This document shows positions 1 to 64,000 of a stretch of DNA of 64,000 bases, one piece after another. The position numbers and the translations under genes are program-made. Origin of the DNA: Leptolyngbyaceae cyanobacterium (GTDB taxonomy: Bacteria > Cyanobacteriota > Cyanobacteriia > Phormidesmidales > Phormidesmidaceae). The stretch is taken from positions 1,408,001 through 1,472,000 of the forward strand of contig CBDHHL010000032.1 of assembly GCA_965263355.1 (NCBI GenBank), read 5' to 3'. The first letter of the stretch is position 1; each line of letters opens with the position of its first letter. The notes under the pieces were generated by a model. It was given only the letters and a program-made list of their open reading frames with translations, searched no databases and was not told where the DNA came from.

Positions 1-1
1 A

Positions 2-484
2 GAATGGCAAACTCGATTTACGCCTCAATACGGTGCGGCCTTTTTAGGAGCTGCAGAGGGTGCTTACGATTATGCCTTGGCCTATGTGAAAAAGCAGGGT
101 AAAGAAGATGATCCCTATGTGCAACATCGCATGGCTCAAAGTGCGATAAACCTGGAGACTATGCACCTATGGCTACGTCATACAGCAACACTTTGGGAGA
201 CGGGTCAACATCTAAAGGCTAAACAGGCAGGTAACCGTACCCGTTATCTAACTGAGAAACTGGCGATGGAAACCTTGGAGCACTGTATTAAAACCTGTGG
301 GGCTCGTTGTTTGATTCAACCGAGTCCATTAGAGCGCATCTATCGGGATCTCTCTTTCTATGTCTTACATGATAGTTGCGATCGCGTCCTATCCTCCATT
401 GGTCAAGAAATCTTAGGGCAATCCTTTGATCGTTCATTCTTTAACTCTTCAAAGCACAAGCAAGCCTCTGCAGGTAAATCGTGA
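2..484 (+). CDS. Acyl-CoA dehydrogenase-family flavoprotein (C-terminal part; gene starts before the window)
   Basis: Frame open from base 2 (EWQTRFTPQYGAAFLGAAEGAYDYAL...). C-terminal CGARCLIQPSPLERIYRDL is typical of ACAD/DszC-like C-terminal domains. Confidence 0.8.
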   Translation, partial: EWQTRFTPQYGAAFLGAAEGAYDYALAYVKKQGKEDDPYVQHRMAQSAINLETMHLWLRHTATLWETGQHLKAKQAGNRTRYLTEKLAMETLEHCIKTCGARCLIQPSPLERIYRDLSFYVLHDSCDRVLSSIGQEILGQSFDRSFFNSSKHKQASAGKS

Positions 485-1161
485 TGAATTCAGAAACACT
501 CGTATTAACGGACAACTACTACTCTCAGCTAAGAGAAGAAGGAACCAATATTTACGATATTTGGGAGGAGGGAAAAGCCTATGGGGACTCCATAACTCCT
601 AGCACCTACAGCCCTGAGTATCGGCAATTTATTACCAATAAAATAGAAACTCTGGTGGCTCAGGATCATACTAAGCGTATTTTAAGTATCGGTAGCGGCA
701 ACGCATTTGTCGAGCACGATCTACATCAGCGTGGGTATACGATTTTAGCTAGCGATCCCAATCCAGATGCCATGAAGCTGGCGCAAAAAAAAGGCGTCCC
801 CTTTGTATTGGCCGATGTTAATCAGTGGGAGCCCCAAGAGAAAGACTTTGATCTCATTTACTGTGACGGGGTGATGGGGCATTTGTATCAGCCAGAATCC
901 GGATTTCGAACATTGTTTCGTCGTTTATTAGGATGGTTGCGGCCTAACGGTGGCAACATTTTGATTTCTAATGATGCGGCTGTTATTGATGTGCCGGTCC
1001 ATCTCCATCCCAGGGTTAAGGATTTTTACTGGTTTTCGCCAGCATTTTTGTGTTCTGAACTCTCGGAGGTAGGTTTTCAGAACGTTCAGTCAGAAATGTT
1101 TGTTTATGCTCGCCCACTTACCGGAGATAAGGAACGGCTGATTGTTCAGGCTCAGGCATAG
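484..1161 (+). CDS. Class I SAM-dependent methyltransferase
   Basis: Motif I ILSIGSGNA, acidic post-I ASDPN, FDLIYCDG. ATG at 484 overlaps the upstream stop (TGATG); GTG 481 is an alternative start. Confidence 0.85.
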   Translation: MNSETLVLTDNYYSQLREEGTNIYDIWEEGKAYGDSITPSTYSPEYRQFITNKIETLVAQDHTKRILSIGSGNAFVEHDLHQRGYTILASDPNPDAMKLAQKKGVPFVLADVNQWEPQEKDFDLIYCDGVMGHLYQPESGFRTLFRRLLGWLRPNGGNILISNDAAVIDVPVHLHPRVKDFYWFSPAFLCSELSEVGFQNVQSEMFVYARPLTGDKERLIVQAQA

Positions 1162-1166
1162 TTAAA

Positions 1167-1196
1167 CCACGTCCAAAACGACCGCTTTGGACGTGG
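1167..1196 (+). other. Intergenic 11-bp perfect hairpin within the operon
   Basis: CCACGTCCAAA (1167-1177) / TTTGGACGTGG (1186-1196), 8-nt loop, no U-tract. Confidence 0.55.
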
Positions 1197-1215
1197 ATAA
1201 GGTTGAAAGGGGATT

Positions 1216-2004
1216 TTGATGGATTTAGGACTCACGGATAAAGTTGCCTTAGTCACGGCGTCTAGCAAAGGAATCGGTCGAGCCATCGCCACTGGCCTAG
1301 CCGCAGAAGGCTGTCAGGTGATTATCTGTAGTCGCAATCGCGACAACCTCCTTAAAGCCGCCGATCAAATAGAATCCCAAACTGGGCGAGGGGTAACACC
1401 CATTCAGGTTGACCTATGCCAAAAAGACAGTATCAACCAGTTACTGACAACCGTTGCTGAGCAATTTTCTAAGGTTGACATTTTAGTTGACAATGTGAGT
1501 GGGATGCCCTACAAGCCCCACTATGAGCTTGACCGTGCAGACTGGCAGACATCCTTTGATCTAACGTTTATGAGTCAGGTGCAGCTGGCCGAAGCCCTAC
1601 TCCAGGGGATGAAATCACAGACCTGGGGCAGGATTATTTTTGTCACATCGGTGGCGGCTAAACAGCCTGGCATGTTGATTGCCCATTCTCAACGGGCCAG
1701 TGTGGTTGCCTATGCAAAAACCCTGGCAAATGAGTTGGCATGCCATAACATTTTGGTCAATAGTGTGTGTCCATCGTTTGCGGTGACGGATAAATACTAC
1801 GAAGTGGCGGATGAGGTGGCCCGGAGACAAAATAGCTCTCGGGAGGCGGTGACTCAACAGTGGATGAAAAGTGTTCCGATGGGGCGTCCGGCATTGCCAG
1901 AAGAGGTGGCCAATATGGCGGTGTTTCTGGCCTCAGAAAAAGCCAGCTATGTCACAGGTACCTGTATTCAAGTGGATGGAGGATTTGTTAAAAGCTTATT
2001 CTAA
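1216..2004 (+). CDS. SDR-family oxidoreductase (FabG-like)
   Basis: VALVTASSKGIG Rossmann motif, WGRIIFVTS, ILVNSVCP, C-terminal YVTGTCIQVDGG. Confidence 0.9.
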   Translation: MMDLGLTDKVALVTASSKGIGRAIATGLAAEGCQVIICSRNRDNLLKAADQIESQTGRGVTPIQVDLCQKDSINQLLTTVAEQFSKVDILVDNVSGMPYKPHYELDRADWQTSFDLTFMSQVQLAEALLQGMKSQTWGRIIFVTSVAAKQPGMLIAHSQRASVVAYAKTLANELACHNILVNSVCPSFAVTDKYYEVADEVARRQNSSREAVTQQWMKSVPMGRPALPEEVANMAVFLASEKASYVTGTCIQVDGGFVKSLF

Positions 2005-2115
2005 ATCTAGAAGCTTTCAGCCAACCGTGTCCTTTTAGGGGACAGCCTTCAATTAGCGTTGGGTTCGAAACCTAACGTGGGTTTGAGCCGCATAATCACT
2101 CTTAGTAAGAGAACC

Positions 2116-2706
2116 GTGGAAAAAGCAAAACCACTAAAATTAAAGATCCCCATCCTTCTAGGCAGCTGCAGAAATGGCCGACAAAGCATAAAGGTGGCTC
2201 AATTTATTGTAGGAGAACTTAAAAAAAATGAGCACATCCAAACAGAACTGCTGGATCTGGATAAATATAATCTACTGATGCTGGAGGAGCGGATAAAGGA
2301 TATGCAGAATCCACCTTCTAACTTACTAGATTTTTGCGCCAGACTAGGTGATGCAGACGGCATTTTAATTGTTACCCCTGAATATAAGAATGGTTATCCA
2401 GGGGTATTAAAAAATGCTCTCGATTATCTTGAGCCCCAGGCGTTGAGGCGTAAACCGATTGGTATTTGTACTGTATCTGCCGGTGGGTTTGGCGGGCTAA
2501 ACTGTCTGGCTCAGCTGCGGTTGGTCTGTCTGGCATTAGGAGGTGTGCCGATTCCAGCACAGTTACCTATTTCTCGTGTGCAAGAGGTGTTTGGTGAGAA
2601 AGGTGAGTTATATGATCTTACTTTTCTTACCAAGCTTAATACCTTTATCCAGGAGTTAGCGTGGTATATAGAAGCAATGGTTAAACAAAAGCAAAGCTCT
2701 AGTTGA
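2116..2706 (+). CDS. NADPH-dependent FMN reductase (SsuE/flavodoxin-like)
   Basis: ILLGSCRNGRQS, TPEYKNGYPGVLKNALD, SAGGFGG. Start placed at GTG 2116; the ORF is open from 2059. Confidence 0.9.
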   Translation: MEKAKPLKLKIPILLGSCRNGRQSIKVAQFIVGELKKNEHIQTELLDLDKYNLLMLEERIKDMQNPPSNLLDFCARLGDADGILIVTPEYKNGYPGVLKNALDYLEPQALRRKPIGICTVSAGGFGGLNCLAQLRLVCLALGGVPIPAQLPISRVQEVFGEKGELYDLTFLTKLNTFIQELAWYIEAMVKQKQSSS

Positions 2707-3048
2707 AGTTATCAAAAAACAGATCAAAGGCAGCCTCACCTGTTAAGAGAAGCTGGTTGTAATACAAATCACATCAGTGGTTGCCTTTCAAGCACATCAA
2801 AAATAACCTTAATTGAAGAGATTAGGGTATTTATTAACTAAAAAGCCTACAATATAGGGATTTTAAGTAATAAACATCTGCTTATCGATAGTTTCTGCGA
2901 ATGAATTTTGATGTGTATGGCAATTTATTAATGTGTTACATACAAACAACTTGATTCATGCTACCTTGCTTGCAACTGTGACGGACTGTCATAGTTGAGC
3001 CTCTGAGGGCATAAGTCTTAAATACTGGACTGGAGGAAAAACAACATT

Positions 3049-5142
3049 ATGTATTGCTCATTTTTATTCTTACGCAAGTTACTGACTGTAGCTTGCCTGG
3101 CGCTACTGGTGACTGTCGGGACGTTTATTGGGAAAGCCGAAGCCGCAACAACTTCATTTCAAAATCCATATTTTATAGATGCTGACAAAAACCGCATCAC
3201 ATTTGATGCTAGAAGTGGTGAAGATACTATTAATGGTGACAATGTAAGCGATCTTTTTCTCTATGACGCCACTTCTGACGGTACACCTGCACAAGATTGT
3301 CCTCAGAAAAGCGGAACAACGTGTAAATATGGTGCACACTATAGCCCACCAACCATAAGGGTGAGCCCTGATAAATCTATCGATCTGACGCTTGTAAATA
3401 GCTTGCCAGTCATTTCCCCTCCCCTTGCTGATCAGATGCCACCAGTAGAGGCAAACTTAGAGTATGTTTCCCAAGACACCAATCTTCACTATCATGGCTT
3501 TAATGTATCGCCATTGTTAGGATCTGATGATGTGGTGATGCATGTGCACTCAAGAAATACACCCACTCCAGTAAAAGGCAACAACGGTGAAAATGAGCTG
3601 CTAATACCAACTGCTCCATTGCCAGTTGGCAATAACAATCCTGCTGGCGGAAATTATCCAGGCACAAATACTTTCAACCCTATTACAAACTACGGGATGA
3701 AAGTTAACCTACCAAAATATCATCAGTCTGGGTTGTTCTGGTATCATCCCCATGTCCACACCGTCAGCGATCCGCAAGTTAAGGGGGGAATGTCAGGGGG
3801 GATTATTGTTGAGGGTATAGAGGATGATGAGTATTATCCTGTTCTGAAAAATCTGACCACCTGCTTACCAATTCTTGTCCGAGGCGAGCCCGAGTGCATT
3901 GATGAGAACACTCCTTTGATCAAAACTGATGGCGAGAAAGTAATGCTGTTCAAGGATGCTAATCCTGCAGTTAAGGATAATAAAGACCCTTCAGTTAAGG
4001 ATAATAAAGACCCTTTTACTGTTAATGGTCAATACAACCCCGAAATCAAAATTGCTCCAGGGGAACTTCAGTTCTGGCGTATCGGTAATATTGGCGCAGA
4101 TAAATACCTGAATCTGACATTCATCGATCCTGCAAGCCCAGGGGGAAATAATCATGGTTCAAGCCTACCAACCTTCTACATTCTGGCTCGTGATGGTAGT
4201 ACGGTTACTAAACCCGTACCCGCAGAATCGATTTTGGTACCACCAGCTAGTCGGGTTGAAGTATTAGTCATTGGAGGAAATAGCGGGGATAATTATGAGC
4301 TTGTATCGTCAATAAAAAATGATCCAGTGCCCTATGGCGATAACATGGCCGATAAGCTTTACTATAACTTAGCATCTGTGGGGGTTACAGGTGATTCAGT
4401 AGATTACGATTACGAAAAGTCATTTGGTAATTCATGTACGAGCTTGAAAGATTGCATCCTTTCCATGTCGTCGTCGGGCGATGAAATTCTGCCAGATGCC
4501 AGTCAGCTGGCCAAGCTACCCTATTGCTCTAGCACATCTGACTATACATGTATGGTTAAAGAGAATCCAGAAAATCCTGAGGATAAATTTGAATTCGACT
4601 TTGGCTTCACACGAATTAAAGCAGATAGCAAACCCTACACAGTATTTACCATGAACAATGAGGTATATGAGGAAAATCGTATCGATAAAACCGTTAGCTT
4701 GGGTACTAATCAAGAATGGAAGCTAGTCAATACTAAAGCGGGGGCTCATGCTTTTCACATGCACCAACTCGATTTCACTATGACTGAAGTGACGGTACCT
4801 CAAAGTGCAGTGCATGTTGATAAGGAAGGTTCCTATTACTATGACAACTATAAGGCTGATTGCACATTAATTAATAACGGTGCTGACTACAACTGTAAAC
4901 TCAGTGACTATGGATATCGGGATACAATTAACTTACCTCCAAACAGCACAACTATTATTCGGACTCCCTTCTTGAACCCATTTATTACAGGTATATTTGT
5001 CTTCCACTGTCATATTCTGCGTCATGAAGATAGGGGAATGATGAAGAATATTAAGGTAGTCGATTCAGATAGTTATCTATCCTCATTCGAAGAGGAGATT
5101 AAGCTCTTCAAAGAGAGCTTAGGGCCTGGACCTGCTTTATGA
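3049..5142 (+). CDS. Secreted multicopper oxidase (laccase/CueO-like)
   Basis: GGAGG RBS and signal peptide (AEA-A). All four Cu motifs present: NLHYHG, FWYHPH, HAFHMH, FHCHILRHEDRGMM. Confidence 0.92.
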   Translation: MYCSFLFLRKLLTVACLALLVTVGTFIGKAEAATTSFQNPYFIDADKNRITFDARSGEDTINGDNVSDLFLYDATSDGTPAQDCPQKSGTTCKYGAHYSPPTIRVSPDKSIDLTLVNSLPVISPPLADQMPPVEANLEYVSQDTNLHYHGFNVSPLLGSDDVVMHVHSRNTPTPVKGNNGENELLIPTAPLPVGNNNPAGGNYPGTNTFNPITNYGMKVNLPKYHQSGLFWYHPHVHTVSDPQVKGGMSGGIIVEGIEDDEYYPVLKNLTTCLPILVRGEPECIDENTPLIKTDGEKVMLFKDANPAVKDNKDPSVKDNKDPFTVNGQYNPEIKIAPGELQFWRIGNIGADKYLNLTFIDPASPGGNNHGSSLPTFYILARDGSTVTKPVPAESILVPPASRVEVLVIGGNSGDNYELVSSIKNDPVPYGDNMADKLYYNLASVGVTGDSVDYDYEKSFGNSCTSLKDCILSMSSSGDEILPDASQLAKLPYCSSTSDYTCMVKENPENPEDKFEFDFGFTRIKADSKPYTVFTMNNEVYEENRIDKTVSLGTNQEWKLVNTKAGAHAFHMHQLDFTMTEVTVPQSAVHVDKEGSYYYDNYKADCTLINNGADYNCKLSDYGYRDTINLPPNSTTIIRTPFLNPFITGIFVFHCHILRHEDRGMMKNIKVVDSDSYLSSFEEEIKLFKESLGPGPAL
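3968..4015 (+). repeat. 24-bp perfect tandem duplication inside the multicopper oxidase
   Basis: CAGTTAAGGATAATAAAGACCCTT x2, encoding (A/S)VKDNKDP twice. Confidence 0.9.
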
Positions 5143-5261
5143 GCTAGATTAATTGTTGAGTAATAACTCCTGGAGATACATATAGCTTACTCGAAGCTCC
5201 CCATGAGTTTCAAGGCATAATCAATCTCTCCAGACAACTAAACTAGTAGTACAATTCCATT

Positions 5262-5297
5262 AAAGGGAAGTTTCTCTCTTCGGTGAGCTTCCCTTTT
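5262..5297 (+). terminator. Probable rho-independent terminator after the multicopper oxidase
   Basis: AAAGGGAAG...CTTCCCTTTT stem with T-run. Confidence 0.55.
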
Positions 5298-5375
5298 AGT
5301 CTAGATTACTCAATGATGGTAGCCTCAAAATCTTATTTTCCTGATTGCACCATGGCAAAAGGATTCTGACAATAG

Positions 5376-6341
5376 ATGAGAGATGTAATATGTAAAGATG
5401 ATCTGCACATTCAAGCAGGGAATCGATTTAAAGCTCAAGGCAAAGTAAAGGAAGCATTGGTAGCTTATCAAAAGAGTATTGACTTAGCATCTCAAGCCAA
5501 GCGCTTAACTGCTCCATATCTTACCCAAGTTATTAAGCGAGCTGCGTCCATTGCCCCCATCAAGCAAACTCCCTACAAGAAAATAATCTACTATGCAGGC
5601 ATAGGGGGACTTTGTAATCGTTTGCGTGCTCTCTGTAGCTATCTATATTTAAGTCAGTTGTTAGATATACCCCTGAGTATGTGCTGGTATCCAGAAGAAG
5701 CTTGTGATTGTTATTTTGAGGAGTTATTTGAAAATGTTTGCGAAATGATATCGCCGCAATCTATCTTGCCGATGTTTATTAGAGAAGATTCTGCAAATAT
5801 CTTGTATGTTAGTGTGTGGGGATGGGATGATATTTATAAAACCTATTTTCAAGACTATGTAGATTATGGCACCTATTGGAACTCCTATGTAAGTTTTGTG
5901 CAAAAAATGCCTATTAAGCAGCATATTTTACAAAGAGTCGAAACCTTTGTGGAAAAATATTGGCATAAAGATATTGTTGGTTTACATCTTAGACGAACAG
6001 ATTTGTTAAAGCATCTTAAATCTAGAGGCTTAGATTCAAAATACTCTTCAGATGAAAAATTCTTAGATGCAATCGATCGAACAATCATCGGCGGTTGTGA
6101 ACACTTTTTTTTGGCAACAGATAATGAACCGACTAAAGCGTTGATTCATCATCGTTTTCCAGGAAAAATAATTAGCTATTGCCAGGATTTTGATGATTCC
6201 ACAAAACGTCATACGTCTGTTGAGGATGCTTTGATAGATCTATATTTGCTCTCCAAATGCACAAGGGTTATAGGTTCTTATCAATCTAGTTTTAGTCACT
6301 ATGCCACTATTCTAGGAAATATTCCTTTAGTCTACCCTTAG
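5376..6341 (+). CDS. O-fucosyltransferase/NodZ-like glycosyltransferase with N-terminal TPR-like helix
   Basis: GGLCNRL, VGLHLRRTD, FFLATDN, ALIDLYLLSKC..IGSYQSSFS are GDP-fucose transferase-type motifs. Confidence 0.7.
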   Translation: MRDVICKDDLHIQAGNRFKAQGKVKEALVAYQKSIDLASQAKRLTAPYLTQVIKRAASIAPIKQTPYKKIIYYAGIGGLCNRLRALCSYLYLSQLLDIPLSMCWYPEEACDCYFEELFENVCEMISPQSILPMFIREDSANILYVSVWGWDDIYKTYFQDYVDYGTYWNSYVSFVQKMPIKQHILQRVETFVEKYWHKDIVGLHLRRTDLLKHLKSRGLDSKYSSDEKFLDAIDRTIIGGCEHFFLATDNEPTKALIHHRFPGKIISYCQDFDDSTKRHTSVEDALIDLYLLSKCTRVIGSYQSSFSHYATILGNIPLVYP

Positions 6342-6404
6342 AGTATTCGAATGATTAGATATTTTCTAGTTGAGTGATCGCTTGACGTACAAGGAAACTA
6401 AACA

Positions 6405-6935
6405 ATGCCTATTCAGTTTGAACTAGCCAAGTATGTTAATCCTGTATTTGTTGAAACAGGTACTTATAAAGGAGGTGGAATTGCTGCTGCTCTAGCTGCA
6501 GGTTTTTCCAAGGTATATAGTATTGAAGTGTCTGAAGAATTCTATAACAATGCTGTCCAAAGATTTAAGCCTGAAATTGAACAAGGCATTGTGGAGATAA
6601 TCTTAGGTGATTCATTATCCTGTTTACCAGAGGTGATTAATAAAATAGATAAAAAGATTACGTTTTGGTTAGATGCTCATACCACTCTGGGATATGAAGG
6701 AGAAAAATCCTGTCCTTTGTATGAGGAGCTTGAAGCAATTTCTCATCACCCCATCAAAGATCACACCATATTAATTGATGATCTACGTTTACTTTCTCAA
6801 GAAGGGTGGGGAATATCTATTAATCAACTCAAAGTGATAGAAATAATTCAAAAAATCAATAGTAATTATTCAATTAATCACGATAACGGAAAGATAGAAA
6901 ATGATGTTTTAGTTGCTTTGATCACCCATAGCTAA
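6405..6935 (+). CDS. Methyltransferase-fold protein
   Basis: FVETGTYKGGG, YSIE, GDS, FWLDAH, ILIDD pattern. Confidence 0.65.
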   Translation: MPIQFELAKYVNPVFVETGTYKGGGIAAALAAGFSKVYSIEVSEEFYNNAVQRFKPEIEQGIVEIILGDSLSCLPEVINKIDKKITFWLDAHTTLGYEGEKSCPLYEELEAISHHPIKDHTILIDDLRLLSQEGWGISINQLKVIEIIQKINSNYSINHDNGKIENDVLVALITHS

Positions 6936-7711
6936 TGATGGAAGGCTTACCTATTAATAGACACAAAATTATTTTTTTGACAGCCATGAATACACCAGGA
7001 AAGTTTGCTATTTTCACTGTGCATAAAGCTGCTTCAATGTTTTTGCATAGAATTTCTAAGCAAGCTTGTGCAATGGCTCAAATTCCCTATTGCTCACCTA
7101 ATAACAAGGAGCCAAGTGGCAATTTACTATACATCCGCCGAGCTGATGAGAATTTTTCACAAAGCACGCTTGATAGATTTAATTCCATCCATGCGGGTTG
7201 TATTGGTCCAATGCGCCGTCCTTTAGATATTGATTTAGATACGTGTTTTGTTAACTTACATCTACGGGATCCCAGGGATGGTTTGAACTCAATGTTCTTT
7301 TCTTGGACAAAGATTCACCCTGGGTTTGATCCAGTTAAACGGCAAGAGTGGACCGCTTGGGGGATCGACAGATTTGTCATTGAGTTTAGTGATGATTACC
7401 TTGATAGATATGAAAAATATCTAGACTATTATCTTGGGCATCCCAATGTCACATTACTTAAGTATGAGGATATGGTCTATAAATTTAATAGTTGGTTAGA
7501 CTTATTTCTTAAACCTTTTCGGCTTTCGCCAAAGCATGTTAACTGTTTACATCAACAATTTTTTCATGAAGTAGAGCCTCAGAATGCAGATCCTGATGGC
7601 CATAGACGTAAAATTCTTCCTGGAGACTTCAGAAATAACCTGAAGCCTGGAACAATAGAATTGTTGAATCAAAAATTCAAACATGTTCTTCATGCTCTAA
7701 ATTATATGTAA
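6935..7711 (+). CDS. PAPS-dependent sulfotransferase-domain protein
   Basis: 5'-PSB FTVHKAASMF, 3'-PB LRDPRDGLNS, LKYEDMV, HRRKILPGD. Confidence 0.75.
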   Translation: MMEGLPINRHKIIFLTAMNTPGKFAIFTVHKAASMFLHRISKQACAMAQIPYCSPNNKEPSGNLLYIRRADENFSQSTLDRFNSIHAGCIGPMRRPLDIDLDTCFVNLHLRDPRDGLNSMFFSWTKIHPGFDPVKRQEWTAWGIDRFVIEFSDDYLDRYEKYLDYYLGHPNVTLLKYEDMVYKFNSWLDLFLKPFRLSPKHVNCLHQQFFHEVEPQNADPDGHRRKILPGDFRNNLKPGTIELLNQKFKHVLHALNYM

Positions 7712-7843
7712 TACAGACTAATTTATAAAAAGCAGATATTTATTAATCTGGAACTATCTAAAAGGTGAATTCCGATTGCATAATTATGTTAAGCGTATCG
7801 GGAATTAATAGGATTTTATTTCTCAGACAGTTAATTTATTTCT

Positions 7844-8899
7844 ATGATTTCAAATTTTCGAGTATTTCTTCACAAATTAGTCAATGATTTAACTCCTTTT
7901 CTTCAGCTGCTTCAATGGAGAATCGAATCAGTCTTTTATAAAAAGACAATTTCATCTATTACCTATGCTAATGACGTTAAAACAGATGGTGCTGGAGCAC
8001 AACTGCAAAGAATATACGGTATCTACGCAATATCAAGGTTATTGTCCATACCATATGTTCATAGCCCACTTATAAAAATAGACTATCAGGGATTAAATGC
8101 TTTAGAACAAAATAGTGGGTCAGATGAAATCTTATTAAGATGGAATAAAGAACATACTTTACCTTCTGATGCTGATTATTCTCCAGCAGAAACACTCAAA
8201 AGGACTGTTGTGTCCCCTAACCTTAAAGAATTGATTAGCCTTCGACGGGAAGCTTACAGTCGTCGACAGAGTATACAATTACGAATTGCTATTCCTTACA
8301 AGGTGACAGATATTCTGCCCAACTCATATAAGGTAATACGTAACCTCAATTACCTAAAGCAAGAAATTCATAATCGCTCAGAGTTAAGAATAGCAATTCA
8401 TGTCAGAAGAGGAGAGTTATTTGTTGTTGACTCACACCGAATGCTGCCCAATCAGTATTATCTTACTGTGGCTGAGCAAATCGCCAGGACATTTGATAAG
8501 TTTAGACTTAAGTATTCTTTTGAGCTATTTACAGAGGTTCCCAAGAGAAGATTCACTGTCACTCCATCACATCACGGCATTATTGGTAGGATTTCAGATC
8601 CCATATTAGTTAACCCCGAAGATTGCCAAATTAATGATTTTAAGGTTCTCCCAAACCTAAAAAAATATATAAATACAGATCCTGTTGAGGCAGTTAAGTT
8701 AATGTCTTCTGCAGATATATTGGTTTTAAGCCGCTCGTCTTTTAGCTATCTTGCGGCTATCATAAATTCCTCTGGGGTAATCATATACAATCCATTTTGG
8801 CATGCAGCACTTTCTGACTGGATAGTTGTAAATGATGCTGGGACTCTATCGGAATCAAAGCTTAAACGTCAACTCAAAATCAAACAAGTTATTCATTAA
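7844..8899 (+). CDS. Fucosyltransferase-like (GT11/GT23-like) glycosyltransferase
   Basis: DGAGAQLQRI, IAIHVRRGE, ADILVLSRSSFSYLAA. Confidence 0.6.
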   Translation: MISNFRVFLHKLVNDLTPFLQLLQWRIESVFYKKTISSITYANDVKTDGAGAQLQRIYGIYAISRLLSIPYVHSPLIKIDYQGLNALEQNSGSDEILLRWNKEHTLPSDADYSPAETLKRTVVSPNLKELISLRREAYSRRQSIQLRIAIPYKVTDILPNSYKVIRNLNYLKQEIHNRSELRIAIHVRRGELFVVDSHRMLPNQYYLTVAEQIARTFDKFRLKYSFELFTEVPKRRFTVTPSHHGIIGRISDPILVNPEDCQINDFKVLPNLKKYINTDPVEAVKLMSSADILVLSRSSFSYLAAIINSSGVIIYNPFWHAALSDWIVVNDAGTLSESKLKRQLKIKQVIH

Positions 8900-8902
8900 T
8901 GA

Positions 8903-9643
8903 TTATTTCCCTGCCCAAGCATTATTCTTCTCATATCCTAGCTTAACTAAAGCATCGTCAAATAGCTCTAGAAATTTAACTCTATGAGTATACTTGAAGT
9001 ATTTCTTCCATTGCTCAGGTTTACCAGATCTAATATGTCTAGTTTCTATCCGTCTAGCATCCTTAAAACTAGTTGAAAAGAGGCTACTATCGTAGGCGAT
9101 CTTGAGGATGCTTGAGAGAATCTCATCAGGAAAACCTAGAAAAATAAATATTTCCTGAAACAGCGTCAGTTCTTTATCTAAAATGAGTTCTTCATACTTA
9201 ACTTCTATAAATGATGGGTTGGCATAATTCCAATTAAGCATTTCTTGAATATTATCTAGACCAGAGTTTTCCATTTCAAATATCAGTTGATCGTCTAATG
9301 AAGTATAGCTATTAATCTTTTCTTGATATGTTAGGCCTCCAAATTTCTCTTGCTTAGCATGTAACCATTTTTCTTGAGATTTTTGATGGTAGAAGCAGCC
9401 TGAAATGATTATATCTCTGGGATCTCTTATTAAGTGAAGACCTCGATATTTCAGATCTAGCCTATTAAAGTCGAATTGACTTTGAGCTTGAAAAAAAACA
9501 TCAAAATCTTTGAGCAATTTCTTCTGATCACCGGCAAAGAATCTCAATTGAAACTGTTGACAGATTCTTCCAAATATGGAAACCATCCAGCCTGTTCCTG
9601 TTTTGTGATGAGTGCCAACTAGAATTTTGTATTTAAGATTCAC
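8903..9643 (-). CDS. PAPS-dependent sulfotransferase-domain protein
   Basis: GTHHKTGTGW, IRDPRDIIISG, VKYEEL, HIRSGKPEQW. Confidence 0.8.
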   Translation of the reverse strand: MNLKYKILVGTHHKTGTGWMVSIFGRICQQFQLRFFAGDQKKLLKDFDVFFQAQSQFDFNRLDLKYRGLHLIRDPRDIIISGCFYHQKSQEKWLHAKQEKFGGLTYQEKINSYTSLDDQLIFEMENSGLDNIQEMLNWNYANPSFIEVKYEELILDKELTLFQEIFIFLGFPDEILSSILKIAYDSSLFSTSFKDARRIETRHIRSGKPEQWKKYFKYTHRVKFLELFDDALVKLGYEKNNAWAGK

Positions 9644-9679
9644 TATATTTTAACTCCCGATGTCTCGCTCCTTCTCTGT

Positions 9680-11689
9680 TTACTTATCTGCTGTTAAGGT
9701 GGTCATTAATCCTGAGCTGTTACTAACCTGATATTGCTCTGCCTGCATTCGCCAAAGAGCACTATATTCACCATCTTGTTGAAGAAGTTCCTCATGAGTT
9801 CCTGTTTCAACTAATTTCCCTGCTTTTAAGACGAGAATTCTATCAGCTAAGTGTACGGAAGCAAGTCTATGGGTAACTAAAATTGCGATCTTATCTTTTA
9901 CTAATTTGGCAAAGCTGCTGTAGATTTCGTACTCACTTCGTGGATCTAAAGCTGCTGTTGGTTCATCTAAAATCATGATCTGAGCATCTTTTTCACGCAT
10001 AAATGCTCTTGCGATCGCAATCTTCTGCCACTGTCCACCAGACAGCTCAGTTCCTTTGAATTTTTTACCTAAAGGTGTTTGATATCCATCTGGAAGCTGT
10101 TCAACCTGGGTTGAAATTTCTGCTTTTTGGCTTGCATACTTAAGCCTCTTTATGTCAGCAGCAGCTTCGATATCTCCCAGAGCAATGTTTTCAGCAATAG
10201 TAAAATAATAACGACAGAAATCTTGAAATACTGCTCCAATTTTTCGTCGCCAGTTGTCTAGATTCAAATCTTTAATGTTTGTTCCATCTATAGAAATAGT
10301 ACCTTGCGTTGGATCATAAAAGCGTGCTAAGAGTTTAACTAAAGTACTTTTACCTGCTCCATTCTCACCCACAATAGCAATAGTTTCGCCAGGATTTAAG
10401 GTTATGGAAATTCCACTGAGTGCCTCACGTCCGTCTGGATAAACAAAATCCACATTATCAAATGTTATACCAGACTCTATAGAGTTTGGTATAGCTTCCC
10501 CAGGGATAGCAACCGGTATCCTAGACTCGGTATCCATAAATTTAAAGAGCATCTCTAAAAACAATACGCTTCTTTGCATATTCAAAGAAAGCTGAGTAAT
10601 GGTAGTGATATTATTCTGAACATAAGCAAGCGCTTGAATTAACAAAAGAATGCTTCCAGGAGTTAACTTTCCTGATATAGCCTGGAAAATCACCCAACCA
10701 AAACTAAATGCATTTCCTAATGTACTCAACATTCCTAAGAATGTAATACTAGTTGCTTGCTGACTCCGCAGTTTAGTTAGGGCTTGATGTTTATCTTCAA
10801 ATGCTTTTAGATAACGTTGACTAAGTAATGGATATAATCCAAATAGACGAACCTCTTTAGCATAGGTATCTTCTAGCATGATATTAGCGTAATAACGCAT
10901 CTGCCGAGTCTGAAAACTTTTTCTAAAGGTTGCATTCCAGATATTTAGCTCTATTTGGAAGGAAGTATAGGCTTGGGGTAAGTATGTTACTATTATCAAT
11001 AGTGGAATCCACCAACTTACAGTTGCTAATAATGCCAGCATAGTTATCAGCGTAATTAGCTGCTTGAAGATTCCCAACAGACGATTTAATATGCCAAAAG
11101 GCTCTGATCCCGCTCTTGCGTGAAGTATTGATAGTTGATCGTAGAATTCAGCATCTTCAAAGTTAGTAATATCAGCAAAGCTATTAGCTTTTTTCATCAG
11201 CCTTAGATTAATGCTTGCTGTTAATTCATCTGCCAAATTCATTGACACAACATTTACCCAGGGGCTAGAAATGTTTTCTAATACCATAACCAGAATCCAC
11301 AGACATATCACTGTGGAAATGGCTAACCAATGAATGTCTTCTCCTGGCATTAAGGAAACAGCAGTATCTACAACTTGTTTGTTAATGCCTACGGTAACTG
11401 ATGGGATAAAACTTTGGACTAGAAGAATAATAACAAGAAATATTGTCCTCCTAGGAGCAGTCTCCCACAGTAAGCTTAAATAGCGGCTAAAAAGTGTGCC
11501 ATATTTAAAGAATACTTGCCTGATGTTTGATCTCAAGCTTGTATCGCTATTGTTTTCACTATTTTCCTGTTCACTATGGCGCTGGCTAGTATTTTTTTCG
11601 ATACTGTCGTTTTCGTGACTATTGTCCATAGGATTAGTTGATATTGGCTGATTTGCCTGGTCTACCAATTGGTCTGTTGTTTGCTCCAT
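9680..11689 (-). CDS. ABC exporter, fused permease/ATP-binding protein
   Basis: N-terminal TM domain, Walker A GENGAGKST, signature LSGGQWQK, Walker B ILDEPT, H-loop. Confidence 0.95.
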   Translation of the reverse strand: MEQTTDQLVDQANQPISTNPMDNSHENDSIEKNTSQRHSEQENSENNSDTSLRSNIRQVFFKYGTLFSRYLSLLWETAPRRTIFLVIILLVQSFIPSVTVGINKQVVDTAVSLMPGEDIHWLAISTVICLWILVMVLENISSPWVNVVSMNLADELTASINLRLMKKANSFADITNFEDAEFYDQLSILHARAGSEPFGILNRLLGIFKQLITLITMLALLATVSWWIPLLIIVTYLPQAYTSFQIELNIWNATFRKSFQTRQMRYYANIMLEDTYAKEVRLFGLYPLLSQRYLKAFEDKHQALTKLRSQQATSITFLGMLSTLGNAFSFGWVIFQAISGKLTPGSILLLIQALAYVQNNITTITQLSLNMQRSVLFLEMLFKFMDTESRIPVAIPGEAIPNSIESGITFDNVDFVYPDGREALSGISITLNPGETIAIVGENGAGKSTLVKLLARFYDPTQGTISIDGTNIKDLNLDNWRRKIGAVFQDFCRYYFTIAENIALGDIEAAADIKRLKYASQKAEISTQVEQLPDGYQTPLGKKFKGTELSGGQWQKIAIARAFMREKDAQIMILDEPTAALDPRSEYEIYSSFAKLVKDKIAILVTHRLASVHLADRILVLKAGKLVETGTHEELLQQDGEYSALWRMQAEQYQVSNSSGLMTTLTADK

Positions 11690-11705
11690 AATGTTTAATT
11701 CTTTA

Positions 11706-12959
11706 TTAGAATAAGTCGTAGATTGCAGACTCTATTTGTCGTCCAACAGTTTGCCAAGAATAGTCTAATTTCAATAATTTATAGGCAGAATCAGCCATTT
11801 TTTCCCGTAACATTGGATTTGACCAAAGCTGACAAATGCCCTCAACCATTGCATCTATCTCGTCTCGGAGCAGCAAATGCTCTCTATCAGCAACGTTTAA
11901 TCCTTCAGCCCCCTTGGTTGTACTCACTACAGGACAGCCACTGGCAAAGGCTTCCAAAATTTTCAGGCGAGTTCCTCCTCCATGGCGCAGTGGCACAGCC
12001 ATAACACTGGCAGCAGCTAAATAGGGTCGAATATCTGAAACCTGTCCCGTAACAATGATCCCCGCATTAGCCTGGGCCGCTTCGATCATTTGTTTATTCG
12101 GATTGCGCCCTACCAATAATAAACGGCAGTCTGGATAAACTTGCCGTAGTCGAGGGTATATTTCATTGATGAGTAACTCAACGGCTTCAGCATTAACAGC
12201 ATAGGAGAATTGCCCCAAGTACAGAACATTGTGTCGTCCCTTGGCTTCCAATCCCTCAGGCAAAGGGCAGGTACCTGAATGAATGCACTCATACTTGGCC
12301 ACATCTACCCCATTGGGAATCACCTGGATATAAGAGACTGGTCCATACAAATTTTGTAGTTGTTGTTGATCGGCATGGCTACAAACCCACACTTGATCTA
12401 CTTGATGAACAAGTCTGCGCTCAATCGGTTGAGTTAACGCTAGCTCAAGCTTTTGGCGCATTGTTAAATTTCGCTTCTCGATGACGGCATAAGCAGCGTA
12501 TATTTCTTTTAACCACACACCATGCACATTATGTTGATCTAAAATGAGACGACATCCAAATTGCTTAACTAGTGGAATATAGCGATGAGCCCACATCTCA
12601 GCAACTACTAAGTCAGGCTGAAATTCTGTCAGTATATTTTGAAACTGTTTAGCACTTTCTTTAGTGTATTTACCAATTTTACTGCGGTAGGGATACCGTC
12701 CAGATTTTAGCCATGGTAACTGGGAAACTAGCCTTTCCCAAAGAGAAGTATCTTTCTTAGACGTATTATAGTGATGACGTACATCCACCCCTGGGATTGA
12801 TTGACCGTTAGAATCCATGGGAAACAACGAGAAAACTCCCACTGAACCCAATTTTGCCATTGCCCTAATTGCCTGCAAATAGCGTAGATGAACGCCTCCT
12901 TGAGGGGGGTAAGGATCCCCAGCAGTAGTAATAAACAGTGTACGAATTGAGGGCAACAT
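11706..12959 (-). CDS. Glycosyltransferase family 4
   Basis: VIPNGVD, PLRHGGGTRLKILEAFASGCPVVST. Confidence 0.9.
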   Translation of the reverse strand: MLPSIRTLFITTAGDPYPPQGGVHLRYLQAIRAMAKLGSVGVFSLFPMDSNGQSIPGVDVRHHYNTSKKDTSLWERLVSQLPWLKSGRYPYRSKIGKYTKESAKQFQNILTEFQPDLVVAEMWAHRYIPLVKQFGCRLILDQHNVHGVWLKEIYAAYAVIEKRNLTMRQKLELALTQPIERRLVHQVDQVWVCSHADQQQLQNLYGPVSYIQVIPNGVDVAKYECIHSGTCPLPEGLEAKGRHNVLYLGQFSYAVNAEAVELLINEIYPRLRQVYPDCRLLLVGRNPNKQMIEAAQANAGIIVTGQVSDIRPYLAAASVMAVPLRHGGGTRLKILEAFASGCPVVSTTKGAEGLNVADREHLLLRDEIDAMVEGICQLWSNPMLREKMADSAYKLLKLDYSWQTVGRQIESAIYDLF

Positions 12960-12975
12960 TGCTTGTGTTTCAACT

Positions 12976-13039
12976 CTACAGGTAAGATTTGTTAAGACTA
13001 CAGGTAAGATTTGTTAGAACTACGGTTAGATACATTAAG
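12976..13039. repeat. 22-bp direct repeats in the divergent promoter region between two GT4 genes
   Basis: CTACAGGTAAGATTTGTTAAGA / CTACAGGTAAGATTTGTTAGAA / degenerate CTACGGTTAGATACATTAAG. Confidence 0.8.
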
Positions 13040-13089
13040 TCTATTGTTATTATTGTTTCCGCGTTATTCATAATTTATTTAAGGATAAG

Positions 13090-14037
13090 ATGCGTGTCTA
13101 CCTATCGAGCAATCATCACTACCCGGCTAAGGTGACAGGAACCGCCTCACAGCATACCACAGATCTGCTGGCTAGAGGTTTGGGAGAATTAGGGCATGAT
13201 GTCTTTTACGATTTGAGACAAAACGAACTTTTAGCCCCCCTACCTGATTGTGTTACCAAGGTAACAGAACGAAGATTTGACACTGATATTTTGCAGCCTC
13301 AGGATGTTTCCGTATTTGACTCGTTTGATTCTCGGGGCAAGCCCTGGATTAGAACCGTTCAGGCACCCTTTGGAAATCATGATTTTTCAGGGTTATCAAA
13401 GAAAAACTGGATCTTTGTCTCCCGTGCCCATGCCCATAGCTATGGCTGTAATCGCCATGTCCATAACAGTATTGATCCTGCTGACTTTATCTATTCTGAA
13501 ACCAAAGATGACTATTTTATTTTTTTAGTCTGTGGTTTAGAACGAGCTGTTTTGAAGGGGCTGGGACTGGCGTTGCTCCTGGTCCAGGAACTGGGCATTA
13601 AACTAGTTGTCGCAGGATCTAGCAAAGATAAATTTTATCAACGACAGTTTGCTGCCATGTGTCAGGAACAGGGGATAGACTTTGTTGGCGAAGTTCGAGG
13701 TCCTAAAAAAGCCGAATTAATTGCAAGAGCAAAAGCACTGCTTGCCCCCACCTTGATTAATGAACCATTTGGCTTGGTGATTGCCGAAGCATTAATCTCT
13801 GGAACTCCAGTAATTTGTAGCGATCGCGGCTCCTTTCCAGAACTGGTTTCACCCGATGTCGGTTTTATTTGCCGTAGATTCCATGAGTATATTGCGGCTG
13901 TTGAAATGCTTGAAAAAATTGATCCCAAGGCATGCCGAGAAAAGGCAATGCAAGATTTTCATTACCTAAGAATGGCTGCCAATTATATAAAGGAATATGA
14001 GATAGAAATATCCTTAGGCTGTCTTACTCAACGATAA
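13090..14037 (+). CDS. Glycosyltransferase family 4
   Basis: LARGLGELGHDV, EPFGLVIAEALISGTPVI, AAGGA RBS. Confidence 0.88.
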   Translation: MRVYLSSNHHYPAKVTGTASQHTTDLLARGLGELGHDVFYDLRQNELLAPLPDCVTKVTERRFDTDILQPQDVSVFDSFDSRGKPWIRTVQAPFGNHDFSGLSKKNWIFVSRAHAHSYGCNRHVHNSIDPADFIYSETKDDYFIFLVCGLERAVLKGLGLALLLVQELGIKLVVAGSSKDKFYQRQFAAMCQEQGIDFVGEVRGPKKAELIARAKALLAPTLINEPFGLVIAEALISGTPVICSDRGSFPELVSPDVGFICRRFHEYIAAVEMLEKIDPKACREKAMQDFHYLRMAANYIKEYEIEISLGCLTQR

Positions 14038-14050
14038 GTAACCTTCCACC

Positions 14051-15115
14051 ATGTCTTTAAGATTTCACTGGAGACTACCCGCTGGCACTGACAAATCATC
14101 AGAAGCCACCTTTGATCCACAAGGATTAGGGCTACTTGATATTGAAACAGACATTAACTTCTGTCGTCGAGCAGAAGAAATTGGCATTGAGTCTTTATTG
14201 ACGGCATTTGGCTACTATAGGCCCGATCCAATTTTGCTTTCCACCGCCCTCGGTCTGGCCACACAGAAAATTAAGTTTACGGTTGCCTATCGCCCTGGAC
14301 TGCTGTCGCCCACATTATTTGTTCAGCAAATTAATACCCTTGCAATGTTAACTCATGGTCGAGTCAGCTTAAATATCATTGCTGGCCATTCTAAAAAAGA
14401 GCAAGCCTATTATGGCGATTTTCTAAATCATGATGAGCGATATTCAAGGGCGGGAGAATTTCTAGAGATTTGTCATGGCCTTTGGCAAAATAATGGTGGT
14501 TTCACCTTTAAAGGTCAATATTTTCAAGTTGAAGATGCACATTTAGGTACCCCCTTTCTTTCAGCAGAGCGTAGCTTTCCAGAGATATACATTGGCGGTG
14601 GTTCGCCGCCAGCCCAGGAGTTGGCAATCAATCAAGGCTGTTGTTGGCTACTGCTTTTTGATACTCCGGACAATTTGAGAGCGCGTATTCAACCAGTCTT
14701 GAAGCAAGGTATAGAGGTGGGACTGCGGGGCTCCATTGTAGTTAGAGAGACTCGAAAAGAGGCCATTGAGGCAGCCTATTCACTGATTGATACAACGAAA
14801 CAGCAGTGGGTTGAAGACGTCTTTACCAAGAATTCTGAATTTGAATCGATCAAAGCCGCATTTGAGTATATGCAAGAAGCAGATGCGAATTGGCTGACAC
14901 CTTGGCTGTGGAAGGGTGCAGTTCCTTTCTGTGGGCCTTCATCAATTACGTTGGTGGGCACACCGACAGACATTGCCTCAGCCATCATGGAATACAAAAA
15001 TATTGGCTGTTCGCAATTTATTTTATCTGGATGGCCTGAACTTGAAACCATGACCTATTTTGGGCGAGAAGTTTTGCCCATTATTCGAGAAATGGAACAG
15101 AAGATAACCTCTTAG
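14051..15115 (+). CDS. Luciferase-like (LLM) flavin-dependent monooxygenase, SsuD-like
   Basis: RRAEEIG, VAYRPG, GRVSLNIIAG, HDERYSRAGEFL, IYIGGGS, LVGTP...FILSGWP. Confidence 0.9.
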   Translation: MSLRFHWRLPAGTDKSSEATFDPQGLGLLDIETDINFCRRAEEIGIESLLTAFGYYRPDPILLSTALGLATQKIKFTVAYRPGLLSPTLFVQQINTLAMLTHGRVSLNIIAGHSKKEQAYYGDFLNHDERYSRAGEFLEICHGLWQNNGGFTFKGQYFQVEDAHLGTPFLSAERSFPEIYIGGGSPPAQELAINQGCCWLLLFDTPDNLRARIQPVLKQGIEVGLRGSIVVRETRKEAIEAAYSLIDTTKQQWVEDVFTKNSEFESIKAAFEYMQEADANWLTPWLWKGAVPFCGPSSITLVGTPTDIASAIMEYKNIGCSQFILSGWPELETMTYFGREVLPIIREMEQKITS

Positions 15116-15183
15116 AGTGTTATAAAAACATAGATTTTCAGGCTGAGTACATTAAGGAGTTTAATCGCTTAACGGAGTCAGTT

Positions 15184-16104
15184 ATGGGCAAGCAAATTAT
15201 ATTGTCTGATCTCCTCCACTTACGTTATAGACCTCATAAATGGCCAAAGCTCAAAGAATGTCAGCCATGTCCAGCGTTTCAACTGTTTGATTGGGTTATT
15301 TGGCTTCCTCATTCGGCGCTTTCGTGTCGTTTCCGAAATTTCATGCCTCGTACAGTTCTCTGCCTAGCCCATTTAAGCAGTCTTCAAGTATTACTGAAAC
15401 TAAAAAGCTGCCTTAGTAACTCTACTGTAATTATTGCTGGACGAGATACAAATTTGAGTAAGGTATTGCCGATAGTTGAGACTTTGTTGCCTTACTGCCA
15501 AAAGATTTACTACGAAGCTAAAGATATAGCTCATCCAGAAATAGAGTCATTTTCTATGGGGTTTACTAGTTTTTACTTCTACCTACATCGGGTTGAGTTT
15601 GAGACCATTTCCCAGTTGGCTACATTAGTTTCTAATTTGGAATGGGAAAAGCAGGGAGTATTAGCTGCTTGGGGTGGTATTTATGCCAGGCTTGACCAGA
15701 TTTTAGCAGATCGGCGTGCTGCGGTTGAATTTGTTGAAAATTGTCCATGGATTCAGAGAGAGCAGCTTGAACCTGCTGATTATTGGCAGCGTCTGGCCGA
15801 GTCTAAATTTCTGCTAGCCCCTGCTGGTAATGGGATTCAGTCTCCTAAACTAGCAGAAGCCTGGTTGATGAGAACAGTGCCGATTGTAACCGATAATCCC
15901 TGCTTTCGGGATCTTCAAGCGGAGGGCTTTCCCCTACTCATTATCGATCAATGGAATGATCTTACTCAAAAACTGCTGGAAAATTTTGAGACAGAACGAT
16001 GCAATATTGACTGGGAAAGGGTCCAATCAATGCTGACGCTGCAACATTTTCGCTCACGTTATCTCTTACCTTCGGAAGATATGGATAAATGGGAGGATGA
16101 GTAA
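15184..16104 (+). CDS. Hypothetical protein, exostosin/GT47-like C-terminal region
   Basis: YWQRLAESKFLLAPAGNGIQSPKLAEAW...VPIV resembles the GT47 motif. Confidence 0.5.
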   Translation: MGKQIILSDLLHLRYRPHKWPKLKECQPCPAFQLFDWVIWLPHSALSCRFRNFMPRTVLCLAHLSSLQVLLKLKSCLSNSTVIIAGRDTNLSKVLPIVETLLPYCQKIYYEAKDIAHPEIESFSMGFTSFYFYLHRVEFETISQLATLVSNLEWEKQGVLAAWGGIYARLDQILADRRAAVEFVENCPWIQREQLEPADYWQRLAESKFLLAPAGNGIQSPKLAEAWLMRTVPIVTDNPCFRDLQAEGFPLLIIDQWNDLTQKLLENFETERCNIDWERVQSMLTLQHFRSRYLLPSEDMDKWEDE

Positions 16105-16243
16105 GCAGGCAATGATTTATCCCACGTGCCTAAACAGATTTATATGGAATGCTACGTAGCTTTAATGGGTAGTTCTAACGTTGTAAAAACTGGATGTAGT
16201 CGTGACTAATTTTTATCAGAGATATTTATTGGAATGGGCATAA

Positions 16244-17143
16244 ATGCATAATCGGATAGTTCTTAATTATTGGCATGGAGGTCTGTGTAACAATATTGTT
16301 CAACTTTGTCATGCTATATATTTGGCAGAGAGTACCTGCTCTTATTTAGAGGTCTCGCCTCATCCTGGTTTACTTGAAACACATCATGATTTTGACTTCA
16401 CCAATGGTGAACCAACTCAAGAGACAATATCGGATATCTTTTATTGGTTGGATGAGAATTTATTTGGAGTAAAAACTATTGATTGGAACATACGACGTAA
16501 TATTCTGAAAAGATATATACGTCCAATGTTACCTAAAACATTATTTCCTACTGCAGGCCAAGATGGCCTGACAATTCATATTCGGTCCGGCGATATTTTT
16601 AGACGTAAACCAGCGATTAAAGTTTTTAAGCGAGCACCTAACTTGATAGTTGCTCTTAAAAGGCTTTTATCTGGAACCCATCGAGTTAACTCAGAGTTTA
16701 TTCAGCCGCCCCTGGCCTTTTACACAAGGGTGATTGAAAGTAAGCCATGGTCACGTATTATTCTTATCGCACAAGACACTGAAAATCCTACTATCCATGC
16801 CTTACTCAAGGCTTACGGCACCATTGAATTTCAACCAGGAAGCCTTGAAAGGGATATCATGGCATTACTGTCAGCTCAAAATCTAGTTATTGGCTATGGC
16901 ACTTTCGGTATCACCTGGGCACTACTAAGCGATCATATTCAATCACTATACTCTCCTGTAGTACCTATTAAAACCTTTGACCATCTGTACCCAGGCGATA
17001 TCAAGGGCGTTAGCGTTTATCCCTTTGAATTTCAGAACTACATACCCATAGGTCAATGGAAAGCAACTGCAAGGCAAAAGCAGTTGATGTTGAAGTATTG
17101 CGATCGCAATATCCTAGCCATCCATTCGCCACGGGATAGTTAG
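16244..17143 (+). CDS. Fucosyltransferase-like (GT11-like) glycosyltransferase
   Basis: GGLCNNIVQ, TIHIRSGDIF, QPPLAFY, LVIGYGTF. Confidence 0.6.
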   Translation: MHNRIVLNYWHGGLCNNIVQLCHAIYLAESTCSYLEVSPHPGLLETHHDFDFTNGEPTQETISDIFYWLDENLFGVKTIDWNIRRNILKRYIRPMLPKTLFPTAGQDGLTIHIRSGDIFRRKPAIKVFKRAPNLIVALKRLLSGTHRVNSEFIQPPLAFYTRVIESKPWSRIILIAQDTENPTIHALLKAYGTIEFQPGSLERDIMALLSAQNLVIGYGTFGITWALLSDHIQSLYSPVVPIKTFDHLYPGDIKGVSVYPFEFQNYIPIGQWKATARQKQLMLKYCDRNILAIHSPRDS

Positions 17144-17158
17144 ACAGCCCTTTTACAG

Positions 17159-18517
17159 TTAACAGGCTTGCGATAACTTTTCAGCTTTGGAGACTTGTAA
17201 ACCCAAAAATAGCGCACGAAACATCATAAAACTAGTCCACGCTAACCACAAAATATGACAGCTGTGCCATTGCCAAGCAGCCATTGCCAGTAAGCTGAAG
17301 CCACAAATAGCAGCCAGTACCATCGCATCTCGCAATATAGACCCCACCGCTAATCCAAGGAAATAACCATCTAAGGTATTAGCAATGGACCCAAATGTCA
17401 TCACTGGCAGCAACCAAAACACATAGATGTGCATCAAAGAGAGTACAGACTCTTTATTGGTAAAGAATTGGAATAAAACGTCCGAAAAGCCGATGGTAAC
17501 CGTTGCACACAACACACCTGCAGCCATGCAGCTCACCATCGCTAACTGTAACAACTGTTGTAACTTATCGCTCCGTCCTTCTCCATAAAACACCCCCGTC
17601 AGACTTTCAGTGGCATAACAAAATCCACGGCTGATATGTGAAAAGAGTATCACTGCCTGGAATAGCAACGTATTAGCTGCAAAAATAGTCGTGCCTAAGG
17701 ATGAGCCAATGTCAATAAAAACGGACATTGTGAGGCCAATGACTAATGTTTTGAGCAAAATATCTCGATTTAGGATCAACGTTTCTACGGTGGCTGACCA
17801 ATTATGGATACGGGGTAAGAGTCCTTTAATCGAGTGCCATGGCAACAATCTGGCAGCAAATCCTAAGGCAATCACCAAGGCCGCATACTGGCTGCCAACA
17901 GTGGCTAACCCCGCCCCCGTACTGCCCCAATGGCAGCGCACAATTAACCAGTAGTCGAGAAAAATGTTGGCTCCGTTACTGACAATCGAAATTAGCAACA
18001 CCTTGCCACTCTGTTCCAGCCCCAACAGCCAACCCAACAATACAAACATGGTCATATTGGCCGGCACACCTAGAATCATGACATTGAAGTAGGCCCGACC
18101 AGCAGCCTCTGTTTCGGCGGTGGATGCCAGTAGGTTAAACCCTAACTCCCGAATTGGCCATTGCAATAACAAAATCACACCGCTGAATACCAACGCCAAG
18201 AGTAGATTTCGCAGCAATATAAGAGCCACCTCATCCTCATCTTGTCGTCCACTGGCTTGAGCAGTAGTACCCGTAGTCCCCATACGTAGCGTTAGACCCA
18301 GGCGATAAATTAAATCAAAAATAACCGCAGCCAGGGCCACCCCATTTAAATGACGAATTTCATCCAGGTGTCCCAGGAAAGCAACATCAATCAGGCTGGC
18401 CAGAGGCACCAACAGGTTAGACAGAATATTTAAAGTTGACAGTCGAAAAAAACGTACTCTGAAAGTATCTGAGTCTAAGTCTGGGATATCGGTAAGCTTT
18501 GTGACTTCATGACTCAT
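17159..18517 (-). CDS. MATE-family efflux transporter (DinF-like)
   Basis: ILSNLLVPLASLIDVAFLGHL, LRMGTTGTTAQA, about 12 hydrophobic segments. Confidence 0.92.
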   Translation of the reverse strand: MSHEVTKLTDIPDLDSDTFRVRFFRLSTLNILSNLLVPLASLIDVAFLGHLDEIRHLNGVALAAVIFDLIYRLGLTLRMGTTGTTAQASGRQDEDEVALILLRNLLLALVFSGVILLLQWPIRELGFNLLASTAETEAAGRAYFNVMILGVPANMTMFVLLGWLLGLEQSGKVLLISIVSNGANIFLDYWLIVRCHWGSTGAGLATVGSQYAALVIALGFAARLLPWHSIKGLLPRIHNWSATVETLILNRDILLKTLVIGLTMSVFIDIGSSLGTTIFAANTLLFQAVILFSHISRGFCYATESLTGVFYGEGRSDKLQQLLQLAMVSCMAAGVLCATVTIGFSDVLFQFFTNKESVLSLMHIYVFWLLPVMTFGSIANTLDGYFLGLAVGSILRDAMVLAAICGFSLLAMAAWQWHSCHILWLAWTSFMMFRALFLGLQVSKAEKLSQAC

Positions 18518-18522
18518 AAAAA

Positions 18523-18620
18523 ACGTTTCAGATACCTATGGGCGAACAGGTATGATTGTAGTGCCCAGAGGCCTTTTTGACACTTGGTCTGACTGACCTG
18601 GCTATCCAGTTGATGGATAA
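18523..18620 (+). mobile_element. Degenerate 3'-end relic of an IS701-family transposase
   Basis: Translates MIVVPRGLFDTWSD*PGY, versus MIKIPREIFNTWSDLLCY at the C-terminus of the element at 21.1-22.2 kb. Ends in TGGATAA like that element's TIR. Confidence 0.65.
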
Positions 18621-18670
18621 CTGACAAAATACGCCCCAATACGCTACGAACCTAACGAACCCGGTATCGA

Positions 18671-18740
18671 AGGGCATCCGCAAGGGAGTCCTACAGGATT
18701 GTCAATTTTTAATCGGGTTTAATGAATTCGGATTTGGTAT
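18671..18740 (-). repeat. Partial copy of ~107-bp GTAG-containing MITE
   Basis: Reverse complement ATACCAAATCCG...CCGATTAAAAAT...GTAGGA...GGATGCCCT aligns with copies at 29708 and 55271. Confidence 0.65.
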
Positions 18741-18833
18741 AAGCGCCATTTTGGCAATATGCCTTACACTTCAGTCAATGAGAAAAACTCAAACGTGTGA
18801 AAAGTAGGCAAACAAGGAAATAGTATTGACATT

Positions 18834-19982
18834 ATGGCCAGACATAAACAACCTACTCAATACAACGTATGCGTTGAGCCCATACATCGAGCGTCTTCTT
18901 ATTTCTTTGAGTCAGCCCCATCAGTAGATACAGACCGAAGTGATAAAATTGGCCGCTATGGCAGATATGGAAATCCCACCTGGATACAGGTAGAGAATAG
19001 GCTTGCTGAGCTAGATAAAGCCGAAGATTCCCTGCTGTTTGCATCAGGAATGAATGCCATTACGACAACGTTACTAGCCTTTGCGAAACCGAAAGATCAT
19101 ATTGTTTTCACCGGTAACTGCTATAAACACACCCGTTCTTTTATCGCTGAGTTTCTAAAACGTTACGGCGTTAAATCACAAGCTGTTAATTACAGCCATG
19201 AGCAGGATTTTAGCACCTCTATTATCCATGCCATTACAGACGAGACCAAGCTAGTCGTCTTAGAAACACCGTCCAATCCCCATTTATATTTGGTAGACAT
19301 TGAAAAAATTCACAGTCATTTGCCGTCTCAATGTTTGCTAATCGTCGATAGCACGCTAGCCTCACCCATTAATCTGTCTCCCATAGATCTTGGGGCCGAT
19401 CTGGTTACCCACAGTTGCACTAAATACATTGGTGGCCATGGAGACCTTCTGGCAGGCTGTGTGTCTGGTTCCCAGGAGTTAATTGATTTGATTCGCAACT
19501 ATCGCAATATGATGGGAGGCATTATCGATCCACAGTGTGCGTTCCTAATTAATAGAAGCTTAGATTCGTTTCCACTACGTATGCGGTATCTCAACGAATC
19601 TGGCATGAAAATTGCTCATTTTTTAGAACAACACTCAGGCGTCAATCGTGTATTTTACACAGGGCTCAAAAGCCATCCCCATTATCACCTGGCTAAAGAC
19701 TATCTTAAAGGCCACGGTGCTGTTATCACCTTTGAACTGGGCTGCGATCAGCAAGCAACTACCCAGTTTATTGATGATCTAAAAATACCGTTTATGGGGT
19801 CAAATTTTGGCACGAGTGCCACTATGATTGAGCAATGTAGTATCTTTACCTACTATCATTTAAGTGCCGATCAGCGCCACGCTCAAGGCATAGGCGATAG
19901 TCTAGTTCGCCTCAGTTTGGGATATGAGGATACTGATTTATTAATAGAGGATCTCAATCAAGCGCTCGACAAGATTACATAA
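18834..19982 (+). CDS. PLP-dependent Cys/Met metabolism enzyme (cystathionine gamma-synthase-like)
   Basis: YGRYGNPT, FASGMNAI, LETPSNP, VDST, PLP lysine in HSCTKYIGGHGD, LVRLSLGYED. Confidence 0.9.
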   Translation: MARHKQPTQYNVCVEPIHRASSYFFESAPSVDTDRSDKIGRYGRYGNPTWIQVENRLAELDKAEDSLLFASGMNAITTTLLAFAKPKDHIVFTGNCYKHTRSFIAEFLKRYGVKSQAVNYSHEQDFSTSIIHAITDETKLVVLETPSNPHLYLVDIEKIHSHLPSQCLLIVDSTLASPINLSPIDLGADLVTHSCTKYIGGHGDLLAGCVSGSQELIDLIRNYRNMMGGIIDPQCAFLINRSLDSFPLRMRYLNESGMKIAHFLEQHSGVNRVFYTGLKSHPHYHLAKDYLKGHGAVITFELGCDQQATTQFIDDLKIPFMGSNFGTSATMIEQCSIFTYYHLSADQRHAQGIGDSLVRLSLGYEDTDLLIEDLNQALDKIT

Positions 19983-19999
19983 CATTGACATGAGTACCT

Positions 20000-20968
20000 T
20001 TAATCAGTTCCAACATTAGGCTGGCTTTCTGAATTTGCTTCAGACTGGCATAGATACAGCCCAATCAGAACGATGGCAAAACTGATGGCGTTAACTAAGG
20101 TGATACCCTCGTGAAAAATCGCCCAGGCCAGTAATGTGGTAAAAATCGGTTCTAACAGGAGAAATACACTGGTGAATCCTGCCGATAGATTTTTAAGGTA
20201 GTAAGTAATAACGCCTTGACCGATGACTCCACATAAAAGGCCAAGGCTAATAACGGAGAACCAACCTGAGTATGTAGAGGGAAATAATATGCCCTCGGTA
20301 AACAGTGCCAGGGGACACAGCATCAAGCTAGCAATTGTGCTATACCATCGCAAAATGGCTTCTGTTGAGAGGGACTGACGCAGATTTTGTCTGATTAGAT
20401 AGTGGATTGCATTTATCCCTGCCGAGAGTAACGCGACCATATCTCCCGTTAAATGGGTCATACCCACATTGGCATCTTTGAGGCTAATCAGGCTTACCCC
20501 CAGACAGGTGATTACCATGCCCATAAGAAACTGTCGATTAAAGCGTTCTCTGAACAATAGCCAGCCACCGATTACGGCAAAAACTGGGGTGGTATTGTGC
20601 AGTAGGTTGGAATTGGCAACGCTGGTTTGTTCTAGGGACCAGACCCAAGTGATGATGGCCAAAGAACCAACCATAATATCGGCCAGTAACCAGAGAATTA
20701 AGCCACCACTGAATTGGTTGGTGGTGGTTGGCTTATCACCGTTAGGCTGACGTAATGATTGAATCGCATACCAGACCCAAAGGGCAATGGCAGCAACCAA
20801 GAGTCGATTAAAGGTGATGGCAACGGCCCCAATATCTTGCTCTGCTATGCGAATAAAAATAGCGGCAAAGGAGAGGAGGAATATGCCTAAAAAAAGTGGG
20901 ACTAACCCCAAAATGTCTTTAAAGTGCAGCTGGCTATGTAATGCTGGATTGTCCTCACCTAAGATCAT
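20000..20968 (-). CDS. DMT/EamA-family transporter
   Basis: About 10 TM helices in two EamA repeats; LSFAAIFIR, LLEPIFTTLLAW. Confidence 0.9.
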   Translation of the reverse strand: MILGEDNPALHSQLHFKDILGLVPLFLGIFLLSFAAIFIRIAEQDIGAVAITFNRLLVAAIALWVWYAIQSLRQPNGDKPTTTNQFSGGLILWLLADIMVGSLAIITWVWSLEQTSVANSNLLHNTTPVFAVIGGWLLFRERFNRQFLMGMVITCLGVSLISLKDANVGMTHLTGDMVALLSAGINAIHYLIRQNLRQSLSTEAILRWYSTIASLMLCPLALFTEGILFPSTYSGWFSVISLGLLCGVIGQGVITYYLKNLSAGFTSVFLLLEPIFTTLLAWAIFHEGITLVNAISFAIVLIGLYLCQSEANSESQPNVGTD

Positions 20969-21085
20969 AGATGTTTATCTATTTGCTTGTACAAAGAGAC
21001 TGAATGGCTGAGTTGTAATCTGTTCTATCTTTCAATTTTAGACACAAGCTAAATGCATTCAACGAATTACTATCCTATCTCTCAG

Positions 21086-22244
21086 CTCGACTTTATCCAC
21101 TAAGCAGCATAGCAAAGCAAGTCAGACCAAGTGTTGAAAATCTCACGAGGGATTTTAATCATGTCACTGTCATCTTGAGACCGTTGAAAAATCTGTAACT
21201 GCCATAAGTGTTGCCGGACAAGAGATAATGCGTCAGAGAAGGTGGGTAACGATTTTTTGTACCAAGCGGTCTGGGGTGGGTCGAAGGGATGGTTTGATAG
21301 CCATTGATGAGCTAAGACTATCACAATCGAGAACATGGCCATCAGGGCCGGTGTGGTACGAGCAATGGCCAGAGGTGACCATTGGCGTTGAGATTCCACC
21401 CCTAAATGAGCCCGGACTTCTTCAAAGGTCACTTCGACCTGCCAGCGTAAGCGAAACCAATTAAGAATTTGGCAGGGGTCAGCTGTGAGGTTTGTACAGA
21501 GTAAGGCTTGGGTTCTGAACAGTCCATTGGGATCTTTGACCAAGACCCAGCGAATGGGTACAGCTGGTTTGCCAGGTCGATACCAGAGTGCGGTATGAGA
21601 GGTCATCAGTAAGGTATAGTCTCCATGTCCATACCAGTCTTTGAGAACAACCGATTGCCAAGGGGTATAGGGATTGTCGATTAAGGCTTGAAGTTTGGGT
21701 AAGCGCTTTCCCACTTTGGCAGACCGCCCTCGACGATGAGGGGCACGGGGGGCGGGGGCATTGTATAGAGCTGCATCTAACCGGAGTGGGGTCACCATAT
21801 GGATCGGTGTTTTCAGATGAGTCACTGCGTTCAACAATTCGAGGGTAGATGCCCTTGGCGGCGATGCGGCCCCTCGTCGTCGTTCTATCGTATCGTCTAT
21901 GCCCATCACTAAGGGACCCACTGGGACAAAGACGGCCATCAAATGCACCAATAAAATTCGACTGGCCTTGAGACTTGACCAAACCGCTCGATTGAGGACT
22001 CGATGGTAGGTTTGGTGATTTTTCGCTTGGCTCAACCCCATCACTTTGAGAATCGCACTGACCGTTCGTTTTCCAGGTGCGCTCCTATAACGAGCACCTG
22101 AGCCGCCTCCCATACACTTGGACGAAATAAGGGAGCGAATAGCGATAGCAGATTTAGTATTTCCATTTGCAGCAAGTTGGTTCTGATAAACCTATTGTGC
22201 TTGCTGCTTTCCTCATTAACCCCACATGTTTGGATAAAGTCGAG
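21086..22244 (-). mobile_element. IS701-family insertion sequence, internally deleted
   Basis: 14-bp perfect TIRs CTCGACTTTATCCA (21086-21099) / TGGATAAAGTCGAG (22231-22244), flanked by CTCAG / CTAAG. Contains transposase remnants. Confidence 0.85.
21100..22166 (-). pseudogene. IS701-family DDE transposase pseudogene
   Basis: Motifs PGKRTV, YHRVLNRAVWS, GIDDTIERR, RWQVEVTFEEVRAHLG. ATG 22166 (MEILNLLSLFAPLF) is out of frame with the rest. A frameshift at RRG/RIAAKGIY is followed by an apparent internal deletion. Confidence 0.85.
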
Positions 22245-22254
22245 CTAAGGGTTC

Positions 22255-22328
22255 TTACCAAGGGAGAGTTAGAGGGGGTTAGGCAAACGCAAACGCTAAT
22301 TTTCAGGACTTGTGCATACACCGTAGCC
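22255..22328 (+). repeat. Cyanobacterial dispersed-repeat remnant
   Basis: TTACCAAGGGAGAGTTAGAGGGGG...GACTTGTGCATACACCGTAGC resembles common cyanobacterial MITE ends; only one copy in this window. Confidence 0.4.
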
Positions 22329-22402
22329 TATACCCCGAGGGGCATGCGTCAGATGCACGGGGCAATGAGAACCAATGAGTGTCTCTTTTCTGAGCTAAAC
22401 CA

Positions 22403-23143
22403 TTACTCCTGATCCTGGAGCAGTACAACAGATTGCCAGGCAGCTTGCAAATGCTGATTATTGGGATAAGCTTTCATCTCACTCATTAGCACCCCCAACA
22501 TGTCATACCAGTATCCATTTTCCGCTAGCCACTGAGCCTGCTCTAATGGTTTTTTCTGCTGAAGTAGTCGGGTCAGCAATGGTGTAGCAGCCACCCGTTG
22601 AACCCAGCCCACCAAAACAGGATTATCAGGATCTGCCTGTTCGCCACAAACTACCACAACATGCCAACGGTAGTTACGACCCACGGCTAGAGGGGGTGCT
22701 TCATCTGATAATGACAGCCTAATAAACCCAGTTTGATCAGCTACCCCAAAGTCTTCCTCTGCATAATATAGTCCCGCTTCATCCATCACCGTGAGAATTA
22801 ATCGTTGAACCGATGAGTTTTCTGGCACCTGTACAACTAAGGTAGGACGATCTGCTAAGGTAAGTCCAAAGTTATTCTCAGGCATGAGGACTTCTACTGA
22901 TTGTTCTTCTATATTACAAAGGCCACCATTGCGTGAACCGACACCAGATGTATCTTTAGGGGCATCGTCTCCAGGTGGATCAAATGTTTCATGAAAAACA
23001 ATTTTGTCTATGGTATCCACCCTTTTAGGAGATTGTTGGGCGTTTACAGATCGAGTAATAGCAGCCGTAACTATCACAGAAAGTACAGCAGTCATTCCCC
23101 AGTAAGCAATTGGGGAAGAATTAAAAAATGTCCCGAGGTGCAT
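22403..23143 (-). CDS. DUF928 domain-containing secreted protein
   Basis: Signal peptide (VNA-QQ), FDPPGDDAPKDTSGVGSR..C, GLTLADRPT, LAVGRNYRW, GWVQRV, AENGYWYD. Confidence 0.9.
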   Translation of the reverse strand: MHLGTFFNSSPIAYWGMTAVLSVIVTAAITRSVNAQQSPKRVDTIDKIVFHETFDPPGDDAPKDTSGVGSRNGGLCNIEEQSVEVLMPENNFGLTLADRPTLVVQVPENSSVQRLILTVMDEAGLYYAEEDFGVADQTGFIRLSLSDEAPPLAVGRNYRWHVVVVCGEQADPDNPVLVGWVQRVAATPLLTRLLQQKKPLEQAQWLAENGYWYDMLGVLMSEMKAYPNNQHLQAAWQSVVLLQDQE

Positions 23144-23512
23144 CTACTTAGAAGTTTGGTAAAGTACTCAACTTGATCGATTTGCTGTGACAATCTCTAC
23201 TCAAACTTACAAAGGGGGTTAATAGCTTCAGTAAAGTTTTCAGCAAAATTACCCATAAAAATCAAAAACATCGCTGACTCTTTTTTATAACTCTTAGGTC
23301 ATTAGCTATGTTGCTTACACAGCAATACATCTAAGAAACAATAGCAATCTCTTTCTTCGATCTCCAAAAGAGCAAGGCATTGCGTCCTCAAAAAGTCATT
23401 GTTATTTCGTACAAATTATCCACTACGATAAGTTAGTTGTTACTTTGTACAAAAGTTGAATCCACGATTCTCATTTTGTACAGTATTGTGACTAGAGGAA
23501 CCACATACTCAT

Positions 23513-26128
23513 TTACAACCAATTCCCAATCAAAACAAAGGGAGCCCAATAGTAAGGGTGCCTATAGTCATCACTACGCAACAAAGACAGCTGTGCTTGT
23601 TGCAGCGACCCAGCCCGAGAGCGCCCCACCTGACTAAGCTGTTGATAAAACTGATGCATCAGTTCTGCGGTAGAAAAGTCTTCCACCGACCACAGTGAGG
23701 CCACAGTACTCCTTGCCCCAGATCGTACTGCTAAACCAGCCATTCCCAATGCCGCTCTGTCATCCCCCTTAGCCGTCTGACAGGCACTTAAAATCAGCAT
23801 CTCAACGGGTGACTTTAGCTCTTGCTGCTGCAATAGATTCTCCAGTTCTTTTAGTTGTAGACGATTGTTCCAGGTCAAAATAAACGTCTCATCAGCCTTT
23901 GAACTAAACTGCCCATGGGTAGCCAAATGCACGATAGAAACAGGACGTTCAGTCACCTCTTTTGCCAGGTTATCCTTGGTGAAATTTTGATTGAGCAAAA
24001 TTTGTGTCGATGCTTGGGCTTTAATTTGCCGCATTTCAACATCCACCGCTGGCAACGCATTAAACCCTTGATGAGCAACCGACATTCCCCCGGCTAACAC
24101 CTGCAAGCCCTGGTTAGGCACCCCTGGCGACTCAAATAGCTGTAAACCAGGCGTCAGAGCTAAACTGTAGCGTTCGATCAGAAATTGCTTGCCATCATGT
24201 AAAACCGCCATCGGTAAGTTGCGCAGGGAGCCATCCAGCACAAATACCAGTCGCTGGATGCCAGCTTCTGTCAAAGCAGACTCTGCCGGTCTTAGTAACC
24301 AATCGTAGAGTTGTTGGGCCGGGGGTAAGACCCGAGTTGCGGGAAAGGCTGGGTTTAAGGCCTGTCGTAGGCTCTGGAATGTTTTTTGTCGGGTCTGCGC
24401 AGATAGCGTACGGCCATAATGCTGTAGAGTTCCGTCAGGTAAGGCCAGAATCACCTCTAATCGATCGTCTAGCAAAATGGGATATAAGACAGCCGCTTGG
24501 GGATCAATCTCATCAATGGGACGCACAGTATAGGTCAGACAAGCCTCTCGAAAATAGTTTTCTAGCTCGGCTAGCTGTAGGCCTTCGATCACCTGACGAG
24601 AATGGGCTAGTCGCTGTTGTTGTTGCTCGGGTGGTAGGTCATCTACAGTCTGTAACAATAGCTGCACTAATTCGCGATAGACCGGTTCGACTTGTTTTTG
24701 AAACGAAAACTGGATGTCTGGATTCGATGCTACCAAATCTTGATCTAACGATTCTAGTAGAGTAACCGCTTGATCATAGGCATCTATCGCTAGCTCAGGT
24801 TGTTTCTGTGCTTTGAGAATTCGTCCCCGTTGCCACTGCCAAATAGCAGTAATTTCGTCAGCCTGTACCTGCTTTGAGCGCTGAATTGCTTGTTCTGTTA
24901 GGGAGAGTGCCTCAGACCATTGTTGTGTTTGCTCATAAAGCTTGCCGAGCTGCCCAAGGGCATAGGATTCGGCATGAGGATCGTTAAGGGTTTGAGCTTG
25001 GTGGATGGATTGGGCGAGGAGGTGGGCGAGGGAGGGGAGGGAGAGAGGGGGAGAGGGGGAGGAAGAATTGGATAGTAGGGTTTCTGCAAAATTGACCTGG
25101 GCATAGATGCCCCAACGGCTGGGGGGTAGGGTTTCTAGTTGAGACTTGATGCCGTTGGCTAGGGCCAGGACAGTGGTCTCCTGGGACTGATCGAGCAAAA
25201 GTCGCAACTGATTAAGGGCGGTTTCTAGCCAGAGGCGGGATTGGTGTGGTGTGGTGTCGAGGACCTGCTGATAAAAGGAGAAAGCGGTTTTAAGATTGCC
25301 TTGGGCTTGGGTGGTGTTGCCAAGTTGGAAACGGGCGTTTGCGATCGCACCCCCATCATTCAGTTCCTGAGCAACGGTCAAGCTATCAGTCAATACAGTC
25401 TGAGACTCTTCCAGATCTCCAGTGGTTCTCAGAATAATGCCTATTGACTGCAGACCCTGAGCTTTAAGCAATGAAACTGGCTGGTTGGCTAACGTCTGAC
25501 GCAGATCGGTGATTAATCTACTGGCGCGGGCATAGTACCCCAGGGAGCGTAAGGCCTGTATCTGATTCGTTTGGGTCAACATCACTCCGGCGGGATCATG
25601 TCCTTGGCGATAGTTTTGTTCTGCCGTCTGCCATGTGGCCAACGCTTGAGCAGGGTGTCCCTGGTGAAACTCTAAAGTACCCTGGGCATTGAGTACCTGG
25701 GCTAGGGCAATGGGCTGGTTAGATACATGGGCATGGGCCTGTGCGATCTCATCTTCTGCCGCTGACCACTGTCCAAGATCTTGATAGGCCAGGGTGAGAT
25801 AGGTATAGGCGAGAGCCTGATCCGCTGATGTGGTCGCTGTTGCTATGGCCTGTTGCCAAAGGTTAATGGCCTGATGAAGTTGTCCGGCATGATAATACTG
25901 TTGCCCTTGCTCCAGTAGCTCTGCTGGACTGTTGTTTCCACTGTCATGACGGGTATTGACAGAGAGTTCACTGGTAGCTAATTCAGACGCTATAAGGTGA
26001 ATGGGGGGGCTGTAAATGCCGTGGGATTGCGACGATAGCTGTTCAACGGCTTCTGTTTTGACAGTACCGATGAGCACAAAACAACAGCTTAAAAATAGCA
26101 GCAGCCCGTAGCGAAGCCGTCGGTTCAT
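23513..26128 (-). CDS. Secreted TPR + CHAT (caspase-like, HetF-associated) protease
   Basis: Signal peptide MNRRLRYGLLLFLSCC..., TPR repeats, catalytic VHLATHGQF and LILSACQTA, terminal HPYYWAPFVLIGNW. ATG 26128 has an AAGGAGG RBS and an ATGA overlap with the upstream stop. Confidence 0.93.
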   Translation of the reverse strand: MNRRLRYGLLLFLSCCFVLIGTVKTEAVEQLSSQSHGIYSPPIHLIASELATSELSVNTRHDSGNNSPAELLEQGQQYYHAGQLHQAINLWQQAIATATTSADQALAYTYLTLAYQDLGQWSAAEDEIAQAHAHVSNQPIALAQVLNAQGTLEFHQGHPAQALATWQTAEQNYRQGHDPAGVMLTQTNQIQALRSLGYYARASRLITDLRQTLANQPVSLLKAQGLQSIGIILRTTGDLEESQTVLTDSLTVAQELNDGGAIANARFQLGNTTQAQGNLKTAFSFYQQVLDTTPHQSRLWLETALNQLRLLLDQSQETTVLALANGIKSQLETLPPSRWGIYAQVNFAETLLSNSSSPSPPLSLPSLAHLLAQSIHQAQTLNDPHAESYALGQLGKLYEQTQQWSEALSLTEQAIQRSKQVQADEITAIWQWQRGRILKAQKQPELAIDAYDQAVTLLESLDQDLVASNPDIQFSFQKQVEPVYRELVQLLLQTVDDLPPEQQQQRLAHSRQVIEGLQLAELENYFREACLTYTVRPIDEIDPQAAVLYPILLDDRLEVILALPDGTLQHYGRTLSAQTRQKTFQSLRQALNPAFPATRVLPPAQQLYDWLLRPAESALTEAGIQRLVFVLDGSLRNLPMAVLHDGKQFLIERYSLALTPGLQLFESPGVPNQGLQVLAGGMSVAHQGFNALPAVDVEMRQIKAQASTQILLNQNFTKDNLAKEVTERPVSIVHLATHGQFSSKADETFILTWNNRLQLKELENLLQQQELKSPVEMLILSACQTAKGDDRAALGMAGLAVRSGARSTVASLWSVEDFSTAELMHQFYQQLSQVGRSRAGSLQQAQLSLLRSDDYRHPYYWAPFVLIGNWL

Positions 26129-29100
26129 CCTGCCCTCCTTGCTGTTACACATTGGGTGTGTGGGAGTTTAGTCATTTGAGAAGCCTGTGCCACCAACTGC
26201 ACACGTCCTTGGTCATCAATCAACCAGTCCTGTGCTTCTACAACTTCTTCAGGGGATAACGCCTGTTCAATTACTTCACCAGTGACTCCATCAGGGCGTC
26301 GCCAGTCTTGTAGTACGATTTGTCCCTGCCAGAGCTGACGCGGGTCCGTAGGCAGGCCTCCTCTCCCCGTGGTTACTAGAGAATTGTTACTGCCAGCGGC
26401 ACAGCGAGCGGTGATTTGGTCGGCAGATGCCAACTGGTCTGGTAGCTCTAACTCTGAGGGTTCAAGTTCTGGATTGAACTGTTCAATAATCACTTCACCA
26501 TCAAGACCAAACTGTGAGCTGGCGGTAATGTCATTAAAAGGCGTGAGATTTTCTCGAAAGTCAATACCCAAAAGTCCTTGAGTAGCAATGGTAATATTGC
26601 CACCGTTACCTTCAAACGCATTGGCTGTAATGTCGCTATTCTCGCCAGGAACCGCAATAATAAAGCCATCGCCAAACGTAATATTGCCCCCATTGCCCCC
26701 AGCTCCAGCCTGGCCAGCTGTGGTGGAGATTATGCTACCGTTCCGTAAGAACAGTAGATCATCGATTTGTAGCGCCACGTTGCCCCCCTCTCCCGATGCG
26801 CTAGTCGCAGTGATATTACCCTGATCCAAAGACAACAACCTGGCTCCGATGCCAATATTGCCAGCGTCACCCTGACCTTCGCCACTGACGGTCACAGTAG
26901 CCCCATCTCGAATTCGGAACTCTCCTGTGGTGACTTGAATATCTCCTCCGGTCCCCGTAGCGGTTTCAAAGGAAGAAGCCAGCAGACCACTGGCAATACC
27001 CGTATCGGTGGGATCAATCAAATCGATTGACTCAGTGGCAACCACGGTCAAATCTCCAGCTTTTCCCGTACCAAATGTTGTAGTAATTGCCTGGGCTCCC
27101 CCGCTAGCCCGCATCCGTTGAGTTTGCAGTTCAATATCACCAGAGGTTGCTGCTGTAAACGACCCAGTGGCGAGTAAGGAGCCCTCTAGCTGTAGATCGT
27201 TAGTGGCCGTGATGTTAATATCACCACCTGCCCCGTTATTTAAGGTGGTGGTGGCTACCAACGCCCCATTACGGGCAATAAATTCGGATGTCCTAATTTC
27301 CACATTGCCAGCAGAGCCCTCACCGGCAGCTACGGTCAAAATACCCTGGGTAAAGTTATCCACGCCTAAGGTACCATCAAGGGCCGGGTCAATAATCTGT
27401 TCTTTTAGGACAGTAAAACCATTGCCCACAATCTCAACAGATTCACTGGCATCAATCCGAATATTGCCTCCATTTTCCACAGTCGTTGTGGATGCATTAA
27501 TCTGACCATTATTCAGCTTTAGGCTATCGGTAACAATGTCAATGTCTGCCCCTGCGCCATTACCTAAGGTAGCTGTGGTAATTTCGCCCCCATCCTTTAC
27601 TATTAGCTGCTGGGTAGTAATATTTACCGGTCCAGAATCACCGCTTGCCAGGGAGTTAGACGAAATTCTACTGGCTGTGTCTCCAGCGGCATTAATGCCA
27701 ACAACCTCGATTCGATCCCTTGCTTGCACCGTGAGAATTCCTCCATCGCCTGCTCCAAACGTATTAGAGGCCAGTAGGCTACCATCCTGAATCGATAGTG
27801 CTTCAGCGACAAGGGACATGTCACCAGCAGCCCCTGGCGAAATCGATGTAGTAATCACGCGAGCCCCCCCTGTCAGGGTGACCGTTTCCGCTTGAATCTC
27901 TAAATCACCCGCATCTCCACCTAAAAAATCAGTGCTCGTAAAGATTCCGCTGGTGCCTTGTAGATTAATATCTTCAGCAACGATAGATAGATTGCCACCT
28001 TCCCCCAGCACTGATGAGGTACTAATCCCAGCGCCATTGCGCAAGTTTAACTGCTTAGTGTTGAGGATAATGGCACCTGCTTTTCCAAATCCAAACCCGC
28101 CAGCAAAAATGGAACTGCCATTGCGGGCTAGCTCGATAATTTCTGCAGCGGACCCCGTTGGTGAAAGGTTTGATGGCCCTGGCAAAGAGCCAATCAGATC
28201 GATGGAGTCAGTCACATTGACAATCACATCCCCCCCGTCCCCCGTCAGAGATGTGGCCGACGAGAGTCCATAGGCCTCAACGGTCACGGGTAAATTAAAC
28301 CCAGGGGTACGAATAACTTGTAAGGATCGGGCATTGAGCACTAAGTCCCCTGTATCTGCTGTGCCAAAGTCAGTGCCAGCAAAAATGCCTGTATTACGCA
28401 TAACGATATCCTCGTCAGCATTGATAAAGACACTGCCACCGACGGCATCTTGAAACGGTCCTAAGAAAAGCAGGATAGATTCATCTCGACTCAGGGTACC
28501 GATGGAGGTCTCGTTTAGATCCATCGATTGGGCAGAAATGCGAATATCGCCGCCCACACCATTGCCAGCCATGCGATTAATGATGCGGTAGTTGTCAGCG
28601 GCGAGGGCACCGCCACTGGTGAGGGTAATCTGACCAGACTGCAACCCGTTGGCGCTAATGTCACCAAAGCGAGAAATGGGTTGGGGCGATCGCAAATCTA
28701 AATCCCCCCCAGCCGTAATGGTAATGTCTCCCGCCGTACCTGAAAAATCGGCGATAGTTCCAGTTGTAATGGAGCTGTCGGTCGCTATTTGGCCATTGAT
28801 GGCAATGTTTTCAGCAGCCGTGATGGTAATATTACCTGATTGATGATCCCCGTCGGATATCAAGTTATCGGTGACAGTAATGGAGCCTGCTAAGCTTGTA
28901 ACATCAATATTGCCACCATTGTCTCTTGTACTGTGGCTATCCAGCAGCCCAACGGTGATATCGCCCAAGGCAGAGAGGATAATATCACCGCTGTCACCAT
29001 TGCTATTCGTCGTAATGACGCTACCATCAGCGGTATTAATTTGATTTCCAGACAGCTCTACCTGACCACCAGGAGCAAGTAACGACCCCAGATTTCGAAC

Positions 29101-29820
29101 ATCGCCCCCCAGCAAGGTCAAATTCTGTTGTGGATCAACAGCTAAGATACCGCGATTCTCTAATAGGCTATTTCTGGTACTTGCACCATACTGAATCCCT
29201 GGTGCCACATTCAAACTCAACAGCGGTGATGGCACATCAGGCTGCACAGTACTAAATTCATACCCATCAATCCACAGGCTGTCTACAGTAGTTGCCGTAA
29301 ATGAGCCAGCAATATCTAACTGGGCCGCCTCACCAAACACAATGCCGTTAGGATTTAGCAAAAACAAGTTGGCTGGACCGTTAACCCCCAGCGTGCCATC
29401 AATAGCCGACGGTTGATTTCCTGTGATGCGAGTCAGAATATTGGTAATGCCCGCTGGGTTAGTAAAGTAAACCTGTTGCCCTTGGTCAATATTAAAGTCA
29501 GAAAAACTGTGAAATAGACCTGTACCACGGACAGCACCGCCCTCCAAACGTACTCCATCGGGAGTGCTGATTACCGTTGAACCTTCATTCCCAAGGGTAG
29601 TATCCGGAATCACCTGAGCCAGGGCATTTTGGAACGTAACCAGGGGAGCAGCTAGCAAGAAACCTGCCACAGCCCCTCTCAAGGCCGTCCAACTAAAATG
29701 CAAGCTAATCCTAAATCTGAATGCAGCCAATCCGACTAAAAATGGACAAAGTTGTAGGGGCAATCCCTTGTAGTTGCCCTGGGATATTGGGGGCAGGCAA
29801 CCAGGATTTTGTGTAAGCAT
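26125..29820 (-). CDS. Filamentous haemagglutinin N-terminal domain protein (TpsA-like exoprotein)
   Basis: AQVIPDTTLG, LFHSFSDFNI, NLFLLNPNGIVFG, many GxGGxI beta-helix repeats, cyanobacterial C-terminal TGRGGLP..P / EAQDW motif. Confidence 0.93.
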   Translation of the reverse strand: MLTQNPGCLPPISQGNYKGLPLQLCPFLVGLAAFRFRISLHFSWTALRGAVAGFLLAAPLVTFQNALAQVIPDTTLGNEGSTVISTPDGVRLEGGAVRGTGLFHSFSDFNIDQGQQVYFTNPAGITNILTRITGNQPSAIDGTLGVNGPANLFLLNPNGIVFGEAAQLDIAGSFTATTVDSLWIDGYEFSTVQPDVPSPLLSLNVAPGIQYGASTRNSLLENRGILAVDPQQNLTLLGGDVRNLGSLLAPGGQVELSGNQINTADGSVITTNSNGDSGDIILSALGDITVGLLDSHSTRDNGGNIDVTSLAGSITVTDNLISDGDHQSGNITITAAENIAINGQIATDSSITTGTIADFSGTAGDITITAGGDLDLRSPQPISRFGDISANGLQSGQITLTSGGALAADNYRIINRMAGNGVGGDIRISAQSMDLNETSIGTLSRDESILLFLGPFQDAVGGSVFINADEDIVMRNTGIFAGTDFGTADTGDLVLNARSLQVIRTPGFNLPVTVEAYGLSSATSLTGDGGDVIVNVTDSIDLIGSLPGPSNLSPTGSAAEIIELARNGSSIFAGGFGFGKAGAIILNTKQLNLRNGAGISTSSVLGEGGNLSIVAEDINLQGTSGIFTSTDFLGGDAGDLEIQAETVTLTGGARVITTSISPGAAGDMSLVAEALSIQDGSLLASNTFGAGDGGILTVQARDRIEVVGINAAGDTASRISSNSLASGDSGPVNITTQQLIVKDGGEITTATLGNGAGADIDIVTDSLKLNNGQINASTTTVENGGNIRIDASESVEIVGNGFTVLKEQIIDPALDGTLGVDNFTQGILTVAAGEGSAGNVEIRTSEFIARNGALVATTTLNNGAGGDINITATNDLQLEGSLLATGSFTAATSGDIELQTQRMRASGGAQAITTTFGTGKAGDLTVVATESIDLIDPTDTGIASGLLASSFETATGTGGDIQVTTGEFRIRDGATVTVSGEGQGDAGNIGIGARLLSLDQGNITATSASGEGGNVALQIDDLLFLRNGSIISTTAGQAGAGGNGGNITFGDGFIIAVPGENSDITANAFEGNGGNITIATQGLLGIDFRENLTPFNDITASSQFGLDGEVIIEQFNPELEPSELELPDQLASADQITARCAAGSNNSLVTTGRGGLPTDPRQLWQGQIVLQDWRRPDGVTGEVIEQALSPEEVVEAQDWLIDDQGRVQLVAQASQMTKLPHTQCVTARRAG
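29708..29814 (+). repeat. ~107-bp MITE copy lying in frame within the 5' end of the FHA gene
   Basis: ATCCTAAATCT...CCGACTAAAAATGGAC...GTAGGGGCAATCCCTTGTAGTTGCCCT...CAGGATTTTGTGT aligns end to end with 55271-55376. Confidence 0.75.
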
Positions 29821-30063
29821 AGGCAATCTAAAGCACCCATTCGCGTGGGGTTAACCACACTGTGAATCTACGCTTTGATATTTCAGTGCTAAATGATAAT
29901 TTCATCCCAACTTTATACGTCTTTGCAATATACCTCACTTTTCTTACCTTTTGCACATTAGGTAAGTTTGGTGCATTGAAGTAATAGAAGTGAGGTGATT
30001 GATAGGTTCCTTCTCTTTGACACCTTTGCAACTAGTGTTTTCAGCTAAAGTTCGGCTATGGCT

Positions 30064-30107
30064 ACTTGATCATGGGCATTGATGTCGCCTGGCTACCATG
30101 ATCAAGT
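30064..30107. other. 12-bp inverted repeat upstream of the tail-collar gene
   Basis: ACTTGATCATGG / CCATGATCAAGT with 20-nt spacer. Confidence 0.55.
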
Positions 30108-30188
30108 GGTTTGCTTGTCAGTTTGAGTCAATGCTATGAGCTGACTGGCCTATTTGTTCTTTGTTTGTTACCTGGAGAGAGACAACCG

Positions 30189-30551
30189 ATGCAACCGATG
30201 GAACCGATGCTTGGGCAGATCACTATATTTGCGGGCAACTTTGCCCCTAGAGGCTGGATGTTTTGTGATGGTAGAGAAATGCTAATCAACGATAATGACG
30301 CTCTGTATAGCATACTAGGAACTACCTATGGAGGCGATGGACGACGTACCTTTGCCCTACCCGATCTTCGAGGTCGTGTGCCTGTTCATGAGGATTCTGA
30401 TCATAGGCAAGGAAGCCAGGGTAACCTCACAAACGAGCTCACGCAGTATGAACGTGGTAAAGGAATAGAAACAGGAGCCGCACCTTATTTAGCCGTTAAC
30501 TACATCATTGCAGTTCAGGGTATATTTCCCTCTCGCAACAACTACTACTAA
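30189..30551 (+). CDS. Phage tail-collar domain protein (microcystin-dependent protein MdpB-like)
   Basis: GQITIFAGNFAPRGWMFCDG...LYSILGTTYGGDG..TFALPDLRGR, C-terminal PYLAVNYIIAVQGIFPSR; GGAGA RBS before ATG 30189. Confidence 0.9.
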   Translation: MQPMEPMLGQITIFAGNFAPRGWMFCDGREMLINDNDALYSILGTTYGGDGRRTFALPDLRGRVPVHEDSDHRQGSQGNLTNELTQYERGKGIETGAAPYLAVNYIIAVQGIFPSRNNYY

Positions 30552-30589
30552 GCTCTGGTGACCAATGGGATGATGGGCGATCTCACTAA

Positions 30590-30630
30590 TCTCTATCGGC
30601 GTTCCTCATGTAAGGGAACGCCGATAGAGA
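30590..30630 (+). terminator. Strong hairpin after the tail-collar gene (terminator or RNA stabiliser)
   Basis: 16-bp perfect stem TCTCTATCGGCGTTCC / GGAACGCCGATAGAGA, 9-nt loop, no clear U-tract. Confidence 0.55.
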
Positions 30631-30683
30631 ATCGCCTGGTTCGAGACTAATCCTCGAACCTTCCTAGCCCTTTACAACTTCCC

Positions 30684-30727
30684 AAAAAGATTTTTCTTAG
30701 ATCTGTGCATTTAAGAAAAATCTTTTT
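30684..30727. promoter_or_regulatory. AT-rich 16-bp inverted repeat upstream of the LodA-like gene
   Basis: AAAAAGATTTTTCTTA-N12-TAAGAAAAATCTTTTT. Confidence 0.45.
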
Positions 30728-30974
30728 CCTTAAGAAACTGAGGTGATGGCTATCGCTGAGTGTTCTCAGATGACGGATTCGGGAATATCACAAAATATAA
30801 CTTATTTTGTTAAGTGTTAAATACTAAAGACGTTAGATAGATATCAAACGAGAGAATGTAGGATAACAAAGGTATAAAGACCAAAATCGTTACCTTTTGC
30901 GACATATGTCTGCTTTATACGTTGTTTAGATAGCCAGTGTATTTCCAGCTGTCATACTACTGTTTGAGGCCCTA

Positions 30975-33014
30975 TTGATGAGCACAGATAACGCTGCCAA
31001 AAATATTGCTTACGTTGCCATTCATCCCGGTATTGGTATTGCCCGAGTTGGCAATTGTCGAGAGGAGAATGGATACTACATCGGTCCTGAAGTGACTAAT
31101 CCTAGATACGATGATCCTGGCCATGCCAAGGAAAAGCATGGAAAACATCCTGGACATTATCAGCCTGGCCAGATGAAGGATGATACAGGGGCGCTCAAAC
31201 GTCAGGCCGCTCGTTTTCGCATCTATGGCTATGACAAAGATGGTAATGCGATTTGTGAGATCACAGCAGATGATCCGAAGACTACCATTGAATGGACGGT
31301 GGAAATTGCCAATAAAAAAGCTGGATGGTATGAATTCGTTGAAGCCCTAGACCTCCCCGGTGGTCCTAAGGCCGATCGCCGAAATGCTAATATTCCTAAA
31401 AAAGATCGCCACAAATTAGAAATTCGACCCGAGCCCCAATCTATCTCAGGTAAACATCAAACATCGTCACCATTTGACGATGGTGAATTTATGGGCAAAA
31501 AGGTCTATCTGGGAGAACTTCGTACCGACGGCAAAGGACGATTATTGTTTTTAGGGGGATATGGCGAGTCTCACTCAGCCTATGCTGATAATCCACCTGC
31601 CAGCTTTGGTAACAACAATGGCTGGTGTGATGATATGTCTGATGGTTCAGTGTTGGCCAAGGTCACCATTGATGGCAAGACCTTTGAGGCTGATCCGGCC
31701 TGGGTGGTAACGGCACCGCCCAACTATGGAACTACCCTGATCGGTGTGAAAACCATGTGTGATGTGATGACCGATGTGTTTATCAATCCCACTGCGCGAA
31801 GTTATTGGTGGTCTTTTCCTAAGGAGATTTCGTTTACAAAACATATTCTGCCCATTTTTCAACAGTTTAGTGATGCCCAATGGGTGAACTATGGCTTCTC
31901 AGTGCAATTTGGCTACAATGGGCCATTTGACTTTACCAATAAGGCCTTTCTCAAGAAGCTGTCTCAAATCCCTTGTAAAACTGAGTCTAGCGGTTCACAA
32001 ACAGATGTTTACCAGGAATTTCGACGACAAATTTACAATCAGTTCCGTCTGCCCACACAAACAGAACCCAAATTTCAACCGGATCCCAACTCTCCGACGG
32101 TGCAGCTATGGCCCTGGATGTATGGGGATACGGTACAGCTGGGAGGAGCACCCCAGGATGCCAATCAGTATCTGTGTTTGACCAATACGCAACTGATGAT
32201 TTTAGAAAAATGGGTCGAGGGTGATTTTATCGATGATTTGAAATTTCATCATGGCGATGGCACCCATGTTGATATCGCCAAACTCTATCACCATACCCAT
32301 ACCCACATTGAAAAGTATCCCATTGAGGAACAACCGTTAGAACTGGATCGGGCGGCCATGCATTTCTGTCTTGGCGGTGCATTTCACCCAGGTTGTGAGA
32401 TGACCTGGCCCATGCGCCATGCCACCATGTATAGGGCTCCTTTCCGGATCCGTCCCCGCACAGACAAAAATCCCGAACCGGACTATGGCGACCATTTAAG
32501 CCACAAAGAGGTGGTGGATGATAACGGACCATTGTATTTTAATGCGCCTGGGGATATTACTCGCTGGATGGCGGTACCCTGGCAGACGGATACCTCTAGC
32601 TGTCGGTCTGGTTATATTCCCAAGTATGATCCATTTTTGCCCACGTTCTGGCCTGCACGGGTGCCGAACCATGTGCTGACTAAAAAGGATTATGCCATTG
32701 TGATGGATCCTAAAAAGAAGAAAGAAGAGCGTTTAGAGGCCTTTAATCGTCGAGCAGTATGGTTACGGGGGTTACCAGGGGAATATTTGAGCCAGATTCG
32801 TGAGATGGTGACAGAATTTGGCAAGCTAGGAGTTGTGGAGAAGAGAGAAGGCCCTGAGGATCCAGAGTTTCCGGATGTGATCTATGTGGAGTCTGAAGTG
32901 GGCTATGAAGAACCGGAATCTCCCGATAAAAACTTGCTATGTGAGTATGTGCCATCGGCAAATGAGGCGCGCTACTGGCGTGAGCGTCAGGAACGGTTAG
33001 GCGGCGATCGCTAG
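30975..33014 (+). CDS. LodA/GoxA-family CTQ-dependent amino-acid oxidase
   Basis: IHPGIGIARVGN, LKRQAARFRIYGY, GWCDDMSDG, GGAFHPGCEMTW, GDITRWMAVPWQTDTSSC (Asp-x3-Cys), FWPARVP. Confidence 0.93.
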   Translation: MMSTDNAAKNIAYVAIHPGIGIARVGNCREENGYYIGPEVTNPRYDDPGHAKEKHGKHPGHYQPGQMKDDTGALKRQAARFRIYGYDKDGNAICEITADDPKTTIEWTVEIANKKAGWYEFVEALDLPGGPKADRRNANIPKKDRHKLEIRPEPQSISGKHQTSSPFDDGEFMGKKVYLGELRTDGKGRLLFLGGYGESHSAYADNPPASFGNNNGWCDDMSDGSVLAKVTIDGKTFEADPAWVVTAPPNYGTTLIGVKTMCDVMTDVFINPTARSYWWSFPKEISFTKHILPIFQQFSDAQWVNYGFSVQFGYNGPFDFTNKAFLKKLSQIPCKTESSGSQTDVYQEFRRQIYNQFRLPTQTEPKFQPDPNSPTVQLWPWMYGDTVQLGGAPQDANQYLCLTNTQLMILEKWVEGDFIDDLKFHHGDGTHVDIAKLYHHTHTHIEKYPIEEQPLELDRAAMHFCLGGAFHPGCEMTWPMRHATMYRAPFRIRPRTDKNPEPDYGDHLSHKEVVDDNGPLYFNAPGDITRWMAVPWQTDTSSCRSGYIPKYDPFLPTFWPARVPNHVLTKKDYAIVMDPKKKKEERLEAFNRRAVWLRGLPGEYLSQIREMVTEFGKLGVVEKREGPEDPEFPDVIYVESEVGYEEPESPDKNLLCEYVPSANEARYWRERQERLGGDR

Positions 33015-33095
33015 ACCCACCCCGGAGCCCCTCCCAGGAGGGGAAAAGTTGTCCCGAGTGCCAGTGAGGGTTGTGGTAGATAGTTTTGCTAATCT

Positions 33096-34211
33096 ATGCC
33101 TACTGATTCAACAATGTTGACAGCTGACGTTGCCATTGCAGGCTCCGGCCCAGCTGGTTCCATCGCTGCCCTTGTTTTAGCCCAGAAAGGTCATTCAGTT
33201 TGTTTGATCGACGACGTGCAACCCGGTGCTCCAAAAGTGGGCGAGTCTCTCCCAGGGGCGGCTCGCCCATTGTTACGAGATTTAGGTCTGCTCACACTTG
33301 TGGAGGCGGGGGGCCATACCCCTTGTTATGGCAATCTCTCGGTATGGGGTTCCGATCAGGTAATCGAAACGGATTTTATCCGCGATCCGAATGGGTTGGG
33401 CTGGCATTTGGATCGGCCTAAATTTGATGAATCTCTTCGACAGGCTGCTTTAGCTGCAGGGGCACAGTACCATCAGTCGCGGGTTAGCTCAGTGCTGTGG
33501 TCTGGTGAGAATTGGTTGGTGACGTTGTCGTCTGGGCAAGAGATAACAATGCACTGGGTGTTGGATGCGACGGGGCGGCGGGCGGCACTGGCACGTCAGC
33601 TGGGGGCACGGCGGCAGCGGGATGATGATTTGGTGGCGGTGGTGACCTGGGTGCCGTCTTCTGAAGAGGATCGAGATACGCGGACGCTAATTGAGGCGGT
33701 GCCGGATGGATGGTGGTATACAGCGCGGTTACCGGGAGTTAAGCCTCAGCGGGTGGTGGTGTTTCATACGGTGCCGCAGGTGGCGGGTAGGCTACGGCGT
33801 GAGCCTAAGGTCTGGCTGGATTATTTGTCTCAGGCGCATCAGGTAAGCCGCGTGTTGGGGCGTATTTTGTCGGCGGATGAGCTGGCGGCGATGGTGGCGG
33901 CTCCTAAGCCGTTTTTGTTGACGGAGGCTTGCGGGGCGCGGTTGGATCGGTTTTGGGGGCCGGGCTGGTTGGCGGTGGGAGATGCGGCGCTTTCGTTTGA
34001 TCCGTTATCGTCCCAGGGGATTTTTAATGGGTTGTATACGGGGATGATGGCGGGGCGGACGGTGGATGCGGTTTTGTCGGGGCAGGCGGATGTACTACAA
34101 GGATATGCGACTCAGTTGGAAAGTATTCGGGCAGCGTATTTAAGACACCAGCAAATGTTTTATCAGGCAGAAGAGAGATGGTATAAGAATACGTTTTGGG
34201 CTCAGCGCTGA
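33096..34211 (+). CDS. LodB/GoxB-like FAD-dependent oxidoreductase (CTQ maturation flavoprotein)
   Basis: GSGPAG, KVGESLP, GWHLDR, DATGR, EAVPDGWWY, VGDAALSFDPLSSQGI; directly downstream of the LodA-like gene. Confidence 0.88.
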   Translation: MPTDSTMLTADVAIAGSGPAGSIAALVLAQKGHSVCLIDDVQPGAPKVGESLPGAARPLLRDLGLLTLVEAGGHTPCYGNLSVWGSDQVIETDFIRDPNGLGWHLDRPKFDESLRQAALAAGAQYHQSRVSSVLWSGENWLVTLSSGQEITMHWVLDATGRRAALARQLGARRQRDDDLVAVVTWVPSSEEDRDTRTLIEAVPDGWWYTARLPGVKPQRVVVFHTVPQVAGRLRREPKVWLDYLSQAHQVSRVLGRILSADELAAMVAAPKPFLLTEACGARLDRFWGPGWLAVGDAALSFDPLSSQGIFNGLYTGMMAGRTVDAVLSGQADVLQGYATQLESIRAAYLRHQQMFYQAEERWYKNTFWAQR

Positions 34212-34264
34212 ATTGCTAAATCTACACTCGTCCTACAGAGCATCCACAACGAAGAAAATACCAC

Positions 34265-34442
34265 GTAGGGTGGGCAAATGCCTATGGATATCCGTTATCC
34301 CCTTACCAATATCTATGCTTCCCACCATCACCGATGCTGCCCATTGAGTAAAAATCTTGAAAGAGGTGGGCAAAATGTAACGGTTGACAATGGCGCAGGA
34401 TATCTAGCCTACCATTCTACGTGTTGACTATGCTCACTCTAC
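34265..34442. repeat. Degenerate GTAGGGTGGGCA-type REP-like repeats
   Basis: GTAGGGTGGGCA at 34265 with decayed inverted partners (TTCCCACCATCAC, TGCTCACTCTAC); a reverse-complement TGCCCACCCTAC occurs at 48091. Confidence 0.5.
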
Positions 34443-34556
34443 TCTGACTCGTACTCAACAATTTATGACCATCCTATTAAGATAAAACAGTACTGCATCA
34501 ACCTTATTAGGGGCCATTATCACCAAGAAAAGCAGTCCACACTGGGGCTCATAAAA

Positions 34557-34612
34557 ATTTTCAACACTTGGTCTGACTTGCTTTGCTATGCTGCTTAGTG
34601 GATAAAGTCGAG
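34557..34612 (+). mobile_element. Solo right end of the IS701-family element
   Basis: 56 bp matching the reverse complement of 21086-21141, including the transposase stop codon and TIR TGGATAAAGTCGAG. Confidence 0.9.
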
Positions 34613-34773
34613 GTCAGGTGAGAAAATGGCGAAAAGTAGGATCTTCCTTAAACTGTATCCAGCTTATAAACAACGCAGTTATAAATGAGCTAGAACAATA
34701 ATATAGACAAAAAGTATCAGTAAATTGGAAGCTTAAGCAGTCTGAATTTCGCGCCATCTAACCATGTACTAAA

Positions 34774-35013
34774 ATGTTACTTTTTGAGCGGGGTCACTTT
34801 ATCTATGGCGGAACAACAGTTGCACTGTCGATGTTGATAACGGCAACTGCATGCCAGCCAGAAAATTTGTCAACACACTACATCGGCGATATTTTGCAGC
34901 CAATTGTGTTACCCAATAGTTTTGAACCCCCCGGCGATAAGTCCCCTAATCGGACTTCAGGCCTTGGTTCTCGTAGTTACCGGCAGCAGCCCTTTCAGAC
35001 AAGAATGGGGTAG
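34774..35013 (+). CDS. Small putative lipoprotein carrying the DUF928 N-terminal FxPPGD...TSGxGSR motif
   Basis: Hydrophobic segment ending ITATA-C; FEPPGDKSPNRTSGLGSR is 12/18 identical to the motif in the DUF928 protein. Confidence 0.65.
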   Translation: MLLFERGHFIYGGTTVALSMLITATACQPENLSTHYIGDILQPIVLPNSFEPPGDKSPNRTSGLGSRSYRQQPFQTRMG

Positions 35014-35037
35014 TCTAGAAAATATCAATAATGGTTA

Positions 35038-37788
35038 CTACGTCAAATGGGTAGACGGGCACTGATTGGTGGGTTTGCCTAATAAGCTGCTAATTAATTG
35101 CTGATTTTCTTCACTCTCAGTTTGCTGGAGATATTCTAGGGCAATTTGGCCGACGGCAGGTTTTTCCTGGGAAATCATAACCAGTTGTTTTACAGTTTGT
35201 TGTAGTTGAATTCGCTTTAGTCGCTGGTTTGCCATAATAACAAATGCCAGGATAGACAGCCCCCAGGAGAGGACCGCCGGCAGCAAGGGTAACCATAAGC
35301 CTGCTAAAAAACTGGCATAACAGAGAAGAAATAGGACAATAAAACCCAGCGTGGCAATTGTTAAAACACGTCTCGGGGATTTGAGCCACCAAACCATACT
35401 GGTGCCCATCAATGCCCACATCAGCCCCCACAATTGTTCCTGGGGCTCCGACCATGTGTTTAATAGCGGTCGTTCATCCAGGGCTGCGGCTAACAGCTGA
35501 CTGATAATATTGGCATGGACTGCGATGCCCGCCATTTCCTCCTGGGGAAGTCCAAACCAAAAGGTATTGTAGGGGGTACCCACCAGGTTTTGGACACTCT
35601 CGGCAATGGGACCAACCAGAACAATGCGATCGCGCATCGCCCCTGTGGGTACATTTCCCGTCAATACTTGCTGTAAAGAATAGGTTTGGAATTTACTTTG
35701 AGTACCCCAATAGTTAATCAAGATTTGATAGCCACCATCATCTGCCCGGACATAGCCGCCATGATTACTTCGGAAGGGATAAAGCGTGGCCTGTCCTAAC
35801 CGAACGATGTGGGAAGACTGAGGTAACTCATTTGGATGAATGCCATCCGCCTTCAAATAATCTAAAGTTAGCTTTAAGGCAAGACTATGACGAAGTTTTC
35901 CATCGGGTGTACGCAGAGAGAGCAGGGCTCGCCGTAGGTTACCATCAGAATCAAATACCTGGTCTGTAAATCCTACCTGGTCAAGGCTAGCCAGTTGGAC
36001 AGGAGGTGCCACCTGGGTGCCAACAACTTTTTCAATGCCTACTAGATTCGGCATTGTGGCAAATAGCTGGTTAAGCTGTTGTGTGCCTGGTTCAACAGGC
36101 AAATCACGATAAAAAATTAGACCAATTTGTCGGGGTTGCTGAGCCGCCAGCTGTCGTAGGACATCCGCAATCACTTGGTCAGGAATAGGATAGCGGCCTA
36201 TCCGTTGTAAATCTGTTTCATCAATGGTAACTAGGGTAATGCGAGGATCCATCGGCACAGTGCCATGGCGTAGTTGAAAAAAACCATCTAGCAACGTCCA
36301 TTCACTTCCCTGTAGCCAACCGGTCAGACACAGTAACCATACCAATAGAGCCGTTGCCCCGCCCACCAAGAAAACCCACCAGGGAGGAATACGTAACCGC
36401 TTAACCCGTTGTCGGCTGGTTAATTTTGCCTGGGCCAGTACCTGATTGGCTTCGCGGGTAACCGCCAGGGCAAATTGAATTTGTTCTCGCTGTTGTTGTT
36501 CTTCTTCTAACTGAGTTTCAATACGGTATTGTTCTTGTTGTTGGCTAATTCTCAAAAAACGATAATCTAAATCGCTCAGCTGTTTTTCATCAGCCCAGGC
36601 AATGGCTTCTTGTAAGGCCAACCCTTTAAGCAGACAAGTTGCGTCCGTTTGCTCGGTGGCAATCCAGTTATCAAAGGCGGCTGAATAAGGGCGCAGTAGG
36701 GATAACTGCCGCGTTACCCAACTATTGTTAAAGATATTTCGGTAAATTGGATTTTTAACTTGGAGATGTCCCTGACGATTGACCACTAGTCCTGAGAGAA
36801 GTAGCTCCGTTTGTTCCCGACTCCCGTCACAGGGAACGTCCTGGTTTGCTAAGATTTGCTGATAAAGCCCTAGTAAACGCCCCGTAAGGGTGGGTTGGTT
36901 GAGGATGCGATCGCGAATAGTCCTCAAATGTTCAGGCTCATCGCGAGTTTCCCAATTTTCAATCAATCGGGTTTGCACTACCCAGTTGATCCAGTTAGTC
37001 TGGGCTGCAGAGTCTGTCGGGGGAGGGGCTGCTTCGATCAGCTGCTGACATATTTTTTGAGTCAAAAACGGTTGACCGGCGGTCCATTCCAACACATCCG
37101 CCAGGTGAGAGGGCGACAGACCTAGCCCTTGCAATCCGGTGGCCAGGGGAGTGGCTTCTGCTAGCGAAAAGCCTTCCAATGTAATCGCTTGGCCAATATT
37201 AAAAGGCGTTCGTTGCCTATCCTGGAGTAAATCAGCTGGACTGGCTACCCCAAACATAGCAAACGTAATACGATGATAGTTGGGATCTATAGCACGTCTG
37301 TTATAGCAGTGGCGAATCGTCGCGAAAAAGTCATCAACCGCAAAGGGAAGTCCCAGAACATTGTCAATTTCGTCTAAAAAGATATAGAAATGGTCGTCTG
37401 GATATTGGGCCAGAAGTTGATCCCCAATAAAACGACTAAATTTCTGGGGTAATGAGACATCACGTTGGCACTGCCACCAGTGTTGAAAGTGCTCCTCATT
37501 AGGCAGCCGTAGATCATGCCATAGTTCAGCCAATAGCCCTTTGTACCACTGTATAGGCGTTACCCGTTTACTGCCGATGCTGGTTAAATCTACCATGGCA
37601 CAGCGATGGCCTGCCTGCTGCAGTCGGAACTTTGTCCGCACCATGAGGGAAGACTTGCCCATCTGCCGAGAATTGAGCACATAGCAAAATTCGCCTGCTG
37701 TGAGTGCTTTTAGCAAGCTCGTATCGGTCTGTCGCTCCACATAGGTGGGATCTGTTGCATGCAGAGTGCCACCAACTTGATATCGCAT
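35038..37788 (-). CDS. AAA_35 (STAND-like) ATPase fused to CHASE2 sensor domain
   Basis: YQVGGTL..YVERQ, LNSRQMGKSSL, IFLDEID; TM; CHASE2 motifs DPRITLVTIDETD, D.DG.LRR, GIAVHANIISQL; three C-terminal TM helices. Confidence 0.9.
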   Translation of the reverse strand: MRYQVGGTLHATDPTYVERQTDTSLLKALTAGEFCYVLNSRQMGKSSLMVRTKFRLQQAGHRCAMVDLTSIGSKRVTPIQWYKGLLAELWHDLRLPNEEHFQHWWQCQRDVSLPQKFSRFIGDQLLAQYPDDHFYIFLDEIDNVLGLPFAVDDFFATIRHCYNRRAIDPNYHRITFAMFGVASPADLLQDRQRTPFNIGQAITLEGFSLAEATPLATGLQGLGLSPSHLADVLEWTAGQPFLTQKICQQLIEAAPPPTDSAAQTNWINWVVQTRLIENWETRDEPEHLRTIRDRILNQPTLTGRLLGLYQQILANQDVPCDGSREQTELLLSGLVVNRQGHLQVKNPIYRNIFNNSWVTRQLSLLRPYSAAFDNWIATEQTDATCLLKGLALQEAIAWADEKQLSDLDYRFLRISQQQEQYRIETQLEEEQQQREQIQFALAVTREANQVLAQAKLTSRQRVKRLRIPPWWVFLVGGATALLVWLLCLTGWLQGSEWTLLDGFFQLRHGTVPMDPRITLVTIDETDLQRIGRYPIPDQVIADVLRQLAAQQPRQIGLIFYRDLPVEPGTQQLNQLFATMPNLVGIEKVVGTQVAPPVQLASLDQVGFTDQVFDSDGNLRRALLSLRTPDGKLRHSLALKLTLDYLKADGIHPNELPQSSHIVRLGQATLYPFRSNHGGYVRADDGGYQILINYWGTQSKFQTYSLQQVLTGNVPTGAMRDRIVLVGPIAESVQNLVGTPYNTFWFGLPQEEMAGIAVHANIISQLLAAALDERPLLNTWSEPQEQLWGLMWALMGTSMVWWLKSPRRVLTIATLGFIVLFLLCYASFLAGLWLPLLPAVLSWGLSILAFVIMANQRLKRIQLQQTVKQLVMISQEKPAVGQIALEYLQQTESEENQQLISSLLGKPTNQCPSTHLT

Positions 37789-38067
37789 AGGCTATAGCAA
37801 TTTTCTATGGCGATTCTGTTATTAATACTTCAAAAATAGAAAAATACTGCATCTGTTTTCGCTTATATTCAATTATTCAATAGGATGACCTAAATCATAG
37901 CAACAACAACTCAGTTTAATTTGTACTACTTTAATCTTCACTGGATAAGGCCTAAATGTCTTTAAGCATTAGAGGTGTTAGGCAATACAAATCTGAAATT
38001 ACTCACTTTTCTCACTATTTTCTCACTTGGACGACCTAACGGTACGGCAGTCAGAAGGGGACAATAT

Positions 38068-38092
38068 TCCGAACTCCGAACTCCGAATTCCG
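38068..38092. repeat. Heptamer short tandem repeat (STRR-like)
   Basis: TCCGAAC TCCGAAC TCCGAAT TCCG; related repeats at 50515-50555. Confidence 0.65.
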
Positions 38093-38194
38093 TAGGGCTT
38101 TGCCCTTCTCGCAGAGTACTCTAGATCTCTGAGAAAATCGTCCCGCTTTATATTGGTACTCCTCCTAAATTTAATCCTTGTTATCTAATAACAT

Positions 38195-39601
38195 TTAGTG
38201 CACAAGGGCATCTAACTGATGGCTGAAATAAAGACGATAAAGTTCGCAACTTGGCTTAACTAGGGTACGCTCAAACCGAATTAGCCCCAAACTATCAAGC
38301 TTATAACTAGCAATGGCATCCAGGGCAATTCCTTCCTGACTGGTAACCACCTGATAATAGCTGGTTGCTATGGCTGGATCACTTTGGAGCATTGTCAGAT
38401 AGTTCTGAAGATGATGGCGATAAATCCCCTCGCTGGTAGCAGCCGTGGACACAATTTGCCCCAAAGACCTTTGGCCTTGCTGCAATGTATAAAATGCCAA
38501 CCCAGCTAAGTAAGGATGACCGTTGATCAGATGGTAAAAAGAAGGCAGCGATTGCCCGGAGGGTTCATGCAAAAACCTTTCCACACCATAATGATGGGCC
38601 AGGGTCGTCAACTGCTCCAGGGTAAAGGGGATTAATTTAATCGGCAAACCCACGTTAAAAGGAGATTGATTTAAATGCAATGGTACATAGAGATCGGTAG
38701 CGTGAACCAGGACCAGCCGTAGTTTTTGCCAAATAGCACTATCTTTAGAGCGTTCATGCCATACCCGTAGCATGGGCAAAAAGTCTTGGACAATAGATTC
38801 GTATTCAAATATGCGATTCAGTTCGTCAATCCCTAACACCAGGGGAGCCGCAATCTCTTTCAATAGATAGCGCTCAAAGTAAAGCTTACAATTGACTTTA
38901 CTACCCATTTCTACGTCCCACATGGCCTCTACCTTAGACGGTAGCCCCAGTTGCTGACTGGCATTCGCACATAACCAACGAAGAAATCGATCCAGGCGAT
39001 CAAAAATTTCTCGGTCAACTTCCTGAAAATTTAGGGTAACGGTATGGTATCCCTGACGACGACCATGGGCTAGCAAGCGATTGAGCAAGGAACTTTTGCC
39101 CATGCGACGAGGGCCTTTAATCCTCAATAGACAGCCAGGGTAGTCTAATTCGCTAAAAGCATTGGTTTCCAGCGGTAGGCGCTCAACATAGAGCGGCGAC
39201 TCTAACGATAAGGGGCCGGATGGAAATCGTCTTGCCGCCATGGCATAGTCTACCGTTGGCAGCAGGTGATAATTTATGGTGTCAGGCAGTGGCTCTAGGG
39301 TGGGGCTAATGCTGATGTGGCGTGATATCGGTGAGTTAGTGATCGAAGCTTGCTGCAAACGGTTGGGGGTCAACATCAACCGCAGACTTTTTTTGCTGAC
39401 GTTTTCGCCTAAGGCAACAGAGAGTTCTGACCACAGCTTAGAGCCGATCTGCTTGATATATTCCGTAGCATAGCTGGAGCTTTGGGCGATCTCAGCATAG
39501 CTACGCTGAGACCAAGACTCATTTAAGACCAAGCGCTCCAGCGTTCCCAACGGTCGTTGTAATAGCTGTTCTACTTCAAGTACAAGCGTATCTACATCCA
39601 T
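38195..39601 (-). CDS. N-terminal HTH + AAA_35 (STAND-like) ATPase
   Basis: W.QRSYAEIAQ...IKQIGSKLW..LS.ALGENVSKK HTH; SPLYVER, Walker A GPRRMGKSS, LGIDE, QSPFNVG. Start placed at ATG 39601; the ORF is open from 39685. Confidence 0.88.
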   Translation of the reverse strand: MDVDTLVLEVEQLLQRPLGTLERLVLNESWSQRSYAEIAQSSSYATEYIKQIGSKLWSELSVALGENVSKKSLRLMLTPNRLQQASITNSPISRHISISPTLEPLPDTINYHLLPTVDYAMAARRFPSGPLSLESPLYVERLPLETNAFSELDYPGCLLRIKGPRRMGKSSLLNRLLAHGRRQGYHTVTLNFQEVDREIFDRLDRFLRWLCANASQQLGLPSKVEAMWDVEMGSKVNCKLYFERYLLKEIAAPLVLGIDELNRIFEYESIVQDFLPMLRVWHERSKDSAIWQKLRLVLVHATDLYVPLHLNQSPFNVGLPIKLIPFTLEQLTTLAHHYGVERFLHEPSGQSLPSFYHLINGHPYLAGLAFYTLQQGQRSLGQIVSTAATSEGIYRHHLQNYLTMLQSDPAIATSYYQVVTSQEGIALDAIASYKLDSLGLIRFERTLVKPSCELYRLYFSHQLDALVH

Positions 39602-39759
39602 CAGAGAACAAGGTTGAGCTATAAAACAATTAGCGCTCAAAGATAATGCTAGACAGGCTCTACCATTACCAAGGTCGGTGAGCACTGAATATTGGTTTGA
39701 CGCTAGATTTTACAGAATCCTACCATTTTCGCTGGGGAACCTTGACTCCGGAACTCGTC

Positions 39760-40218
39760 CTAGGCTGCTTTCACAAGGACCGTGTCTCCCTCAATCATGG
39801 CATCATAGGCATCTAGCGGTCTGACGGCAGGTCCAACCGTTGCGGTACCGTCCGTGGCAAATTTTGAACCATGACAGGCACAGGAAAATTCTTTTTCCTG
39901 CCAATCAACGGTGCAGCCTTGGTGGGTACAGGTGGCATTGAGGGCAATCACACTGTCGGTATTAGCTGGGTCGCGCACTACGATTACAGCACCAGCTGCC
40001 AGGCCTTTCTTGGTCACAAAGCCTTTGGCGTCTAAATCTGCTACCGTGCCGACGGCAACAAAGCCATCGGTTCTGGAAGCTTCATTGGCTGGAGTTGCAG
40101 TCCCTTCTGTGGGGGTATCCGATGCGGTTTCTTTTGGGGTGCAGGCTGCGATCGCAACCGGCAACGATGTGGCCAAAAATCCCAACCCGACAAAGTTTAC
40201 AAATTCACGACGTTTCAT
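39760..40218 (-). CDS. Rieske [2Fe-2S] lipoprotein with Tat signal (PetC-like)
   Basis: MKRREF twin-arginine signal, lipobox IAAC, CTHQGC and CACHGS. Confidence 0.92.
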   Translation of the reverse strand: MKRREFVNFVGLGFLATSLPVAIAACTPKETASDTPTEGTATPANEASRTDGFVAVGTVADLDAKGFVTKKGLAAGAVIVVRDPANTDSVIALNATCTHQGCTVDWQEKEFSCACHGSKFATDGTATVGPAVRPLDAYDAMIEGDTVLVKAA

Positions 40219-40433
40219 AAAATGCTCCTCTCCATTCGTTATTAGCCGTTAATACCGATTCGTAGCCTTAAGCCACTGATTAGTCCGGCCAAGCCAAGAT
40301 TGCCTCAGGGGTAATAATCCCATTGCTGGAACCCCATTGGTTATCGCTGTCAGATAAAAGTGTACTGTGATCCTGAGGGTGGCAAAAGGGGTTTATTTTA
40401 CCGAATGGGTCAACGAACCCATGGGTCAAACTA

Positions 40434-41975
40434 TTATCCATAGATCACTGTTATCGTTCGTCCTGATGACGTGACAGCTGTCTCTATGCTGGTCCTTTCC
40501 GAGAGTGGTTCCGGTCCCTGGCGTTGATCAAAAATAACTAACCAGCCACTCTCTAGCCCTAGCCCTGTTAAATATCGATCCAGTTGCTTCAAGCCACGGT
40601 CCAACGGATTTGATTCTCCTTGACGCCATACCTTTAGCTCAATGCCTAATATTACTGCTCCATAGCGTAAACATAGATCCATACGACCTGAGCCAATTGC
40701 ATATTCGCGCTCCAGGATTCCACCGCCGTTCACAACTCGATGTAGAAACGCCATCATAACAATGTGTGGTGCAATCTCGTGATACGAGACACCGCGCAAT
40801 AGGGGTTGGCCATGCTGTCTCCAGAAAGCTACAAACGCATCCCGTAGAGCAACAATATCCAATTCTCCGGTTTCTGTTAGCCAGCTTGGGTTTAATCTGC
40901 CGAGGGATACCTCTGTTGTGAAGGCTAGGGTGCGGGGTAAAATTTCGCGATAAATTGGGTTGGCAATGGCTAAGTTGCCGGTTTCATCGATCCGACACAG
41001 GCCTAAATCTAGTAAAAACTCTATGTCGTCATTAGCTACTGGACCTAGCTCTTGACCGGCCAGCATGGGTTCCAAGATTGCTTGCACTCGAGTTTCTTGC
41101 AGGCGCTCAGCTAAACTATCGATGTGGGTATCGCGTCGTTGAATCAAACTCTCTCTTGCTTGATCAACTAAGTGGATATCAATGTTTTGAGTTGTATTAT
41201 CGATGAGTTCTTCAACGATTTCTTTGGCAATTGCATTTACTAACCAGGGCTGCCCCTGGGTCAGTTCAAACACGCGGGCAATGGCTGCTGGTGTAAATAG
41301 CTGACCTGTGGTGTCGGTATGTTGCTGGTATAGCTGCTGAACTTCTGTTTGGGTAAAGTTCCGCATGGTGAGCGATGCCACTTTAATGTTAAAAGGGCTG
41401 GATGTATTGAGGCGCTGACTGCCGCCAGAGGCGACTTTGTAGTCTCGAACGTCTCGCATGCCAATCAGCCCCAGGGCATGGGGAAAATGGTTAGGGCGAC
41501 GGGATGCGCCATCGCGCAGCTGGCGTAGAATGCCGATAAGGATATCGTCTTGTAGGGCGTCAATTTCGTCTATAAATATGACCAGGGGGCGGGGGGAGGA
41601 TTCTGCCCACAGTTGTAGGGCGGCATTAAGACGACTGCTGCTGGGGAGAGTGGACCAGTCGGGATGGAGTTCGGGGGGTAACCAGGCTCGGATTGCGCCC
41701 TGCCATGCGGTGAGGATGGCGGTTTCTGCGGCGTCCAGGGTTGGTTTGGCGGCCCCTACTTCGACGGATAGTAATATGGCAGTGTATTGGCCACTGGCAG
41801 TAAGTTGCTGGGCCAGGGTTAGCATGGCTGTTGTTTTACCGACCTGACGGGGGGCGTAGATGACGAAGTATTCTTGCTGGGTGATGATGCGCTTGACGTT
41901 TGGGAGTCGGTCAAGCGGGGGCAACATATAGTGGATTTCAGGACGACATGGACCTGCGGTATTAAACCAGGGCAT
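40434..41975 (-). CDS. AAA-like ATPase with C-terminal PD-(D/E)XK-like domain
   Basis: FNTAGPC, APRQVGKTT, IFIDEID, SPFNIK; C-terminal REYAIGSGRMDL...IELK...QLDRYL. Confidence 0.85.
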   Translation of the reverse strand: MPWFNTAGPCRPEIHYMLPPLDRLPNVKRIITQQEYFVIYAPRQVGKTTAMLTLAQQLTASGQYTAILLSVEVGAAKPTLDAAETAILTAWQGAIRAWLPPELHPDWSTLPSSSRLNAALQLWAESSPRPLVIFIDEIDALQDDILIGILRQLRDGASRRPNHFPHALGLIGMRDVRDYKVASGGSQRLNTSSPFNIKVASLTMRNFTQTEVQQLYQQHTDTTGQLFTPAAIARVFELTQGQPWLVNAIAKEIVEELIDNTTQNIDIHLVDQARESLIQRRDTHIDSLAERLQETRVQAILEPMLAGQELGPVANDDIEFLLDLGLCRIDETGNLAIANPIYREILPRTLAFTTEVSLGRLNPSWLTETGELDIVALRDAFVAFWRQHGQPLLRGVSYHEIAPHIVMMAFLHRVVNGGGILEREYAIGSGRMDLCLRYGAVILGIELKVWRQGESNPLDRGLKQLDRYLTGLGLESGWLVIFDQRQGPEPLSERTSIETAVTSSGRTITVIYG

Positions 41976-42018
41976 GAACAGCTGAAGCAAGGAGCGGTTC
42001 TATTGTAAACTGTGCTTC

Positions 42019-42258
42019 CTATTCAAAATGCTCTTCATCTGTTTCCAAAAATTCTGTATGTAATTGACAAAAATCAGCAATATTGTGACTATAGAGCACT
42101 CGATCTTGTTCTGTTGCCAATCTCAGTTGTTCCTTATCAAGTAGTCCAGCCGTATCTGTTTCATTAACAGTTATCACATCAATATTACGAGCCCGCAATG
42201 CACGGACCAACGCTTGATCCATCGAATCTTCGTCGATGTAAAAACGAATTTGACTCAT
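42019..42258 (-). pseudogene. DUF5615 PIN-like toxin, C-terminally truncated
   Basis: RFYIDED, D.EQL..A..Q.RVL.SHNIADF; stops right after the conserved His where homologues continue (HxGII...). Confidence 0.65.
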
Positions 42259-42547
42259 GCTTGAAAACCTGTGAATTGAGCCTCAAGCCTTTTAGCCGCC
42301 TCTGCTTGAGCAGCTAAATCATCTTCAATTTCCTGAGTGTTAGCATGATAATAGGTTAGCGCTCCATAGACCTCTGCTAACGATAAGTGACCAAATTGCG
42401 ATGCAATTTCCTCTGCATTAAGCCCCTTTTTATACCAAAAAGCAATTTTACAAACCATCACTCCTTTACCGCTAATATGAGGCTTACCACCATGTAAACC
42501 AGGTGTTCGAGTAATTAGCGTAGAAATTCAACAAGTGCAGCAACCAT
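42255..42547 (-). pseudogene. DUF433 antitoxin, frameshifted
   Basis: ATG 42547 MVAALVE is out of frame with TLITRTPGLHGGKPHISGKGV...EEIA..F..LSLAEVYGALTYY; one base is missing near 42525. Confidence 0.75.
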
Positions 42548-42716
42548 AAGCTTTACTCTTGGTAGGGCCTAGTATTATATCAGGTTGGACCATGCATTTC
42601 TTCTGCTAAAAAATTAGCTCTAAATTCTAGTAGTTTAATCAGAGAAAAGCCGTTAAGGAGTGGGGCGGCAGCTACTTGGATGATCTCATTGCTGCGACAG
42701 CTTATCTAATAGACAA

Positions 42717-43820
42717 TTAGTTGCCACCTGTACTCTTAAGCCACTGATTTTTAGTCTGATCCAGTTGAGATTGACTCAGGGGAAATAACCCCACCTCTGA
42801 AATCACGTCAGGCATCTCTTTCAAATAAAAAGTCACGACAGCTTTGGTGGGGGTACCCGGTGATAACTGTTTTTGATCCACATACAAGAACAAAGATTGA
42901 ACCAATGGATACGCATTACTGTTAACCGTGTCTAAACTGGCGCTAATGCCATTAATAGGAATCGCCTTAAATGTTTGGGTAAAGCTCCCATGGATAGAGC
43001 CATTAATAAAGGCCATACCATTTGGCCGATTGCTGAGTCTTTGCACCATCGGTTCTGGATAGTCATAAAAGGTGGTACCGGGAGCATTGAGTAAAACAGC
43101 CCCATCTTCCGAAAACAGTTTTTGCGTGAGCAATGCAACTGTTGAGGAATTAGGACCAATCATGGCCCGTTCAATCGGTGCATTGGGCCAGCTTGGGTCA
43201 ACCTCTGACCAGGTTTGACGGGTAAGAATAGTTTTCAATTTTTCTAGATTGACCCCCCGCACAAAGTCATTTTGTTTGTTGACTACCACTAGTAACGGAT
43301 CTTTACCAATGGCCAGCCCTAGAGGCTGACGTCCCTTACCTTGGCAGGCATTGATTTCTGCCTCAGTCATGGCCCGGTTAACGGTTAAAAAATTAATCGT
43401 CGGATTTTGACAAAATTGTTGAATAGCAGCCCCTGCTTTTAGTGCATTGATATCCAGCACACCACTGTAACCTGCCTGAATCAGTTGCTGATACATTTGT
43501 TCATTAAAGGCCTCCATTGTCGGCGTGCTGGCCATGGTCAAATCTCCCCGGATAGCTAAGGGCGCATCTTCAGGGAGAGTGATAGAGCCTTGGGCAACGG
43601 ATGCTGCTTGCTGGAGACGGCTATTGGTAAGACTGGCTAAATTAGGATCAATCAGCGGCTCGACTTCATTAACGGCCTGTCTAAACTGGGCATAGGGATT
43701 GTTGGGATTTTCCTCTGGTTGTGAGACAGCGGGTGGGGCAATTGGGGCACACCCTGCTGCTAAACCAACCATAATGAGCCCACCTAAGGATTGCCACAAT
43801 TGCTTGAATTTATAGAACAT
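42717..43820 (-). CDS. PstS-like periplasmic binding lipoprotein (PBP2 fold)
   Basis: Lipobox LAAGC; QFC...NRAM...E...C, VVVNKQNDF, W.EVDPSWP, YPL...LFLYV. Confidence 0.8.
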   Translation of the reverse strand: MFYKFKQLWQSLGGLIMVGLAAGCAPIAPPAVSQPEENPNNPYAQFRQAVNEVEPLIDPNLASLTNSRLQQAASVAQGSITLPEDAPLAIRGDLTMASTPTMEAFNEQMYQQLIQAGYSGVLDINALKAGAAIQQFCQNPTINFLTVNRAMTEAEINACQGKGRQPLGLAIGKDPLLVVVNKQNDFVRGVNLEKLKTILTRQTWSEVDPSWPNAPIERAMIGPNSSTVALLTQKLFSEDGAVLLNAPGTTFYDYPEPMVQRLSNRPNGMAFINGSIHGSFTQTFKAIPINGISASLDTVNSNAYPLVQSLFLYVDQKQLSPGTPTKAVVTFYLKEMPDVISEVGLFPLSQSQLDQTKNQWLKSTGGN

Positions 43821-43827
43821 GGGGTGA

Positions 43828-44940
43828 TCAATCCTGGTGCACAGGAGCCGACTGAGAAATTGGCTGAAAGTCTGTTTTTACTCGGAGAATACCTTTGGCT
43901 AAACGCCCCAGACTATTCTTTTGGTTGGCGTAGTTAGCCAGGTCGGACACAGCCCAGGATGTTTTTGCATCTTGACGAGGACTGAGAATATGATTCAAAG
44001 CGGTCGCCATGGTCTCAACCTGATCGTAGCTTTGGGTCAAGGTGACTTGAGTCTGACGTTTCTGATACTGCAACCAGAGAATGCCACCAATAAGCAATAG
44101 TAAAAACCAAGTGTACATTAGCAAGCGATAGACTCTAGTATTTGCTAATGCCAGACGATAGCTGGCTTCCAAGGTGCTGGCGATGGGGGCAGTTGAGATA
44201 TCTAAAGGCTTTAGCAGCTGTGCGGTAACGTCTTCAATGAGAGGTTTTGCATTATAAATAATATTGGCATGGGATTGAACTAACTGTAAGGGTAGGTCTG
44301 CCTCTGAAATTTCCAGGGTATTTTGGAGTTGATTGAGTGTTTGCAACAGCGTCTGTAGTCTTGTAGAAAGCGCTTCGTCAGTGGTTGTCGTAAACAACAA
44401 TAAATTGCGGATGAGCTGGTTAAGCGTATTGTCTAAAACAGCGACTTTGTCAGCATCCAGGGCTTCTTTTAGTTTGGGGGTTTGCAGTTTCTCATCCAGC
44501 TGATCGCTCAAGAAGGGTAAATAGCGTAAGGAATTTTTTAATAGTGCATTGCGGGCTTTAAACCATTCGCTGACACTCTCTTTTTGCTCTAATGATGCTT
44601 GACGATTCTCTAGAAAACTATGAATCTGTTGCTGATCGCTAGCCTTAACAAAGCTAGGAATAGTTTTGAGGGAGGCCAGCACCTCCCCCTGTTCCACCAG
44701 GTTGTTTACAATGGGATCGTAATAGGCAAAGAGTTCATAGCGGGCTCGCAAGACTTCCTGGTAGAAGTTAGCCTCTAGCTCGCTGAGGCGGATGACCTTG
44801 TCCCGGTACTGCTGATACTGCTGGAAGGAAACCGGCAGACTTCTATAGATGAGCAACCCGGAAATTAGGAGAATGAATATGGCGTTTACAACCCCAAGTA
44901 CCTGCATCCACCGTTTCTTAAAAAGACGAGACTGCACCAT
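43828..44940 (-). CDS. DAHL-domain membrane sensor lacking a cytoplasmic output domain
   Basis: TM; EVLRARYELFAYYDPIV, FKARNALLKNSLRYLP; YRLLMY TM; short HAMP-like tail only. Confidence 0.75.
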   Translation of the reverse strand: MVQSRLFKKRWMQVLGVVNAIFILLISGLLIYRSLPVSFQQYQQYRDKVIRLSELEANFYQEVLRARYELFAYYDPIVNNLVEQGEVLASLKTIPSFVKASDQQQIHSFLENRQASLEQKESVSEWFKARNALLKNSLRYLPFLSDQLDEKLQTPKLKEALDADKVAVLDNTLNQLIRNLLLFTTTTDEALSTRLQTLLQTLNQLQNTLEISEADLPLQLVQSHANIIYNAKPLIEDVTAQLLKPLDISTAPIASTLEASYRLALANTRVYRLLMYTWFLLLLIGGILWLQYQKRQTQVTLTQSYDQVETMATALNHILSPRQDAKTSWAVSDLANYANQKNSLGRLAKGILRVKTDFQPISQSAPVHQD

Positions 44941-44944
44941 GGCT

Positions 44945-46000
44945 CTACTCCTGAATTTCGCCCGTCAATGACTGTAAAAACTGCATGATCAAGTCCACAT
45001 CGGCTTGGGGAATATCCACACCCAACTGGTATTTGCCCATAAGTTTAATGGCTTGGTCCAATGTTTGGGGATTGCCATCATGGAAGTAAGGTGAGGTAAG
45101 TGTGACATTGCGCAGTGTAGGCACCTTGAACACATGCTTATCTAGCTCGTTGTTGGTAACGTTGTAGCGCCCCAGATCAGCCTTAGTAATGGGTGAGCCT
45201 CGATCGGCAAAATAGTCTCCAAAAATGCCCAGGGTTTGGAACATGTTGCCGCCCACTAACATGCCCTGGTGACAGCTGACACAGCCGTAGGCCTTAAAGA
45301 GATCGTACCCCTGCTTGGCCTCCTGGGAAATGGCATCTTTTTGACCACGTAGGTATTGGTCAAAGGGGGCATTGGGGGTGTACAGAGAGCGTTGGAAGGT
45401 TGCGATCGCATCGCGAATATTGTCCGGCGTAATCCCATCACTGTAAGCCTGGGAAAAACTCTCCCGATAGTCTGATGACGTGCCTACTTTAGTCATCACA
45501 TCTTGCCAGGTCATACCTCCCATTTCGCCCACCTTGGAAATGGGGCCATTGATCTGTTCTTCTAGGGTGGCAGCACTCCCATCCCAATTCAGTCGGTGCA
45601 TAAAGCCGGTGTTTAATACCGTCGGCGAATTGAGGCCTGTATTCCCCCCGGCCATACCAATGGAAATGGGCTTACGATCAGTACCCCCCTTATCCAGAGA
45701 ATGGCATGTAGCACAGGACACCGTATTGTCAGCCGATAGTCGAGGATCGTGGAAAAGCTCATCACCCAGCTGTACCCTGTTGGGATCTAACTCTCCCTTC
45801 AATGTCAACGGAATTGGCTGAATCGGCTCAGCTAATAGGATCTCAGCTGCGACAGCAGCATCGGATACATCAGCAGCGGGACGTTGCCAAAAACGCGTTA
45901 TGCCAAACGCGGCTAAAATCGCCAAACAAAATAAAACCCCTAATGTGGCTACTTTTTTAAATCGATTTGACGTTCGTAAAGACCAGAGTTTTGAAATCAT
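44945..46000 (-). CDS. Di-heme cytochrome c peroxidase (CCP/MauG family)
   Basis: LFHDPRLS, CATCH, NSPTVLN, CVSCH, FKVPTLRNV..TSPYFHDG, M..YQLG. Confidence 0.95.
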   Translation of the reverse strand: MISKLWSLRTSNRFKKVATLGVLFCLAILAAFGITRFWQRPAADVSDAAVAAEILLAEPIQPIPLTLKGELDPNRVQLGDELFHDPRLSADNTVSCATCHSLDKGGTDRKPISIGMAGGNTGLNSPTVLNTGFMHRLNWDGSAATLEEQINGPISKVGEMGGMTWQDVMTKVGTSSDYRESFSQAYSDGITPDNIRDAIATFQRSLYTPNAPFDQYLRGQKDAISQEAKQGYDLFKAYGCVSCHQGMLVGGNMFQTLGIFGDYFADRGSPITKADLGRYNVTNNELDKHVFKVPTLRNVTLTSPYFHDGNPQTLDQAIKLMGKYQLGVDIPQADVDLIMQFLQSLTGEIQE

Positions 46001-46071
46001 AAGGAAACACGCCTAAATCAAATACTTACTCATTAATCCGCAATTCTAGCAATCCTCAGTTTGCTAGGGAT

Positions 46072-46093
46072 TTTCTTCAATTTATTGAAGAAA
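46072..46093. promoter_or_regulatory. Perfect palindrome upstream of the peroxidase operon (candidate operator)
   Basis: TTTCTTCAAT-TT-ATTGAAGAAA about 70 bp upstream of ATG 46000. Confidence 0.45.
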
Positions 46094-46292
46094 GAAAGAA
46101 GCTAACGCAAAGTGTCAAAAGTATGGGTGAACAGGTGCATAGTCAATCTGCTCTTAGTAATGGCCATCAAGCCGTCTCCCGTACATATAAGTAAAGGCCT
46201 ACACGTTACAGGCTCGACCTGATCGCATAGAGTATGTTACCAACTTGTTGAATAATCGATGTTGAAAGGGCGAAAACGTTATCTCCCCATGG

Positions 46293-46634
46293 TCAAACGT
46301 CATCCCAGTACTTATATTTACCAGCATCAAGCTGAGCCTGCCATTGGTCTTGTTCTTTTATCAGAAAATCTAACTTTTCTAAGTCTCCTAACTTCTCTCT
46401 TCGCCAAATCTCACGCTGGAGCCAGCCTAATCTGATCCGAACATAGTAAGCGTCATAGATATCTTGAAAGCCAAATTTATGGTGCCACTGTCGGCTCCCT
46501 TGGTTGCAGATGTGATACGTGCTAAAGAGTTCGTTGAAGTTGGCCGATCGCAGATGATCAATTCCGGAGAGCACCATAGCGGTAGCCATACCCCGTCTTT
46601 GAAATAAGGACATGGGAACGTTTCGTCGCTTCAT
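46293..46634 (-). pseudogene. C-terminal fragment of a GNAT acetyltransferase
   Basis: QRRGMATAM (motif A) and N..S..WH.KFGF (motif B); N-terminal half absent. Confidence 0.55.
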
Positions 46635-46708
46635 CGCGATACCCTGGACAAAATCAGGCCGATTTTACCGCAACCGCCAGTGACCTTATGCAATTGAATA
46701 CGTAGAGC

Positions 46709-47089
46709 CTATGCATCCTGATAAGCTCGCCAGCCACCAAATTCTGTAATTTCCTTTTTCCCTTCCACCGTCAACGGTTCGCCGATAACGCCTAAAACCT
46801 CTTCACCATCGTGGAGTTTAACCTTGCCAATGGCCAGACCGGGTGGTTCCTGAGAAAGAATGATACCCAAACCTGCCAGGGGGACCTGCCATACTTCAAC
46901 CGCCACAGCAACGCCCCCTGAGCTAACCTTGATCATAGCCGGATAGTTGTCGTCTATGGACCAGATGCGGTAGCTGGGTTCTGTTTTAGCGTCCCGTTCA
47001 AAAGTGGCGTTAACATTAAGGAGATTTGGGTTGAGGGCAAGTCCTCGCATCAGGGTGCCATTGACGGCAAGTTTTATGGTTTCAGTCAT
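46709..47089 (-). CDS. Standalone allophanate hydrolase C-terminal (GGCT-like) domain protein
   Basis: LAVNGTLMRGLALN, VEVW, PPGLAIGKVKL.DG..V.G, ITEFGGWRAY. Confidence 0.8.
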   Translation of the reverse strand: MTETIKLAVNGTLMRGLALNPNLLNVNATFERDAKTEPSYRIWSIDDNYPAMIKVSSGGVAVAVEVWQVPLAGLGIILSQEPPGLAIGKVKLHDGEEVLGVIGEPLTVEGKKEITEFGGWRAYQDA

Positions 47090-47092
47090 GGG

Positions 47093-48040
47093 TTATTCCT
47101 CCTTTCCCAATGCTCCCGGCAACCCCACCAATGTTCTCTGCGGCGAGCATGTCACTACCATAATCAATAATGTCAAAATATACGGGGCCGCATTAAACAA
47201 ATAATAATAAGAATCCACACCCACTGACTGAAATGCTGGACCAATCGCTTGGGCTCCCCCAAACAACAAGGACGCCCACAGACACTGAATGGGATTCCAC
47301 CGGGCAAAAATGACCAGAGCCACCGCCATCAACCCCTGACCGCTGGAGATCCGCTCCGTCCAGACGCCTGGATAATAGAGCGACAGACAGGCCCCACCAA
47401 TGCCAGCTAAAAAGCTCCCGGCAACAATGCTAAACATGCGTACCTTAAAGGTGGAAATCCCCATGGCTCGGGCTGCCTCGGGACTATCGCCCACAGCTCG
47501 GATATATAACCCCCAGCGGGTATAGCGAAAGAACCAATGGAGGAGAGGCGCGATCGCAACCCCCAACAAAAACAATGGACTAATTTTCAACGCCGCCTGG
47601 ATCGGCGGGCTTGAACTCCAATTTCCCCAGTCAAAGGTAAACAGCTGGGGTGCCTGGGGTTGAATAAAGGGTTTGCCTAGGAAAAAGGCTAACCCACTGC
47701 CAAAAACAATCATAGCAATGCCAGTGGCCACATCATTTACCCGAGGCTGTTGGGATAACCAACCGTGAATAGCGCCCAGGGCCATGCCAGATAAGCCTGC
47801 TACTAGCACACCTAACCACGGTGCCCAAAAGGGGCCGACCAGATCTTGAGACAGATAGGACACTCCGTAGGCACTCATGGCCCCCATCAGGAGAGTACCT
47901 TCCAACCCCAGGTTGATCTTGCCACTTTTTTCCGTCAGGCATTCTCCTAGACTGACAAACAAAAATGGAGCACTGCCTCGTAATGTTCCGGCAATAATTC
48001 CTAATGGGATTCCCCATAGCCCTAATGATTCTGTTGCCAT
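47093..48040 (-). CDS. ABC transporter permease (nucleoside/BMP type)
   Basis: LGECLTEKSGKINLGLEG, RAVGDSPEAARAMGI, GQGLMAVALVIFARW. Confidence 0.92.
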   Translation of the reverse strand: MATESLGLWGIPLGIIAGTLRGSAPFLFVSLGECLTEKSGKINLGLEGTLLMGAMSAYGVSYLSQDLVGPFWAPWLGVLVAGLSGMALGAIHGWLSQQPRVNDVATGIAMIVFGSGLAFFLGKPFIQPQAPQLFTFDWGNWSSSPPIQAALKISPLFLLGVAIAPLLHWFFRYTRWGLYIRAVGDSPEAARAMGISTFKVRMFSIVAGSFLAGIGGACLSLYYPGVWTERISSGQGLMAVALVIFARWNPIQCLWASLLFGGAQAIGPAFQSVGVDSYYYLFNAAPYILTLLIMVVTCSPQRTLVGLPGALGKEE

Positions 48041-48098
48041 GGCTGATAATCACCCCCGTTATAAATCTGCGTTTCCTTTGTTCTTTTCGCTGCCCACC

Positions 48099-49178
48099 CT
48101 ACCTTTCTGTTTCTCTGAACCAGGGTAATTTGCCATAGAGCGAATCGCTAAACAACACACACAGAAAGACAATTCCTTGAAACACTAATACCGTCGCATC
48201 GGGTAAATCGTGGGACCGCTGGAGAATACCACCACTGGCGAGAATTCCACCGAGCAAAATCGCGACTAAAATGGTGGCCAGGGGATTGTGGCGAGATACA
48301 AAGGCGACTAAAATCCCGGCGTAACCGTAATTGGACACCAGTGATTCGTTAATTCTTTTTTGTACAGCGGCCACTTCGACCATGCCTGCTAAACCGGCGG
48401 CGGATCCGCCTAAAAAGCAAACGGCCATGGTCAGTTTGCCCACGGGGAGTCCGGCAATGCGGGCAGCGCGCACATTGCCGCCAGCGGTGCGGGCGGCGAA
48501 GCCAAAGGTGGTGCGCTGGATCAGGTAATAGGCGAGCACACACACGATCAGACCGTAAAACAGTCCAACGTGAATGCGGCTGCCGGGAATGGTGCCAAGC
48601 CAAATGCTGGGGTCGAGTTGGGCCGATGAGGGCTTGGTGACAAAGCTGGTGTCGCGCATGGGACCTTCGACCAGATGGTTCATCAGTGCGATCGCAATAT
48701 AGTTCAACAACAAACTACTGATCGTCTCATTTACCCCCCGATAGTGGCGTAACGCTCCTGCCAACATAATCCACAGACCACCCATGGCCATGCCCGCCAT
48801 GGCCATACTTACCTGAGCCATTAAGGTCGGTAGAGATGTGCCCACCCCCAAACCCACCACCACCGCTGCCAGTCCCCCCATAACGAGAGCCCCCTCATTA
48901 CCGATAATCACCAGTCCCAGACGAGCTGGCAACGCTGTGCACAGGGCAGTCAACATCAGGGGCGCAGCGCGGATTAATGTATTTTGCCAGGCACTCCAAC
49001 GACCAAAGGCGGCCTTATAAATCGAACCGTAAACAGCAAACGGATTCGCCCCCGCCAGGGCACAAAAACCCCCGAAAAGTATGAGTGCTACCAGTAGAGC
49101 GGCCACTGGCAACAAAATGGCTTCTAAGGATCTGCGCCAGAGGCCAGAAACAGAGCCCGGCTGAGAGAGACTGACCAT
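48099..49178 (-). CDS. ABC transporter permease (nucleoside/BMP type)
   Basis: GLVIIGNEG, GVNETISSLLLNYIA, GGNVRAARIAG, YGYAGILVA. Confidence 0.92.
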   Translation of the reverse strand: MVSLSQPGSVSGLWRRSLEAILLPVAALLVALILFGGFCALAGANPFAVYGSIYKAAFGRWSAWQNTLIRAAPLMLTALCTALPARLGLVIIGNEGALVMGGLAAVVVGLGVGTSLPTLMAQVSMAMAGMAMGGLWIMLAGALRHYRGVNETISSLLLNYIAIALMNHLVEGPMRDTSFVTKPSSAQLDPSIWLGTIPGSRIHVGLFYGLIVCVLAYYLIQRTTFGFAARTAGGNVRAARIAGLPVGKLTMAVCFLGGSAAGLAGMVEVAAVQKRINESLVSNYGYAGILVAFVSRHNPLATILVAILLGGILASGGILQRSHDLPDATVLVFQGIVFLCVLFSDSLYGKLPWFRETER

Positions 49179-50371
49179 TAACCGTCGATGCTGCCCTTAA
49201 CACCCTCAATCAGCCAATCCATTTTCTCTAATTCAATGTTTTGCTGTTCGTACTTTTCACCAGCAGACAAGATCGCCTTGCCCGTATTGTCCTTGAGTTC
49301 GCCTTCGTAAATTACTAGCTCACCCTTGAGGATTTTCTCCTTCGCTGCCTCCGCATCTGCCTTGGCCTCTTCGGTAACCGCTGGACCGTAGGGAGAGAGC
49401 TTACAGAACTTATCTGCCAAACCACCGCGTAAAATATGATCGATATCACCCGCCATCAAGGTTTTACCCGCGACAAACTGTTCCCCCAAGAAGGTATAGA
49501 TACTAATCCAGTCCCACTCAGCCCCGGTCAGATAGCCCTTAGGGGCCAATGGCCCTTGATTCGCGTGATAGCCAGAGCTAAAGATACCGCGCTTTTCAGC
49601 GGTCTCCATCACCACCTTCGGACTGTCCACATGGCAGGTAACTACATCAATGCCCTGGTCGGCCATACTGTTGGTAGCTTCCGCTTCCTTTACTGGCAAT
49701 GCCCAATCCCCAGTGAAAATCACCTGGGTCGTTGCCGCTGGGTTAATCGATTTTGCCCCCAGGGTAAAGCTGTTGATATTCCGTAGTACCTGGGGAATGG
49801 GTTTAGCCGCGACAAATCCTAGTTTGCCTTCCTTAGACAGGTGACCAGCAACCACACCAGCAATGTATTGCGCTTCATCGATGTAGCCAAAGTAGCTGCC
49901 CACGTTATTGGGATGGACGCCATCCTGGTACAGGCCACCCGCGTGGAAAAACTGTACATCTGGGAATTCAGTGGCTAGCTCTAAAATGTAAGGATCAAAG
50001 TAACCAAACGAGGTAGGAAACAACACCTTAGCGCCATCAATTTCGATCATGCTGCGCATGGTTTCCAGTACGGCGGTGGTTTCAGGCACGCTAGCTTCTT
50101 CAAGAATTTTGATGCCAGGAACAGATGCCATCGCGGCAGCCCCTTCAGCATGGGCCTGGTTATAGCCAAAGTCATCCTTTGGTCCCACATAGATAAAACC
50201 GACGACGACATCACTCGTGGCTGCATCGGTGGGTTCTGCAGCACTCTCTGTGGATGCTGTGGGCGCTGGGGTACAGGCGTTTAACTTAGTAGCTGCGCCA
50301 AACGCTGTGGTCGCCAGCAGTCCACGGATGATTTGACGACGGGAAAACCCGAAGGAGCTGCGATGGGGCAT
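49178..50371 (-). CDS. BMP-family ABC substrate-binding protein (Tat lipoprotein)
   Basis: SRRQII..LNAC signal; GFIYVGPKDDFGYNQAH, TSFGY, INSFTLGA. Confidence 0.92.
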   Translation of the reverse strand: MPHRSSFGFSRRQIIRGLLATTAFGAATKLNACTPAPTASTESAAEPTDAATSDVVVGFIYVGPKDDFGYNQAHAEGAAAMASVPGIKILEEASVPETTAVLETMRSMIEIDGAKVLFPTSFGYFDPYILELATEFPDVQFFHAGGLYQDGVHPNNVGSYFGYIDEAQYIAGVVAGHLSKEGKLGFVAAKPIPQVLRNINSFTLGAKSINPAATTQVIFTGDWALPVKEAEATNSMADQGIDVVTCHVDSPKVVMETAEKRGIFSSGYHANQGPLAPKGYLTGAEWDWISIYTFLGEQFVAGKTLMAGDIDHILRGGLADKFCKLSPYGPAVTEEAKADAEAAKEKILKGELVIYEGELKDNTGKAILSAGEKYEQQNIELEKMDWLIEGVKGSIDG

Positions 50372-50437
50372 GGAATTTCTCCGACTAGCTGGGACTATGG
50401 ATCATTCCTTAGCATTGAGAAAACTATGCGGGTTTGT

Positions 50438-50453
50438 TGTATCTAATGTTGCA
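50438..50453 (-). promoter_or_regulatory. Possible NtcA-binding site upstream of the BMP operon
   Basis: TGTATCTAATGTTGCA, one mismatch to tGTA-N8-TACa, about 67 bp upstream of the start; only a weak -10 (AATGCT) at 22 nt. Confidence 0.45.
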
Positions 50454-50570
50454 TTTCATGAAATAAAAATCGCTGGGCTCAGCCCCCCTTTCCCCTTTCC
50501 CCTCTCTCTAAGTCAGAATTCCGAATTCGGAATTCGGCAAGGGAGCGTATGCCGGACTCCGAATTTTGCA

Positions 50571-51965
50571 TCATTGAGGAAATTGTTCTGCTTTGCGTTG
50601 ATGCCCGCGAGGAACATAAAAACTGGCAATAATCGCCATGGACATCCACCAAAGGGTACTGACTTGGGGACGATACCAGACGGTATCCACAAGACCGTGG
50701 ACGAGCATGCCAGAACAGGTTGCGATCGCACCGATCATCCAATAGCCCTGTATATTCATATCCATCCGCAGTTGTCGTAACTGTTGCCACCCTTGATAGA
50801 ATGCCGTACCCAACAGCCACAAAAAGGCTGTAAACCCAATTATGCCAGCCTCTACCAGATGTTCTAGAAAAACGGAATAGGCACTGAGGGCCGTGTAATT
50901 AGGCCGCTGATAAAACGGATAGATTTTGTTAAAGGCTTCATTGCCAGGGCCAATGCCAAACACCGGTCGAGCCCGAACCATATCCATGGCCCCTTCCCAA
51001 ACGTTAATGCGAAAATTGTTGCTGCTGTCACCACGCCCTGCAAACATGGTCATCACCCGTTCGCGTACTGGGCCAACAAACAACACAGAAAAGAGCACTA
51101 AACCGGCCATCATCCCCAGTAGGGCGGGCAATGCCCAGCGTTTCCAAAACGGCGGAAATAACTCACTCCACCAATAAACCAACAATATTGCCAGCACAAA
51201 GAAAAGCCCCAACAGCCCTATCCAACCACCACGGCTATAGGTCAATACCAAACAGGCCAAATTGATAAAAAAAGCAACCGCAGCCAACGCCTTTGGTAAC
51301 CAGCGGGGCCAAACAAAAAAGGCACTAACGCTCAGGGCCACCGCAGGCATCAAATAGGCCGCCAGTAGATTGGGATTTTGTAAGTAGCTGTACACACGGG
51401 TGGCCCCTGACAGATTTGAGGTGGGGTCTACCCAAGTGGCCAGGGCCTCAGCCCCAAAGAAGTACTGACGCATACCGTAGACGGCAACGGGCAATGTGGC
51501 CAGAATGTAAGTTGTGACTAACCCCGTCCGCAGCTTTGGCTGCCGTAACACCCGTGCCAGCAGCATAAACAACAACAGATTCAAGGTGAGCTTGATCAAT
51601 CCCGAAATTGCTTCAGACTTCACTGGAGATAGGGCCGTAGCCAGGATCATCGTGCCCCAATACAGGGTGACCGCCAAGTGAATGGGGGTGAGCATACCAT
51701 TGGCGTCATCGCTGATCGTCAGTAACGCCCATAGAGCCGCACAGGCCATCAACAAAATACCGATCAGAGTGGTGGAGGTATAGGGGGAGAGGATCAGCAG
51801 TACTGCTATGATGGCAGCCCCGATCAGGTCACCATGGGGTAAAAGCCCACTCCCCTTGCGCCATTGGCGTAGGGGGGATAACAGTCGATGAATCAGACTT
51901 ACCTGTCGCCATTGGTGGAGTGCAAACTGGCCAAAGGTCAGGGTGCGAAGAACGCTATCAATCAT
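50571..51965 (-). CDS. ictB: IctB-family membrane protein (O-antigen ligase-like; putative bicarbonate transporter)
   Basis: LATWVDP, RVYSYLQNPNLLAAYL, LTYSRGGW, RGDSSNNFRINVW, GIGPGN.AFN.IYP, HGLVDTVWYRP. Confidence 0.93.
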   Translation of the reverse strand: MIDSVLRTLTFGQFALHQWRQVSLIHRLLSPLRQWRKGSGLLPHGDLIGAAIIAVLLILSPYTSTTLIGILLMACAALWALLTISDDANGMLTPIHLAVTLYWGTMILATALSPVKSEAISGLIKLTLNLLLFMLLARVLRQPKLRTGLVTTYILATLPVAVYGMRQYFFGAEALATWVDPTSNLSGATRVYSYLQNPNLLAAYLMPAVALSVSAFFVWPRWLPKALAAVAFFINLACLVLTYSRGGWIGLLGLFFVLAILLVYWWSELFPPFWKRWALPALLGMMAGLVLFSVLFVGPVRERVMTMFAGRGDSSNNFRINVWEGAMDMVRARPVFGIGPGNEAFNKIYPFYQRPNYTALSAYSVFLEHLVEAGIIGFTAFLWLLGTAFYQGWQQLRQLRMDMNIQGYWMIGAIATCSGMLVHGLVDTVWYRPQVSTLWWMSMAIIASFYVPRGHQRKAEQFPQ

Positions 51966-51991
51966 TAGAGTACGCTTGAGACTGGGCTTGA

Positions 51992-52198
51992 TTAGGTAAT
52001 AATCACGGTGATAATAATAGCTGCAAGGGAGATGATCACAGCCGATAGCAGGATACCAGCCGCCAGGTTACCCTTACGAATTTCTGCTTGATAGTCAATC
52101 GGGTCGAGAAAGTCGTAGAGTCGGATGCCACCATAGAACAGGAAAACACTAAGCAGCGTCCAGCCAAGGGTGGCACCAATGGTTTCAACTAGAGTCAT
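51992..52198 (-). CDS. DUF350 domain membrane protein
   Basis: Two TM helices around YDFLDPIDYQAEIRKGNLAAG. Confidence 0.8.
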   Translation of the reverse strand: MTLVETIGATLGWTLLSVFLFYGGIRLYDFLDPIDYQAEIRKGNLAAGILLSAVIISLAAIIITVIIT

Positions 52199-52398
52199 CG
52201 TTGTGCTAAGGGTAGAACAGGCTTGCAGGAATTAAACCATGTTCAAGTTAAAACCTGTAGGGTTTTCACCGGAAAAATTTCAGTTCTGGATGTGAACAAG
52301 GTTTATATAGCTTTGCCTAGCGCATGTAACCGGTCAGCTAGCGGTAGAGTATCAGATAGCTCGGCTTGGGGAGTCAATGAGGGAAGGAACCAAATCAG

Positions 52399-53358
52399 AT
52401 GCCGCCTGTAATTAATCGAACAAGACGGTTTATGGATTACACGCCCTATTTCAGTTGGGCGTTGGCGCTGGGGTTAGTGGCTATCGCGGGGACTACCCCC
52501 AGCACATTGACCACCGATACCCTGACGCCTACACCGGTTAGTACATCCTCGGACCCAGCTCAGCCTAATTCTGTCCCCAGTCCTGAAAATATTGAACGCT
52601 CAGAAGCATTGAGTAAACCGATCTCGATTACGCCAAAGGACAATATTCAGCTCCGTCTGCAGGCTCCTAATCGAGGGTATTTTACCTTGCCTTATAAGGT
52701 AGAGCTTTTGGATGCCAATCAAGCACCGCTGCAACTTGACAATGGTCATAGGTGGACCCTGTCTAATGGCTCAGGGACAAGGACCTTAAATTTGCCAGTC
52801 AATGTAACTGAAACTACATCCATTTACATTCGTTTATCCCATTTAGGCACGACTACGGCTCCTCCCATTAGCTTACAGGTAAAGTCTTCGTCAGTTCTGA
52901 CTGACTATTTAGCAGCCGGTATTACAGGGTGTTTGGGTATCGGTGGGTTAGCCTTTTTGGCCACGACAAGATCGGGACGTGTCGTAGCTGAATCGTTTAA
53001 GCAGCGGGTAAATCAATCGTCAGTTGTTGAAATTCTGGGGGAAAACGATACCCTGGTCCGCGTCTCTTTGCGGGCAACGCTGACGGGTATGATACCAACC
53101 AAGATGACCTTCAGTCTTCAGGTGCTGGGTGAACAGGGACAACTGCTCTGGAGTGATGATCAAGTAGTTATACCCCAGCAACATCTGATGTTTCTGGGCG
53201 TCGCTACGGGGGTTTGGTTTTTGGTCTTACCCCAGCAACAAAATTATCGTCTGTTTGGCCAGATACAGGGGAATAAGACCGTTGATAGTTTGTTATTGTC
53301 GGTAATGGCAGGGGGACAAACCAATCGTCCAGTTGATGTTATTACAATAGAGCAGTAG
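52399..53358 (+). CDS. Hypothetical membrane-anchored protein
   Basis: 319-aa ORF with N-terminal hydrophobic segment, Pro/Thr linker and internal TM; first gene of the speE run. Confidence 0.6.
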   Translation: MPPVINRTRRFMDYTPYFSWALALGLVAIAGTTPSTLTTDTLTPTPVSTSSDPAQPNSVPSPENIERSEALSKPISITPKDNIQLRLQAPNRGYFTLPYKVELLDANQAPLQLDNGHRWTLSNGSGTRTLNLPVNVTETTSIYIRLSHLGTTTAPPISLQVKSSSVLTDYLAAGITGCLGIGGLAFLATTRSGRVVAESFKQRVNQSSVVEILGENDTLVRVSLRATLTGMIPTKMTFSLQVLGEQGQLLWSDDQVVIPQQHLMFLGVATGVWFLVLPQQQNYRLFGQIQGNKTVDSLLLSVMAGGQTNRPVDVITIEQ

Positions 53359-53393
53359 ACGAGACGCAATAAACGTGTTTAGGTGGGGGGACT

Positions 53394-53708
53394 ATGCCAA
53401 ACAATCCGTTTTCATTAACCTGTGCGTTGGTGGCGTTGGGTCTTGCGATCGCATCCGTTGCCCTCGCTAACCAAAGCCCCCGCCGGACCACACTACACTG
53501 GTCTGGCATCAGCAGTAGCCGCTCCAGTTACTACAATGCCAGACGTTCGTCTCCTAATACCCTAAATACGCCCAGTTCTGCTCCGTCTAGCTCAACTCCC
53601 TACCCCAACCCGACAACAACGTCTCCCTTACCACCTCCGCTAACCTCCCCCAATGCCAGACCTAGCAATTCTGGGTTTCGGGGTGGTGGCCCTGGCAGCG
53701 GTAAATAG
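53394..53708 (+). CDS. Small exported low-complexity protein ending FRGGGPGSGK
   Basis: Hydrophobic N-terminus, Ser/Pro-rich body, Gly-rich C-terminal tail with terminal Lys; lies immediately upstream of speE. Confidence 0.7.
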   Translation: MPNNPFSLTCALVALGLAIASVALANQSPRRTTLHWSGISSSRSSYYNARRSSPNTLNTPSSAPSSSTPYPNPTTTSPLPPPLTSPNARPSNSGFRGGGPGSGK

Positions 53709-53725
53709 AGCGGATATCCAGAGCC

Positions 53726-55252
53726 TTGGCAACTCCACTGGCCAATCCCCAAGTTTTGACCCACTGGCAGCGCCAATGTTTGCTACTTACGGCAGCTGTT
53801 TCCTCAGGCGTCGGCTTAGCTGCTGAGTTGTTGCTAGGGACTTTAGCCAGTTATTTAGTGGGCAACCATGCCCTGGCCTATGGCCTAACGGTGGGTGGAT
53901 TTTTGGCCGCCATGGGTATCGGAGCCTATCTGAGTAAATTTGTGGCAGATCGGGGGTTGCTGAATGTTTTCTTTGCCATTGAACTGGCCCTGGCCCCCCT
54001 GGTAGGTCTGGTGCCCCTGGCCCTGTTTGCCTTATTCGCTGCCGATGGCCCGCTGTGGCTAGGGTTGATTGGCACCACGTTGCTGCTAGGCAGCTTAGCC
54101 GGCATGGAGGTGCCCTTACTAACGCGATTGGTGGAGCTACGGGATCCCTTGCGCGATGCCTTAGCTGGGGTGCTGGCGCTGGATTATTTAGGGGCATTGG
54201 TGGGGGCTTTACTATTCCCAGCCATACTATTGCCATGGATTGGGCTATTTCCATCAGCCATGGTGATTGGCGCATTGCCAGCGGTGATGGTGGTTATCCT
54301 GGGGCAAAGTTTTCGTCAGGGGCAACCCTGGCGCTATGCCGGGTTAGCGGTGGCAATCGCTTTGTTTTTGGGGGCTCCAGCGACATTACCCATTAGCCAT
54401 TGGCTAGAAAATACACTGTATCGAGCCCCAGTGGTTTGGCGGCAACAAACCCGTCACCAGCGGATGGTGGTTACTCGTCGCCAGGGGGATATACGTCTTT
54501 TCCTCAATGGTGATTTACAGCTGTCTACGGTGGATGAGTATCGGTACCATGAGTCTTTGATCCACCCAGCCATGGCTGTAGCATCCCCCCGTCGAGTGTT
54601 GTTATTGGGGGCAGGGGATGGATTGGCGCTACGAGAAGTCTTGAAGTGGCCCACCGTAGAACAGGTCACTCTGATTGAGCTGGATCCGGCGGTGGTGGCC
54701 TGGGGGCGCAGGGCGCTGCAGGCGGACTGGTTAGAGGATAAACGAGTCACCATCCGCTATGGGGATGCATTTCGTCTATTACCTAAATTGCAGGATACAT
54801 TTGATGTGATTGTGGCGGACTTTCCTGACCCGGATCAGGTGGATCTTGCCAAACTGTATAGTGTGGGGTTTTATCAGCAGGTGCGATCGCGCCTTACCCC
54901 CAATGGTCTTTTCGTCACCCAGGCCTCCAGTCCATTCTTTGCCCCCAATGTGCTCGCCTGTATTCAAAGCACATTGACCGAAGCAGGTTTTTTCACCTAT
55001 CCCTACCGTACCGAAGTCCCTAGTTTTGGCCTCTGGGGTTTTGTCCTTGCCGCCCAATCGCCCCAGTCCCCCCAATCCTTTTCAGCCTTGGAGTTACCCA
55101 TCTCCACCCGGTTTCTAACCGCAAGACTGATGAGCACTCTATTTGTCATGGGCAAAGATCTGCAGGTAGCGACCACAGCAGTACGCCCCAATCGACTCTC
55201 AGATCCAGTAATTGTGCGTTACCAGCACGACCCACGCTGGACATTTTATTAA
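53726..55252 (+). CDS. speE: Membrane-bound polyamine aminopropyltransferase (spermidine synthase family)
   Basis: About 7 N-terminal TM helices; LFLNGDLQLSTVDEYRYHE, LLLGAGDGLALRE, IELDP, DFPDP, VPSFG.WGF. Confidence 0.92.
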   Translation: MATPLANPQVLTHWQRQCLLLTAAVSSGVGLAAELLLGTLASYLVGNHALAYGLTVGGFLAAMGIGAYLSKFVADRGLLNVFFAIELALAPLVGLVPLALFALFAADGPLWLGLIGTTLLLGSLAGMEVPLLTRLVELRDPLRDALAGVLALDYLGALVGALLFPAILLPWIGLFPSAMVIGALPAVMVVILGQSFRQGQPWRYAGLAVAIALFLGAPATLPISHWLENTLYRAPVVWRQQTRHQRMVVTRRQGDIRLFLNGDLQLSTVDEYRYHESLIHPAMAVASPRRVLLLGAGDGLALREVLKWPTVEQVTLIELDPAVVAWGRRALQADWLEDKRVTIRYGDAFRLLPKLQDTFDVIVADFPDPDQVDLAKLYSVGFYQQVRSRLTPNGLFVTQASSPFFAPNVLACIQSTLTEAGFFTYPYRTEVPSFGLWGFVLAAQSPQSPQSFSALELPISTRFLTARLMSTLFVMGKDLQVATTAVRPNRLSDPVIVRYQHDPRWTFY

Positions 55253-55270
55253 GCTATAAAGCTAGAAGTC

Positions 55271-55376
55271 ATACCAAATCCCAGTTCATATCCCCGATTA
55301 AAAATGCACCACCCCGTAGGAGTAATCCCTCGTGGTTGCCCTGCCATATTGGGCACAGGTAGTCAGGATTCCGTAT
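55271..55376 (+). repeat. ~106-bp MITE with imperfect TIRs and internal GTAG palindrome
   Basis: Ends ATACCAAATCC / GGATTCCGTAT (9/11 inverted); internal GTAGGAGTAATCCCTCGTGGTTGCCCT; homologous to 29708-29814 and 18671-18740. Confidence 0.75.
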
Positions 55377-55410
55377 AATTCAACATTAAGCCAAGTCTCT
55401 TTCACCATCC

Positions 55411-56031
55411 ATGATTCCACTCTTTTGGTTTTATGTTTTCGCAATCCTGATTGGCCTGGCCATCTGGCTTTGGGTTCGTTGGTCTCAACAATCAGGACCC
55501 CGGCGTCCACGGTCTGCCCCCACCCGTCGTCCCCCTAAAACTCGTCAGCCCACATTGTTTAATCTAGCCATCGGTGACATTGTGCAGTATCAAAACGATG
55601 ACTGGGTGGTAGAAGATATTTTGACCTACAATGCATCGGGCTGGACCTGGAAAGAATATCAGTTACAAAACAAAGATCAGGTACGCTGGCTAAGCGTGGA
55701 ACAGGATGACACCCTGGAACTTAGCTGGACTGAAACTATCCAGTTATCAGTGACTAATCCACCCCCCAAGGATATTACCTATGGCAACACGGTCTACCGG
55801 CAACAGGAATTTGGGCCGTTGACCATGACCATGAAAACTAAACCTGGGACAACGCTTAAGGGATACTACTTTGACTATGCCAGTGCAACGGGTGAAGAGC
55901 TTTCCTTAGAACAGTGGGGTGACGATGCCTCCTTTGAAGTCTCTGCTGGACATTCCCTCACACCGAGAGCATTAAATCTCCTACCCGGTGATGGCCAAAG
56001 TATTTATCGCTATGGTAGCCAAGACAGCTAA
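55411..56031 (+). CDS. DUF4178 domain protein
   Basis: N-terminal TM; LFNLAIGDIVQY, W.EY.L, WLSVEQDD, LSLEQWG; typical neighbour of speE/DUF350. Confidence 0.8.
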   Translation: MIPLFWFYVFAILIGLAIWLWVRWSQQSGPRRPRSAPTRRPPKTRQPTLFNLAIGDIVQYQNDDWVVEDILTYNASGWTWKEYQLQNKDQVRWLSVEQDDTLELSWTETIQLSVTNPPPKDITYGNTVYRQQEFGPLTMTMKTKPGTTLKGYYFDYASATGEELSLEQWGDDASFEVSAGHSLTPRALNLLPGDGQSIYRYGSQDS

Positions 56032-56032
56032 A

Positions 56033-56641
56033 TCACAAGAATAGCTCACCCATTAACAATTTATCCGTAGCCAACGTTAACGTTGGAAATACCAATGATT
56101 GAATAAGTTTAGAGTTGTCATAATAATGCTCTTTATAAGTCTCATTTATGAGAGTACAAACAACAACCTGCTGTCTATGGCGATCAATAATCCAATACTC
56201 TGGAACTTGCCACCATTCATACTGTTGCCGTTTCCATTCATAATCACGCCGATAGTTTGCACTACCTTCACTGCCTGGGCTAACAATTTCAGCGATAAAT
56301 ACGGGGGCAGGCATGTCGAAGAGGATAGCATTCTTCTTCAGACCTTTCATTAGATCGAGATGCTCAGGCTGTAGGACAATCACATCCGGTTTTCGATTTA
56401 CTCGATTATCACCCACCGGATGCACCTGTATTTCGGTGGAAGAACTCCTAACAAGCCGTCTATTGCTGACAAATTTCTTTAATAACTCAGCCAATTCGTC
56501 AGCAATAAAGTCATTTTCCGCATCTTCCGGTGGCAACTCAATTACCTCTCCAGTACTAAGCAAGCGAAAATTACCATCCGGACTGAGGTCAGCGTCCAGA
56601 TACTGTGAGTAAGTCCTATATCGTATAGATGTGTGGATCAA
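56033..56641 (-). CDS. Uma2-family (DUF820) endonuclease
   Basis: RKPDVIV, IAEIVSPG, RDY..KR.QY...VPEYWIID, IQSLVFPTL. Confidence 0.9.
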   Translation of the reverse strand: MIHTSIRYRTYSQYLDADLSPDGNFRLLSTGEVIELPPEDAENDFIADELAELLKKFVSNRRLVRSSSTEIQVHPVGDNRVNRKPDVIVLQPEHLDLMKGLKKNAILFDMPAPVFIAEIVSPGSEGSANYRRDYEWKRQQYEWWQVPEYWIIDRHRQQVVVCTLINETYKEHYYDNSKLIQSLVFPTLTLATDKLLMGELFL

Positions 56642-56782
56642 CGTTGACGTCAGGGTAAGTAACTTAGTGATTCTGATTGGAGTATAGCAAAACCGACATT
56701 CAACTCAGTTAAGTGTCTTTCCTAAGCTCATCTTTGGGATGGGCTTTTAACCATGGTTATCATAATCGTTTATGCATAATCA

Positions 56783-57391
56783 TCATAGGGGTGATTGCCC
56801 AATAACATTGCCTGGTGGTCTATAGTTATAAATCATTAATTTTCCATAAATTCTATGGGGTGCGACACCACAGCCAAGCTCCGTGGTATTCTGCCAAATC
56901 ATCTGCGTGTAATGCCCACAGGTTTCACCCTTGCATTGCCCAGTCGATAGATCATAGTTTTCTTTCTCTTCTGCCCATAAACCAAGCATTAACTCTACAG
57001 AACTACCCGCAGCAATGTTTTCCCCTGCTCCACTACGATTACCACTCCTAGGACTATGTCCAAAAGTCCCACGTCGCGATAGCTCATCTGCCCAATCTTG
57101 ATCGGTGCTAGCTAACTCGGAAGACCACGATAAAGATGGCACATTAACCTCAGCTCGCAGCTGATTATGGGTATCGAGTATTTCTTGCTCTTCCTCAGTA
57201 AGCTGTGAGGAATCTTCTGATTGCTCAGGAGTTTGCTGTAGCCTTAGGTCATTCAATAATTGTTCAACATCTGCAGACCAATTTTCTTCGTTTAAGAAAT
57301 CTTCAACTGCTGGAGACTCAAAGGCTTCTTCTAAGTCAAACGTTTCTCTGGTTAGAGTTTCAGCTACTAAAACCCCACCGACACCACCCAT
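56783..57391 (-). CDS. CAP/SCP (PR-1-like) domain protein, probably degenerating
   Basis: LDTHNQLRAEV..L.WS.ELA, GENIA, CGHYTQMIW..T..LGCG, NY.PPGN. The upstream hydrophobic leader is out of frame. Confidence 0.8.
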   Translation of the reverse strand: MGGVGGVLVAETLTRETFDLEEAFESPAVEDFLNEENWSADVEQLLNDLRLQQTPEQSEDSSQLTEEEQEILDTHNQLRAEVNVPSLSWSSELASTDQDWADELSRRGTFGHSPRSGNRSGAGENIAAGSSVELMLGLWAEEKENYDLSTGQCKGETCGHYTQMIWQNTTELGCGVAPHRIYGKLMIYNYRPPGNVIGQSPL

Positions 57392-57621
57392 ATCACTTGC
57401 GAAACGTAATGATAAGCGCTTTTACAATTTCAAACTTACCTTGATCTTATAGGTCCCCATAACCCTGATCGCAATTCACCGTCATAGTCTCTAGGGTAGA
57501 TGATGCCCTTCAAGAAATCGACTGGCGATGATTCTGTTCCAAGCAATAGGATTGTTCTAGCCCTAAGCTTTTTCAATTGCATAGGTAGCTATGTACATTG
57601 CAAAACCCTAGGGCAGTAACA

Positions 57622-58083
57622 TTAAAATTGAGACCATTGGCCAATCTTAAAGCTTGTTTGACTGTGGTGATTAAAGCCACTGATACAGTTGTGGGTAGAT
57701 GAATTGCCATCTAGGCGAAACTCATCCTCAAGAGCTTTTGCATTGATATGAAAGCCTCTGAAAAGATTACGCTGGCATTCAGCATCCATAGTAATAAGAT
57801 AGATTTGTTTTGGCTGTCCATTGACACCTGCATCTCTCATGTTTGGACGACTCATTTTGAGTTTTGATAGTCTAGTTTGAAAAGTTGCTACAGAGGGGGC
57901 TGTTGTTCGGCTTTCAAACACACAATCGGTGCAGCCGTACAACTCAATGCCGTTACCGAGCAAATCGCTACCATCTCTAATATCAGAAGCCGTGTCTGGA
58001 TAGAATAGAGCATTGCCGTTCGAGTCTTTTTGCCCAGTTGGCACGGGAGTTGGTGTGCCAATGCCAATTTTTCGAAATGTCAT
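57622..58083 (-). CDS. Hypothetical protein, possibly a gene fragment
   Basis: 153-aa ORF; the reading frame extends upstream without a start to a stop near 58165; no recognisable motif. Confidence 0.3.
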   Translation of the reverse strand: MTFRKIGIGTPTPVPTGQKDSNGNALFYPDTASDIRDGSDLLGNGIELYGCTDCVFESRTTAPSVATFQTRLSKLKMSRPNMRDAGVNGQPKQIYLITMDAECQRNLFRGFHINAKALEDEFRLDGNSSTHNCISGFNHHSQTSFKIGQWSQF

Positions 58084-58402
58084 GCCATGGCAGTTTCTGA
58101 GTCGATAGATGGGCTTTTCTGCAGTTCCTTCGTTAGCATGTATTATCTCTAGCTCGGAATAGTATTAAGCAATTGCAAAGGAAACCTTGTTTGGATTCAG
58201 CTGATTTTTCTGGTCCCTTTTAGGAGTTTGGTATTGGAATTGCGATCGCATCTATGCCGATTTTATTTTGCGATCGCACCCACCTAACTGGCTGTTATGC
58301 TCAGCTTAATTTGTAACACCTCACAAAATTTCCAGGGAGGGAGTCAAAAAAACAGCAAAGGTCATCTATAACCAAAGCCTTTAGTGAAAGACAGTATTCA
58401 AG

Positions 58403-60475
58403 TTAGAGAGTTATGTCTGGTGCAAACAAGCTTTGAAGTCTTAGCAGTTGTGCACCTCTTAAATACAACAAATCCCCCTTACCCAGCAGGTTGACTGCAT
58501 CTCCTTGCTTACCACCTAGGATAATCGCTGAATCAGCATCGCTTGCTGTTCTCAGGGCAACTCGTCCAGGCAAATTGGAACGAATCAGCGGGGTAACCAC
58601 CTGGGCATCGGGTCGTTGGGTAGCAATGATGAGATGAATGCCAGCAGCACGGGCCATGGCTCCCAGACGTTTGATGCTTTGTTCTATGGCAGTGCGGCTT
58701 TCTTTTTCTGCCATAAAGTCGGCATATTCATCAAAAATGCAAACAATTCGAGATATGGGGCTGCTGACCTTCTGATTGTAGCGAGTCAAATCTGTACAGC
58801 GGCTCTGCTCAAATCGTTGGTAGCGGCGATCCATCTCATTCATCAAAGTCTCCATCAAAGAGATCGCACCTTCGGTATCTTTTACAATGGGCTGTAATAA
58901 CCAGGGATTGGCTTCAAATTCGGGAAATGTGACGCGTTTGGGATCTACCAGCGCAATTTGTAAATGATCTGGAGAGTGGCGCTTTAGTAGACTTAGGAGG
59001 AGCGATCTCAAAAATTCACTTTTACCACTGCCGGTCGTCCCACCCACTAAAAAATGACAGGTATTGGGATCTGATAAATCTGCTTCAACTAAGTTACCTT
59101 CCAAATTAACACCAATAGCAATTTTGACCGGATCAGTAGGTGTCAGAGCCTGAGGCTGAATATATTGGTCAAACAGGGCAGACTGACGATCTGGGCGAGG
59201 TAAATCAACACTGACATAGCCTGCCTGGGGCGCAATCATTGGCGGAGCTTCCAGACCGAGCTGTACCCGTAAATCATCGGTCAGGCGCAGGATAGAATTC
59301 ACTTTCACACCCAGCTGCGGTTTGAGTTTGACTCGCAAGAAAGCAGGGGCTAAGGCAATTCCTTGTAAATCAACGCCAACGCCAAAGGATTTTAAGGTTT
59401 TTACCAGGTGCGCAGCGATCTCTTCTGATTTTTCTGGTTTTCGTGCCTTCTCTTTTGGTGTCGATGTTGGTGATGTCTTGGGAGGTCTGGGCGGCTTAAA
59501 CTCTTCAGACCTGGTCGATTTATCAGTGTTGCTAGATGTTGGTTTTTGAGAAGACGGTTCGGTTTTCTGTTTTTCTTTAGGAGCTGCTTCCGTTGCCTGG
59601 GTTTGAGGCTCAAAATAGGTTTGACACTTTTTATACTGAGGACACATATCACATAGGTCCAGCCGCAGCGTTTTCGGGGGTGGAGGGTCCTGGCCAGGAT
59701 TCCAGGCTAGCCAGTCACGGATATGCATAAGCTTTTGAGGAATCAGCTGATGTACCGTATCTTCTAGCTGAGCCCAAGGATACACCTGTTCTTGCCAATC
59801 GGGTAATACGCTATAAACTGCAGAATCGATGGGAACACCAATCTTTTCCCGCAGCATATAGCTATAGAGGGCGACTTGGGCTAGCTGAGCGGACGGATCC
59901 GGCGACTGATAGGTCTTATATTCCACCACACAGAGTCGATGATTAGCAAAGTCATACACCAGGCTGTCAAAACGTCCCTGTACTAACTGCTGGTCATTGT
60001 TGGGCAGAGTAAATGTATGTTTGACACTGAGTTCCTGGCCTAAAAATGTTTTTTGCATCACCTCCTGGGTGCTACAGGAACGACGATTGCTCACTAGTAG
60101 CTCTACCCAACGTTGAATAAGTCCCTTCAGGCCTTGCCAGAGCTGATGAAGTGCCTGGGCTTTATCGGGTTTCTCAGCAATAGTTTGCTGGAGATAGGGA
60201 AAAAAGATTATTTGGTAAAGTCGTTGTTCAAAGTTTTGTGCGATCGCTACACTATCCAGTTGTTCTGGATCCGCTGCTAACAATGTTTCAAATTCCAGAT
60301 CAGACCGCAGCTGTCGTACAAATTGCTCAGAAAGCTGGTGGAATGCACTACCAATACCCAGAGTCTTCCCTGGTGGTAAAAACATAGTCATCCCACCAAA
60401 ATGATGGCCTAAATAGAGCAAACGGGGGCACTCAAAGGCAATTCGAACTTTACTAACACTCAAAGAAGAAGTCAT
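58403..60475 (-). CDS. Cas4/RecB-like PD-(D/E)XK nuclease fused to FtsK/SpoIIIE translocase
   Basis: N-terminal FECPR, GRFD...VVEYK, QLAQVALY, CDMCPQYKKC. FtsK alpha region, Walker A GGTTGSGKS, LVDPK, IFDEYAD, ARAAGIHLIIATQRP, LLGKGD. ATG 60475 overlaps the upstream stop (ATGA). Confidence 0.9.
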   Translation of the reverse strand: MTSSLSVSKVRIAFECPRLLYLGHHFGGMTMFLPPGKTLGIGSAFHQLSEQFVRQLRSDLEFETLLAADPEQLDSVAIAQNFEQRLYQIIFFPYLQQTIAEKPDKAQALHQLWQGLKGLIQRWVELLVSNRRSCSTQEVMQKTFLGQELSVKHTFTLPNNDQQLVQGRFDSLVYDFANHRLCVVEYKTYQSPDPSAQLAQVALYSYMLREKIGVPIDSAVYSVLPDWQEQVYPWAQLEDTVHQLIPQKLMHIRDWLAWNPGQDPPPPKTLRLDLCDMCPQYKKCQTYFEPQTQATEAAPKEKQKTEPSSQKPTSSNTDKSTRSEEFKPPRPPKTSPTSTPKEKARKPEKSEEIAAHLVKTLKSFGVGVDLQGIALAPAFLRVKLKPQLGVKVNSILRLTDDLRVQLGLEAPPMIAPQAGYVSVDLPRPDRQSALFDQYIQPQALTPTDPVKIAIGVNLEGNLVEADLSDPNTCHFLVGGTTGSGKSEFLRSLLLSLLKRHSPDHLQIALVDPKRVTFPEFEANPWLLQPIVKDTEGAISLMETLMNEMDRRYQRFEQSRCTDLTRYNQKVSSPISRIVCIFDEYADFMAEKESRTAIEQSIKRLGAMARAAGIHLIIATQRPDAQVVTPLIRSNLPGRVALRTASDADSAIILGGKQGDAVNLLGKGDLLYLRGAQLLRLQSLFAPDITL

Positions 60476-62463
60476 GCGGGGACGTAGCAAATTAACTGGG
60501 CTTCACGGCTTGCCTGGGGATCAAGCAGTTGCAGACGTTTCTGATCACAGAGGGTTTGAATTTCTTGTTCAATCTCCTGCTCCTTAATATTAGAGAACTG
60601 TTGCCGTGTTGTTTCAATTAATACCAGCAGTCCAATAAAGGATTGTGTTGCCATCAGGTTAACAATATAATCTGCTACGGCTTGGCTGGGGGGTGTAGGT
60701 TCCAAGTCACCTTCCACAATCTGTAATTTTTGCAATAGGGGACACTGATCTAACACCCCTGATTCTCGCACAACAGCCTGCAAGTCTTTCAGATGAGGTG
60801 TTTGATCACCCAGCACTAGCTCGCCAGCGCGGGCGGCACTGGCAAGCTGATGATAGGTTTCCAAATATTGCACCGAGAGTAAATCGGGCTGAAAATGGGC
60901 ATAGGATGCTTTACCATTAAATATCTGATAATAGATTTGATTTCCTTTGGTTTTTGACTTGCCTGTGCCAGCGGCACGAATTAAATAAAGGCAATCACAA
61001 ATGTCTTTATCAATTGCTTTCTGACAGGCTTTCATCACATGAAAGAATGTGTTCATGTTTGGGTCTTCATTCCAAACGATACCCATTTTCAATTTTTTGT
61101 GTCGATGTGAGAGAGAGTAAGATGCATATTTACTACCTTGCAAAAACTGAGTTTCTATTTGGGAGACCTCCAGAGCCTCTAATACCTGACGTAGCCGCCA
61201 GATCAATTCTGGAGAAGTAAACTGGCCAATTCGTGTTACAGCTTTTTGGTTTGCCTGAAATTCTTTATCCCAAATCAGTTGAAAGCTAGGTTTTAGAGCT
61301 GGTGGCGGTGACGGTGACGGTGGCGGTGGCGAAACTGATTTATCGGGAAGTTTACTGTACTGCTTATAGTGGGTAATTAATCTTCGACCCAGATCTAGCG
61401 CTGTACGGGGTAAAGTGCGTTTTCCAGGAAATGCGTGAGCAAGCCAGTCGTGACTAAGGGGAGCAATCTCAGTTTCCGGCGTTGGTGTGACCTGAGCATG
61501 TAGAGGTGCTAACCGACTTGCCCACAATGCTTCTGCTTGATCCAAATTAATTCGTTTAAGCCGCAAGATGTCATTGATGCGTGCCTCGTCTGCTGGTTGA
61601 ATCTGTTTACGATATTCGCGCCAGGTACCTGTCACAATACTGATAAGTACTAAAAAATTATGCAGATTTTCATTATGAATTGTGGTGTTTAGATGGAATA
61701 ACCGCTGCAGATCGGGTTTATTATTGGCTAGCCTGGGAATACTATCTAAGTTGTCAAAACATAGAACAATCGGCTGAGTAGAAGTGGCAATGCGCCCAAT
61801 GTTATTGAGTATCTTTTGCGCGGCGTCTTCAGAATCGATCGGCTGCTTTACTCGCAGTGTTTTAAGCTCTTCTTTGTCCAGGTTATCGCCTTTTAACCAG
61901 GCATAGGCCAGAATACGCAGCTCAGGATTGGTGGCCAAGTCATAAAGTACGCCGAAAAACTCCCTGCCGTTATATACAACTGGGAAGCTGGCATGTAAAT
62001 CTTGAATAAACTTTCCTCGTTCCCCTAGCACCCATTTAGCCAAGCTACGCTGATGCAGACTAGATATCCCCTTAAGCCAGAGCAACATCTGTGATTCCGA
62101 TTGCCCTTCGGGCACTTTAACCAGGCTATCGACCACATTACGTAACGTATGCCGCCAGAGATAGTTACTATCGGGCCAGGGGCCGATGTAGGCAAAAAAA
62201 GCGTTATCGTTGAGCTGCCGCTTTAGACGTCCGAGAAGATAGCTTTTGCCTGCACCTGAATCACCCGTCAATAAAAGTGTTTGAGTTTTGTGATCCGTGC
62301 TAATTTGTTGGAGAGTATGACTTATGGCGTCCAGAATTTCTCCATGGATAGTGTCAACTTCCATGACTGTGTTTTGGCTTTCCTGCCAAAAATTACCAGG
62401 TCGGAAGCTACTCCGATCAAAAGGGTTTAACTGACGCTGAATAATCTGTTGAAGCGAAGTCAC
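60472..62463 (-). CDS. P-loop ATPase (AAA+/STAND-like; RcaG-like by position)
   Basis: Walker A GDSGAGKS, Walker B VLCFDNLD, Pro-rich linker, C-terminal helical/wHTH-like region. Confidence 0.8.
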   Translation of the reverse strand: MTSLQQIIQRQLNPFDRSSFRPGNFWQESQNTVMEVDTIHGEILDAISHTLQQISTDHKTQTLLLTGDSGAGKSYLLGRLKRQLNDNAFFAYIGPWPDSNYLWRHTLRNVVDSLVKVPEGQSESQMLLWLKGISSLHQRSLAKWVLGERGKFIQDLHASFPVVYNGREFFGVLYDLATNPELRILAYAWLKGDNLDKEELKTLRVKQPIDSEDAAQKILNNIGRIATSTQPIVLCFDNLDSIPRLANNKPDLQRLFHLNTTIHNENLHNFLVLISIVTGTWREYRKQIQPADEARINDILRLKRINLDQAEALWASRLAPLHAQVTPTPETEIAPLSHDWLAHAFPGKRTLPRTALDLGRRLITHYKQYSKLPDKSVSPPPPSPSPPPALKPSFQLIWDKEFQANQKAVTRIGQFTSPELIWRLRQVLEALEVSQIETQFLQGSKYASYSLSHRHKKLKMGIVWNEDPNMNTFFHVMKACQKAIDKDICDCLYLIRAAGTGKSKTKGNQIYYQIFNGKASYAHFQPDLLSVQYLETYHQLASAARAGELVLGDQTPHLKDLQAVVRESGVLDQCPLLQKLQIVEGDLEPTPPSQAVADYIVNLMATQSFIGLLVLIETTRQQFSNIKEQEIEQEIQTLCDQKRLQLLDPQASREAQLICYVPA

Positions 62464-62506
62464 TGTTTTTGATCTACTTTTTTAACAACGTAATATTATT
62501 TTCTAT

Positions 62507-63442
62507 TCACTCGATTACACTGATATAGAACAAAGCACCGCCGATTGGTTGGGAAATCCCTGCTGCTGCTTGTTCTTCACTGTATTCAATAACATCTTGT
62601 AGGGTGCTGAATTCAATTAGATCCTGACTTTGTAATTCAAACAAGATTTTGTCTAAACCATTTCGGTCGAGGGGCGGCTGTAACTTTTCTCGCAAATGAA
62701 AGATTGGTAGAAAATTGTCCGTATCTAATTGTTGATCCAGTATTCTAATAGTTTCTAGCACCGACTCTGGCGATATATCACTAACGTTGGCAATGATCTG
62801 AGAAGGTGCTAAATATTGTTTCTCTGTTAAACCAGATTGGTTTTTAGGAAAAATTTCAGCTATTTCAGACTTACCTAAAAACTGTCGTAGAAAAGATAGG
62901 TAGTTGCCCAACAGTGCAAACTTTAGATCAGCTCTAGGTTGAGTTGGCATATAGTCATGTAAGAGATAGCGAATGCCATCTTGGGTTAACCAGACATCTT
63001 TGATCTGATCTTTAGTGATCTGAATCAACCCTTGAGCATCAAGTTCATAAAGCAATCGGTGTCGATCTTCCGCTGGTACCTTCTTAGCTTGACTAGGTGT
63101 AGTATAGGATTTAGCTTGCGCTGCTTTTTGCAGTAGTTCTAACTTATGCGGAGATAAGGTTATAGATAACTGCTCGGGGTCTGAATTCAGCAAACTTTTA
63201 CCAGGTGGTTCTATCCGATATCGTTGTACTTCGTTTGCATACCCTATCAACCCCTTAGCACAGAGGCTCTCGCATGCTTTATTCCGTTTTGATGTATTGC
63301 CTACTTCAATTTTACTGATACGAGTTCGATAGTCTGGGATATTTCCCAACAACCGCAGCAAAAATTTTAATTCTATAGATTCTAATTTGAGCGAAGATAG
63401 ATCCATAGGATTTATGGTTTCGATAGCAATAGAACATTTCAA
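62507..63442 (-). CDS. rcaD: RcaD-like DNA-binding protein (winged-helix repeats)
   Basis: ELKFLLRLLG..DYR, DVWLTQDG..YL, C-terminal DNFLPIFHLREKLQPPL.R..LD..L..LQ..D.IE.STLQ...GI.Q..GG.LF resemble, from memory, proteins annotated RcaD. The start may be ATG 63406. Confidence 0.6.
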   Translation of the reverse strand: MKCSIAIETINPMDLSSLKLESIELKFLLRLLGNIPDYRTRISKIEVGNTSKRNKACESLCAKGLIGYANEVQRYRIEPPGKSLLNSDPEQLSITLSPHKLELLQKAAQAKSYTTPSQAKKVPAEDRHRLLYELDAQGLIQITKDQIKDVWLTQDGIRYLLHDYMPTQPRADLKFALLGNYLSFLRQFLGKSEIAEIFPKNQSGLTEKQYLAPSQIIANVSDISPESVLETIRILDQQLDTDNFLPIFHLREKLQPPLDRNGLDKILFELQSQDLIEFSTLQDVIEYSEEQAAAGISQPIGGALFYISVIE

Positions 63443-63684
63443 TCAGCATAAAAAAATTAGAACTTCATAAATAGAAGGACTATTGCTTCTTGTATGAACT
63501 GATTATTCCCTATAGTTTATGAAGGTAGCTCAAACACGTCGAGGCTTCTTTATAAAAGCTATAAGATCTTGCGATAGTTCCATCTTTATGCGTCAAAGTC
63601 AAGCATTCATGGTAGCTGCTGTTTCAGCGTCATAGCCCATTCGGACGTCCCCAAATGGCTAAAGTAAGAAAAACCTCGTAAACG

Positions 63685-64000
63685 ATGGTCTACAGTGACT
63701 TTACAATCAATGCTATTAAAAGGCAGTTTGGGGTGGAGCTGATTGAAGATCAGGCGTTGTTTGCTAATGTTGAGTCCCAGATGCCGCCCCAGTGGTTATC
63801 GGACTTTTTAGAGATGCACCTACCCCTAGCTAACGCCATTGGCACAGAGAAAGCCAAGTCAGAATTTATTGTAGCTCCGATTTTATCGGCTGCTCGGGAG
63901 TTGTTAGAACGCCAGATTAGTTTGTTCTCTGGAATTGAGTTTACGGTGGATAAGGAGTAGGGGCTAACCGGACACTGTGATTAGATTCTTAGTCGGTCGC
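63685..64000 (+). pseudogene. Cyanobacterial restriction-endonuclease-like hypothetical family member with in-frame stops (runs off window)
   Basis: MVYSDFT...TEKAKSEFIVAPIL...SLFSGIEFTVDKE*GLTGHCD*ILSRS: family-like sequence continues through two TAG codons. Confidence 0.7.

Follow-up and report, generated by a model that had tools for sequence, protein, structure and literature searches.

Gene organization of the locus

We analyzed a stretch of 64,000 nucleotides from a Leptolyngbyaceae cyanobacterium (contig CBDHHL010000032.1, positions 1,408,001 to 1,472,000; hereafter, the window, to which all coordinates refer). Six genes had been proposed to form a signaling circuit in the window, and ORF and domain calls recovered all six with their domains: a DUF928 protein (22403..23143, minus strand, 246 aa); a TPR-CHAT protease of clan CD (23513..26128, minus strand, 871 aa, ATG at 26128); an FHA-like two-partner-secretion exoprotein (26125..29826, minus strand, start codon uncertain); a motif-only mini-gene (34774..35013, plus strand, 79 aa); a receptor with an AAA_35 (STAND-type) ATPase, a TM segment, a CHASE2 domain, TM helices, and a short tail (35038..37788, minus strand, 916 aa); and a partner HTH-AAA_35 protein (38195..39601, minus strand, 468 aa, ATG at 39601). 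The mini-gene is convergent on the receptor gene, and its orthologs occupy the same position in six genomes.

The window also contains an IS701-like element with a remnant of a DDE_5 transposase (21081..22249, minus strand; PF13546; terminal inverted repeats 21081-21099 and 22231-22249). Both flanks of this element align continuously with the spacer of a related locus (L067), and its original site, as read from the alignment, is between the DUF928 gene and the mini-gene. An inverted, 61-nt copy of the IS end (34557..34617, no strand assigned), 97% complementary to 21081-21141, marks the breakpoint of an inversion or an assembly mis-join, and the block 21142-34556 is inverted compared to close relatives. 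Because public contigs break at the 61-nt repeat, the orientation of this block may represent either a real inversion or a mis-join; on the evidence of these comparisons, the gene order in the window is scrambled by an IS-linked inversion or mis-join.

A gene with a tail-collar domain, together with genes for a LodA/GoxA-like oxidase and a LodB/GoxB-like flavoprotein (30111..34211, plus strand; domain calls), lies within the same span and was missing from the earlier account. These genes were rejected as members of the module: LodA and LodB were not seen in the regions fetched for four related loci (L002, L064-L066), and the block falls upstream of the FHA gene once the inversion is undone.

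FHA exoprotein and CHAT protease

The exoprotein contains the TPS domain of two-partner secretion (PF05860, E 5e-47; TIGR01901). Its C-terminal region includes a GR|GG site (Arg1155, 26362-26364) located between Cys1142 and Cys1226, and a G[RK]GG site is conserved in 10 of the 12 complete homologs. The predicted translational coupling of the FHA and CHAT genes is evident from an ATGA stop/start overlap preceded by AGGAGG. The CHAT protease (PF12770, E 4e-63, plus TPR) carries a hydrophobic segment at its N-terminus and appears to be exported; its catalytic dyad is intact, as reported (His738, 23915-23917; Cys783, 23780-23782), and invariant in all 32 aligned homologs. Sequence searches of solved structures matched the TPR repeats only, and no solved CHAT. 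HetF, a CHAT protease of Anabaena PCC 7120, is described in the available text of PMC9457339 as cutting after Arg (R117|S118), which fits the invariant Arg of the motif discussed below.

DUF928 protein and its upstream region

The DUF928 protein (PF06051, residues 67-239, E 1e-42) consists of a signal-like N-terminus, an unstructured tail ending in a motif (aa 54-71, nt 22931-22984), an Ig-like beta-sandwich, and a helical C-terminal domain. The AlphaFold model has a pLDDT of 88 overall, and its first 50 residues are coil, with values of 54-79. In Foldseek, this model matched mostly Ig/FN3-like folds, and sequence searches of solved structures yielded nothing credible. Some DUF928 proteins contain tandem copies of the motif, up to six, and two related genomes encode 11 and 21 DUF928 matches with varied motifs.

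Upstream of the DUF928 gene, we identified a conserved non-coding element (23140..23260, minus strand), a candidate promoter or operator. In an alignment of seven orthologs, its mean pairwise identity is 81%, versus 45% at the fourfold sites of the gene. The element includes an inverted 7-mer pair (23241 and 23181, spacing of about 53 nt) and was not found in distant clades. An RNA structure was rejected because of little covariation, with compensatory change in just 2 of the 23 predicted pairs.

The motif-only gene

The original prediction held that the DUF928 protein and the small ORF share a motif, and the pattern F.PP.{9}G.G[ST]R indeed has only two occurrences across all six reading frames of the window, one in each of these proteins. 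In the mini-protein, whose N-terminus is signal-like, it spans residues 50-67 (nt 34921-34974) and is followed by an unconserved tail of 12 residues; 200 codon-shuffled windows contained no matches. The 18 motif codons of the mini-gene show 205 synonymous versus 39 non-synonymous codon differences among seven orthologs (21 pairs; clade 1), and 14 versus 2 in clade 2. Judged by these substitution patterns, the mini-gene is a real gene, with the motif under purifying selection in two clades. The Arg of the motif is invariant in 29 of 29 aligned tails, with conservation dropping directly past it, and is followed by Ser in 7 of 10 mini-proteins, including the one in the window. A scan for sigma-70 promoters and terminators around the mini-gene gave two hits against 2.0 expected, that is, the chance level.

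The description of the small protein as a lipoprotein did not hold: the six orthologs do not conserve Cys27 of this ORF, and a lipobox Cys is absent from P0001, L001, L002, L065, and L066, whereas the Cys of L064 is in a different context. The hydrophobic stretch of the mini-protein is below the hydrophobicity threshold of 1.6 and Cys27 is unconserved, so that we infer only by inspection that the protein is probably exported.

A profile built from four mini-proteins had matches in 20 of 150 genomes, 19 of the 20 being among the 23 receptor-bearing genomes; a degenerate-pattern scan of genome contigs yielded three loci only. A quick tree of the receptors places motif-only genes in three distinct regions and implies at least four changes; L078, L084, and L086 were wrongly entered in it as ligand-less. 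The mini-gene of L159 resembles a recent nonsense stub of DUF928, and many of 19 short, Cys-less motif proteins may be fragments.

The mini-gene could be nothing but a copy of DUF928 that is decaying, with the ATPase-CHASE2 pair a neighbor functionally unlinked to FHA, CHAT, and DUF928. The mini-gene occupies the position of DUF928 in sister clades, the IS insertion is just upstream of it, and L159, like some short proteins in the databases, has the look of a truncation stub. Against this stand the strong purifying selection that the motif experiences in both clades, the lack of any detectable DUF928 remnant downstream of the mini-gene in the 11 regions tested, and the distribution across loci described below (32/41 versus 0/23), and we regard this explanation as highly improbable.

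The receptor and its partner ATPase

The receptor combines an N-terminal AAA_35 domain (PF14516, residues 7-354) with a CHASE2 domain (PF05226, residues 479-795, E 4e-60) that is flanked by membrane helices: hydrophobic segments above the threshold were detected at residues 467-483, 808-824, and 835-851, whereas the expected fourth (about residues 785-803) is below it. It had been claimed that the receptor has no sizeable cytoplasmic module besides the ATPase; consistently, only a partly conserved C-terminal tail of about 60 residues was found across 38 receptors, and neither Pfam nor NCBIfam detected a catalytic output (kinase, cyclase, or GGDEF) in the chain. The Walker A and B motifs are intact in all 39 receptors examined. 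No credible solved structure matched the receptor, or its CHASE2 domain, by sequence. The model of the CHASE2 fold had no Foldseek match at E 0.001 and a best VIA-align Z score of 5.4 (rmsd 3.7, 127 aligned residues), a result that does not establish the fold as new or as different from known ones.

The partner protein (PF14516, E 5e-131) has an N-terminal head that matches PF26355 (HTH_VMAP-M9) clusters with a score of 0.93 and is likely to bind DNA. Walker A is present in 30 of 32 partners, and Walker B (DE or DN), where the pattern matched, in 23 of 32. In the partners at L077 and L079, GGDEF replaces the HTH.

When the CHASE2 domain was modelled in complex with the peptide, the score was 0.57 (runs 0.02, 0.57, and 0.59) and that of the best control 0.00, but 0.57 falls in the band of the tool that is more often wrong than right unless the interaction is likely beforehand. 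Of 157 solved pairs, 116 reach the mark for a pass, versus 2 of 215 mismatched ones; 18 of the 157 solved pairs and both mismatched ones pass at 0.60 or less. At least 35% of contacts recur between runs, the partner has a pLDDT of at least 37, and custom alignments were supplied. No solved CHASE2 relative that the model could have memorized was found.

Conservation of gene neighborhoods

A DUF928 or motif-only gene is present at 32 of 41 AAA_35-CHASE2 loci and at none of 23 AAA_35-WD40 control loci, in agreement with the predicted co-occurrence (Fisher p 4e-10, uncorrected for kinship; the loci are related and the counts are not independent). Conversely, among 58 DUF928-centered loci, CHASE2 is encoded within 1.5 kb in 42, and CHAT in 30. 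Nine of the 41 receptor loci lack a nearby ligand gene; several of these are cut by contig ends, and two (L158 and L163) are ligand-less even though both flanks are covered for about 8.5 kb.

The pairing of two AAA_35 proteins was borne out only in part. The partner gene is present at 28 of the 41 receptor loci and missing from 13, but the pair is not specific to the circuit, being found also at 19 of the 23 WD40-type loci. The occurrence of the partner beside both receptor types marks the ATPase pair as a general cyanobacterial chassis.

The genome G001 keeps the partner, the receptor, and the mini-gene, having lost DUF928, CHAT, and FHA; the mini-gene is the single match to the motif profile in this genome, and no CHAT ortholog was found there (best match 57%, versus 86% in G107). 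The suggested link between the peptide and CHASE2 is thus favored by the selection data, by retention in G001, and, weakly, by the pass of the complex model, and is weakened by the single run at 0.02.

The protease did not prove to be a fixed component as originally proposed. CHAT is encoded at 19 of the 41 receptor loci, namely, at 19 of the 28 with a full DUF928 gene and none of the 13 without one, and is absent from 22, including all four peptide-only loci; G001, G008, G012, and G433 each contain 11-16 CHAT matches, so that paralogs could act in trans. The proposed action of CHAT on the motif also fared poorly, given that none of the nine receptor-adjacent motif-only genes ends at the Arg and that the coupled FHA protein has a GR|GG site of its own. 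We consider cleavage of the motif by CHAT doubtful.

These data bear on the original circuit, in which CHAT would cut DUF928 and the mini-protein past the motif Arg, and the freed peptide would be an obligatory, diffusible, pheromone-like ligand of CHASE2. The invariance of the Arg and the drop in conservation past it, the cleavage by HetF at R|S (as given in the available text of PMC9457339) along with the R|S of most mini-proteins, the tandem motif copies that resemble a polyprotein precursor, and the confinement of CHAT to full-DUF928 loci all favor this scheme. It is at odds with the loci that lack CHAT, with mini-genes that continue past the Arg, and with the alternative Arg site in FHA, and it seems unlikely.

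The FHA-CHAT pair could instead serve inside-out control of an adhesin, similar to LapD/LapG/CdrA: CHAT would cut FHA at GR|GG, between the two C-terminal cysteines, causing release from the surface, while a CHASE2-held DUF928 tail, as mimic or adaptor, would restrain CHAT, and the ATPase pair would set the state. The translational coupling, the conserved G[RK]GG site, and the precedent in Pseudomonas (PMC4694147, available text) are compatible with this possibility, and an Arg-specific active site might accommodate a Gly-rich tail with Arg at its end. However, only 11 of the 41 loci have an FHA gene within about 8.5 kb (partly due to the limited extent of the regions fetched), mini-genes remain under selection beside receptors without CHAT or FHA nearby (L001, L077, and L083), and the HTH of the partner implies an outside-in output. 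Such control is unlikely.

Another alternative is an immune-type pair of sensor and helper STAND proteins guarding the envelope, where loss or cleavage of DUF928, FHA, or the peptide (guard or decoy) during an attack would set off either a transcriptional response or growth arrest. The available text of PMC8195603 lists STAND NTPases, caspase-fold proteases, and CHASE2 among the components of conflict systems predicted for multicellular bacteria, a periplasmic TPR-CHAT protein of Myxococcus regulates a defense island according to that of PMC11506125, and caspase-nSTAND1 genes flank L077, L082, and L083. Yet, PADLOC 2023, applied to five proteins, had no model for either AAA_35 protein or DUF928 (CHAT gave one generic TPR match), the outputs are HTH or GGDEF rather than toxic effectors, and the motif is conserved, not diversifying, within clades. 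We find this scenario rather improbable.

Proposed mechanism

We propose a kinase-free envelope signaling module in which the exported N-terminal tail of DUF928 (F.PP..D..P..T.G.GSR) would be a ligand or modulator of the neighboring CHASE2 domain, with the mini-gene supplying this tail alone. Binding to CHASE2 would be transmitted via the membrane helices to the cytoplasmic AAA_35 ATPase of the receptor, which would hetero-oligomerize with the partner AAA_35 protein, the putative output being the HTH of the partner or, in some relatives, GGDEF. The receptor would be a cyanobacterial AAA_35-WD40 sensor with TM-CHASE2 in place of WD40. FHA and CHAT would form an optional upstream arm, where an Arg-preferring CHAT probably cuts FHA at GR|GG, DUF928 past the motif Arg, or both, and which may set the amount of free or tethered tail reaching the receptor. 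The STAND pair probably relays the signal; the tail may well bind CHASE2; and the complete scheme, from binding of the DUF928 tail or mini-peptide to relay through the split STAND pair to the HTH, has slightly less than an even chance of being correct. The obligatory-peptide circuit is a stricter sub-case of this scheme.

A small precursor gene with a conserved core adjoins the receptor gene here, as in peptide pheromone systems. Peptide pheromone and quorum systems include ComCDE, Agr, and RNPP. The location of an enzyme-free CHASE2 sensor beside a partner ATPase and a conserved mini-gene makes the peptide a testable candidate ligand of CHASE2, and because the selected mini-gene encodes little beyond the 18-residue motif, the CHASE2 ligand question can be reduced to a one-peptide binding assay. 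If the peptide binds, the many DUF928 copies with varied motifs would represent a large set of signaling channels in filamentous cyanobacteria. A broader and fairly speculative extension, to which we assign a low probability, is that these bacteria use paralogous peptide channels, with exported caspase-fold proteases freeing Arg-ended peptides from DUF928 proteins and mini-genes, a cognate CHASE2 reading each, and, in this branch, a two-part STAND ATPase conveying the signal across the membrane to DNA, with no kinase or second messenger. If true, this would identify the class of ligands that CHASE2 senses and provide a bacterial example of a peptide receptor in the membrane that connects directly to an NLR-like pair of sensor and helper. 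The signaling circuit itself was not found described in the open-access literature searched.

Comparison with known systems

HetF, which acts on PatU3, is likewise a CHAT protease of cyanobacteria and has the His/Cys dyad, but it differs, in the available text of PMC9457339, by its membrane segment, periplasmic TPRs, and destruction of a regulator, whereas the window TPR-CHAT appears wholly exported and its cleavage activity is only predicted. In Myxococcus xanthus DdvA/DdvS, a periplasmic TPR-CHAT is also tied to transcriptional control; there, the CHAT part is joined to an anti-sigma factor with a single membrane pass, the output is an ECF sigma factor, and CHASE2, STAND, and a peptide are not described in the available text of PMC11506125.

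The receptor shares the extracellular CHASE2 domain and membrane anchoring with Dgc2 of Leptolyngbya boryana (PMC10581220) and with CyaD1, CyaD2, and CyaK of Sinorhizobium meliloti, which function with NsrA in a pathway that responds to a protein signal (PMC13001267). The available texts state the CHASE2 ligands as unknown and do not describe a self-encoded peptide; the outputs of these proteins are GGDEF or cyclase domains, in contrast to the N-terminal AAA_35 and separately encoded HTH partner in the window. LapD/LapG with CdrA or LapA similarly link an inner-membrane receptor, a periplasmic cysteine protease, and a surface adhesin in one circuit, but these belong to unrelated families (a transglutaminase-like protease and a c-di-GMP-binding EAL receptor), and the available text of PMC4694147 presents an inside-out signal and no peptide gene; the domains here are CHAT and AAA_35-CHASE2, not a LapG-family protease and an EAL-GGDEF LapD.

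MtxA of magnetotactic bacteria (PDB 4Z29) has a signal peptide, an Ig-like part, and a TPR-like helical C-terminal part, and is encoded beside a CHASE2 cyclase gene (PMC4439547, available text). Its match to the DUF928 model is weak and one among many Ig-like folds (TMq 0.42, E 2.9e-3), and its N-terminal region is folded, whereas DUF928 has a Gly/Pro/Arg tail.

The two AAA_35 proteins resemble STAND NTPase pairs in their P-loop NTPase switch, variable C-terminal sensor, effector domain, and two-gene arrangement, a likeness shared by the AAA_35-WD40 and HTH-AAA_35 pairs at the control loci, and differ from them in that the sensor is a transmembrane CHASE2. The receptor would add membrane-spanning input to a hitherto undescribed two-gene STAND switch, whose WD40 form is very common in filamentous cyanobacteria.

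Gene content and native order

All six genes of the original prediction were found in the window with the expected domains. The minus strand carries genes for a DUF928 protein (22403–23143), a TPR-CHAT protein (23513–26128), an FHA exoprotein (26125–29826), a 916-aa AAA_35-CHASE2 receptor (35038–37788) and its HTH-AAA_35 partner (38195–39601), and the plus strand a mini-gene for a 79-aa protein (34774–35013). The start codon of the CHAT gene, ATG 26128, overlaps the stop codon of FHA, and the CHAT dyad (His738 and Cys783) is invariant in 32/32 aligned homologues. The DUF928 N-terminal tail and the mini-protein share an 18-residue motif, F.PP.{9}G.G[ST]R, which occurs twice in six frames of the window and never in 200 codon-shuffled windows. 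The mini-protein had been taken for a lipoprotein; its Cys varies among orthologues and it is therefore not a lipoprotein family.

The predicted gene span also encloses three unrelated plus-strand genes (30111–34211), for a collar-domain protein followed by a LodA/GoxA-like quinoprotein oxidase, which scores under both curated cut-offs, and a LodB-like flavoprotein maturase. In five loci of related genomes (L002 and L064–L067), CHAT, DUF928 and the mini-gene are co-stranded and head toward the receptor 3' end, and FHA precedes them wherever the fetched region extends to it. Among named relatives, Leptolyngbya sp. Heron Island J and L. cf. ectocarpi LEGE 11479 are the nearest (receptor identity 76–77%). 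In the window, an IS701-like element (21081–22249) and an inverted 61-nt copy of its end (34557–34617) bound a 13.4-kb block. The DUF928-to-mini-gene spacer of L067 aligns continuously with the reversed right flank of the IS and the right flank of the 61-nt copy, so that the block 21142–34556 is flipped, by either recombination (a real inversion) or an assembly mis-join; public contigs end at the bounding repeat, compatible with both. Undoing the flip restores the native order, which puts the LodA/LodB genes on the upstream side of FHA and beyond the module.

Two collar genes also come after the mini-gene in L001, another related locus. The LodA-like gene is preceded by an inverted repeat (30684–30727; 19-bp arms, 6-nt spacer), a possible operator. 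Genes for Rieske, phosphate-binding-like, DAHL and di-haem cytochrome c peroxidase proteins precede the HTH-AAA_35 gene (39760–46000, minus strand) and are syntenic in L001, L065 and L066; L064 shares this synteny, except that the Rieske gene is missing from that position. A third AAA ATPase gene (40434–41990), unrelated to the other two, is an insertion in the window only.

Co-occurrence of the module genes

AAA_35-CHASE2 receptors were detected in 23/150 genomes of the relatives' family and in at least 13/401 genomes of the phylum, a lower bound because two candidates were scored per genome. We compared 41 receptor loci (up to 8.6 kb per side, many ending at contig ends; L072 is broken and L150 is a read-through fusion with DUF928) with 23 control loci of AAA_35-WD40 proteins, which are far more numerous; the counts for receptor loci, controls, DUF928 loci and genomes are all inflated by kinship. 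The anticipated association was borne out for a DUF928 or motif-only gene, found at 32/41 receptor loci versus 0/23 controls. It was not general for CHAT, absent near 22/41 receptors, and the partner AAA_35 gene (28/41) also occurs at controls (19/23). Exported TPR-CHAT accompanies 19/28 receptors with a full DUF928 and 0/13 without (0/4 peptide-only), FHA is present at 11/41 loci, and nine receptors are without a nearby ligand gene. Of 58 loci centred on DUF928, 42 have CHASE2 at a distance of at most 1.5 kb, and 30 have CHAT. A profile of four mini-proteins matched 20/150 genomes, 19 of which carry the receptor. Genome G001 keeps partner, receptor and mini-gene without a CHAT orthologue (best match 57%, versus 86% in G107), and no cognate DUF928 match was found there. 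We consider it very improbable that these genes have no functional link.

The module is real, conserved and built from known families and, as far as our literature searches reach, apparently unpublished. No description of it, and no joint occurrence of DUF928, CHAT and CHASE2, was found in the literature searched, where the only DUF928 paper found, PMC5587647, places DUF928 beside CHASE2 and WD40 genes.

Motif-only genes and the DUF928 protein

The mini-gene is real. Its six orthologues, convergent on the receptor gene, diverge freely outside the motif, and the 18 motif codons show 205 synonymous versus 39 non-synonymous differences (21 non-independent pairs); in a second clade (L077, L083) the numbers are 14 and 2. 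No DUF928 remnant was found 3' of the mini-gene stop in 11 regions tested. A quick 40-receptor tree has motif-only genes in three distinct regions; the third, L159, appears to be a recent nonsense stub and may be non-functional. Among 1.84 billion representatives, the motif profile had 104 matches, 31 of them of at most 110 aa; 19 of these 31 lack the Cys opening the DUF928 domain, and some of the 19 are probably fragments. Further matches include DUF928 proteins in which the motif forms tandem arrays of up to six copies. A motif-only ORF in genome G312 (L174:1495–1737), distant from the ligand-less receptor of that genome (L158), is a possible trans ligand or stub.

The predicted DUF928 structure consists of a low-confidence coil across the motif, an Ig-like sandwich and helices, with weak fold likeness to MtxA, likewise encoded beside a CHASE2 gene (PMC4439547). 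Upstream of DUF928, a non-coding element (23140–23260) with an inverted 7-mer pair shows 81% identity in seven orthologues versus 45% at fourfold sites; it was not found in distant clades and is a candidate operator of this clade only. In L150 (7814–11236), the receptor reads through into DUF928 (1140 aa), keeping a signal-like segment and the motif, either a tethered ligand or an assembly error. A PhoD-like phosphatase gene immediately precedes DUF928 in L070, L071 and L072, and in L070 and L072 it lies between CHAT and DUF928.

Predicted receptor binding and the putative ATPase pair

CHASE2 ligands are termed unknown in PMC10581220, and in Sinorhizobium meliloti a plant protein elicits a response from the CHASE2 cyclases via NsrA (PMC13001267). 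A complex model of the CHASE2 ectodomain with the peptide, built from our own alignments (56 and 28 rows), scored 0.57 (runs 0.02, 0.57 and 0.59) against 0.00 for the best control, with at least 35% of contacts common to runs and partner pLDDT of at least 37. The mark applied is reached by 116/157 solved and 2/215 mismatched pairs, scores up to 0.60 accounting for only 18/157 solved pairs plus both passing mismatches. No solved CHASE2 relative was found in solved-structure and fold searches, so the model is unlikely to recall a known complex. The predicted binding is carried by the genomic evidence; the weakly supportive model shifts its odds only slightly.

All 39 of the 39 receptors have intact Walker A and B motifs, and Walker A was found in 30/32 partners. 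The receptor ATPase belongs to the type present in AAA_35-WD40 proteins; the partner N-terminus matches PF26355 HTH clusters and probably binds DNA, and in L077 and L079 GGDEF replaces the HTH. From these sequences we read the AAA_35 pair as a general two-gene switch with swappable sensor and output, in which the two ATPases presumably pair with each other. In L192, L194 and L195, a single partner AAA_35 gene has a tandem array of four AAA_35-WD40 genes behind it, an arrangement with several sensors to one helper. Conflict systems of STAND and caspase type are described in PMC8195603, PMC7159879 and PMC10907252, passages of which make no mention of an AAA_35 pair with CHASE2. An immune-type guard is quite unlikely as the role of the module. 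A caspase (Peptidase_C14)-nSTAND1 gene lies directly downstream of the clade-2 receptors in L077, L082 and L083.

Our tentatively preferred reading, held somewhat short of an even chance, is that the exported DUF928 tail or mini-peptide binds CHASE2, upon which the receptor ATPase would switch state and assemble with the partner ATPase, whose HTH would alter transcription; FHA and CHAT would form an optional arm tuning tail availability.

A possible FHA-CHAT arm

A stricter sub-case of the preferred reading is the originally predicted pheromone circuit, with obligatory cleavage. HetF cleaves after Arg (PMC9457339), the motif Arg is invariant in 29/29 aligned tails, and CHAT tracks with full DUF928. 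However, more than half of the receptors lack a nearby CHAT, no mini-gene beside a receptor ends at the motif Arg (3 to 14 residues follow), and FHA, whose translation is coupled to that of CHAT, has an alternative Arg site, GR|GG. Cleavage of the motif by CHAT is doubtful, and the obligatory circuit rather unlikely, as is a protease-released peptide acting as CHASE2 ligand and read via a split ATPase.

The FHA site lies between two C-terminal cysteines and is conserved in 10/12 complete homologues; a cysteine hook is one idea for adhesin retention. Together with the coupling, this site points to adhesin release resembling that of LapG/CdrA (PMC4694147), with CHAT possibly cutting FHA. Inside-out adhesin control as the role of the whole module is unlikely. 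DdvA offers a parallel as a periplasmic TPR-CHAT protein in transcriptional control (PMC11506125). In L168 (11969–17476), a single 1835-aa frame with TPS, TPR and CHAT matches represents an FHA-protease fusion.

Follow-up and report, generated by a model that had tools for sequence, protein, structure and literature searches.

The peptide-pheromone cassettes of Firmicutes, such as agr, ComCDE and ComQXPA, combine a precursor gene with an adjacent gene encoding a membrane receptor, a proteolytic maturation of the precursor, and peptide variants that are matched to receptor variants. In cyanobacteria, the PatX/PatP/HetR system of Nostoc PCC 7120 includes a small gene encoding a Sec-type signal and a short conserved Gly/Arg-rich motif, which is released outside the cytoplasm by a peptidase (PMC12756182, PMC7761841). 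HetF, a cyanobacterial CHAT protease, cuts PatU3 between Arg117 and Ser118 (PMC9457339); the available part of bioRxiv 10.1101/2023.06.23.546230 gives no cleavage site.

The ligands of CHASE2 domains are stated to be unknown (PMC10581220). Dgc2 of Leptolyngbya boryana is a CHASE2-PAS-GGDEF protein (PMC10581220), and All1219 of Anabaena PCC 7120 is a CHASE2 diguanylate cyclase that constitutes one of the main c-di-GMP sources (PMC13075795); the available text of these two papers proposes no ligand for either protein. In magnetotactic bacteria, MtxA is encoded beside a CHASE2 adenylate cyclase (PMC4439547). DUF928 (PF06051) is named in the accessible part of PMC5587647 and no function is described for it in the literature searched. 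In the same literature, which includes few subscription papers and, as supplements, those of PMC8557916, no publication proposing a CHASE2 peptide ligand was found.

The small gene presented here encodes 79 aa and is located at positions 34774-35013 (+ strand) of the window, i.e., the whole stretch of 64,000 nucleotides that was analysed. By analogy, its system would work like a peptide-pheromone cassette, with no sequence relation expected; it would differ from agr, ComCDE and ComQXPA by its diderm host, its CHASE2 receptor, its several output domains and the existence of polyprotein and DUF928-fused precursors. The small gene shares with patX its size, a predicted Sec-type signal and a short conserved Gly/Arg-rich motif. 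However, its probable target is a membrane sensor and not the cytoplasmic HetR, and the candidate protease is of the CHAT type and not PatP. A preliminary description of the sequence had found the layout loosely reminiscent of PatX while pointing out the lack of RGSGR. RG(S/T)GR is indeed absent from the ORF, and the resemblance holds for the architecture and for nothing beyond it. The PatX profile (NF047413 / PF28278, cut-off 30 bits) does not match the window ORF, and the best relative reaches 14.4 bits.

The junction Arg67-Ser68 of the product is comparable to the Arg-Ser bond of PatU3 and is, by analogy, a candidate cleavage site; HetF destroys a cytoplasmic regulator, whereas an exported CHAT protease would here make a signal (PMC9457339). 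Dgc2 and All1219 belong to the receptor type that 25 of the 30 genes of a second stand-alone family follow (PMC10581220, PMC13075795), whereas the receptor of the window carries an AAA_35 domain and no cyclase. The parallel with MtxA, an exported protein with Ig-like and helical parts whose gene neighbours that of a CHASE2 receptor (PMC4439547), is a loose one and bears on the DUF928 body, absent from the small gene. Among the matches listed for the DUF928 model, PDB 4Z29 has the highest query TM-score (0.42), a weak match at rank 34 with an E value of 3e-3.

The small gene and its conservation

The 79-aa ORF that had been delineated in the preliminary description is confirmed by the ORF list, its orthologues and dN/dS as a stand-alone gene, which would encode a peptide precursor. 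Residues 1-27 (34774-34854) form a predicted Sec-type export signal with a hydrophobic core at residues 15-27. The hydropathy peak of the window ORF is 1.78 (13-residue window) and those of the 12 other stand-alone members range from 1.82 to 3.0. The hydrophobic segment is thus found in all 13 members scored; cleavage sites are not conserved among them, A-x-A-like sites being present in several. Export of the precursor by Sec is predicted from this hydropathy. The segment had also been described as lipobox-like (ITATA-C). Lipoproteins are recognized here by the pattern [LVI][ASTVI][GAS]C, to which the A-T-A preceding Cys27 does not conform and which is absent from the first 45 residues of all 11 clade members. 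Furthermore, Cys27 is not conserved and is replaced by Ser in the nearest orthologue, which argues against a lipoprotein.

The 18-residue motif F50-R67 (34921-34974), the putative active peptide according to column invariance and codon changes, is followed by a 12-residue tail (34975-35010) that is variable in the clade alignment. The residue that follows the motif Arg (P1') is Ser in 10 of 11 clade members and Asn in the other, and the stop codon lies 9-14 codons past this Arg in all members. The window allele begins three codons later than its orthologues because of one extra base, as revealed by the alignment with locus L001: an ATG is found at the orthologous start position (34764-34773), one base out of frame. 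Base 34769 is absent from a low-depth contig of run X4, whereas X1 and X2 agree with the window. An upstream non-coding stretch (34615-34727), 70% identical over 115 bases to that of L001, is conserved and could be a promoter region. The promoter scan reveals no sigma-70-like site upstream of the small gene, and the promoter/terminator scan is at chance level. All these features are on the + strand.

Pfam and NCBIfam give no family for the window ORF or for 13-14 relatives, and the motif profile has no match below E 0.89 among PDB sequences. Trypsin-domain clusters of the ESM Atlas (0.91) were rejected as noise, the recognition being under the bar of the tool.

The first homologue found, P0001 (82 aa, 60% identity), is carried by L001, where a CHAT gene, a DUF928 gene and the small gene are successively followed by an AAA_35-CHASE2 gene on the opposite strand. 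Between the window ORF and L001, dN/dS is 0.16 across the 79 codons. Residues 44-68 are identical at 24 of 25 positions, with 13 synonymous changes versus a single non-synonymous one; the dN/dS of this motif region is 0.011, a value derived from small counts with synonymous sites close to saturation. Unlike these residues, the linker and the tail diverge. Among seven orthologues, 14 of the 18 motif columns are invariant and codons vary synonymously in all 14. In six genomes, the small genes share on average 16.4 of the 18 motif residues, compared with 14.7/18 for the DUF928 copies of these genomes. Selection on the small genes is therefore concentrated on the motif, as in a peptide-pheromone cassette.

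An alignment search of 172 genomes belonging to the family of G001, in which at most 32 candidates were scored per genome, combined with context reading, led to the identification of short orthologues in G001, G069, G077, G110, G053 and G045. An additional copy is found on L133, a 1.6-kb contig too short to show its context, and three more relatives (P0002, P0004 and P0006) are sequences without context. A search of a representative library gives four matches, three small genes and one DUF928. A filter built from the known members retrieves only this ORF in the window and nothing in 147,708 bases of other loci. L002 was dropped, as it matched the hydrophobic stretch only. The preliminary description had envisaged that the orthologues could be full-length DUF928 genes; they are short (80-97 aa) and conserved. 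These comparisons show that the 79-aa ORF is no DUF928 truncation but a genuine, conserved and selected gene, belonging to an unnamed family.

Relationship with DUF928 and origin of the small gene

DUF928 proteins share with the small gene product a signal-like N-terminal segment and the leader motif [FY]-x-P-P-x4-P-x4-G-x-G-[ST]-R, and their genes have a similar neighbourhood of CHAT, TPS and CHASE2 genes. The product of the small gene differs from them by the lack of the folded body (an Ig-like sandwich and helices) and of the Cys that follows the motif. The DUF928 gene of the window (22403-23143, - strand; identified by Pfam and BLASTP), likely parent of the small gene, carries the motif FDPPGDDAPKDTSGVGSR at 22984-22931. 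This motif and that of the small gene, FEPPGDKSPNRTSGLGSR at 34921-34974 (+), are the sole full-pattern matches in the six frames of the window. Their identity at 12 of 18 positions, already noticed in the preliminary description, holds when compared with 150 shuffles of the ORF (best 8, mean 5.9). The claim that there is no other similarity does not: BLASTP aligns residues 3-68 of the ORF with residues 6-72 of DUF928 (36%, E 1e-11), and the part preceding the motif alone scores 42 against the window DUF928, a score reached by none of 2000 shuffles. The equivalent score is reached by 9 of 2000 shuffles in G001, and in five other pairs the pre-motif similarity is faint or lacking (70-291 of 2000 shuffles). 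The window ORF has no match with PF06051 (184-position model, cut-off 26 bits); it possesses the DUF928 leader-motif feature ending in the invariant Arg, according to a criterion of our own that is not curated. The tblastn search suggested in the preliminary description reveals no remnant of the DUF928 body downstream of the small gene, either in the window or in L001.

In five of six relatives, a DUF928 gene is located directly upstream of the small gene on the same strand, with a Rieske gene in between in three of them. These three are G069, G077 and G110; the window carries a similar Rieske gene at 39760-40218 (-). Sequence similarity and gene order suggest that a tandem duplication of the DUF928 5' end probably gave rise to the small gene. 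The origin thus looks like the duplication of this whole end and not like the transfer of the motif alone that had been evoked. The duplicate probably took over or doubled a ligand role, with its own regulation. At L133:538-795, and also on L134, a frameshifted DUF928 (P0005) gives a signal-plus-motif ORF beside the true small gene.

In the window, the small gene and DUF928 are 11 kb apart, likely because of an IS-linked inversion. A DDE transposase element bounded by 19-base terminal inverted repeats (21081-22249, -; Pfam and repeats) lies directly behind DUF928, and an inverted copy of its 61-base end 21081-21141, found by repeat comparison at 34557-34617 (no strand assigned), is located 157 bases upstream of the small gene and would be the inversion breakpoint. 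The contigs of X1 and X2 end at the IS repeat and do not bridge the inversion join. The DDE element is apparently frameshifted, and the element and its 61-base end are multi-copy according to depth in the source runs. The inverted block comprises genes for a Tail-collar-domain protein, a LodA-like L-lysine epsilon-oxidase and a flavoprotein, LodB-like by its position (30111-34211, +).

Other carriers of the motif

The motif had been proposed to be a portable unit, which is borne out by its various forms: as a single copy that follows a signal-like segment in a small protein, as the leader of DUF928 proteins, and as arrays of 4-7 tandem copies. In an alignment of 41 DUF928 proteins, from which fragments and duplicates were excluded and whose rows were trimmed by hand to start near the motif, the motif Arg is invariant (41/41) and the Phe/Tyr, Pro-Pro, Pro and Gly positions are kept in 35-39 proteins. 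In the AlphaFold model of DUF928, this leader has no secondary structure and a pLDDT of 51-75, versus 81-96 for the body. Five DUF928 proteins (L081:856-2058 (-), L080:1438-2430, L076:1438-2424, L082:793-1713 (-) and L068:1072-2094) harbour, directly behind the signal, 4-7 tandem copies of an Arg-ended unit of 21-22 residues; the three of these genes with available context are flanked by an exported CHAT gene on one side and a CHASE2 hybrid kinase gene on the other. Another DUF928 (L093:886-1890 (-)) has a LysM domain between the signal and the motif, which suggests a tethering to peptidoglycan. The genomes G001, G107 and G230 have 18-20 DUF928 matches each, which implies many parallel channels. 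Conserved basic ORFs of 41-67 aa without signal and ending in [FY]xPxxxGxPxRxRGAGTR are found at L175:7283-7408, L173:7212-7352 (-) and L174:7929-8132 (-). Two of them stop at the Arg, none has a CHASE2 gene nearby, and the two that were scanned belong to no Pfam family. Basic ORFs of G003, G015 and G052, which have a similar Gly/Arg end and no signal, were excluded from membership.

A second stand-alone family was traced from a weak match in G179. A profile built from three of its sequences was searched in 401 genomes of the phylum, 15 candidates being scored per genome, and matched 34 of them (36 rows): five rows are of DUF928 length, one does not cover the motif, and 30 are short ORFs, found in 29 genomes and including the three profile seeds. 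The motif of this family is in the same register as that of the window (hhalign 80.8%, E 1.3e-5), and a hydrophobic N-terminal segment is present in all 30 members. Twenty-eight of them stop exactly at motif position 18, i.e., are ready-cut; 27 end in Arg and one in Met, the latter being counted against the rule of an Arg end. This suggests that the peptide is active with its C-terminus free at position 18, in which case tailed and tandem precursors would have to be cut behind the Arg. Twenty-five of the 30 genes follow a CHASE2-PAS-GGDEF gene on the same strand, 24 at 0.2-1.1 kb and one at 2.9 kb; the other five have no CHASE2 gene in the stretch examined, which counts against a ligand role. 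Neither DUF928 nor CHAT is found near any of the 30 genes in the stretches examined. The genome G548 carries a second gene of the ready-cut type (L241:4992-5240 (-)), located among unrelated genes with no CHASE2 gene in 11 kb and possibly on a mobile element.

In Nostoc PCC 7120, the likely member according to gene order is asl1218 (78 aa; tag guessed from the numbering), located between alr1217 (L-aspartate oxidase) and all1219. A deep proteogenomic study lists Asl1218 with the 616 proteins that escaped detection (PMC8557916, Tables S2C/S2D). This counts against the proposal, although small exported peptides are easily missed.

Receptor linkage, proposed signalling and alternative readings

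In the window, the small gene is convergent with the gene of an AAA_35 - TM - CHASE2 - TM protein of 916 aa (35038-37788, -; Pfam, hydropathy and an AlphaFold model with a pLDDT of 87.9), whose CHASE2 domain covers residues 479-795. This convergence, already noted in the preliminary description, leaves 24 bases between the two stop codons, and the protein would be the cognate sensor. A partner AAA_35 protein (38195-39685, -; Pfam and context), whose N-terminal ~120 aa have no assignment, is always encoded beside this receptor in the clade. The module of the DUF928 gene includes a TPS-domain (filamentous haemagglutinin-like) exoprotein that heads it (26125-29826, -; Pfam) and a TPR-CHAT caspase-like protease (23513-26152, -; Pfam and motifs) with a hydrophobic N-terminus and intact His746/Cys791 motifs, a candidate processing enzyme. 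The CHASE2 model has no Foldseek match at E<=0.001, and the best VIA Z is 5.3. In the CHASE2 alignment, several acidic residues are nearly invariant and could pair with the motif Arg, which is only suggestive.

The linkage of small precursor genes with membrane sensors is found in three groups. In all seven genomes with context (the window, G001, G069, G077, G110, G053 and G045), the small gene is convergent with an AAA_35-CHASE2 gene. In G011 and G007 (2/2), a variant stand-alone motif gene is convergent with another AAA_35-CHASE2 gene, with no DUF928 or CHAT gene in the 9-18 kb examined around it. The third group is the second family (25/30). Directly upstream of the variant peptide gene, G007 and G011 carry a caspase (Peptidase_C14)-nSTAND1 gene (L135:5475-8195 and L040:2965-5724 (-), respectively), and the partner of the receptor in G007 is an AAA_35-GGDEF protein. 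Among 19 further CHASE2 loci, taken as background from weak short-frame matches other than that of G011, none has a stand-alone peptide gene; DUF928 is adjacent in 14, and the remaining five, two of which are cut by contig ends, show no DUF928 or peptide gene in the stretch in view, which counts against a ligand role. The seven receptors of the window clade group together (100/100) in a tree built from 31 CHASE2 domains, in which nine receptors linked to ready-cut genes form a separate clade (100/98). Stand-alone peptides thus accompany at least two receptor lineages; the match between peptide class and receptor clade is expected from linkage alone and is no proof of co-evolution. Co-retention also points to the receptor. 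G045 keeps the small gene and a receptor orthologue (79%), its best DUF928 body and best CHAT reaching 28-31% and 60%. Conversely, G107 keeps orthologues of DUF928 (79%) and CHAT (85%), while its best receptor reaches 49% and the small gene was not found. Both comparisons suggest that the small gene is kept with the receptor and not with DUF928 or CHAT, each resting on one, possibly incomplete, genome.

From these sequence data, it seems rather probable that the 79-aa product is exported and gives rise to a released CHASE2 ligand by trimming after Arg67, for which an exported CHAT protease may be responsible. The precursor would be exported via Sec, as hydropathy predicts, and a cut at Arg67-Ser68 would remove the 12-residue tail and free F50-R67. 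The simplest cutter would be an exported TPR-CHAT protease such as that of the module itself. With its free C-terminal Arg, the peptide would be bound outside the cell by the CHASE2 domain of the tail-to-tail receptor and would switch this receptor on or off, and the signal would pass to the receptor's cytoplasmic AAA_35 domain and to the partner AAA_35 protein. The pointers to such processing are indirect and consist of the ready-cut and tandem forms and the specificity of HetF. The assignment to a CHAT protease is the weakest step, since in G045 and G007 the tailed peptide persists although no close CHAT orthologue is found.

The protein could also remain membrane-bound through a hydrophobic N-terminus that is not cleaved, or keep its tail beyond the Arg, and act in the producing cell as a tethered co-receptor or brake of CHASE2. 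The hydrophobic segment of the 13 members scored, with its non-conserved cleavage sites, and a linker of ~20-35 residues that could reach the CHASE2 domain are compatible with such a role, and the linkage data fit it equally. However, precursors with 4-7 copies, the strict Arg stop of the second family and the A-x-A-like sites of several members favour a freed or C-terminally exposed peptide, so that this role appears unlikely. Among the ligand, substrate and decoy roles that had been envisaged for the motif, a ligand agrees best with the data and a decoy least: the gene is kept together with the receptor, and the second family, which ends at the Arg, needs no cut. A decoy would tune DUF928 cleavage, either as a substrate or inhibitor of the exported CHAT protease or as a competitor at the DUF928 body; the Arg-Ser junction fitting HetF specificity, the ancestral place directly behind CHAT-DUF928 and the tail retained beyond the Arg in the window clade agree with it. 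It is nevertheless decidedly improbable, since the gene is kept with the receptor in G045 without CHAT and DUF928 orthologues and was not found in G107, which keeps them, and since 28 of the 30 second-family members have no scissile bond and no CHAT gene is found near them.

It is still harder to defend a PatX-like morphogen that would be exported, processed, re-imported and active on a cytoplasmic regulator such as HetR, with an incidental CHASE2 neighbourhood. The layout is the same (Sec signal, linker and Gly/Arg-rich end; PMC12756182) and second-family members have weak PatX matches (14.4 bits versus a cut-off of 30, in one of 14 proteins; Atlas 0.79). Nonetheless, RG(S/T)GR, described as essential in the available text of PMC7761841, is absent from the window ORF and 51 short proteins, and the CHASE2 linkage is strong in two separate receptor clades. 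As for a functionless, decaying 5' fragment of a duplicated DUF928, it is largely refuted for the family and is the least credible of these readings. The similarity extending over the signal region, the start shifted by one base in the window, the frameshifted DUF928 of the same shape (P0005, L133) and the IS breakpoint 157 bases upstream would be expected of such a relic. Against it stand the dN/dS of 0.011 on the motif region (with synonymous sites near-saturated), the position of the stop, which in every clade member comes 9-14 codons past the Arg, and the lack of any trace of the DUF928 body downstream.

Beyond the reading of the 79-aa product as a ligand precursor, a broader proposal is more tentative: Arg-ended peptides of ~18-21 residues could be the CHASE2 ligands of a large undescribed peptide-hormone system of cyanobacteria. 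This system would include four kinds of precursors (DUF928-fused, tandem polyprotein, tailed stand-alone and ready-cut stand-alone), matured by exported caspase-like CHAT proteases; each genome would hold up to ~20 paralogous channels, with kinases, diguanylate cyclases and AAA_35 NTPases as their outputs. The small gene of the window would then illustrate how a free ligand came into being when DUF928 was partly duplicated.

Extracellular CHASE2 sensors are widespread, and a defined 18-mer makes the question of their ligand testable with a synthetic peptide. A genetic test also exists in model strains, with asl1218/all1219 as designated by gene order. The CHASE2-PAS-GGDEF type of cyclase suppresses motility and biofilm in Leptolyngbya boryana (PMC10581220). 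If true, the proposal would provide a function for DUF928 and for many exported CHAT proteases of cyanobacteria.

Follow-up and report, generated by a model that had tools for sequence, protein, structure and literature searches.

Systems that couple a HerA/FtsK motor to an Orc/CDC6-type ATPase have been predicted as a class of anti-invader "HerA/FtsK capture systems" by Rakesh, Aravind and Krishnan (Nucleic Acids Res 2024, PMC10853773). According to the sections of that paper dealing with the class, it has two nuclease families, an ATPase whose AAA+ core and C-terminal winged helix are separated by an inactive restriction-endonuclease domain, and a separate protein of 2-4 winged helices related to DndG/SspB. 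The gene neighbourhood is described there as mobile, and one subset has an FtsK-alpha domain and a fused 3'-5' exonuclease. The paper's main text uses none of the terms RcaD, cyanobacteria, Cas4 and AddB, and no bench test of the class was found in a literature search that lay mostly outside subscription papers. A defence FtsK/HerA motor likewise stands beside winged-helix proteins in DndH/SspH, in Mad8 of MADS and in BRC (BREX-related capture), as far as these systems are covered in PMC10853773 and PMC12839542, and the same sources give Ssp, BREX and BRC an Orc/Cdc6-type ATPase such as the one described below. From another field come RcaD and RcaG of Calothrix/Tolypothrix PCC 7601, known as light-acclimation regulators (Noubir et al. 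2002, via PMC2799420). In the part of PMC2799420 concerned with them, RcaD is reported as a promoter-binding regulator that bound the cpc2 promoter, a Lyngbya homologue showed promoter binding in vitro, and the C-terminal region of RcaD is thought to be DNA-binding.

The locus compared here lies in a window of 64,000 nucleotides (the whole stretch of DNA that was analysed) from a Leptolyngbyaceae cyanobacterium. Open reading frame coordinates read from the sequence confirm three co-oriented genes, all on the minus strand. Gene A (62507..63406) encodes an RcaD-like protein of 299 aa from the ATG at 63406, which is also the protein on record; an upstream TTG at 63442 would give a longer form of 311 aa (63442..62507). 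Gene B (60472..62463) encodes an RcaG-like Orc/Cdc6-type AAA+ ATPase of 663 aa, and gene C (58403..60475) a RecB/AddB/Cas4-type PD-(D/E)XK nuclease with an FtsK motor, 690 aa in all. The gap of 43 bp between A and B and the ATGA overlap of B and C (minus-strand bases 60472-60475) are as first reported. Promoter and terminator scans of the cassette were at or below chance. The two downstream ORFs at 57625-58083 and 56786-57391 are outside the unit, being matched in 0 of 301 loci. The earlier statement that the window holds neither a CRISPR array nor cas1 stands for what was covered: no array came from a repeat search of 55000-64000, and no Cas1 from the 35 of 50 long ORFs compared with Pfam.

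The fusion of a RecB-type nuclease with an FtsK motor is borne out by Pfam domains in one 690-aa chain: PDDEXK_1 at 4-284 (over the cut-off), FtsK_alpha at 340-426 and FtsK_SpoIIIE at 444-622. The nuclease takes up residues 1-290, followed by a low-complexity linker and then by the alpha domain and motor at 340-690. The proposed 1+3 cysteine pattern of Fe-S type is equally well founded, with C16 in FECPR and C275, C278 and C284 in CDMCPQYKKC invariant in 43 of 43 aligned homologues; D170, E185, K187, Q200, Y204, K485, D582-E583 and R638 are also conserved. In AddB and Cas4 a 1+3 cysteine staple surrounds a RecB-type site, and cellular FtsK/SpoIIIE proteins have an alpha-beta motor. Gene C shares both arrangements, but it has no AddA or Cas1 partner here, and Pfam finds neither membrane anchor nor gamma domain: the nuclease forms the N-terminus and nothing follows the motor. 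Its profile matches solved FtsK at E 4e-70, while the scores are 149 versus 1566 for PRK10263 and 25 versus a cut-off of 65 for the Cas4 family TIGR00372. The nuclease motif is intact in gene C and in 36 of 39 FtsK fusions. Of the 39, 31 are extended at the N-terminus by about 190 aa or more, identified as a 3'-5' exonuclease; gene C is without this domain of most relatives.

For gene B, the structure model (pLDDT 90, pTM 0.90) gives an AAA+ region at 1-375, an alpha/beta insert at 390-585 and a C-terminal winged helix at 586-662. Pfam matches the protein to AAA_16, and PDB sequence searches with gene B and with its insert gave nothing significant. The best fold matches are Cdc6/ORC, TnsC and BrxC at Z 13-15 (Cdc6 1fnn: Z 14.0, rmsd 4.0, 243 aligned; Orc1/Cdc6 2qby: Z 13.5), with TnsC and BrxC level with or near Cdc6/Orc1 in the ranking; for residues 586-662 the matches are winged-helix domains (Z 10-12). 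By motif counts, Walker A is intact and the sensor arginine is kept, while Walker B reads CFDN and its glutamate is lost; this Walker B resembles that of switch-type NTPases. The insert has the helix-strand order of a restriction-endonuclease fold without the D..(D/E)xK motif. As an inactive nuclease it found no match in Pfam, PDB sequences or the Atlas, and in hhalign against two small nuclease profiles it scored like three controls.

Gene A has nothing above the Pfam cut-off. Its structure model (pLDDT 88) and fold matches give three winged helices at about 10-74, 77-151 and 208-299, the matches being winged-helix proteins over 4-158 and 208-299 at Z 7-8.8; DndG, SspB and FokI are absent among the 50 fold matches listed. 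Does gene A bind its neighbour? The predicted A-B complex scored 0.62 and the best of 3 controls 0.00, on a scale where the mark is reached by 116 of 157 solved pairs versus 2 of 215 mismatched pairs. At least 53% of the contacts recur between runs, with a partner pLDDT of at least 74. In this prediction the third winged helix of A (208-299) docks on the nucleotide pocket of B, an uneasy fit with the idea that the C-terminal region of RcaD binds DNA.

The likeness to RcaD, pointed out in the first-pass annotation, holds: many homologues about 40% identical to gene A bear the name "transcription factor RcaD". Gene A is 42% identical over full length (E 1e-65) to P0292, which we take as the likely RcaD by its 285-aa length (PMC2799420, Table 2) and Tolypothrix label; the RcaD accession CAC39267 is not among the 4 accessions listed. 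The comparison that had been asked for extends to the second gene, since gene B is 44% identical to the ATPase gene directly after that of P0292, and the order, winged-helix gene then ATPase gene, is the same in RcaD/RcaG and in the cassette. The summary of RcaD/RcaG given in PMC2799420 mentions no nuclease-FtsK gene, whereas an intact C directly follows B in the P0292 locus. Its surroundings are glycosyltransferase genes and parA, not phycobiliprotein genes.

Taken by its listed features, the cassette fits the Orc/CDC6 HerA/FtsK capture class in nearly every one. As the class is described in the relevant sections of PMC10853773, both have an Orc/CDC6 ATPase with an insert before the winged helix, an active restriction-type nuclease (here by intact motif), an FtsK with alpha domain and a separate multi-winged-helix protein, and many relatives of the cassette have the fused exonuclease that is missing from this copy. 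The architecture is not undescribed, since the class was predicted with it. PADLOC (Ssp/Dnd, MADS, BREX, Sir2-HerA) found no full-length set: A had no match, B matched only over the Walker A stretch and C only over the motor domain. The difference from DndH/SspH, Mad8 and BRC is seen in the PADLOC SspH and mad8 models, which match the motor of gene C only.

Gene order across genome and metagenome loci supports the proposal that the real unit is three genes. Full-length C occurs in 38 of 401 sampled genomes, all 38 of which have B, adjacent in 35 and far away in 3. Among loci with sufficient flank, A precedes B in 50 of 56 from genomes and in 53 of 56 from metagenomes; nuclease plus FtsK lie downstream of B in 38 of 58 and 25 of 36, respectively. 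In a distant relative, P0452, the domains of B and C form a single chain of 1348 aa. Full-length C is missing in 11 of 49 genomes with full-length B, and A-B pairs without C exist. FtsK-like matches in G148, G184:C57 and G099:C32 are other elements, with no A or B beside them. B itself is present in 50 of 401 genomes, in 29 of 120 in one family, and within one genus in 6 of 41 genomes, versus 40 for rodA; broken copies and remnants occur as well. The unit is thus conserved, accessory and dispensable. Sampling of one large cyanobacterial family gave an rcaD-like gene in 158 of 331 genomes.

How is such a cassette inherited? In the genus with B in 6 of 41 genomes it occupies the rodA-alaS interval, which elsewhere has little in it or contains Septu, toxin-antitoxin, NACHT, cyclase-STAND or Fic genes. 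In one large clade its site is constant, with glycosyltransferase genes on one side and a core parA on the other, and B distances overall track RpoB distances (Spearman 0.63, Mantel p 0.0005, 35 genomes), so that much of the inheritance is vertical. Signs of mobility (patchy presence, several sites, one plasmid, a hotspot in one genus) stand beside a fixed site and vertical descent elsewhere. Among 146 flanking proteins, scanned without a matched control, most are encoded by housekeeping genes, and the scan does not show a defence-island enrichment; no Cas1 family occurs, and no phosphorothioate, methylase, PglZ or TGT partner recurs.

Close genomes tell which gene changes. Across six of them with the cassette at one site, identity is 92-99.7% for ParA, 87-94% for C, 78-94% for A and 48-91% for B. 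The dS of B is 0.86-1.75 in 13 of 15 pairs, compared with 0.12-0.63 for ParA, A and C, and a single clade of the six B genes is rejected (p-AU 1.3e-6). Judged from these sequences, replacement by old, divergent alleles affects only B in the six genomes, while another set of close genomes shows joint divergence of all three genes and no B-only swap. Divergent versions in close relatives are as expected of an immune specificity gene. The first-pass annotation had made the winged-helix protein the recogniser; the first set varies most in the ATPase and not in A, so specificity may lie in B. This differs from the predicted class, for which the corresponding section of PMC10853773 names the winged-helix protein as fast evolving.

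We consider that the cassette probably protects cyanobacteria through the capture and degradation of phage or plasmid DNA, with a probability of about 0.6. Intact motifs, gene order, patchy presence, replacement of B alleles and the class match count for this reading; housekeeping neighbours, the fixed site, vertical descent, rarity on plasmids and B without C count against it. A further point against it is that the 146 flanking proteins include no linked self-marking methylase that would account for the discrimination of self from non-self. In the mechanism we infer, the first two winged helices of A would hold the A-B complex on DNA, and B would be a switch or loader that binds ATP, with its allele determining the invader or DNA structure recognised. 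Activated B would load C. The FtsK ring, having neither membrane anchor nor KOPS-reading gamma domain, would take its place and direction from B and pump double-stranded DNA into its own Fe-S nuclease and, in most relatives, the 3'-5' exonuclease. A more specific version is tentative, with the odds rather against it: RcaD/RcaG, known as light-acclimation regulators for some twenty years, may do the targeting for an immune machine that is widespread in cyanobacteria. Its Orc/Cdc6-like ATPase would be exchangeable, coming from an old allele pool much as a restriction specificity subunit does, and would sense the invader; the last winged helix of RcaD would gate the ATP site, and the activated ATPase would load a nuclease-tipped FtsK ring that destroys DNA with no methylation mark for telling self and non-self apart.

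Might the cassette serve the host chromosome instead? Any FtsK-like match to C occurs in only 48 of 401 sampled genomes, and in the part of the review PMC7766704 that bears on this an FtsK homologue is identified only in Anabaena; the cassette could then be an optional device for resolving or segregating the many chromosome copies or for processing broken ends, in place of the cellular FtsK missing from most cyanobacteria and perhaps together with the neighbouring ParA. In 15 genome loci C is followed by a same-strand parA of 294 aa, and both the AddB-like nuclease and the initiator-like B would suit such a role. Against it, this parA is in 107 of 401 genomes, the 45 with a close orthologue include only 22 with full-length B and 17 with full-length C, and 20 parA loci from B-less genomes show at most one small cassette remnant. 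ParA is rejected as a fourth subunit on this ground, and maintenance genes would not typically exchange alleles, as B does, or occur in just 6 of 41 genomes within a genus, so we regard such a role as unlikely. Slightly less probable still is that triggered C degrades the host chromosome rather than the invader, as abortive infection or programmed death of a filament cell. The lack of a linked methylase or other self mark, the switch-like Walker B and the Ser/Thr kinase genes or domains beside C in some loci would suit it, yet a processive motor would add little to a suicide nuclease.

In fold, B resembles not only Cdc6 but also TnsC and MuB, one complete copy lies near an IS21 element on a conjugative plasmid (1 of 72,556 plasmid records), and GC3 is 0.33-0.42 in genes A, B and C versus 0.47-0.59 in genes at 47-56 kb. 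These points would agree with a selfish or domesticated mobile-element module that spreads or persists for its own sake, with B working in the manner of TnsC/MuB. With no recurring transposase or integrase in the flanks, no terminal repeats standing out at 55000-64000, no match among 50,697 phage records or viral contigs and a site stable across a large clade, we give it little weight. Least probable of all is that A and B are simply a transcription regulator pair for light acclimation, with C an incidental neighbour: the promoter binding cited above and the A-B pairs without C speak for it, whereas the company of B in every genome with full-length C, the B-C fusion in P0452 and the gene content of the P0292 locus speak against it.

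If the cassette is a defence system, the database label "transcription factor RcaD" is misleading, and the predicted class gains a compact three-gene test case with a natural allele series; the cassette may also be one barrier to introducing DNA into filamentous cyanobacteria. New here are the intact third gene in the likely RcaD locus, the replacement confined to B, the predicted docking of A on B and the lost Walker B glutamate. To these may be added an observation on the nuclease: in 3 of the 39 fusions it is dead, and each of the three has an intact stand-alone nuclease copy nearby.

Is the three-gene unit proposed by the first-pass annotation at 58403..63442 real? Its layout was confirmed as three minus-strand genes: A, RcaD-like (63406..62507, or from 63442 with the alternative start), then after a 43-bp gap B, an RcaG-like ATPase (ORF at 62463..60472), and C, a nuclease-FtsK fusion (ORF at 60475..58403), which shares an ATGA overlap with B. 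The nearest relatives are filamentous cyanobacteria. Among 401 sampled genomes, 50 have B matches (49 full length) and 48 have C matches (38 full length). The expected conservation also held, with B present in all 38 genomes with full-length C, adjacent in 35 and apart in 3. Where the flank is long enough, A lies upstream of B at 50/56 genome and 53/56 metagenome loci, and nuclease plus FtsK downstream at 38/58 and 25/36; the metagenome figures come from the 72 top-ranking loci among 171 confirmed stretches. The operon is real, conserved and accessory. A profile search gave 2096 clusters at E 0.001. One distant relative, P0452 (1348 aa), carries the domains of B and C in a single chain: AAA ATPase, PD-(D/E)XK nuclease, FtsK-alpha and FtsK motor. 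Tandem ATPase paralogues occur at L036, L038, L043, L046, L049, L051 and L054 and at metagenome loci L211, L212, L218 and L245, in the orders A-B-B, A-B-B-A-B-C and B-A-B-C; A-B-B loci have no adjacent C.

In C, Pfam places PDDEXK_1 at residues 4-284, FtsK_alpha at 340-426 and FtsK_SpoIIIE at 444-622, and finds neither a membrane nor a gamma domain. The nuclease cysteine pattern noticed earlier is borne out, all four cysteines being invariant across 43 aligned homologues. Of 39 FtsK fusions, 36 retain the RecB-type catalytic set (D170, E185, K187, Q200, Y204), with D replacing E in one of them, and all 39 retain the motor motifs. For each of the three fusions whose nuclease is dead, a stand-alone nuclease gene close by is intact; this suggests that selection maintains cutting and that the cysteines are structural. 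These loci are L004:10023-15337, L066:816-6067 and L056:6025-13973, where the fused nuclease has lost catalytic residues and kept its four cysteines. A Ser/Thr kinase adjoins the L004 cassette and is fused into C in L056; in L066 a related gene of similar size lies between fusion and stand-alone nuclease. The stand-alone nuclease at L052, a fourth case, is dead, and no FtsK adjoins it. The corresponding cysteines of AddB and Cas4 bind an Fe-S cluster, and by this likeness one is predicted on those of C. An extra N-terminal region matching 3'-5' exonucleases is present in 31/39 fusions and missing from the C of the window.

The structure model of B (pLDDT 90) consists of an AAA+ core, an alpha/beta insert (residues 390-585) and a winged helix (586-662). 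The best fold matches of the core are Cdc6/ORC, TnsC and BrxC (Z 13-15), and Foldseek agrees. In the model the insert has the helix and strand order of the restriction-endonuclease fold without its catalytic motif; none of the searches made for this fold supported it. K73 and R353 are invariant in 90 B homologues. Since the second Walker B position is mostly N (51) or Q (36) and E in only 3, we infer that B may be a switch that binds ATP and hydrolyses it slowly or conditionally; an acidic residue two positions further along could substitute.

A is built of three winged helices according to its model and fold search, and the third is the best conserved (60% vs 44%). Many homologues carry the name RcaD, and the suspected likeness is real: A is 42% identical to P0292, very likely RcaD itself judging from its 285 aa, its Tolypothrix label and Table 2 of PMC2799420. 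An exact P0292 gene is present in genome G670, and the genes after it specify an ATPase with 44% identity to B and an 853-aa exonuclease-nuclease-FtsK protein, which shares 58% identity with C and has every motif. Complex prediction for A and B scored 0.62 (best control 0.00), against a mark reached by 116/157 solved pairs and 2/215 mismatched pairs. The runs share at least 53% of contacts with partner pLDDT of at least 74. In them residues 230-294 of A, within its third winged helix, contact the P-loop, sensor and lid of B (68-69, 277-304 and 344-361). This modelling lends support to a putative A-B interaction.

What, then, might the cassette do? PMC10853773 sets out a class in which Orc/CDC6 ATPases, bearing an inactive REase ahead of the winged helix, go together with an active REase, HerA/FtsK with FtsK-alpha and a protein of 2-4 winged helices; a 3'-5' exonuclease is fused in some cases, and the role proposed for the class is anti-invader. 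PMC12839542 restates the idea for a related system. The literature searched contained no bench test of this class and no paper joining RcaD to it. We regard the cassette as a new member of this predicted kind, and PADLOC returned no system matching it. Capture and degradation of invading DNA is the most probable function, with a probability of about 0.6. Among the rivals, a role in host DNA maintenance is unlikely, action by self-destruction a little less probable still, a selfish element quite improbable, and plain transcription regulation the least probable of the readings weighed.

B occurs in 29/120 genomes of one family and in 6/41 of one genus, where rodA occurs in 40/41; many sampled genomes are incomplete, and lacking B there means "not found". 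Enrichment in defence islands was not upheld: flanks were mainly housekeeping in a Pfam scan, made with no control set, of 146 proteins, for the most part single family representatives taken from 237 flanking genes; toxin-antitoxin, Uma2 and transposase genes turned up here and there. In that genus two copies sit between rodA and alaS; at 11 of 21 loci both anchors are visible, and there the interval can be almost without genes or hold Septu, toxin-antitoxin, TPR or cyclase-STAND genes. NACHT, Fic and helicase-methyltransferase genes were also seen, at loci truncated by the end of a contig. The full cassette was found on 1 of 72,556 plasmids and in none of the phage records and viral contigs searched. 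At L002:3890-5838 a complete Septu pair (PtuA/PtuB) lies immediately upstream of the cassette within the rodA-alaS interval. Another FtsK-like ATPase belongs to a conserved run of genes (L090 and L091, both in G148, and L092 in G184) that one genome carries twice and that resembles an integrated conjugative or transfer element.

A further large clade has the cassette between glycosyltransferase genes and a core parA, which occurs in 107/401 genomes and persists where the cassette is missing. Often at the same site beside this parA is a separate pair, a ParA with an unannotated ~160-aa N-terminal domain and a ParB-like gene, with or without the cassette (L076:5788-7895, L097:8979-11095, 9/20 of loci L273-L292).

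How has B evolved? Overall its distances track those of RpoB (rho 0.63). Even so, distant B alleles can occur in close relatives: for seven genomes of one RpoB clade, a group picked after the trees were seen, a single B clade was rejected (p-AU 6.5e-6). At one site in six close genomes, identities are 92-99.7% for ParA, 87-94% for C, 78-94% for A and 48-91% for B (glycosyltransferase 85-95% in five of them). B dS is 0.86-1.75 in 13/15 pairs, vs 0.12-0.63 for ParA, A and C; dN is well under dS throughout. The six B genes occupy four separate tree places, and their grouping as one clade is rejected (p-AU 1.3e-6). B has therefore been replaced in place by old alleles, through recombination or, given that tandem B paralogues exist, through their differential loss. 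A second group of close genomes shows joint divergence of A, B and C, so the B-only pattern does not hold everywhere. The class lends itself to direct testing through its exchangeable ATPase alleles and the predicted contact between A and B.

Several other features of the window were noted. Divergent from gene A, a short ORF at 63685-63960 (+) has a weak PD-(D/E)XK-type match and may be a truncated gene; a stretch 88% identical to it lies near the cassette in L132. The 153-aa ORF at 57625-58083 (-) has no Pfam or PADLOC match and none in 301 fetched loci. A low-GC stretch at 5376-17140 (35-44%, GC3 0.25-0.38), possibly acquired, holds genes resembling polysaccharide-modifying enzymes. A large TPS-domain exoprotein gene adjoins a TPR-CHAT protease gene at 23516-29826 (-), a LodA-like oxidase gene and then a flavoprotein gene form a LodA/LodB-type pair at 30975-34208 (+), and three consecutive AAA_35-type ATPase genes, one fused to CHASE2, lie at 35041-41990 (-).
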